Assembly (NCBI GenBank): GCA_002256025.1
Contig: NKIB01000273.1
Location: forward strand, 1 to 34,005
Reading direction: 5' to 3'
DNA from: Asterionella formosa
Lineage: Eukaryota
Length of the DNA: 34,005 bases
Below are positions 1 to 34,005 of this stretch, in pieces (within the stretch, counting starts at the first letter, position 1; every line of letters starts with the position of its first letter). Below the pieces are notes generated by a model, which was not told the DNA's origin, searched no databases, and saw only the letters and a list, made by a program, of their open reading frames with translations. A program made the translations under genes and the position numbers.

Positions 1-149
1 GATGATGTCTGCGATGCTTGAATCTGAGATTGAATCATATATTGTTGCCCACACGAGGGGCTGTGTCTGTGATGACCACGAATTGATTTAAAAGGACCTT
101 TACCACAGAATTTACATTTGTCCTCGTCGTTATTGTCACACAGATCCAT
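1..149 (-). CDS. 5' end of a gene with an N-terminal C2HC-type zinc finger, running off the window; possibly a CMC/Plavaka-type transposase
   Basis: ATG at 149 opens a frame with no stop to base 1: MDLCDNNDEDKCKFCGKGPFKSIRGHHRHSPSCGQQYMIQSQIQASQTS, containing C-x2-C...H...C. It is not in the ORF track. The transposase call is an inference from context. Confidence 0.55.
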   Translation of the reverse strand, partial: MDLCDNNDEDKCKFCGKGPFKSIRGHHRHSPSCGQQYMIQSQIQASQTS

Positions 150-626
150 GATATTTACTGTCGTTGCAGTGCTGTGTTGGCGAGAGAAAAATAAGAATAA
201 CCGGTAGCTAAAATAATGGACCTTGTTTGGCACATATTTGGCAAACAATACTACCTGGTACCATCCTCATCAGTATACATAATTCCACCAGTGTTGATTT
301 TGAGTAATATTAATCACGTAAAAAATTGGGTTGCCTACAACTGGCTAGTAGTACATTTACCTAGTACCGGTAATAACCTACATAACATGAAAACTGGGAA
401 GAGGGAGCTTTTTTACCGGTAAGTGTGAGTTCTTCATGTGATGTGTACAACCGTAAAACTTTGATCTCAGATGGATGACATTAGACACCACAAATATCCT
501 TACTATTTCATTAAGTAAAATGCGTGTTGTGAATGTATTAGCCTCAAGAGCAGGATCTTAGTTGAACTTTCAAATGAATTATTTGAAACATCAACTAATT
601 CAGTCTTGCGTTCAAAATTCATTGTG

Positions 627-709
627 AAAACTTCACATGAAACAGTTAAAACTTCACATGAAACCGTTAAACTTCACATGATACCGTTAAAACTTCACAT
701 GAAACCGTT
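627..709. repeat. Tandem repeat, 4 x 20-21 bp (AAAACTTCACATGAAACCGTT)
   Basis: Units start at 627, 648, 669 and 689, differ from the consensus by 0-2 bases and have no spacers. Confidence 0.95.
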
Positions 710-825
710 AAAAGTAACCTTTTTACGTGAAGAGTGGCATTAACGACTATAGCTCAACGTTGGCAGGGTTTGAAGAAGAGGAAAGTACATCGGTAATCTT
801 AATATAGCCCCAGAAGTTAACTTTC

Positions 826-948
826 GGCGAGAAACTGCAGAAAGGAACTTCGGTTTTTTTACTAGGCCAAATAAACGAGTTGGCCCAGTAAAATCCACTT
901 TTTTCAGCGTAGTTAAAAAACTGAAGTTCCTTTCTGCAGTTTCTCGCC
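826..948. repeat. 123-bp MITE-like inverted repeat
   Basis: 39-bp arms at 826-864 (GGCGAGAAACTGCAGAAAGGAACTTC...) and 910-948 are reverse complements with 2 mismatches, around a 45-bp spacer. No clear target-site duplication. Confidence 0.8.
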
Positions 949-1292
949 AGATCCTATATCCTGACGATATACAGCGTTGACCTATACCACTAATTTGTCA
1001 GAAGACTGTATCTAAGCATATGGAAAGGGTGTATATTGGTGGTAGCTCCGTTTAGCGATATACATTTACGTTTTTCTCGTAAGATGTGTAGGTTTGACTA
1101 CTCTGACTCATTAATATTTTTAAACCCTACCTCGAGCTAGGGGTTCAAATGCAGGAACCTTAATATTGCTTTACTGTAATAACCGTGGTTATTTGTCGTC
1201 TCAAGTCTGACTTGGTGGCGTCAGACTTTGGACTCAAGTCCAGACTTGGTATAAATAACCTGTACATATATTCAGAGGTGTGCGTTACCAGA

Positions 1293-1322
1293 TACCTGGT
1301 ACCTGGTACCTGGTACCAGGTA
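1293..1322. repeat. Chain of four overlapping TACC[A/T]GGTA units
   Basis: TACCTGGTACCTGGTACCTGGTACCAGGTA read directly. A similar 3-unit chain lies at 28617-28639. Confidence 0.95.
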
Positions 1323-1530
1323 TCATGTATGATATGTTTGTACACATGGTAGAAAAGTGTAATTAAAATATACCAGGGTACCTGCTTTATTTAATACCGG
1401 TGTGAAAAATAATAAATATTATTTATGACGTCGTTCTGCAGATTTCGAAATCGTCAGGTATGGCATACGAACGGATTTTGTGTATGTAGAATCTCAGCTG
1501 TACGTAAATGTCAAAGTGTCCGGTAAAACT

Positions 1531-1618
1531 GAAATACTACCTGGTACCAGGACTCAAGGGTCACAATCACTACGGAAATACTACCTGGTACCAGGACTCA
1601 AGGGTCACAATCACTACG
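1531..1618. repeat. Perfect 44-bp direct tandem duplication upstream of the ARM gene
   Basis: GAAATACTACCTGGTACCAGGACTCAAGGGTCACAATCACTACG occurs at 1531-1574 and 1575-1618. Confidence 0.95.
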
Positions 1619-1697
1619 AGGCGAGGTGTAAAAGGCGTTTCAAACAAAAGGTCACTTTTCCCTCAAACAACCATGCCAATCAACGAACAAATCAAAC

Positions 1698-3215
1698 ATG
1701 ATGCCGACGACTGTTTCATACTCCCCTACCCACTATCATCCTGAAATTAGGACTGCGAGTGGCGTACAAGCAGAGCTCGTGAAGCATGGAGTATATTACT
1801 GTCCTACTCACAAAGACATTATGCTCCACACATCGACATGGAACATTTTTCGATGTAAGAGAACGTGGACGATAGTCCGAGAAAGCTGTCATATATGTGA
1901 TGATGATCGTATGAATAGAAAAAATCCTATTGATGCAACCATTAAAAAGATGCAAGATCAGCGTAATGAGGCTAGCATTCAAGAAGATGGTCTCATCGAG
2001 CTTCAGAACTTGGCTGCTATTAACAACCAGGATGAGATTGCTACCAAAGGAGGTATCGATGAGATTCTGACTGCTATGAGGAACCATTCATCCAATGTTA
2101 CTCTGCAGCAACATGGTCTTGGAGCACTTGGGAGTTTGACTGTGAATAATAACGAAAACAAAAAGAAAATGGCTGAAGCAAACGGTGCCACTGAGATTCT
2201 GGCTGCTATGAAAGATCATTCATCCAATGTTACTGTGCAAAAATATGGTTGTAGAGAACTTTTGAACTTGGCCGTGAATGACAAAAGCAGGGCTGCGATT
2301 GCTGGAGCAAAAGGTATCATTGAGATTCTTACTGCTATGAAAAGTTTTCCATCCGATGAGGATGTGCAACACTATGGTTGTGCAGCACTTGGGAACTTGG
2401 CCGTGAATGACTGCAACAAGGTGACGATTGCTGCAGAAGAAGGTATTACTACAATTCTGTCTGCTATGACGATGTCCAATGTTAATGTTCAACACTATGG
2501 TTGTTTAGCACTTGGGAACTTGGCTTCGAATAACAACAACCAGGTGACAATTGCTGAAGCAGGAGGAATCACTAGAATTCTGTCTGCTATGAAAAATCAT
2601 TCATCCAATGCTAATGTGCAAGAATATGGATTTGCAGCACTGGCGAACCTGGCTGTGAATGACAACAACAAGAAGGCGATTGTTGATGCAGGAGGTATCC
2701 ATACGATTGTGTCTTCTATGCAGGAGCATCGATCCAATGCTACTGTGCAGATCCGTGGTTGTAGAGAACTTTTGAACTTGGCTGTGAATGACGGGACCAG
2801 GGATGCGATTGCTGGAGCAAAAGGTATCATTGAGATTCTTACTGCTATGAAGAATCATTGGGGCAATGTTCATGTGCAACACTATGGTTGTGCAGCACTT
2901 TGGACTTTGGCTTCAAATGACAACAACCAGGTGGCGATTGCTGACGCAGGAGGTATCAATACGATTTTGTCTGCGATGAAGAATCATTCTTTTAATGCTA
3001 CTGTTCAAGAATATGGTTGTGCAGCATTTGGGAATTTGGCTGTGAATGACGACAACAAGAAGGCGATTGTTGACGCAGGAGGTATCCATACGATTGTGTC
3101 TTCTATGCAGGAGCATCAATCCAATGCTACTGTGAAAAAATATGGTTTGACAGCACTGTTGAAATTGCCTGTCAGTGACAATGAAAGAGGGAAAGGTTTT
3201 TGGGAGCTGATGTGA
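1698..3215 (+). CDS. Armadillo-repeat protein (about 10 x 43-aa repeats) with an N-terminal CxxH...W...CxxC module
   Basis: 505-aa ORF with ATG start. Repeat consensus is GGIxxILsAMknHssNanVQxyGcxAlxNLAvNdnNkxxIaxA. The N-terminus contains YCPTHKDIMLH...WTIVRESCHIC. Confidence 0.9.
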   Translation: MMPTTVSYSPTHYHPEIRTASGVQAELVKHGVYYCPTHKDIMLHTSTWNIFRCKRTWTIVRESCHICDDDRMNRKNPIDATIKKMQDQRNEASIQEDGLIELQNLAAINNQDEIATKGGIDEILTAMRNHSSNVTLQQHGLGALGSLTVNNNENKKKMAEANGATEILAAMKDHSSNVTVQKYGCRELLNLAVNDKSRAAIAGAKGIIEILTAMKSFPSDEDVQHYGCAALGNLAVNDCNKVTIAAEEGITTILSAMTMSNVNVQHYGCLALGNLASNNNNQVTIAEAGGITRILSAMKNHSSNANVQEYGFAALANLAVNDNNKKAIVDAGGIHTIVSSMQEHRSNATVQIRGCRELLNLAVNDGTRDAIAGAKGIIEILTAMKNHWGNVHVQHYGCAALWTLASNDNNQVAIADAGGINTILSAMKNHSFNATVQEYGCAAFGNLAVNDDNKKAIVDAGGIHTIVSSMQEHQSNATVKKYGLTALLKLPVSDNERGKGFWELM

Positions 3216-3242
3216 AGATTCATTCATCCAATGCATATATAT

Positions 3243-3330
3243 CACTATGGTTGTACAGCACATTTGAACTTGGATGCTGACAACAAGGTAGTGATTGACA
3301 TTGCTTGTGGAATAGTCACAACTATTTTTT
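3243..3330 (+). pseudogene. Degenerate ARM repeat downstream of the stop codon (copy at 10221-10308)
   Basis: Translates as HYGCTAHLNLDADNKVVIDIACGIVTTIF. A similar remnant (..DNKVAITKGAGGIVT) follows the LRR-ARM gene at about 8853-8925 and 15831-15903 on the minus strand. Confidence 0.7.
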
Positions 3331-4207
3331 AATTCATATTTAAACTTGGCAAGAAGTTCCCATTCCTTTTGTTGGGAATATCATTTACTACAGTCATGCT
3401 CCTGCAACTTTTAGTCCTTCAAACGTTGTAGGCAATTTAAAATAATTATAAAATGAAGATTCATTTAGCTTTTGTTTCCTGAGCTAAATTAATATTTTCA
3501 AATGGATGCCAATCAAATGATGCAAAATGGCTGAGGGGTTGATCACTTTTGTTTCAAAATTTTCGACGTCTTCACCTTAGCAAATCCTTCTCTTGGCAGC
3601 TTTCTAATATTTTGATTGTGAGCGATGACCATTCCAAACCAGCTGTACTACAGGTGTACAAACATACTACTGTAAGTCAACCAAATGTCAGGAGCTGTGA
3701 TGCACATCCAGTGCTCATTTTCTTGTCTTGTGCTCGCGAATTCGTGTTGATCAGGTCATAATGATCTCATTGCTGGCCTAACATTTCATCGTGGTTCCTC
3801 AAATTCATTTCTTTCTTTTGCCTTGTTGCACTAACACACTCTACTAGTGTATGAAGGCTTCCAATTCCAAATAAACACAATACATCAGCCGCCAATAATT
3901 ACTTATATAAACAACCATGTATACAAAAAGACTGTCTAGTATGCCCTGCAAATACATATATGGCGGAAATAGAGGGCGGAATATATCTAAATTTATTTAT
4001 TTATTTGCTATACCAATCCCCACTACCAAAACAAACCAGAAACATCGGATGCTATACAATCATGTCAATATGAAAAATATTTGACCAATGCTTATATTTC
4101 AAAGACCAATATAATATCACCTAGCTACATTCACCAATACATACGTCCAGAGTACAGTATTCAACAATCACTACCGGTTTTTTTATGATAAACACTATAT
4201 TGTTCCT

Positions 4208-4445
4208 AACAACATCAACAAATAAAGTAAAAAAAGATCCAAGTTGGACTGAACTTGATCTCAGTTATAATTCAAGTGGTGATGATGGTGCCAAGGCCAT
4301 TGAAGAGGCTCTCAAGGTCAAAACTGTCTTGACTAGTAGATTTGCTTGATCTCTGGAATAATTTAATAGGTTTAAATGGCGCCAATGCATTGCGGAGGCC
4401 CTTGAGGTCAATACCGTCTTGACCACACTCAATCTAATTTATAAC
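4208..4445 (+). pseudogene. Frameshifted RI-type LRR cassette (about 3 repeats)
   Basis: Reads KKDPSWTELDLSYNSSGDDGAKAIEEALKVKTVLT / LDLWNNLIGLNGANA / IAEALEVNTVLTTLNL across two frameshifts and matches the LRR units of 16288-18834. Confidence 0.85.
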
Positions 4446-6560
4446 TCTTAATAATTCAAGTAGCTTTTATAGCTCATTTAAAGTAACTCTAAATTGCATT
4501 TGTGCCCTGAAGGCCACTGGTGAGAATTATGACAATCTTAAACGCCCGTGGTCTCCTGCCATCAGGCTATTCCCACCAAGGGGCCAGTCGGACTTGAGTT
4601 ACACCCAGTATCCTCTAATATTGTCTGATATTGTTGCCAATAGAGACATGTGATATCAACTGTCGCTACCCACATTCGTTTCTGGCATACAGTATGTCTG
4701 CGTAAGCAGCGTACCCGGAGTGAGAGAACCAACAGAGAAGCAAGTACCACAAGGAATGGAACAATCTTGGTTGTGACGGGGATACCGATCGCAGATTTTT
4801 CAATCAGGAAAAACGTGTTTCTATGGCGTATTTCATGTCTGTTCAAGAGACAATGGAAGAGTAAGGAAAAACTCTTACTGGTTAGATACTTTGATCATGA
4901 TGACAAAGGCGAGGAGAAGATACTAGATGACAGTGTCTATGTGGTCCTAGATTCTGGCTTGTTTAACAAAACATCATTTGAAACTTCAAGGAAATTTCGG
5001 AATCATATGCGATGATTTTTATGGAAAACTCACTTTCCTTGAGATTTTAGACTACATCAGAAAGACAACAATATGCCACCAAATGCACCCATGCACTACA
5101 TCCAGACTGGCAACCATGTCCTGTTTCAATATTTCCAACTCCTTACTAGATAAATGGGACAAATCACTTTTCTCCTCGACCTGTTCTCTCTGAGGAAGTT
5201 GATGGGATTAGGCTGTCCTATATATTGCCTCTGATGTTGCCAAGAAAGAGATTTCTTAAAACAATGGGATAGTACAATGTTATTAAGCAAAGTTTCAATT
5301 GTTATTTCGAGCCCCCTGCTATTCAAGGCTCATTTAATGCTACTATTTCTTGAATGAAATGAAGACAAGCTACTTCCTGATTAGTGATGTTGCGGCTCTA
5401 ATTCTGCAGCATACAAACGTTCTCGCCAATAGCCAGTCAATGAGAATGGAAGACCCATGATTAAGGTCATGAGCAACAAACTGCGCCGCCATCTGGTCCA
5501 TCTTCACTTTGATCCACATTTCATCTTGAAGAATAGATTCGACATACAGATCGATGTTCGCAATGGGCGAATTATGATCAAAAGGTATTATTTTCTTGAT
5601 TTCGGTTGGAATTGGAATCGGGTATGGCCTTCAATGCATCGTTCTCCAATTCTGTTGTATAAATTGACCAAAGCTTTTGATTTCGAGTAACAAACAAACA
5701 ATCAAACTTCGCCAGCATAATTCCCAATCAATATCGACACCCTATCATTCGTTATAAGACTGAGATCATCGTCGTCCCCGCAAGAAGGTAGCTTGTAAGG
5801 GATTCAACGAAGAAAGCACATGGCTTGTAAGAAATTCGATTACTGATACTATGCAAATGGAGAGATAATGACGAATTGGATCAAAGCATGTACCGGTAGA
5901 GCATTCAAATCGGAATGGAAACAAGGAACGCACTGTTGTTGCACAGAATTCATTCTGATAGAATCGTCGGGTACAAGGTTTACATACACGTAAGGTGATC
6001 TGTGTAAAGTCATAACCTTCGCTAAAACAATATTTGATCAAAGAGCAACAGCTATTGGTAAATCAAACAAACAACGTTTCAATATATCAAAACATTTGAT
6101 TACTAGCAGATTAGTTTTGATAACTAATATATATGACCACACCGACACGGTCATTGATATATCAAAATTATCATCAACATAACACAACATTTGATCAATA
6201 TATCAACAATTTTGGCTAACCGATTAAATTTGGTAACTAATATTTACGAGTTCTTATATACGCATAACCTAACATGTGTATGCTACTAACCTAACGTACA
6301 AATTTGATTGATCATACAGACACGGCCGTTGACATATCAAAACTATCATCAACATATCAAAATATTTGAATAATCAATCAGTTTTTTAACTTATGCTGAG
6401 TAAAACGTTAGATCTAATTGAAAATCTATTCACAGACGAAAGAGAATTTGCAAGGCTATTACATGATCCCACTTATTCCCAACACCATATTCGTTGTTTT
6501 TGGGAAAGTAATAGTCAATTCATTGAATCAAATTCGAATTTCATTTTTTTTATTCCGGCT

Positions 6561-6697
6561 AGCAGCACAAGTAAGAAACCTGTCGGGCTGATCGGTATCA
6601 ACAGTCCTGTCATTTTTATATTCTGAGAGATGCATGAAAGGCTGGGGAAGTTGAATTTGCCCTCTATCTTAATTTCATTGACTTGTATTGAGAGTAA
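6561..6697 (-). pseudogene. Dispersed ~135-bp copy of the 3' coding end of the 645-aa gene (duplicate at 13539-13675)
   Basis: AGCAGCACAAGTAAGAAACCTGTCGGGCTGATCGGTATCAA...CATTGACTTGTATTGAGAGTAA aligns to 23253-23387 and to 22897-23031. Confidence 0.9.
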
Positions 6698-7248
6698 TAT
6701 GTTTGAGGGAAGCCATCACAATCCTTTTTTCTTGGTTTAGAAATAGCCTGTAAATGCATCTGCTGCTCGATTTTTTCAAGGAATCCATTCATCACTGTTT
6801 GTTTCTCCTTGTTTGTTGAAAGAAACTTTATTGATAATGCTGTGCAGGAGTTCACCGCATCAAGGAATGATTTAGTGATGGCATAAACAGATGGTTAAGA
6901 AACTCAATAGACATGACTAATTTCTATGAGGTTTCCGCCTGCAAGCCAGCAAAGTCTGATGGCAAGGATCAACTCAGGATACATATGCTGATTTGAGCTG
7001 TATAAGCCGGAACTTGCATTTGATTCAACAACATTAAGTGTGATGGAAGGTCGAAGGAGTTCCAGTAGTTGATTGAAAGCTTCAAAAGACATGCGATATT
7101 CATGAAGAAGCTTTGTGACATGACCATTCCAGTAAATTTGTTGATGCTCCCATTTGGGAATTCGCACTGGCTTCGAGTTTTGTTCATAGGACTCCAAAAA
7201 TGATAATGCAACTGCTGCAATTAACAAAAAGCTCTGTTGTTCCCCCAC
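6691..7248 (-). mobile_element. Truncated, stop-containing PIF/Harbinger-like transposase (N-terminal half)
   Basis: Motifs YRMSFEAFNQLLELL, PELILAIRLCWLAGG, FLDAVNSC..LSIKF and KPRKKDCDGFPQTYYS resemble the Harbinger/HARBI1-type N-terminal region. In-frame stops occur near 6904, and the sequence ends before most of the catalytic core. Confidence 0.75.
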
Positions 7249-8955
7249 TTCAATATCAAGATTGCCAACAACATCTCAACTGTAAGGTTCTTCCGGTCGA
7301 TTTGTCATTGTTGTTACAGTAATGATAATTTTCAGAAAAGTTGAATAATTGAAGCGCACATTGCAAATATTTTTGCCAAGTCTGATGCACATGTTTGCAG
7401 AGACATGAAGAAAACGGCTAACAACTGTTTTGCCATTACAGAGATATATTTGTGAAATGTATCTCTGTAAAGATTCATTTTTTTCTGAAGATACAACAAA
7501 ATTAATTTGTATCTCTGTTAAGATTGGTCCTCAGGGATGTATGTATTATTTACCTATCGTGCTATGTATAAATACATACCGGTAAGCAATTTAACAGATA
7601 GTGGTGGACTTTCTTGCCTACATCATATGGTACCTGGCACCGTCATATGTTGCCATGTGCTCACAACCATGTTTCAGTTAGTGGTTTGGTTTGGAGGTAG
7701 ACTAGGGGTGGTGATCTATAGTATGAGGGTTTACCATATTTTTGACGATTATGATTGTATTACCAGATTACCAGTATACCCGGTACCAGGTGTGCTACTA
7801 CCGTACGCATCTGGCATGGAAATCCACCATGTCCTACTATCCACACTGTAAATCTAGTGAAGCTCACATTGAATTAGCTTCTAGTACTGCTGCATTGAAT
7901 GATATATTATTATATACGTTAATATATACTATTTATAATATTATCATGGAAGATTGTATACTATAAGAAGCTATTAATGTCGTCTGACCTTATAGGGCAT
8001 TCTCGCGGTCAGGTCATAAATCTTTATTGGGATACTAGGAGATATAAACCGACCCATTGAATGAAAAAGAAAAAATATATAACCTGGTAACTTTACCCCA
8101 ATAACGTCAATAACCCATAAGCAAGTACCCAATAACGTCAATATTTCCTTGAGAATCAAAATTTTGACATTATTGGCCAAGTAGACATTTTCTATCCCGG
8201 GTTTACCAAAAGAAATGCCTACTTTTAAGTGAATTCATATGAATTTTACATGATTGGGGATGAATTATGACTAAACCTTTTTGGAATCCCAATATGGTCA
8301 TTTTTGACATTGGTTTTATTTACTCCAAAACGGTCAAGCGTACCCAAATAAGGTAAATATTGGTCCCCTTTGTAGTCGGCGGGGTACCAGCAACTTATGT
8401 ACAATACAGATTGAGCATACCATTGCCATTGGAGTCTTGGCCATCATTATTGGAGGTGTTGTTGTGGCTTCTCAAATAAACTTAAAATGGTGGACAGCAA
8501 GGCACTTTGTTGTTGGATCAAAGCTCACTTGAGGAACAAGTTGTTGTCCCAGAAAAGTTCGATGTTCCATACCATAAGATGCTACTGCTAGTTTGGACTT
8601 CGACAATTGGAGATGAAAGGATGACATGATGGGTGATCATACTGCTACTGCTACTGCTACTGCTACCACTAATAGTGATGATTTTGGTTTTGATGATGAA
8701 TGATATGCATCGTTTAAAATCAAATATGAAATCATTACTGTGACAAATGTTATTGCCAAATGAATGAAATGCAAATGCAAAGGCCATATTTCTTGCAAAG
8801 ACAAACCATGGATGATTTTGCATAGAAGCATCCTTGCAAATATTCCAAGAAACATTGTGACTATTCCACCAGCACCTTTGGTAATTGCAACCTTGTTGTC
8901 AGTATAACAACCCAAGTTCCTAAGTGTGATCGACTATTTTCTTGAACACCAGTAT

Positions 8956-10103
8956 TCAAAGAATGATTTTTGTAGTGATACCTCCTGCTGCAGTAATTGC
9001 TGCCCTGAAGTAGTCATTCACAGCCAAGGTGTTCAGTGCTCCACAACCATATTTTTGCACATAAGAATTGCACAAATGATTCTTCAGAGCAGACAGAATT
9101 GTAGTGATACCTCCTGCTGCGACAATGGAAACCTTGTCATTGTCATCCACAGCCAAGTTCCAAAGTGCTCCACAACCATAGTGTTGAACATTAGCATTGC
9201 AGGGATGCTTTTCCATAGCCAACACAATTGCAGTGATACCTCCTGCTGTAGCAATCCTCACCTTATTGTTCTCATTCACAGCCAAGTTCCAAAATGCTGC
9301 ACAACCATATTGTTGAACATTAGCATTGGATGAATGATTCTTCATAGCAGACAAAATTGAAGTAATACCTTTTGCTTCAACAATCACCACCTGGTTGTTG
9401 TCATTCACAGCCAAATTCCCAAGTGCTCCACACCCAAAATGTTGAACATTAGCATTGGATGAATACTCCTCCATAGCAGACAGAATTGTTGTGATACCTC
9501 CTGCTTTAGCAATTTTAACCTGGTTGCTCCCATTCACAGCCAAGTTCCAAAGTGCTCCAGAACCATACTGTTGAACATTTGCAATGGATAAATGCATTGT
9601 CATGGCAGAAAGAATCGTAGTGATACCTCGTACTTCTGTAATTGCCACCTGGTTTTTCTCATTGAAAGCCAAGTTCTGAAGCTTCATCAGACCTTCTTCT
9701 TGCATGGTAGCATCGGATAAATGATTCTTCATAGCGGACAGAATTGTAGTGATACCTCCATCTTCAACAATCATTTCCTTGTTGTTGACATTATTCACAG
9801 GCAATTTCTGAGGTTTCATAAGACCTCCTCGCACATTTTTCATAGCTGCCTTCATCATAGACTGACATCTTGAAATGGGATCAGTTGAATTGATAGTGCT
9901 TGCTGTTGGAGTTGTTGGGAACAAAAGAGGCATTGTACTTGTTGTTGTTGAAATTGGCTGAATTGTGATGGATGATGGATTGCGGTTCTTGTTTGCATCA
10001 AAAAGAATTTGAATTTCATTTCTTAAATCATCACCAATTGAATTGACACTGAGATCAAGTGTTGTCAAGACAGTATTGACCTTGAGAGCATCTACCAACA
10101 GCT
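8956..10103 (-). pseudogene. 5'-truncated copy of the LRR-ARM gene (last LRR plus intact ARM array)
   Basis: 380-codon open frame beginning at the duplication junction, where 10104-10102 reads an in-frame TAG. The track's start is TTG and the first ATG is at 9933. It could encode an ARM-only protein if transcribed. Confidence 0.8.
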
Positions 10104-11185
10104 ACTACTGTGAAAAAATATGGTTTGACAGCACTGTTGAAATTGCCTGTCAGTGACAATGAAAGAGGGAAAGGTTTTTGGGAGCTGATGTGAAGATTCA
10201 TTCATCCAATGCATATATATCACTATGGTTGTACAGCACATTTGAACTTGGATGCTGACAACAAGGTAGTGATTGACATTGCTTGTGGAATAGTCACAAC
10301 TATTTTTTAATTCATATTTAAACTTGGCAAGAAGTTCCCATTCCTTTTGTTGGGAATATCATTTACTACAGTCATGCTCCTGCAACTTTTAGTCCTTCAA
10401 ACGTTGTAGGCAATTTAAAATAATTATAAAATGAAGATTCATTTAGCTTTTGTTTCCTGAGCTAAATTAATATTTTCAAATGGATGCCAATCAAATGATG
10501 CAAAATGGCTGAGGGGTTGATCACTTTTGTTTCAAAATTTTCGACGTCTTCACCTTAGCAAATCCTTCTCTTGGCAGCTTTCTAATATTTTGATTGTGAG
10601 CGATGACCATTCCAAACCAGCTGTACTACAGGTGTACAAACATACTACTGTAAGTCAACCAAATGTCAGGAGCTGTGATGCACATCCAGTGCTCATTTTC
10701 TTGTCTTGTGCTCGCGAATTCGTGTTGATCAGGTCATAATGATCTCATTGCTGGCCTAACATTTCATCGTGGTTCCTCAAATTCATTTCTTTCTTTTGCC
10801 TTGTTGCACTAACACACTCTACTAGTGTATGAAGGCTTCCAATTCCAAATAAACACAATACATCAGCCGCCAATAATTACTTATATAAACAACCATGTAT
10901 ACAAAAAGACTGTCTAGTATGCCCTGCAAATACATATATGGCGGAAATAGAGGGCGGAATATATCTAAATTTATTTATTTATTTGCTATACCAATCCCCA
11001 CTACCAAAACAAACCAGAAACATCGGATGCTATACAATCATGTCAATATGAAAAATATTTGACCAATGCTTATATTTCAAAGACCAATATAATATCACCT
11101 AGCTACATTCACCAATACATACGTCCAGAGTACAGTATTCAACAATCACTACCGGTTTTTTTATGATAAACACTATATTGTTCCT

Positions 11186-11423
11186 AACAACATCAACAAA
11201 TAAAGTAAAAAAAGATCCAAGTTGGACTGAACTTGATCTCAGTTATAATTCAAGTGGTGATGATGGTGCCAAGGCCATTGAAGAGGCTCTCAAGGTCAAA
11301 ACTGTCTTGACTAGTAGATTTGCTTGATCTCTGGAATAATTTAATAGGTTTAAATGGCGCCAATGCATTGCGGAGGCCCTTGAGGTCAATACCGTCTTGA
11401 CCACACTCAATCTAATTTATAAC
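11186..11423 (+). pseudogene. Duplicate of the frameshifted LRR cassette
   Basis: Same sequence as 4208-4445 at +6978. Confidence 0.85.
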
Positions 11424-13668
11424 TCTTAATAATTCAAGTAGCTTTTATAGCTCATTTAAAGTAACTCTAAATTGCATTTGTGCCCTGAAGGCCACTGGTG
11501 AGAATTATGACAATCTTAAACGCCCGTGGTCTCCTGCCATCAGGCTATTCCCACCAAGGGGCCAGTCGGACTTGAGTTACACCCAGTATCCTCTAATATT
11601 GTCTGATATTGTTGCCAATAGAGACATGTGATATCAACTGTCGCTACCCACATTCGTTTCTGGCATACAGTATGTCTGCGTAAGCAGCGTACCCGGAGTG
11701 AGAGAACCAACAGAGAAGCAAGTACCACAAGGAATGGAACAATCTTGGTTGTGACGGGGATACCGATCGCAGATTTTTCAATCAGGAAAAACGTGTTTCT
11801 ATGGCGTATTTCATGTCTGTTCAAGAGACAATGGAAGAGTAAGGAAAAACTCTTACTGGTTAGATACTTTGATCATGATGACAAAGGCGAGGAGAAGATA
11901 CTAGATGACAGTGTCTATGTGGTCCTAGATTCTGGCTTGTTTAACAAAACATCATTTGAAACTTCAAGGAAATTTCGGAATCATATGCGATGATTTTTAT
12001 GGAAAACTCACTTTCCTTGAGATTTTAGACTACATCAGAAAGACAACAATATGCCACCAAATGCACCCATGCACTACATCCAGACTGGCAACCATGTCCT
12101 GTTTCAATATTTCCAACTCCTTACTAGATAAATGGGACAAATCACTTTTCTCCTCGACCTGTTCTCTCTGAGGAAGTTGATGGGATTAGGCTGTCCTATA
12201 TATTGCCTCTGATGTTGCCAAGAAAGAGATTTCTTAAAACAATGGGATAGTACAATGTTATTAAGCAAAGTTTCAATTGTTATTTCGAGCCCCCTGCTAT
12301 TCAAGGCTCATTTAATGCTACTATTTCTTGAATGAAATGAAGACAAGCTACTTCCTGATTAGTGATGTTGCGGCTCTAATTCTGCAGCATACAAACGTTC
12401 TCGCCAATAGCCAGTCAATGAGAATGGAAGACCCATGATTAAGGTCATGAGCAACAAACTGCGCCGCCATCTGGTCCATCTTCACTTTGATCCACATTTC
12501 ATCTTGAAGAATAGATTCGACATACAGATCGATGTTCGCAATGGGCGAATTATGATCAAAAGGTATTATTTTCTTGATTTCGGTTGGAATTGGAATCGGG
12601 TATGGCCTTCAATGCATCGTTCTCCAATTCTGTTGTATAAATTGACCAAAGCTTTTGATTTCGAGTAACAAACAAACAATCAAACTTCGCCAGCATAATT
12701 CCCAATCAATATCGACACCCTATCATTCGTTATAAGACTGAGATCATCGTCGTCCCCGCAAGAAGGTAGCTTGTAAGGGATTCAACGAAGAAAGCACATG
12801 GCTTGTAAGAAATTCGATTACTGATACTATGCAAATGGAGAGATAATGACGAATTGGATCAAAGCATGTACCGGTAGAGCATTCAAATCGGAATGGAAAC
12901 AAGGAACGCACTGTTGTTGCACAGAATTCATTCTGATAGAATCGTCGGGTACAAGGTTTACATACACGTAAGGTGATCTGTGTAAAGTCATAACCTTCGC
13001 TAAAACAATATTTGATCAAAGAGCAACAGCTATTGGTAAATCAAACAAACAACGTTTCAATATATCAAAACATTTGATTACTAGCAGATTAGTTTTGATA
13101 ACTAATATATATGACCACACCGACACGGTCATTGATATATCAAAATTATCATCAACATAACACAACATTTGATCAATATATCAACAATTTTGGCTAACCG
13201 ATTAAATTTGGTAACTAATATTTACGAGTTCTTATATACGCATAACCTAACATGTGTATGCTACTAACCTAACGTACAAATTTGATTGATCATACAGACA
13301 CGGCCGTTGACATATCAAAACTATCATCAACATATCAAAATATTTGAATAATCAATCAGTTTTTTAACTTATGCTGAGTAAAACGTTAGATCTAATTGAA
13401 AATCTATTCACAGACGAAAGAGAATTTGCAAGGCTATTACATGATCCCACTTATTCCCAACACCATATTCGTTGTTTTTGGGAAAGTAATAGTCAATTCA
13501 TTGAATCAAATTCGAATTTCATTTTTTTTATTCCGGCTAGCAGCACAAGTAAGAAACCTGTCGGGCTGATCGGTATCAACAGTCCTGTCATTTTTATATT
13601 CTGAGAGATGCATGAAAGGCTGGGGAAGTTGAATTTGCCCTCTATCTTAATTTCATTGACTTGTATTG

Positions 13669-14226
13669 AGAGTAATATGTTTGAGGGAAGCCATCACAAT
13701 CCTTTTTTCTTGGTTTAGAAATAGCCTGTAAATGCATCTGCTGCTCGATTTTTTCAAGGAATCCATTCATCACTGTTTGTTTCTCCTTGTTTGTTGAAAG
13801 AAACTTTATTGATAATGCTGTGCAGGAGTTCACCGCATCAAGGAATGATTTAGTGATGGCATAAACAGATGGTTAAGAAACTCAATAGACATGACTAATT
13901 TCTATGAGGTTTCCGCCTGCAAGCCAGCAAAGTCTGATGGCAAGGATCAACTCAGGATACATATGCTGATTTGAGCTGTATAAGCCGGAACTTGCATTTG
14001 ATTCAACAACATTAAGTGTGATGGAAGGTCGAAGGAGTTCCAGTAGTTGATTGAAAGCTTCAAAAGACATGCGATATTCATGAAGAAGCTTTGTGACATG
14101 ACCATTCCAGTAAATTTGTTGATGCTCCCATTTGGGAATTCGCACTGGCTTCGAGTTTTGTTCATAGGACTCCAAAAATGATAATGCAACTGCTGCAATT
14201 AACAAAAAGCTCTGTTGTTCCCCCAC
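13669..14226 (-). mobile_element. Duplicate of the truncated Harbinger-like transposase
   Basis: Same sequence as 6691-7248 at +6978. Confidence 0.75.
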
Positions 14227-15933
14227 TTCAATATCAAGATTGCCAACAACATCTCAACTGTAAGGTTCTTCCGGTCGATTTGTCATTGTTGTTACAGTAA
14301 TGATAATTTTCAGAAAAGTTGAATAATTGAAGCGCACATTGCAAATATTTTTGCCAAGTCTGATGCACATGTTTGCAGAGACATGAAGAAAACGGCTAAC
14401 AACTGTTTTGCCATTACAGAGATATATTTGTGAAATGTATCTCTGTAAAGATTCATTTTTTTCTGAAGATACAACAAAATTAATTTGTATCTCTGTTAAG
14501 ATTGGTCCTCAGGGATGTATGTATTATTTACCTATCGTGCTATGTATAAATACATACCGGTAAGCAATTTAACAGATAGTGGTGGACTTTCTTGCCTACA
14601 TCATATGGTACCTGGCACCGTCATATGTTGCCATGTGCTCACAACCATGTTTCAGTTAGTGGTTTGGTTTGGAGGTAGACTAGGGGTGGTGATCTATAGT
14701 ATGAGGGTTTACCATATTTTTGACGATTATGATTGTATTACCAGATTACCAGTATACCCGGTACCAGGTGTGCTACTACCGTACGCATCTGGCATGGAAA
14801 TCCACCATGTCCTACTATCCACACTGTAAATCTAGTGAAGCTCACATTGAATTAGCTTCTAGTACTGCTGCATTGAATGATATATTATTATATACGTTAA
14901 TATATACTATTTATAATATTATCATGGAAGATTGTATACTATAAGAAGCTATTAATGTCGTCTGACCTTATAGGGCATTCTCGCGGTCAGGTCATAAATC
15001 TTTATTGGGATACTAGGAGATATAAACCGACCCATTGAATGAAAAAGAAAAAATATATAACCTGGTAACTTTACCCCAATAACGTCAATAACCCATAAGC
15101 AAGTACCCAATAACGTCAATATTTCCTTGAGAATCAAAATTTTGACATTATTGGCCAAGTAGACATTTTCTATCCCGGGTTTACCAAAAGAAATGCCTAC
15201 TTTTAAGTGAATTCATATGAATTTTACATGATTGGGGATGAATTATGACTAAACCTTTTTGGAATCCCAATATGGTCATTTTTGACATTGGTTTTATTTA
15301 CTCCAAAACGGTCAAGCGTACCCAAATAAGGTAAATATTGGTCCCCTTTGTAGTCGGCGGGGTACCAGCAACTTATGTACAATACAGATTGAGCATACCA
15401 TTGCCATTGGAGTCTTGGCCATCATTATTGGAGGTGTTGTTGTGGCTTCTCAAATAAACTTAAAATGGTGGACAGCAAGGCACTTTGTTGTTGGATCAAA
15501 GCTCACTTGAGGAACAAGTTGTTGTCCCAGAAAAGTTCGATGTTCCATACCATAAGATGCTACTGCTAGTTTGGACTTCGACAATTGGAGATGAAAGGAT
15601 GACATGATGGGTGATCATACTGCTACTGCTACTGCTACTGCTACCACTAATAGTGATGATTTTGGTTTTGATGATGAATGATATGCATCGTTTAAAATCA
15701 AATATGAAATCATTACTGTGACAAATGTTATTGCCAAATGAATGAAATGCAAATGCAAAGGCCATATTTCTTGCAAAGACAAACCATGGATGATTTTGCA
15801 TAGAAGCATCCTTGCAAATATTCCAAGAAACATTGTGACTATTCCACCAGCACCTTTGGTAATTGCAACCTTGTTGTCAGTATAACAACCCAAGTTCCTA
15901 AGTGTGATCGACTATTTTCTTGAACACCAGTAT

Positions 15934-18834
15934 TCAAAGAATGATTTTTGTAGTGATACCTCCTGCTGCAGTAATTGCTGCCCTGAAGTAGTCATTCACA
16001 GCCAAGGTGTTCAGTGCTCCACAACCATATTTTTGCACATAAGAATTGCACAAATGATTCTTCAGAGCAGACAGAATTGTAGTGATACCTCCTGCTGCGA
16101 CAATGGAAACCTTGTCATTGTCATCCACAGCCAAGTTCCAAAGTGCTCCACAACCATAGTGTTGAACATTAGCATTGCAGGGATGCTTTTCCATAGCCAA
16201 CACAATTGCAGTGATACCTCCTGCTGTAGCAATCCTCACCTTATTGTTCTCATTCACAGCCATGTTCCAAAGTGCTACAAAACCATATTATTGAACTTTA
16301 GCATTGGATGAATGATTCTTCATAGCAGACAAAATTGAAGTAATACCTTTTGCTTCAACAATCACCACCTGGTTGTTGTCATTCACAGCCAAATTCCCAA
16401 GTGCTCCACACCCAAAATGTTGAACATTAGCATTGGATGAATACTCCTCCATAGCAGACAGAATTGTTGTGATACCTCCTGCTTTAGCAATTTTAACCTG
16501 GTTGCTCCCATTCACAGCCAAGTTCCAAAGTGCTCCAGAACCATACTGTTGAACATTTGCAATGGATAAATGCATTGTCATGGCAGAAAGAATCGTAGTG
16601 ATACCTCGTACTTCTGTAATTGCCACCTGGTTTTTCTCATTGAAAGCCAAGTTCTGAAGCTTCATCAGACCTTCTTCTTGCATGGTAGCATCGGATAAAT
16701 GATTCTTCATAGCGGACAGAATTGTAGTGATACCTCCATCTTCAACAATCATTTCCTTGTTGTTGACATTATTCACAGGCAATTTCTGAGGTTTCATAAG
16801 ACCTCCTCGCACATTTTTCATAGCTGCCTTCATCATAGACTGACATCTTGAAATGGGATCAGTTGAATTGATAGTGCTTGCTGTTGGAGTTGATGGGAAC
16901 AAAAGAGGCATTGTACTTGTTGTTGTTGAAATTGGCTGAATTGTGATGGATGATGGATTGCGGTTCTTGTTTGCATCAAAAAGAATTTGAATTTCATTTC
17001 TTAAATCATCACCAATTGAATTGACACTGAGATCAAGTGTTGTCAAGACAGTATTGACCTTGAGAGCATCTACCAACAGCTTTGCACCATTAAAACCAAT
17101 CATATTACCACTTAGAACAAGTTTAGTCAACACAGTATTGACCTTGAGAGCCTCTGCAATGGCACTGGCACCAATGTCATCAATTGAATTTCTGCAGAGA
17201 TCCAGTTCTGTCAAATTTGGATCATTTGATTTCAACTGTTGAACATATTTTTCCCATTTTGTTGCAAGATGCACAGTATTTGTTGTTGTTGAGATTGGCT
17301 GAATTTTGATGGCTAATGATTTGTGGCTCTTGTTTGCATCAACAAGTCTTTGAATACCATTTATTAAATTATATCCAATTGAATTACTGTCAAGATTAAG
17401 TGTAGTCACAAGAGTATTGACCTTGAGGGCCTCTGCAATGGCCTTGGCGCCATCATCACCAATTGAATTACCCAATAGATCAAGGCCAATCAATCCAGCA
17501 TTGATCTTGAGGGCCTCTGCAATGGTCTTGGCACCATTATCACCAATTATATTAGTATTGAGAGAAAGTGTAGTCAAGATAGTATTGATCTTGAGGGCCT
17601 CTGCAATGGCTTTGGCGCCCTCATCGCCAATTGAAGTATGTTCAAGATAAAGGTCTTCCACGAAAGTATTGACCTTGAGAGCCTCTGCAATGGCCTTTGC
17701 GCCATCATCACCAAATGTATTAACTCCAAGATAAAGCTTAGACAAGACAGTATTGCCTTTGAGAGCCTCTGCAATGGCCTTGGCGCCATCAACACCAATT
17801 GAATTATCACTGAGATCAAGTGACTTCAAGACAGTGTTTTCCTTGAGGACCCCTGCAATTACCTTGGCACCATCAACACCAATTGAATTCCATCGAAGAT
17901 CCAGTGTTGTCAAGACAGTGTTGTCATTGAGGGCCTTTGCAATGGCCTTGGCACCATCAATATCAATTGAATTCCATCGGAGATAAAGTGTAGTCAAGAC
18001 AGTATTGACCTTGAGGGCCTCTGCAATGGCCTTGGTGCCATCAACACCAATAATATTTTTCGAAAGATCCAGTGTAGTCAAGACAGTATTGACCTTGAGA
18101 GCCTCTGCAATGGCCTTGGCGCCATCAACACGAATTGAATTCCATCGGAGATAAAGTTTAGTCAAGACAGTATTGACCTTGAGGGCCTCTGCAATGGCTT
18201 TGGTGCCTTCAACACCAATAGAATTCTTCGAAAGATCCAGTGTAGTCAATCCAGTATTGATGTTGAGGGTCTCTCCAATGGCCTTGGCGCCATCAACACC
18301 AATAGAATTCTTCCAGAGAATAAGGGTAGTCAAGAAAGTATTGTCTTTTAGGGCCTCTGCAATAGCCTTGGCGCCATTATTACCAATTGGTTTACAGAAA
18401 ATAGAAAGGAAAGTCAAAGTAGGATCATTTTCTTTCAAATGTTTGACATCTTTTTCCAATTTTGGCTGCTCAAATTTAGTTGAAGTGGTTGGAATTTGGT
18501 GTTTCATACGATTTGCTTTGGCAATCGCCACCTTGTTGTTGGCATTATTCACAACCAAGTTCTGAAGTTTCATGAGACCTCCTGCTTGCATAGTAGTATT
18601 TGATGAAGGAATCGTCATAGCAGGCAGAATCATAGTAATATCTTCTGCTTCAGCAGTCGTCACCTGATTCCTAATGAGCTCAACTCGTACGGGATGGTCA
18701 GTCACAATCGGAGCCTTATGCTGAAGGTATGTCGCATCGTTCGTTGATTTGTTAAGTGTAGACAAACTTGGGTTATTTTCTTTCAACCGTTCCAATTCTC
18801 TTCTTTTTTGTCCAAATAGTCGAACCGTTGTCAA
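15934..18834 (-). CDS. RI-type LRR (13 + 3 x 28-aa repeats) - armadillo repeat fusion protein, interrupted by a premature TAA at 16290-16288
   Basis: The 848-aa and 109-aa ORFs are in the same frame (966 codons without the stop). LRR consensus is vNtvLttLxLxxNsIGvdGakaIAeALk, followed by about 6-7 ARM repeats. The start is uncertain: 18834 is TTG and the first in-frame ATG is at 18633. Confidence 0.85.
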
Positions 18835-20947
18835 AGTCAGTTTGAATGTAATTGCAGGTGTTTATGGTGTTGACGAACAGAGAAACTTGTTGACTTTATT
18901 GAGTTGGTTCTTGTCTGAGGGAAAAATCTTGTTTTGTGTTTCAAACGCTTTTCTTTTCTTGAACGCCTGAGAATTGCTGCCAAAATAGTTTCTCTACCAA
19001 ATCTACCTACAAGCAAGCTTCAAATGATCGATCATGATGATGCATGCCGAAAATTTTGTCCATCATAGTGTGTAAGTAAGATTATACGAACGACGATTAG
19101 AACGTGAGTAACAACTACCCTGGTACTCCGCACCGGGTAACAACTTGTACCGTTCGTACCAGCAAGTTACTACGGGTAGGGTCATTTTACCGAAACTGAA
19201 TCGCGGCGCAGGACAGGCGCTTAAAAAGAATCAATAGAGAACATCATGTAGTTTTTGAATCGAGAGTATTACGGGAAGACGTGAATGATTACCGGTATTT
19301 CGTTTTCAATCGGAAACGTTGAAACGGGAGGCTAATGATGGCTGAAAAACGAAAGTGACGATGACTGGGGCAATAGGCGGCAATACATGAGGTGTCCTTT
19401 CGGCAATTGCCTCCCTTTCGTGAGAAGAAGAGGTACCTGCCATGGTGGAAAGGGGGTATGAGATAATTGAAAAGCTCCCATACGGAGCCATTACCAACAT
19501 GGTGAAGGCTCAGAAGGTATACCGGTACTTGCCTTGGCTTACCAAAAAAAAGTCGACTACTGGTTACGAAAGGCAGGTGCTAGTGCTGTCCCCAACATGG
19601 GTATACTATCAGGAGATTCTCAGGCAGATATGCGCTTATTTTACTATTAAAGTAGTAGAACATCTACTTTGACAAGAGAAGAGGATGACAACATGACAGG
19701 AGTAGATGATAATATCAATGCTATTAATAGTATTGAATTACTTTCTACAACTATGACTACTGCTGCAGTTACAGTAGGGTTGTTTTGCATTTAATAATCA
19801 AGAGTAAAAAATTGCGATACGCACACAAAATTGACGCAATATTTGTCCTACATATATATATACCGTAACATCATATACCGTAAACGACGTGTTCTCTCCC
19901 GGAAAACCTTCATGTTCTTGTCAGCCCGTCGACTGTGAAGTACGACGACAGCAATGAAAAAGGGAAAATCATTTTATGAGACTACCGATACTATTTTTAC
20001 AAGTTAAATACCGGTAGTATGATTCCTATATGGAAATTAGTTTTTTTATAGCTATTGTGGACTCTACTACAATGGACTCTGAGTACCGGTATGGTGACTT
20101 GGCGGTGGAAACAACGAAATGACGATGACCATCACATGATGATCCAACTATTCTAAACAGATAAATAATGAATGATAAATCAATTGTTGTTTTGGGCCTG
20201 ATCTCTTGTAGGCAATGGAGCATTGTAGAACGGCGCATATGTACGAATAAAACGGGTTTCAATGCGACCTCGAGGCATCGAGAGATATCGTTCCATGTCG
20301 TCGAGCCCAATTGTGGGTTTCCGATTTTACTGTTTCTGCTATATCTAAACGAATGCGGTATCTACAATGAAAATCGTTTACAATACGCTAGCGACTATTC
20401 GATTCTATGTATTTGATTAGTATGCAATAGCAATTGAGGGAAAGATGTTATGATCGCTGTCGCCAAATTGTCAGCGATCTGTGGTAATTGTTTCTGACAT
20501 GATGTCGATGAGCGATGACTTGTACCGGTACCTATATAGCACTGTTTCAAGGGTCCTCAGTTTCCAGCGGTATATTAATAGACGAAGGCAATATACCGGT
20601 ATGCTGACTTGCAGATGAGTGAAACTTATTGGGATTCATACTTACCGGTACGCTATATGCTCGGAATCTCCAGAAACAAGGTAGCGTACCAGCAATGCAA
20701 ATAACGCGTTTGTGTTGGGATTTTCACCCCCGTTGGCATCGCATTTTAGGGTTACAGAAACCGAATCACTGTTTGGTTTGCGTTTTTGACCACAGTTTTT
20801 AATAGAACCAGCCTTAAGTACCCAACGCTTATTTTAACCCTAGTTTGGAGAAAATATCGCTAGGGTTGTAAAAACGGCATGAAACAGGGAGTTTCCTACT
20901 ATGAATTCCCATGCATCTGATTTACTTTTTATTTAAGCACCAAACAT

Positions 20948-21735
20948 AATGTTTTCAACATGGATCAGACTTTCATTCTTTTCTACCCTGGTAAGGACAA
21001 GGTCCTTGTACCAAAAGGGACAAAACGAGTAGGGTCCTTGGTTCCAGTTGAAAATGACAAAAAGGGAGTCACACTGGCAGTCACAGCTAGTAGTCTTCTT
21101 TCTTTACAACTTCTCCCACCATTCATCATTGATACTGGATCATTTGGAGCAGATCTGATGACCTCTTGGAGCAACTACACAAAGTCAACAGTTATTTTCA
21201 ACAAATCACATTTATGACTCAATATGCGATTATTATATATCTTGAATGGCTATTGAAAATGTTTCAATGTCAAAGGTCTTTGCTTATTGGAGATCAATCC
21301 AAAATTCATTTTGGAACAATTATTACAGATTGTCTAGAGACAAACCACTCATCACCTATACCAGGTAGTAGTAAAGTGTTCCTTTTGTTCATCTAAGAAG
21401 GCTGGACATCAATTCATCAGGTTTGTGATATTGCTTTAAATAAACCTCTCAAGGAGGCTGCAATCAAAAAGCTGTTTTATGATTTCAGGCAGAGAGCCAT
21501 TAGCAAAAAGCCATACTAGCTGATGAAACTGCCAAGGAGCTGCTTGGGTGTGCCCTCACAGTTCCAAGGGAAGATCTGGTACGAATGATTGAGACTGCCT
21601 TTGATGAAATAGACCTAGGGAATATGCCCAGGAGATGGATTGCAGCTGCACTCGCAACATGTCAGCAGGAACCTTAGTCAGCCGAATCGGACAGTTTTAA
21701 AAAATATCTTGCTTCCCTCGATGAGAATGCAATAA
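20948..21735 (+). mobile_element. Decayed pogo/Tigger-like (DDE_1, Tc1-mariner superfamily) transposase catalytic domain
   Basis: Reads VFNMDQT...KKGVTLAVTA...LPPFII / FMTQ...YLEWL...LLIGDQSKIH...FI*EGWTSIHQVCDIALNKPLK, with three Asp motifs, frameshifts and stops. No HTH region was seen upstream. Confidence 0.85.
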
Positions 21736-21975
21736 ATTTGAACGTGCAGGAATCGAGAAGTCAATTGAAATTGACAGGATCACATAGTTATGATGTCATT
21801 GTAAACTCACTAAACATCAGCATCAGACCAGCCATGATGTCGGTCATTCATATTACCATAATATGGAAAGACATTGTAATGGCACCAGTGTGCATAATAT
21901 ATTAAGCTAACTAGCTTGCTTAGTAGTACAATTATTACCATCCTCCACCAGACAACCTTGTTCTATGTTCGGATA

Positions 21976-22610
21976 TAGAATAGAATAAGGTAATATCAAT
22001 ATGTTATTCACGCAACAGATACCATCCTCCAAATGAGGTCAGGTCACTATTCCATTTCACAACAAAACCACACCATTTTGTAATTATGGTTTCCCATTAC
22101 TGATTCCCCTATAAGTCCATCAATATTCAACCGACGCCTCATGTTGAACATCTCAATTCACTGGAAAATACTTTAGAATAAGGAACTATTGATATATCAT
22201 TCATGATCAAGGAACATCCTACAGATGAGGTCAACATATCATTTCATAACCAAACCACACCATTTGGTAGCTAGCAAGCAAGAATGTTGGTTTCCCAACA
22301 CTGATTCCCCTATAACTTCATCAATATTCAATCAATGCATCATGTTGAATGTCTCAATTCACTGGCACATAGTATAGTGTATGGTACTATCAATATATTA
22401 TTCATGCTCTAAGGAACATCCTCCAAATGATGTCACTATATCATTTCCTAACAAAACCACACCATTTGGTAATGATGGTTTCCCAATACTGATTCCACTA
22501 TAACTTCATCTCCCTCTAACTTCATCTATATTCAATCATGGCATCATGTTAAATGTCTCAATTCACTGGCACATAGTATAGAATAAGTTACTATCAATAC
22601 ATTATTCACT
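21976..22610. repeat. Degenerate tandem repeat, about 3.3 x ~195-200 bp
   Basis: Recurring blocks CATCCT (22023, 22215, 22417), AAACCACACCATTT, TGGTTTCCCA..ACTGATTCC and TCTCAATTCACTGG. Confidence 0.9.
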
Positions 22611-22810
22611 ATAATACTTTTGATTTGCAGGCAATGCCATGTGGGCGAGTGTTCCCACTTTTTCATCAGAAAAGTCATGACATCCAATACACAAAAGAAA
22701 TTGAAATCCAAATAATCCTTTCAGTCCTATTTTCTTCCACTCTAGAGAAAGCATGTGGGAGATTCATTGTTTCAAGTAATTTTGGAAGACAAGACATTTT
22801 CAATTTGCTT

Positions 22811-23081
22811 CATATAATTGTTGGAACCTCATGAATTCTAGGTGATCATTAATGAGTCCAAGAAGGAGCATCTCAATGGAGACCCACTGGAATGAGAGCA
22901 GAACAAGTAAGGAACCTGTCGGACTGATTGGTATCATTATTTCTGTCCTTGTCATATTTGGAGAGTCACATGGAAGGTTGGGAGTTCAATTTACCCTCTA
23001 TCTTACTCTCATTGACATTTATTGGGAGTAAAGAAAGCATTGGGGGTCGATAAAGTCATAATGATTGAGCTTGACCCTTCT
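22811..23081 (-). pseudogene. Diverged tandem copy of the 3' end and 3' flank of the 645-aa gene
   Basis: Aligns to about 23119-23436 (TCAATGGAGA.CCA, GTCGGACTGATTGGTATCA, GCATTGGGGGTCGATAAAG, TTGAGCTTGACCCTTCT) with an internal deletion. Confidence 0.85.
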
Positions 23082-23183
23082 TGTTGGAACCTAATGAATT
23101 CTAGTTTTTCAATAGATGAAATATAATTGTGGTGAACCTAATGAATCCTAGTTGTTCATTGATGGAATCCATTAAAGAGCACG

Positions 23184-25121
23184 TCAATGGAGATCCATTT
23201 CTCCTATTTTTTGACCAATGGAATATAAAGCTCTCTTATGTAGTGGGATAAGAGCAGCACAATTAGGGAACCCGTCGGACTGATTGGTATCAATAGTCCT
23301 GTCATCTTCATATTCTGAGAGGCGCATGGAAGGCTGGGAGTTGAATCTGCCATCTATCTTAATCTCATTGACTTGTATTGAGAGTAAAGAAGCATTGGGG
23401 GTCGATAAAGCCGTAATAGTTGAGCTTGACCCTTCTGCTTGTAGTCGCTTTGTACTTGAAAGATTTCCGATTGAAATGGAAATGTTCTCGGTCTCATTTA
23501 GCTGAGTTTGATTCATCAAGGCAGCAGCAGAAATTGTTTCGGGGGAAGGCCGAAATGTCGATGAGATGCAACTCATTGCCACTTTAGCACTGGGTTTAGT
23601 ATCGACAATTGCATTATCAACAGTTTCAATAGTTGTTTTTATTTCTTCTTCGAGGAGATTGACAGCAGATTCCCTTCGTTTCTGTGTTTGAACTTGAACT
23701 TTGTAGTCCGCTCGTTGAATAATAGTGTCGTAGTCCATTTGGATCTGATCGACTATAGTCAGTTCTGTTCTCGAATCTTGGAGAACATGATTTCGAATTG
23801 GTACATGTGGTGGATCTTCTTCAGTCCCATCCACAAGCCAATGCGACGAACTACGCAAAGAGTCAGAGATGCGGTGACGTATATCTTGTTGATTTTTCAT
23901 CAACTCTTCCCTAATTTCCGAAATGCTTAGTCGCTGATGGTTGCCGTAGCTTTTCTTTGCTCGTTCCTTCAATTGATGTTTGCATGATATTTCTTTCATT
24001 GGTCGTTCCAATTGCAATTGGAATTGCGATGCCAACCCCTCATGGTTTTTTCTAAAAATGTCTTTTGTAGGTCCTCTAGTAGCACTGGAGGATCTCTGAT
24101 GTTTCTGTCGTTCCAATTTTCTAGTTTGGCGAGGTTCCTCCTTGCTATTCGATCTATTCTTTAGTGACTTTCTCCGAGTTCGTTTCTCTTTTTGTTTTTC
24201 CAAATGACGCTCTACAAAATTGTCGTCATTAGAAAAGATTGCTTGGTGCTGCTGTGGTGCCTCCGAAATGTGTTTCTGATTCTTGGTAGTTGTACACGTG
24301 TCCGTATTTCTTGGTGCTCGATACTCTTGATCAAACGTGATCCACACTTTCTCAGGTGTTGACAGGGGAAGTTGATGATGTCGTGGTGCTGGTGCGCGGC
24401 CCTCCCTAATGAGTACTTCACTAGGAGGTCGTGATTGACTCCTTTGTTGATGTTTGTGTCTTATTTTCTCCTTTTTCCTGTGCAATGACTTTTGGCGAGT
24501 CTCATTGATATCATATGCCTCATTTACAGTAGTAGTTGTTGTTGCTGTAGGAGCAACAGCTTTCTCCCTTCGAGCATCTTCCCATGTCAGTTCTCGTCGA
24601 GTAGTACCCTTTTGTTCACCATGACCATGACCATGACCATGACGACTACGGCGTACTTTTGTTCCTTCTTTTCTTTTTTCTGCAGCATCAGCAGGAGTTG
24701 AATCATGAATGATGCCTCCTCTACGTTTCTGCTGTACCACCAAAAGCCGTCGAGCCAAGACGGATGGTTCACTTTCCTGTCTCAATAGCCGGAATCGCTC
24801 ATCCGTCACTGCAAAGAGTCTTCTCGTGCTACTTTGTGATTGATTTGTAAAGAAGGATTCCTCGCTTCGTTGTCTCTGCAACTGTAACCGTAATGGAGAC
24901 ACGACGTCCTTGTGGTCCAAAGGATCCGCTTCAGTGTCAGTGTAAGTTTCACTGTCTAGTGCATCATCCAGAATCCTTCGAAGTAGGAGGTCGTCTTCAT
25001 CGAAACAAATGATTTTCACTGCAGCAACTGCAGCATCAGCATCAGCATCAGTAGCGGATTGAAATGCCAAAAGCCAAGGCTGCTGTTCTGACGTCGACAA
25101 GAGATTCAAATTCGGATTCAT
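23184..25121 (-). CDS. Hypothetical hydrophilic, low-complexity protein (645 aa)
   Basis: Long uninterrupted ATG-started ORF rich in R/K/Q/E/S/T with HGHGHGHG and poly-T tracts. I recognise no domain. Confidence 0.75.
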   Translation of the reverse strand: MNPNLNLLSTSEQQPWLLAFQSATDADADAAVAAVKIICFDEDDLLLRRILDDALDSETYTDTEADPLDHKDVVSPLRLQLQRQRSEESFFTNQSQSSTRRLFAVTDERFRLLRQESEPSVLARRLLVVQQKRRGGIIHDSTPADAAEKRKEGTKVRRSRHGHGHGHGEQKGTTRRELTWEDARREKAVAPTATTTTTVNEAYDINETRQKSLHRKKEKIRHKHQQRSQSRPPSEVLIREGRAPAPRHHQLPLSTPEKVWITFDQEYRAPRNTDTCTTTKNQKHISEAPQQHQAIFSNDDNFVERHLEKQKEKRTRRKSLKNRSNSKEEPRQTRKLERQKHQRSSSATRGPTKDIFRKNHEGLASQFQLQLERPMKEISCKHQLKERAKKSYGNHQRLSISEIREELMKNQQDIRHRISDSLRSSSHWLVDGTEEDPPHVPIRNHVLQDSRTELTIVDQIQMDYDTIIQRADYKVQVQTQKRRESAVNLLEEEIKTTIETVDNAIVDTKPSAKVAMSCISSTFRPSPETISAAALMNQTQLNETENISISIGNLSSTKRLQAEGSSSTITALSTPNASLLSIQVNEIKIDGRFNSQPSMRLSEYEDDRTIDTNQSDGFPNCAALIPLHKRALYSIGQKIGEMDLH

Positions 25122-28100
25122 TCTTCGCTCGTTATTTCGAATGAGCGATTACGATACGTCTCTCCTCGTTCCACGATCAATAGCTAGACTATTAGACTTC
25201 TACTCCTTAATGGCTGGCTGTACCCTGATGGCATAGGAGTCTACCGGTACAAAGGCAAATGAGTGGAATGCACCCAAAATGATATTTTATCATTAAGAAA
25301 TTGTTACTGGGGAACAAAAACCAATCCGATGCATACTTTATGTGTTTCTAGTTGAAATGTACGTTCGGTGGTATGTATTTCATCTGTAAGTACATAGTGT
25401 GGCATACATATGATATTTATAATTCAATTACCGGTAGAAGGGCCTATGTAATAGTGCTTGTTCGTGGAACCGCTCGTCAACTACGGTACGGTATCATACA
25501 GTACCCTGGACTATTTTTAAAAAGGGTGGGCAATGGCAACACCAAGAAGGAAATTTTGAGCAACGACTATATTTATACTGTGCATGATGCTACTAATGTG
25601 ATAAATTTGTCGTGCCCTGCTTTTTTATCCATTCATCAATTTTCCTCGTCCACACAGAAATGTTTCACAAAGAAGGACGGCGAAACATCCATACTGCGCA
25701 CCGCTACATATAAATGGACTGGTTCTTGTCTACAGGATGTTTGATAATTTACGGCTATATACCCTGGTACCAGGTACCCGTAGGGCAGGTACTCACTTCC
25801 GGCTATTCTGTTCAATTGTACCTGTAAATCATTTCCACCCAGCGATACATAATTCGTCAACTACCGGTACACCTCTGTCACTACGACACCGAACACTACT
25901 GTTCGGATAAACTACATTTCTCCCTTGAGATTATGATGAAAAAACTTTACTTATTACCACCAGTGTCTCGACTACATATGTAATTTGAAGTCCTATCTAG
26001 GTTATTATGTCTTTGTCAAACATCCATACTTTATATAGGACTAGAAAGAGGACCAGTAATGACATATCTGTCGCAGTGCAAATTGTGTACAAACGCTATT
26101 TACACAATATATGTGTAGCTATTTATACTCATATACATTTCTTTATTAAAAAGATTGTATTTACGTTGTAAATAGGATGTTATGTTGCTAACAAGAAAGA
26201 GCTCGACATTTGTGAAGGTGCATTTTCGATGTCGCACTTGAGACCCTCGGAACCCTACATAGCGGTGAATGAACAAGCAACGAAGTACTGGGTGGAGAAA
26301 TGTGGGAATCAAACAAACACACCAACAACACACACACACACCCCAGAAGGAGGTGTACTTACTACTTCTTATAAAAGGTGTGCCATTCCCCAATTACTGT
26401 ACTACATGAATATATCTATGTTTGGGGAGGGTTCGAGTGGATACTATACCTTCTGAGGTGAGGCATTGGTACCATTGACAGGGGATGGTAGCTACTGTTC
26501 AGCTTACACATTCATTTCCTGTCGCAGAGTCAGAGTCATGTAGACTCAAGCAAGTCTACAATCTTAATCTCTACTATATCCCATGTCAATGTCAAAGTAG
26601 AACACAAAAGGAAATTGACTTTTTTCTGGAGAGATCAATTAGAGTTTTCCTCAGGACCAGCTACTTAAAGATTATTATCACATCCTATTTGATGATAGAA
26701 TATCATTTCATTTGATTTTTAATTAGTAGGGATCAGACGTGAAGAAATTCTTTGGTCAGATGGTAGTTAGTGATCATCAGACCAGAAGAAGGAAAAACGT
26801 CAGGATTATCCAATAAATCAAAAAATCACAAGATTGAAAAACTCCAGGACAACACGTTAAAAATGCTGTTTTGAAAGTTCCTGTAACATAAGGTTGTAAT
26901 TCCGATAAACTCAATATAAATACAAAATTTTATTTGATCAATAGTTTTAAAAATCTTTTTTAAATGTAAATAAATGTATTAATTGGTCATTTCAATGCCT
27001 AGATACAACATTTTCTTTTTATAAGAGCCAGTACATAAGATCAACAACTAGTAAGCTTACTTATGTGAAATGGTCACTTCACGTAATATGTTGCTTAGAT
27101 GTAGTGAATACATGTAAACCATAAACTGAGAATGTCGAAAAAATCTCTTATGGTTGTTTCTTTCCTGATTCCAAACACGATTTGGTGCATACGTAGGCTC
27201 TGAATTGATGTGGCTTGTTGTCAATACTACATTTAGTGCTAGAAAATAGTAGAAACACGACTGAATGGGACAGCTCTCTTCCAAATATACAACTTCCCAC
27301 CTCCCCCCCTCCTGTTCCACAGGAAACCTTCGTCCTACACTTTCCAAGAACATCGCCCTATTACTACTTCTTGAGCATGTTGCTACCTCAAATCGACGAC
27401 TACCAGCTGATTTTGCTGAGTTATTCTTCATGCCTGCTGTCATTCCATCACCCTCATCAAGTCATCACCTCGCTCGATTCCAGTCCAGCCACAACGTTTC
27501 TCTTCCACATTGCATCATCCACTGTGCTTATTCTTGCAAGTTCAAGAAACACCACAGAACATTATGAGTGTGAATAACAATCATCACACATAACAACAAT
27601 GATTGTGCTGCCGCCAAGAAAGATGACATGAACTTACCAATCTTTGCCTGGATGATCATCATAGGGGACAATGAATGGGAGTAGATTCAACAATCACTAT
27701 CAACCTAAGAACAAAACTCTCTGAAACGAAGAAGAGTAATGCTTCAATGCACTAGTACTATGAATCTAGTAGTATTCCAATAAAGTAGCACATCTAGCTA
27801 CCTCTATTTTACTAGCTAGCAGTTGAAGTTATAATAACTCTTTCAATTTAAGGCAGCTGTAATTTTCCATCATCTGTTGTTGCAACCAACATGGTGGAGG
27901 TGATGGATGGCCAGGAGCCATTTCATCTCATGAGAGGGGTCTCAAAATTTGGGTTCTTACTAATTAATTCAAAACTAAATTTACTATAGGAAAAGATGAG
28001 GATGAGCTAAAATAATATTTTCTTCTTTTAAGTATCATTGTTTACTATATGTTTCAAGTAGATGACATGAGAGACAATGTAGAGAGCAATGTTCGAGTTA

Positions 28101-28776
28101 ATACTCTACATGTGTTGTGTTTCATCAATGTGAAGGGAATAAATGCAATTTTTCTATTTATTAGCATACACATCGGTGCATGGAGTTCATAACGAACAAG
28201 TCTGCGTTTTATTAGTCTGTACATAAAAATGATAAATGTATATACGGTATATGTATGATAGAATAATCGTCATCTTACGCCGGTACATGGGATACGGTAT
28301 ACCACAAGGAGTTCAAACAAATTCAACAAGGCAGGCAAAGGGTCGAACACACCGATTATTATTATATATATATAAATACAATGAGGATGATGGAGCGAAC
28401 AAAAAAAAAGAAGTGGGTTACTCTGATTACTATGTAGCGGTTTCGGTACACCATTAGCAGTATAAATAGATAGTAGCAAGCAGGCACGGATCCGTATTAA
28501 TAAATATCACACACATAAATGTACACGTATGTGTTTTGCGTACTGGTATATATTCTGCATGAATATGACGCCGACGCGTGCACACCTATTTTGTTACACA
28601 ATATTATAGTACATGGTACCTGGTACCAGGTACCAGGTACTAACCCTGATACCGGTACCAGTATGTACAACACATCCTTCCCTGCTTGCCTTCGGATTAC
28701 GGCATGAAAGGAGAGAGTTATTTGCTTGTTGTTTTTTCTTTCAGTGCAATACCGGTAGCTTTCTGCAAACGTAACG

Positions 28777-30142
28777 ATGAGCAAATCACCGCGATTGGCA
28801 GATATTGCCGCTCTCTCTGTGGCTGGAATAGCTGCAGTCCAGTTATTGACCGATGCTAATCCAATTGGCCGCTGTTTGTTGTTGTTGAAGCAGTTGCGAG
28901 GTCATGTGAGTAGCACAGACAGAACTGACTGCCTAGCTGATACTACTGCACAGCATTGGCTTCCATGGAAGCCGAAAACTTTTGAATTACCGGTATTTTC
29001 ACAGCTTCCATGGAAGCCGCACACACTGGCACTCTACCATGATCGTCAAGGAAGCACTAACCCTTTGTCTTGCCCTCTCACTCTGACGCTCACAACTCAA
29101 CTCACAGGAGAAGCGCTTGACGGCCTCCACAGACGTCAACGGAGGCATCGATAGGTACAACGACCTTCACCACGCGGCCTCTGTGGAAGTCCGCAACAAG
29201 GAGTACAAATCCCTCGTGAACGCCTATTACGATCTAGCCACGCTCTTCTATGAATGGGGATGGGGCCAGTCCTTCCATTTCGCCTATCGGTACAAGCACG
29301 AGTCCTTTGCTGAATCCATTCGACGACACGAGTACTACTTGGCCTCCAAGTTGGCCGTGTGGAGCAGCAAGGCGAGGATCTTGGACGTTGGTTGCGGCAT
29401 TGGAGGGCCCATGCGAAACATCGCTCGCTTCACGGGAGTGGACGTGACGGGGCTGACTCTCAACCCCTACCAAGTGGAACGCGGCAATGAACTGTGCCGC
29501 GAGCAGCACCTGGACCACCTGTGCCGATCGGTGCAGGGCGACTTTATGGCCATGCCCTTCTCCGAAAACTCCTTCGACGCGGCCTATGCCATTGAAGCCA
29601 CATGTCACGCACCAGACCGCAGCGGAGTCTACCGGCAGATCTACAACTCCCTCAAGCCCGGAGCCCTCTTCGCCTGCTATGAATGGTGCATGACGGACAA
29701 GTACATTCCTGGAGATCCGGAGCACGAGCGGATCAAAAAGCTGATTGAAGAAGGAGACGGACTTCCTGATATTTGCCATACCAGCGTCTGCTCCAAAGCC
29801 ATGCTAGCTGCAGGGTTTGAATTGTTAGAGGAGCGGGACATGGCGGACGATGATGTAGGTGTTGGAGGCAAGCCCTGGATGCTCCCTTTGTTGCCCAGTT
29901 GGAATCCACTATCGCAACGTTTTCAATTCAATTGGCTCGGCTTTTGTTTGACCAATGGGCTGATTAGAACATTGGAATTCTTATGGTTGGCACCCAAAGG
30001 GACCTTTAAGACTCAACAAATGTTGCAAATGGGAGGCTTTGGATTAGGCGATGGTGGGAAACTGAAGATATTTACACCCATGTACCTGATGGTGGGACGA
30101 GTGCCTTTGGATAAAACAAGCAAGGGTACTGTAGGACAGTAG
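28777..30142 (+). CDS. SMT1: Sterol 24-C-methyltransferase (SMT/ERG6 family); exons 28777-28905 and 29108-30142, about 387 aa
   Basis: Motifs YEWGWGQSFHFA, ILDVGCGIGGP, IEATCHAP, LKPG...YEW and IEEGDGLP. A phase-0 intron GTGAG...CACAG (28906-29107) joins ...QLRGH|EKRLTAS... in frame. Confidence 0.95.
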
Positions 30143-30361
30143 TAGTACTAATATAAGTGGACTGCTGAAGTTTCATAAATTGATTCTCATGGACCCATTT
30201 AAATTCACACGACACATTCAAGCAATTAGTACATAAAGACTCTGTGGCTAGTACAGGTGATTCGTTTGTTATACTGAAAACTAGATGGTGTTTCATGGAA
30301 AGGTACAATTGACTCTCCATGCAACGGTCGAAGAAGGGTTAGGAATAAAATATTAGGCAAG

Positions 30362-32179
30362 TCAATCATTCTTCTTTTCTGTCGTATCCTTGGGTGGCTC
30401 TTCTGGTGGCAGTTCTTCTTGTTCGTTGGACGGCGCTGCAGATGCAGCAGGAGCACTACTACTCATACTACTACTACCGGTAGTAATAGTAGTCTCTGGT
30501 AGTTGTGGAACAAGAGTCCCCTCCAACATGACATCCACTGCTCGATTCAAATTTCCATGAGACATTACCAAAGCTCTCATATTGAGCTGTTCATCATCAA
30601 ATCCCATTTCTCGAAGTGACTGAAGTTGACGACGATACCGATCCGATGGATGCTGTTGTTGTTGTTGTGAAGTAGCATGATGATGTTGTTGTAAATGTGT
30701 TGATTGCATTTGTTGAAGTAAATTTCCAAAGTCCAACATTCCTCCACTTGTCCCTGGTGGTGGCGGTGGTGGTGGTACAATAGTATTATTACTATTGTTC
30801 ATTAATGGCATTGTCATTCCAAAGGGTGACGATGAATTCTGCAATTGCATATTCATGGCTCTCAAAGTCGCTGGATTCATCATGGTCCTAATGAATGCTG
30901 GATCCATCATCATTTGTGCCATTTGTGGATTCTGTTGTAACATTTGTTGCATCATGGGATCTGCTTGCATCATTTGTTGCAATGTAACAGGATCTGACAA
31001 TAATTGTTCCATCATTTGTTGCATCATTGGATTTGATTCCAACATGGATAACGTCTGTTCCAGTTGTTGTGGTGAGGGAGTAGGAGGAGCCATAGTAGTA
31101 TTGTTATTGTTGTTGTTAGTATTGTTGGCCCATGGATTGTTCATCAAGGGAGAAGAAGCAGAAGCAGTCGTAGTATTCATAATTCCCCATCCTTGGGATG
31201 AAGCAGGAGATCTGGTAGATGCAGAAGCGGTTGGTCGATTCGAGGTACTTCCCCATGGGTTTGGCATGGCTGCTCCTGCAGCTCCTGCTTGCTGATTGGC
31301 CGGATTCGTAAACGAGGTAGACGTTGCAGTGTTGTTGTTATTGGTTGCCATGGCATCCATAAGTGGTTCCTGAACATCACGATACATGGAGCTAAGTGCT
31401 GCGAATCCTCCTACCAGTGGGGAGTGTGATACTGTGAGTGAAAGTTATAATGATATATATATATAAAGATGAATATATATATATACACACACGAGTAGCT
31501 ATAGAATGGCTCCAAACTAAAACCTACCTGGCATATTTTCAATTTGACTCATGGCCAATTCTTGATTCCTCATGGCATTCCTCATGGCATTTGGATCTCT
31601 CATCATTTGCAAGGATTGTCTCATGAGATCTGGATCATTCAAGACTTCTCTAAGTTGTGGATTTTGTCTCATTAATTCCCTCATTTGTGGATTACTGTCC
31701 ATCATGTTTCTCAAAACATCTGGAGTCATGACGGCTTGCATCATGGGTGAATTCATTAGTTCCGCTAGTTGTTCTGGGTCAGTTGTAGTTGTAGTAGTTG
31801 GTAGTAGTAGTGACGAAGGTGGCGGTGGTGTCGAGTTGCCGTTCAAGGTGGTATTGGGAGTAGTAGAGGAACTACTAACTGCTGTAGTAGTAGCAGCACT
31901 ACTAACTGCTGTACTACTAACTGCAGCACTACTAACGGAAGCCCTGCTTGCACTCCCCTTGACCAAATGCAGAGTCGAATCATGAGAAATGCCATAAAAG
32001 CTAAGGAGCATTGGATCATTGTCCAAGATGCGTCCCTTATAAATGAGTCGCTGCGTTTCGACGGGAAGATCCGATTCTGCAGCGGCGATGCTTTCTTTCA
32101 AAGACAGAACAGTCGCAGCGTCTCCGTCGACAGTCACATGGAATTTGACTCCTGTAGAGCGACGAATAAAGAGATTCAT
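30362..32179 (-). CDS. DSK2: Ubiquilin/Dsk2-like protein (UBL - STI1 repeats - UBA); exons 32179-31528 and 31410-30362, 566 aa
   Basis: N-terminal QRLIYKGRIL...TLHLV, M/Q/N/P-rich STI1 motifs and C-terminal QLQSLREMGF...GNLNRAVDVML. The intron GTAGG...TAG (31527-31411) restores IENMPG|GFAALSSMYRDVQEP. Confidence 0.95.
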
Positions 32180-32576
32180 CCTTGGTCAAGACCTTGGGCT
32201 TGATGGTTCGTTGTTCTTTGCCCAACAACAACCGAAGCAAATGGTCCTTCTTCTTTCGGTTTCATTCGTCAGATGCCCCAGGAATAGGTAGCTTCAGCGG
32301 CTCGCTGGTACAGTAGGATATGTACGGGGAGAAGTCTCCACCGGTAGTCGTTCATACTTAACATAATTCATATTTGTATATGTATATCTGTATGTAGGAC
32401 GTTCTACATGTACGTACGGTACAATACTATGTACTGTTACCCCGCTTCTCCTTCAAGAAACAAATAAGCATACAATACATACCCAGCACCTGGTACATGC
32501 AGTCGTAGATGATTCCTCGAAGAAGCTCACCGAAGAAAACCAAGAGGAATGGAACAGCAAGCCATCATCCATATAT

Positions 32577-32612
32577 CATACATACATACATACATACATA
32601 CATACATACATA
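32577..32612. repeat. (CATA)9 microsatellite
   Basis: Read directly. A (GA)n tract also lies at 33251-33275. Confidence 0.95.
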
Positions 32613-33285
32613 GCTAATGAGAGTACAGCGAGTACCTGATACCAGGTAAGTACTCCAGTACCAAGTAGCTACCAGGACAGTAAATTACATGGAAACTCTG
32701 GAACCTTGGTGTGGTTGAAACCACATAACACACATACCGGTATACCTGCAGGATGCATGATCGAAATAATGTTTGCTTGTGTAACCCCACCGGCATTTTT
32801 CTGAAGATACAGGTTGTACTGGTACGTATTCATACATACAGCTATACATATATATCATGAACATCAATAGGTGTCGTATGTACGACCTTGCTTTCAACAA
32901 CAACAAGAAGTAACCCTAATAATTGGGTGTGCATTCAGTTGTTTAAAGTTCACGTGCGCACCTCAATTTTAAATGTATGGCACAGAGAGGAGGAGGAGGA
33001 TCTGTTGTTCGGACTATAAATTTTTAAAAATGCTACCCGTACGTACTGGTAGTATGTGTTGTTACCTCAAGAATCTTGTGGTTTTACTCTATGCATAAAT
33101 ATAATCATCAGCACATCCTTTTATTGATAAAACGCTCAGTATTTTATCAAATCTTCAAACTTGTTCATACGACGACGTTCAATCCAACATTCATTGTACC
33201 GGTATCAATCATATATATTTATATATATATATCATAGTGCAGTAACAAAAGAGAGAGATAGAGAGAGAGAGAGAGCGATTGAATA

Positions 33286-34005
33286 ATGATTGCAGTCGTT
33301 CTTCCCTTTCCCTTCCTGCCGTTGCTGTTGGTGCTACTTCTGTCATCGGCATTCCCGGCAGTCTCAGCCTTGACAGGTCAGTACGTTTGTATCTTGCACA
33401 GAGCTAGTGTAATGTAGTGTAGCATTTAGAGTTTGTATTTGTACCTGTCGATCCAAAAACTAACAACCACTACTACTATTATTCCTCCTCTACAACACCT
33501 ACTACTACTACTACAAAGTTCGAACACCTGCTACAGCGGCACATTTTGCCAATTACATTAAATCAAACCCTACTGTAGCCAACAACATTGTTGCCAAGGG
33601 GGGATGGTATGCTCTAGAACAACAAGTTACGGCTCAATTGGCCAAACAAAACTACATCAAGATACGTCAAAACATGGAACATACAACAAGCTTTGATATT
33701 GTGGCAGCAGGAGGATATGACACCACTATTGCATTGGCTGCAGACCCAAAGGGAGTGTTGGTACAGTACATTCAACAACAAAAACATGAAATTGTACCAA
33801 CATCTTACTTGACTGCAATCGTTGGATTGTTACAAGCACAGGGGAAAGGATTTGAATCTGATTTAGTTGATGGAGAATGGATATCAGTGATGAATGTTTC
33901 AGGAAAAGCGTCACCCAAATTACAAAAAATTATTGCCAAAATGGAGCAATTGACGTACAGTAATTTTGATTGTCACCAAGGAATCTTTACAGGAAATGCG
34001 AAATT
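33286..34005 (+). CDS. Signal-peptide protein, possibly plastid-targeted PAP/fibrillin-like; incomplete at the 3' end
   Basis: Exon 1 (33286-33376) encodes MIAVVLPFPFLPLLLVLLLSSAFPAVSA-LT. The intron starts GTCAGT at 33377 and ends at AG 33518 or 33536, both in frame. Exon 2 is open to the window end (...LLQAQGKGFESDLVDGEWISV...SNFDCHQGIFTGNAK). Not in the ORF track, and the family call is tentative. Confidence 0.75.

Follow-up and report, generated by a model that had tools for sequence, protein, structure and literature searches.

A palindrome dense upstream of genes in the diatom Asterionella formosa and identical to an oomycete upstream motif, a candidate cis-regulatory element

The window, by which we mean the whole stretch of DNA that was analysed, comprises 34,005 nucleotides of Asterionella formosa (contig NKIB01000273.1 of GenBank assembly GCA_002256025.1) and is diatom nuclear DNA. 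It contains six gene starts, those of a zinc-finger-like gene (G0), an ARM-repeat gene, an LRR/ARM gene, an unknown gene (G4), a sterol 24-C-methyltransferase (modelled as protein P0001, 387 aa) and a ubiquilin. Scattered around these genes are copies of the palindrome TACCGGTA and of variants in which one or two bases separate its TACC and GGTA halves. The sites and the features that surround them are given below, with the strand where a feature has one.

252..421: cluster 5′ of the leftward gene G0 (ATG 149), with TACCTGGTA at 252, 102 nt from the ATG, and TACCGGTA at 365 and 414
1286..1380: 7-bp array, TACCTGG three times plus TACCAGGTA (1293-1322), with a decayed TACCAGA at 1286 and TACCAGGGTA at 1371
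1528..1615: 44-bp tandem duplication with one TACCTGGTACCAGG per copy (1538, 1582), the nearer of which precedes the ATG (1698) of the ARM-repeat gene by 107 nt
3127..17082: tandem duplication of 6,978 bp (3127-10104 and 10105-17082), which doubles three motif sites
5891..7785: repeat-rich (high-copy) DNA with the nearest gene start far off, TACCGGTA at 5891 and 7577 and TACCCGGTA at 7777
12869, 14555, 14755: counterparts of the sites at 5891, 7577 and 7777 in the second copy of the large tandem duplication
19116..20650: the most crowded cluster, with seven TACCGGTA (19290, 19520, 20009, 20084, 20523, 20594, 20643) and, at 19116, TACCCTGGTA, all 282-1,816 nt 5′ of the start of the LRR/ARM gene (18834)
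20921..21217, plus strand: decayed pogo-type DDE_1 transposase fragment, with TACCCTGGTA inside it at 20984 and TACCAGGTA about 140 nt beyond, at 21359
25242..25869: cluster 5′ of the minus-strand gene G4 (unknown; ATG 25121), with TACCGGTA at 25242, 25429 and 25862, the first of them 120 nt from the ATG, TACGGTACGGTA at 25482 and TACCCTGGTACCAGGTACCCGTA at 25760-25782
28617..28657: array followed by a single site, TACCTGG-TACCAGG-TACCAGGTA and then TACCGGTA at 28650
28750..28757: TACCGGTA that precedes the ATG (28777) of the sterol methyltransferase by exactly 19 nt
28777..30142, plus strand: sterol 24-C-methyltransferase gene (exon 1 28777-28905, intron 28906-29108, exon 2 29109-30142)
28988..28995: TACCGGTA within intron 1 of the sterol methyltransferase (28906-29108)
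30475..30482: TACCGGTA in the coding sequence of the ubiquilin (minus strand), in a low-complexity linker and in frame as Thr-Thr-Gly-Ser (frame by hand)
32640..33204: sites 461-1,018 nt 5′ of the ubiquilin ATG (32179, minus strand), TACCAGGTA at 32640 and TACCGGTA at 32735 and 33197

The large duplication falls just short of exact, with 8 mismatches in 6,978 bp. A suspected Harbinger-type transposase in the ORFs at 6904-7275 and neighbouring positions was withdrawn, with a Pfam family match in none of the eight ORFs (0/8); the one weak hit, to TraQ, is noise.

The palindrome TACCGGTA is the top enriched 8-mer of the window, with 22 copies against 1.14 expected under an order-3 Markov model. 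A preliminary description of this DNA had placed 22 copies of TACCGGTA and 13 of TACCWGGTA, every one of which proved exact in our recount, and its figure of 20 TACCGGTA after discounting the duplication was obtained again; the comparison of k-mer counts with a Markov background that it had proposed, run here on the window only, likewise gives enrichment. When the second copy of the duplication is dropped (27,027 bp remain), the counts are 20 for TACCGGTA (1.03 expected), 13 for TACCWGGTA (0.41 expected) and 4 for TACCCTGGTA with its complement (0.09 expected). Dinucleotide-preserving shuffles (n=100) contain a mean of 0.11 TACCGGTA and 0.10 TACCWGGTA, and the observed counts were reached in 0/100. 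The shorter relatives TACCGTA (7799/14777, 19861, 19876) and TACGGTA (25482, 25487, 28243, 28293, 32415), to which attention had also been drawn, are present and only mildly enriched (8 against 3.0 expected).

Without the duplicated segment, 38 sites have the form TACC-N0-2-GGTA. The spacer of the TACC/GGTA sites is 0 bases in 22 cases, 1 base in 15 and 2 bases in 4, and never 3-5 bases; where it is a single base, that base is W in 13/15. The borders are always TA, and every variant thus has the form TA-x-TA. Tandem units overlap, with a TA common to neighbours, as in TACCTGGTACCTGGTACCTGGTACCAGGTA and in TACGGTACGGTA, a 5-bp relative that is present in the window. Arrays of 2-4 units lie at 1293, 1538, 25760 and 28617, and many contigs from all four sequencing runs stop at the array at 28609-28641, which means that such arrays recur throughout the genome.

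Perfect copies of TACCGGTA (20) outnumber copies with one mismatch (17, with 4-5 expected), a sharpness that fits copies born perfect and then decayed by about 7%. The flanks are unrelated, as had been claimed: the best alignment score between non-overlapping sites is 20, and flanks of random positions score mostly 18 or less, with two exceptions at 46 and 33. Flank alignment therefore rejects a longer repeat common to the motif sites. An adapter or assembly artefact was rejected as well, given that contigs of independent runs cross several sites with few differences among those listed. When prokaryote genomes and viral contigs were scanned for pairs of motif copies separated by 5-35 bp, at least 115 and at least 119 stretches were returned, and among the matches listed these were scattered bacterial or phage sequences only, with nothing algal.

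The placement of the sites relative to genes is strongly biased. The 3,000 bp that lie within 500 bp upstream of start codons contain 20 TACC-N0-2-GGTA sites (6.7 per kb), whereas the rest of the non-coding DNA (8,314 bp) contains 5 (0.6 per kb), roughly a 10-fold bias. Copies lie upstream at 6/6 gene starts of the window, and 19 of the 31 non-coding loci fall within 1 kb upstream, a number reached in 19 of 20,000 random placements. Even far from gene starts, copies are about 10 times as frequent as expected by chance. The motif had been placed mostly in non-coding DNA with a single copy, at 30475, in an intact coding sequence, and this agrees with the gene models (1/38 sites in coding sequence). 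The gene model of the sterol methyltransferase additionally puts the copy at 28988 in its intron 1.

The copy in front of the sterol methyltransferase could be compared with related algal loci. A single scan of a metagenome collection with this protein returned 78 loci, the best at 73% protein identity and none a same-species allele; an exact look-up of three window proteins in the collection, aimed at strain variants of the copy in the ubiquilin coding sequence, found 0/3 present. The closest ortholog (L004, 73% protein identity) likewise has a copy whose end lies exactly 19 nt from the ATG, the distance seen for the copy at 28750. The 19-nt spacers themselves do not align (7/19 identical), nor does the DNA upstream of the two copies (10/37), and conservation at this distance was found in one gene pair only. 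Among 26 orthologous algal loci, each searched over at most 450 nt in front of the aligned region, ACCGGT occurs in L004 alone, and the 25 loci that lack the motif are all more distant than L004. The related loci, 334,785 bp in all, hold 5 TACCGGTA and 7 TACCWGGTA. Given that only L004 carries the motif among the 26 loci and that copies are few in these 334,785 bp, we take the trait to be lineage-restricted and count this in favour of a cis-element.

A full-text literature search found no report of a TACCGGTA-type motif in diatoms. In another group of stramenopiles, the oomycetes, the identical 8-mer is an abundant inverted repeat upstream of genes. As far as the available portions of the papers go, it is M94 of P. 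infestans (Roy et al. 2013, PMC3597505) and motif-9, found upstream of 1,284 genes across three Phytophthora genomes (Seidl et al. 2012, PMC3520976); streme-5 of Plasmopara halstedii is ATACCGGTAT (PMC10031896). The same portions tie the oomycete motif to infection-stage and effector genes, describe a sister palindrome of like TAC..GTA form, TACATGTA, and name no known binding factor. Compared with the 1,284 genes given there for motif-9, the diatom motif is far denser, with several copies before every gene start of the window. It also differs from its oomycete counterpart in being accompanied by spacer variants and 7-bp arrays, and TACATGTA, present in 2 copies, is not enriched in the diatom window.

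Given the 5′ bias, the kept distance of 19 nt and the upstream motif of oomycetes, which together point to a functional cis-element, we suggest that TACCGGTA and its spacer variants are a cis-regulatory palindrome for a predicted dimeric factor, a reading to which we assign a probability of roughly one half. From what is observed, namely the enrichment, the 5′ bias, a sequence identical to the oomycete motif and a single copy conserved in position, we infer protein binding, the geometry of the dimer and any effect on transcription. In this scenario, TACCGGTA, TACC-W-GGTA and TACC-CT-GGTA would be sites for a sequence-specific dimeric DNA-binding protein, with one of the inverted half-sites TACC and GGTA read by each subunit. 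The sites may act as a general promoter-proximal cis-element of the diatom lineage, the counterpart of oomycete M94/motif-9. That copies crowd into the few hundred bases before the start codons of genes unrelated to one another suggests a factor that marks or activates promoters in general rather than one dedicated to a pathway. Slippage at overlapping sites probably expanded them into the 7-bp arrays, and the origin of so many exact copies may involve a transposon-footprint mechanism. A cis-regulatory role had not been proposed in the preliminary description. Exact 8-bp palindromes that many promoters carry, often more than once, and that are served by a dedicated and known factor include TGCATGCA of apicomplexans and the DRE, TATCGATA, of Drosophila; unlike the diatom motif, these have neither a variable spacer nor overlapping tandem arrays.

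Several properties of the motif count against a cis-element. Constant TA borders with spacers of 0, 1 or 2 bases come naturally with end-joining scars and would be odd for a single dimeric factor, and the tandem overlap with a common TA, the sharpness of the motif, the copies far from gene starts, in an intron and in frame in a coding sequence, and the restriction of positional conservation to a single gene pair all tell in the same direction. It is possible, if doubtful, that a TA-targeting cut-and-paste transposon of the Tc1/mariner/pogo superfamily, with ends starting in CC, left the sites behind as footprints of its excision. Insertion of such an element would duplicate TA, and excision would leave 2-3 terminal bases on each flank, so that end joining could give TA-CC/GG-TA, TA-CC-W-GG-TA and TA-CCCTGG-TA; arrays would come from re-insertion into the TA of a footprint or from slippage, and the 5′ bias from a preference for open promoter chromatin. 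The W of the one-base spacers and the units of 5, 6 and 7 bp with a common TA are as expected of such scars, as are the unrelated flanks, the perfect copies with slight decay, the 6-bp in-frame copy in the ubiquilin linker and the copy in the intron. Tc1/mariner footprints, such as the TAC(A/T)GTA of Sleeping Beauty, share with the motif the TA-x-TA form, a palindromic core to which both element ends contribute, a W in the middle where overhangs mismatch and, if the sites are insertions, a length of 5-7 bp. Net length differences in contigs of other strains amount to -7 (over 25031-26341), +6 (over 28656-32565) and +5 (over 25031-25752) in motif-dense stretches, matching the three unit sizes as net values only. 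The decayed transposase fragment within the window is matched by 151 library proteins (E up to 0.001), DDE_1 (PF03184) was found in 6 of 10 long relatives scanned, and a summed contig depth of about 200-300 times baseline (run X1) at 20921..21217 points to a high-copy DDE_1 family. The sister oomycete motif TACATGTA is the canonical footprint that Tc1 leaves in C. elegans (Eide and Anderson 1988, cited in PMC3520976), a likeness that the available portion of PMC3520976 raises and then dismisses. The preliminary description was right that the sites are enriched, lie in non-coding DNA and have unrelated flanks, and its footprint idea fits the TA borders and the spacers, but the search for the element itself, which it had also proposed, was negative: TA-flanked inverted repeats with CC termini were absent, beyond chance or array-to-array matches, both from the window (at least 19/30 matches) and from 335 kb of related algal loci (at least 15/20). 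This absence counts in favour of a cis-element. The sequence TA-CCAGGTGT at 7784/14762, which resembles what we take to be a mariner end, was dropped as likely chance, as the window holds no inverted partner for it and its 2 matches both come from the duplicated copy. Moreover, a neutral scar could not have kept an identical distance of 19 nt to the ATG between orthologs with 73% protein identity, and two independent hits are unlikely; the 5′ bias also requires an extra assumption under footprints. Elsewhere Tc1/mariner footprints are rare and varied, whereas here the word is dominant, one copy is positionally conserved between species and no CC-ended donor is known. We know of no genome in which footprints became a dominant word.

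A mixed origin, which we put forward only tentatively and consider unlikely, is that stramenopile promoter palindromes (TACCGGTA and TACCWGGTA here, TACATGTA and TACCGGTA in oomycetes) were born whole as Tc1/mariner/pogo scars in open promoter chromatin, and that some later became protein-binding sites. In the diatom this would be a genome-scale process leaving about 7 scars per kb of promoter, and it would explain the TA-x-TA form and the conserved copy together. The copy 19 nt before the ATG in both orthologs could also speak for an RNA 5′-leader element set at a constant distance before the start codon, of which paired copies would form a hairpin or a protein-binding site controlling translation; L004 holds two motif copies that can fold into an 8-bp stem and, as it lacks the intron, may be a transcript containing both. 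Yet most copies lie hundreds of bases upstream, some between divergent genes, where they are unlikely to be transcribed with the gene, and the leader in the window has only one copy near the ATG, so that we consider this explanation improbable. HIP1 (GCGATCGC) of cyanobacteria is likewise an exact 8-bp palindrome with a methylase-type core and counts far above expectation, and the preliminary description had offered a HIP-like motif centred on CCGG/CCWGG and actively generated at TA sites. Such an iterated palindrome would be made or kept by methyltransferase, repair or gene conversion at these cores, with no role in gene control. The exactness, the very high count and the cores, which are classic cytosine-methylase sites, agree with it. 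However, HIP1 is spread evenly across the genes and spacers of a bacterial chromosome, whereas the diatom motif is eukaryotic, clusters strongly at 5′ ends and is nearly absent from coding DNA, and 29 of the 51 CCGG in the window lie outside the full 8-mer (22 within); the idea fits poorly, and we regard it as very improbable. Simple-repeat dynamics alone, in the form of a (GGTACCW)n minisatellite family and its debris, have in their favour the arrays at four places and the contigs of four runs that break at 28609-28641. On the other hand, the 20 unique TACCGGTA stand alone outside arrays with unrelated flanks, and slippage cannot seed isolated 8-mers. As an account of the dispersed copies, to which we give hardly any credence, the minisatellite is largely refuted, and it stands only as the mechanism by which arrays grow.

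To our knowledge, few cis-regulatory elements of diatoms are known. If TACCGGTA and its spacer variants are a cis-regulatory palindrome, an exact word at nearly every gene start of the window would provide a handle for factor finding, promoter mapping and the design of synthetic promoters in diatom engineering. The presence of the same 8-mer in oomycete promoters suggests either a factor specificity conserved among stramenopiles or a common mutational process. Should the sites prove to be excision footprints, the view of the oomycete motifs as transcription factor sites would have to be reconsidered, and this diatom would be the first case known to us in which transposon excision has written a dominant word of a eukaryotic genome.

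No 8-mer in the window is more enriched than TACCGGTA, which has 22 copies against 1.14 expected under an order-3 Markov model; the remaining top 8-mers come from the repetitive LRR gene. The coordinates in the preliminary description are all correct, for these copies and for 13 of TACCWGGTA, and the excess it had estimated from composition holds against the Markov background. In dinucleotide-preserving shuffles the mean counts were 0.11 and 0.10, respectively, and the observed counts were reached in none of 100.

The window comes from a eukaryotic nuclear genome, and its introns are few and short. Its gene products are ARM-repeat and LRR_6/ARM proteins, a sterol 24-C-methyltransferase, ubiquilin and a 645-residue protein without an assigned family. 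Features relevant here are:

3127-10104, copied to 10105-17082: 6,978-bp tandem duplication (8 mismatches between the copies) that doubles three motif sites
23184-25121, minus strand: 645-residue ORF rich in Arg, Lys, Ser and Thr
28777: ATG of the sterol 24-C-methyltransferase gene, intron 28906-29108, modelled on protein P0001 (387 aa)

Every named relative of the methyltransferase comes from a diatom (Dactyliosolen 68%, Eucampia 64%, Coscinodiscus 61%, Thalassiosira and Cyclotella 55-60%), and sequencing runs with near-identical DNA are labelled algae or freshwater metagenome. The 645-residue ORF matched no Pfam family, and its exact sequence is absent from the protein collection. All 8 mismatches of the duplication lie in its ARM-repeat gene part (9285-9319, 9915, 10104), and the duplication left a truncated ARM gene copy (8956-10098) next to the full LRR/ARM gene (to 18834). 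The divergent promoter between the leftward gene starting at 149 and the ARM gene contains, at 628-730, a 21-bp unit (AAACTTCACATGAAACCGTTA) repeated about five times in tandem.

With the second copy of the duplication removed (27,027 bp left), there are 20 TACCGGTA (1.03 expected), 13 TACCWGGTA (0.41 expected) and 4 of TACCCTGGTA or its complement (0.09 expected); TACCGTA and TACGGTA are mildly enriched (8 versus 3.0). Beside the 20 perfect copies of TACCGGTA stand 17 with one mismatch (4.0-5.2 expected with the motif masked) and 75 with two (68.5 expected). The ratio of perfect to one-mismatch copies is that of copies born perfect and then subject to ~7% neutral decay, and a strongly specific binding site is also compatible with it. 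We rejected the palindrome TGGCGCCA as a second motif, since five of its seven copies (4377, 17445-18369) lie within the LRR gene's 84-bp repeats and these coding repeats account for the enrichment.

Across the window, the half-sites TACC and GGTA are separated by no base in 22 sites, one base in 15 and two bases in 4, and never by three to five. The one-base spacers are W in 13 cases and C in two, the latter representing a single duplicated locus, and all four two-base spacers are CT/AG. Units in tandem overlap, with a TA common to neighbours:

1293: three TACCTGG units, then TACCAGGTA
25482: overlapping units TACGGTACGGTA
25760: array TACCCTGGTACCAGGTACCCGTA
28617: TACCTGG-TACCAGG-TACCAGGTA

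In all four runs many contigs stop at the 28609-28641 array, which indicates that arrays of this kind are frequent genome-wide. A (TACA)n microsatellite (32579-32612) lies directly upstream of TACCAGGTA at 32640; TACATACATA occurs 7 times (0.07 expected). The flanks of dispersed copies are unrelated, as had been proposed: the best score among non-overlapping sites was 20, and random positions mostly scored 18 or less, except two at 46 and 33. On these scores, a longer common repeat around the motif was rejected.

The non-coding location of the motif also stands, with only one of 38 unique sites in a CDS. One more is intronic, 20 lie up to 500 bp upstream of a start codon, 5 at 501-1,000 bp, 6 at 1,001-2,000 bp and 5 elsewhere, giving densities of 6.7, 2.0, 1.7 and 0.6 sites per kb for the last four classes (gene model and distance classes were chosen after inspection of the data); even the last is roughly 10 times chance. 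Counting each array as one locus puts 19 of 31 non-coding loci within 1 kb upstream, a result equalled or exceeded in only 19 of 20,000 random placements on non-coding DNA. Copies lie upstream of each of the six gene starts; the nearest is 102, 107, 120 and 19 nt away from the ATG in four genes and 282 and 461 nt away in the other two.

A metagenome scan with the methyltransferase returned 78 loci, none from this species (best protein identity 73%). With just 5 TACCGGTA and 7 TACCWGGTA in their 334,785 bp, these loci show the abundance to be specific to the lineage. L004, the nearest of them, is a contig of 1,373 nt that lacks the methyltransferase intron and may be a transcript. It carries two TACCGGTA ahead of the start codon, the nearer ending exactly 19 nt before the ATG, the same distance as for the window copy at 28750. 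Neither the spacers (7/19 identical) nor the DNA further upstream (10/37) align, and L004 is the only one of 26 orthologous loci examined with ACCGGT upstream. Contigs L055 and L056, from a GC-rich relative (63% G+C, 52% protein identity), are instead enriched in the palindrome TACATGTA (5 versus 0.03 expected and 4 versus 0.02). It lies in short intergenic spacers, e.g., 81 and 10 nt before ORF starts, and adjoins single TACC(N)GGTA sites (TACCTGGTA, TACCCGGTA, TACCGGTA). The copies in L055 are:

5820, 10834, 11668, 12096, 13943: TACATGTA

These palindromes are the oomycete M93/M94 pair in metagenome DNA. In Roy et al. 2013 (PMC3597505), M94 (TACCGGTA) and M93 (TACATGTA) are palindromic promoter motifs rated 'high-confidence', with 4,150 occurrences of M93 in P. 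infestans promoters and both over-represented ahead of effector genes. The inverted repeat that Seidl et al. 2012 (PMC3520976) call motif-9 stands upstream of 1,284 genes; for TACATGTA the same authors considered a Tc1-footprint origin and dismissed it because the motif is conserved and abundant. Plasmopara halstedii ATACCGGTAT has been equated with motif-9, GTACCGGTA (PMC10031896). The word TACCGGTA is already known from oomycetes. It is not covered in a paper on oomycete core promoters, and one further match to the motif letters was merely a primer. Full-text searches for TACCGGTA, ACCGGT (cis-regulatory) and CCGGTA (Phaeodactylum) found no diatom report, the single paper matching TACCGGTA in connection with diatoms being one on Phytophthora; a diatom occurrence, the far higher density, and the spacer variants and arrays were not found in the literature searched.

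Several repeats lie among the sites. The decayed fragment at 20921-21217 matches 151 library proteins (E up to 0.001), and its summed contig depth is 200-300 times the baseline of one run; DDE_1, a pogo-type domain, occurs in 6 of 10 long relatives scanned, and some relatives of the transposase fragment (20921-21400) carry an N-terminal OTU protease domain. These protein matches place a TA-targeting superfamily in the genome. The 80 bp at 20834-20913 and the adjacent 20921-21400 are two pieces of high-copy elements, and other genomic copies of the former continue differently on both sides (loose ends, four runs). The stretch 14221-14500 (= 7243-7522) is of very high copy (summed depth ~540,000, baseline near 1,000, same run); a Harbinger-type transposase there was a guess that was not confirmed, as the minus-strand ORFs have no Pfam match. 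One further sequence adjoins TACCCGGTA:

7784-7798 (= 14762-14776): TA-CCAGGTGTGCTAC

We take it to resemble a mariner terminal sequence; the window contains no inverted partner.

We suspect, at a probability of about 0.5, that the motif is a protein-bound cis-regulatory palindrome. The strong 5' bias, the copies ahead of every gene start and the oomycete precedent with its reported conservation (PMC3520976) argue for a functional element, as does the 19-nt spacing shared unchanged with an ortholog so distant that a neutral scar would have been lost. The preliminary description had suggested excision footprints of a TA-targeting transposon with CC ends, which we rank second and consider doubtful. 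The TA-x-TA form of the sites, their sharpness, the 0/1/2-base spacers, the arrays with a common TA, one intronic copy and one in frame within a CDS linker, and the DDE_1 family present in the genome are consistent with footprints. However, neither the window nor 335 kb of related loci yielded the expected donor, a TA-flanked inverted repeat ending in CC, a lack that also speaks for a functional element. Contigs of three other strains (~0.4-1% different) show net length differences of -7, +6 and +5 letters across motif-dense stretches; these match the three sizes of the motif units, but array slippage would give an equal result. An RNA-level leader element seems improbable and a HIP1-like process still more so, while pure minisatellite dynamics, valid for array growth only, are the least probable source of the motif as a whole.

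Factors binding a cis-regulatory palindrome of this kind might presumably include Grainyhead/CP2-type proteins, which we take to bind AACCGGTT. The cis-element and footprint readings are compatible, in that scars could have been the source of the sites and binding their later use.
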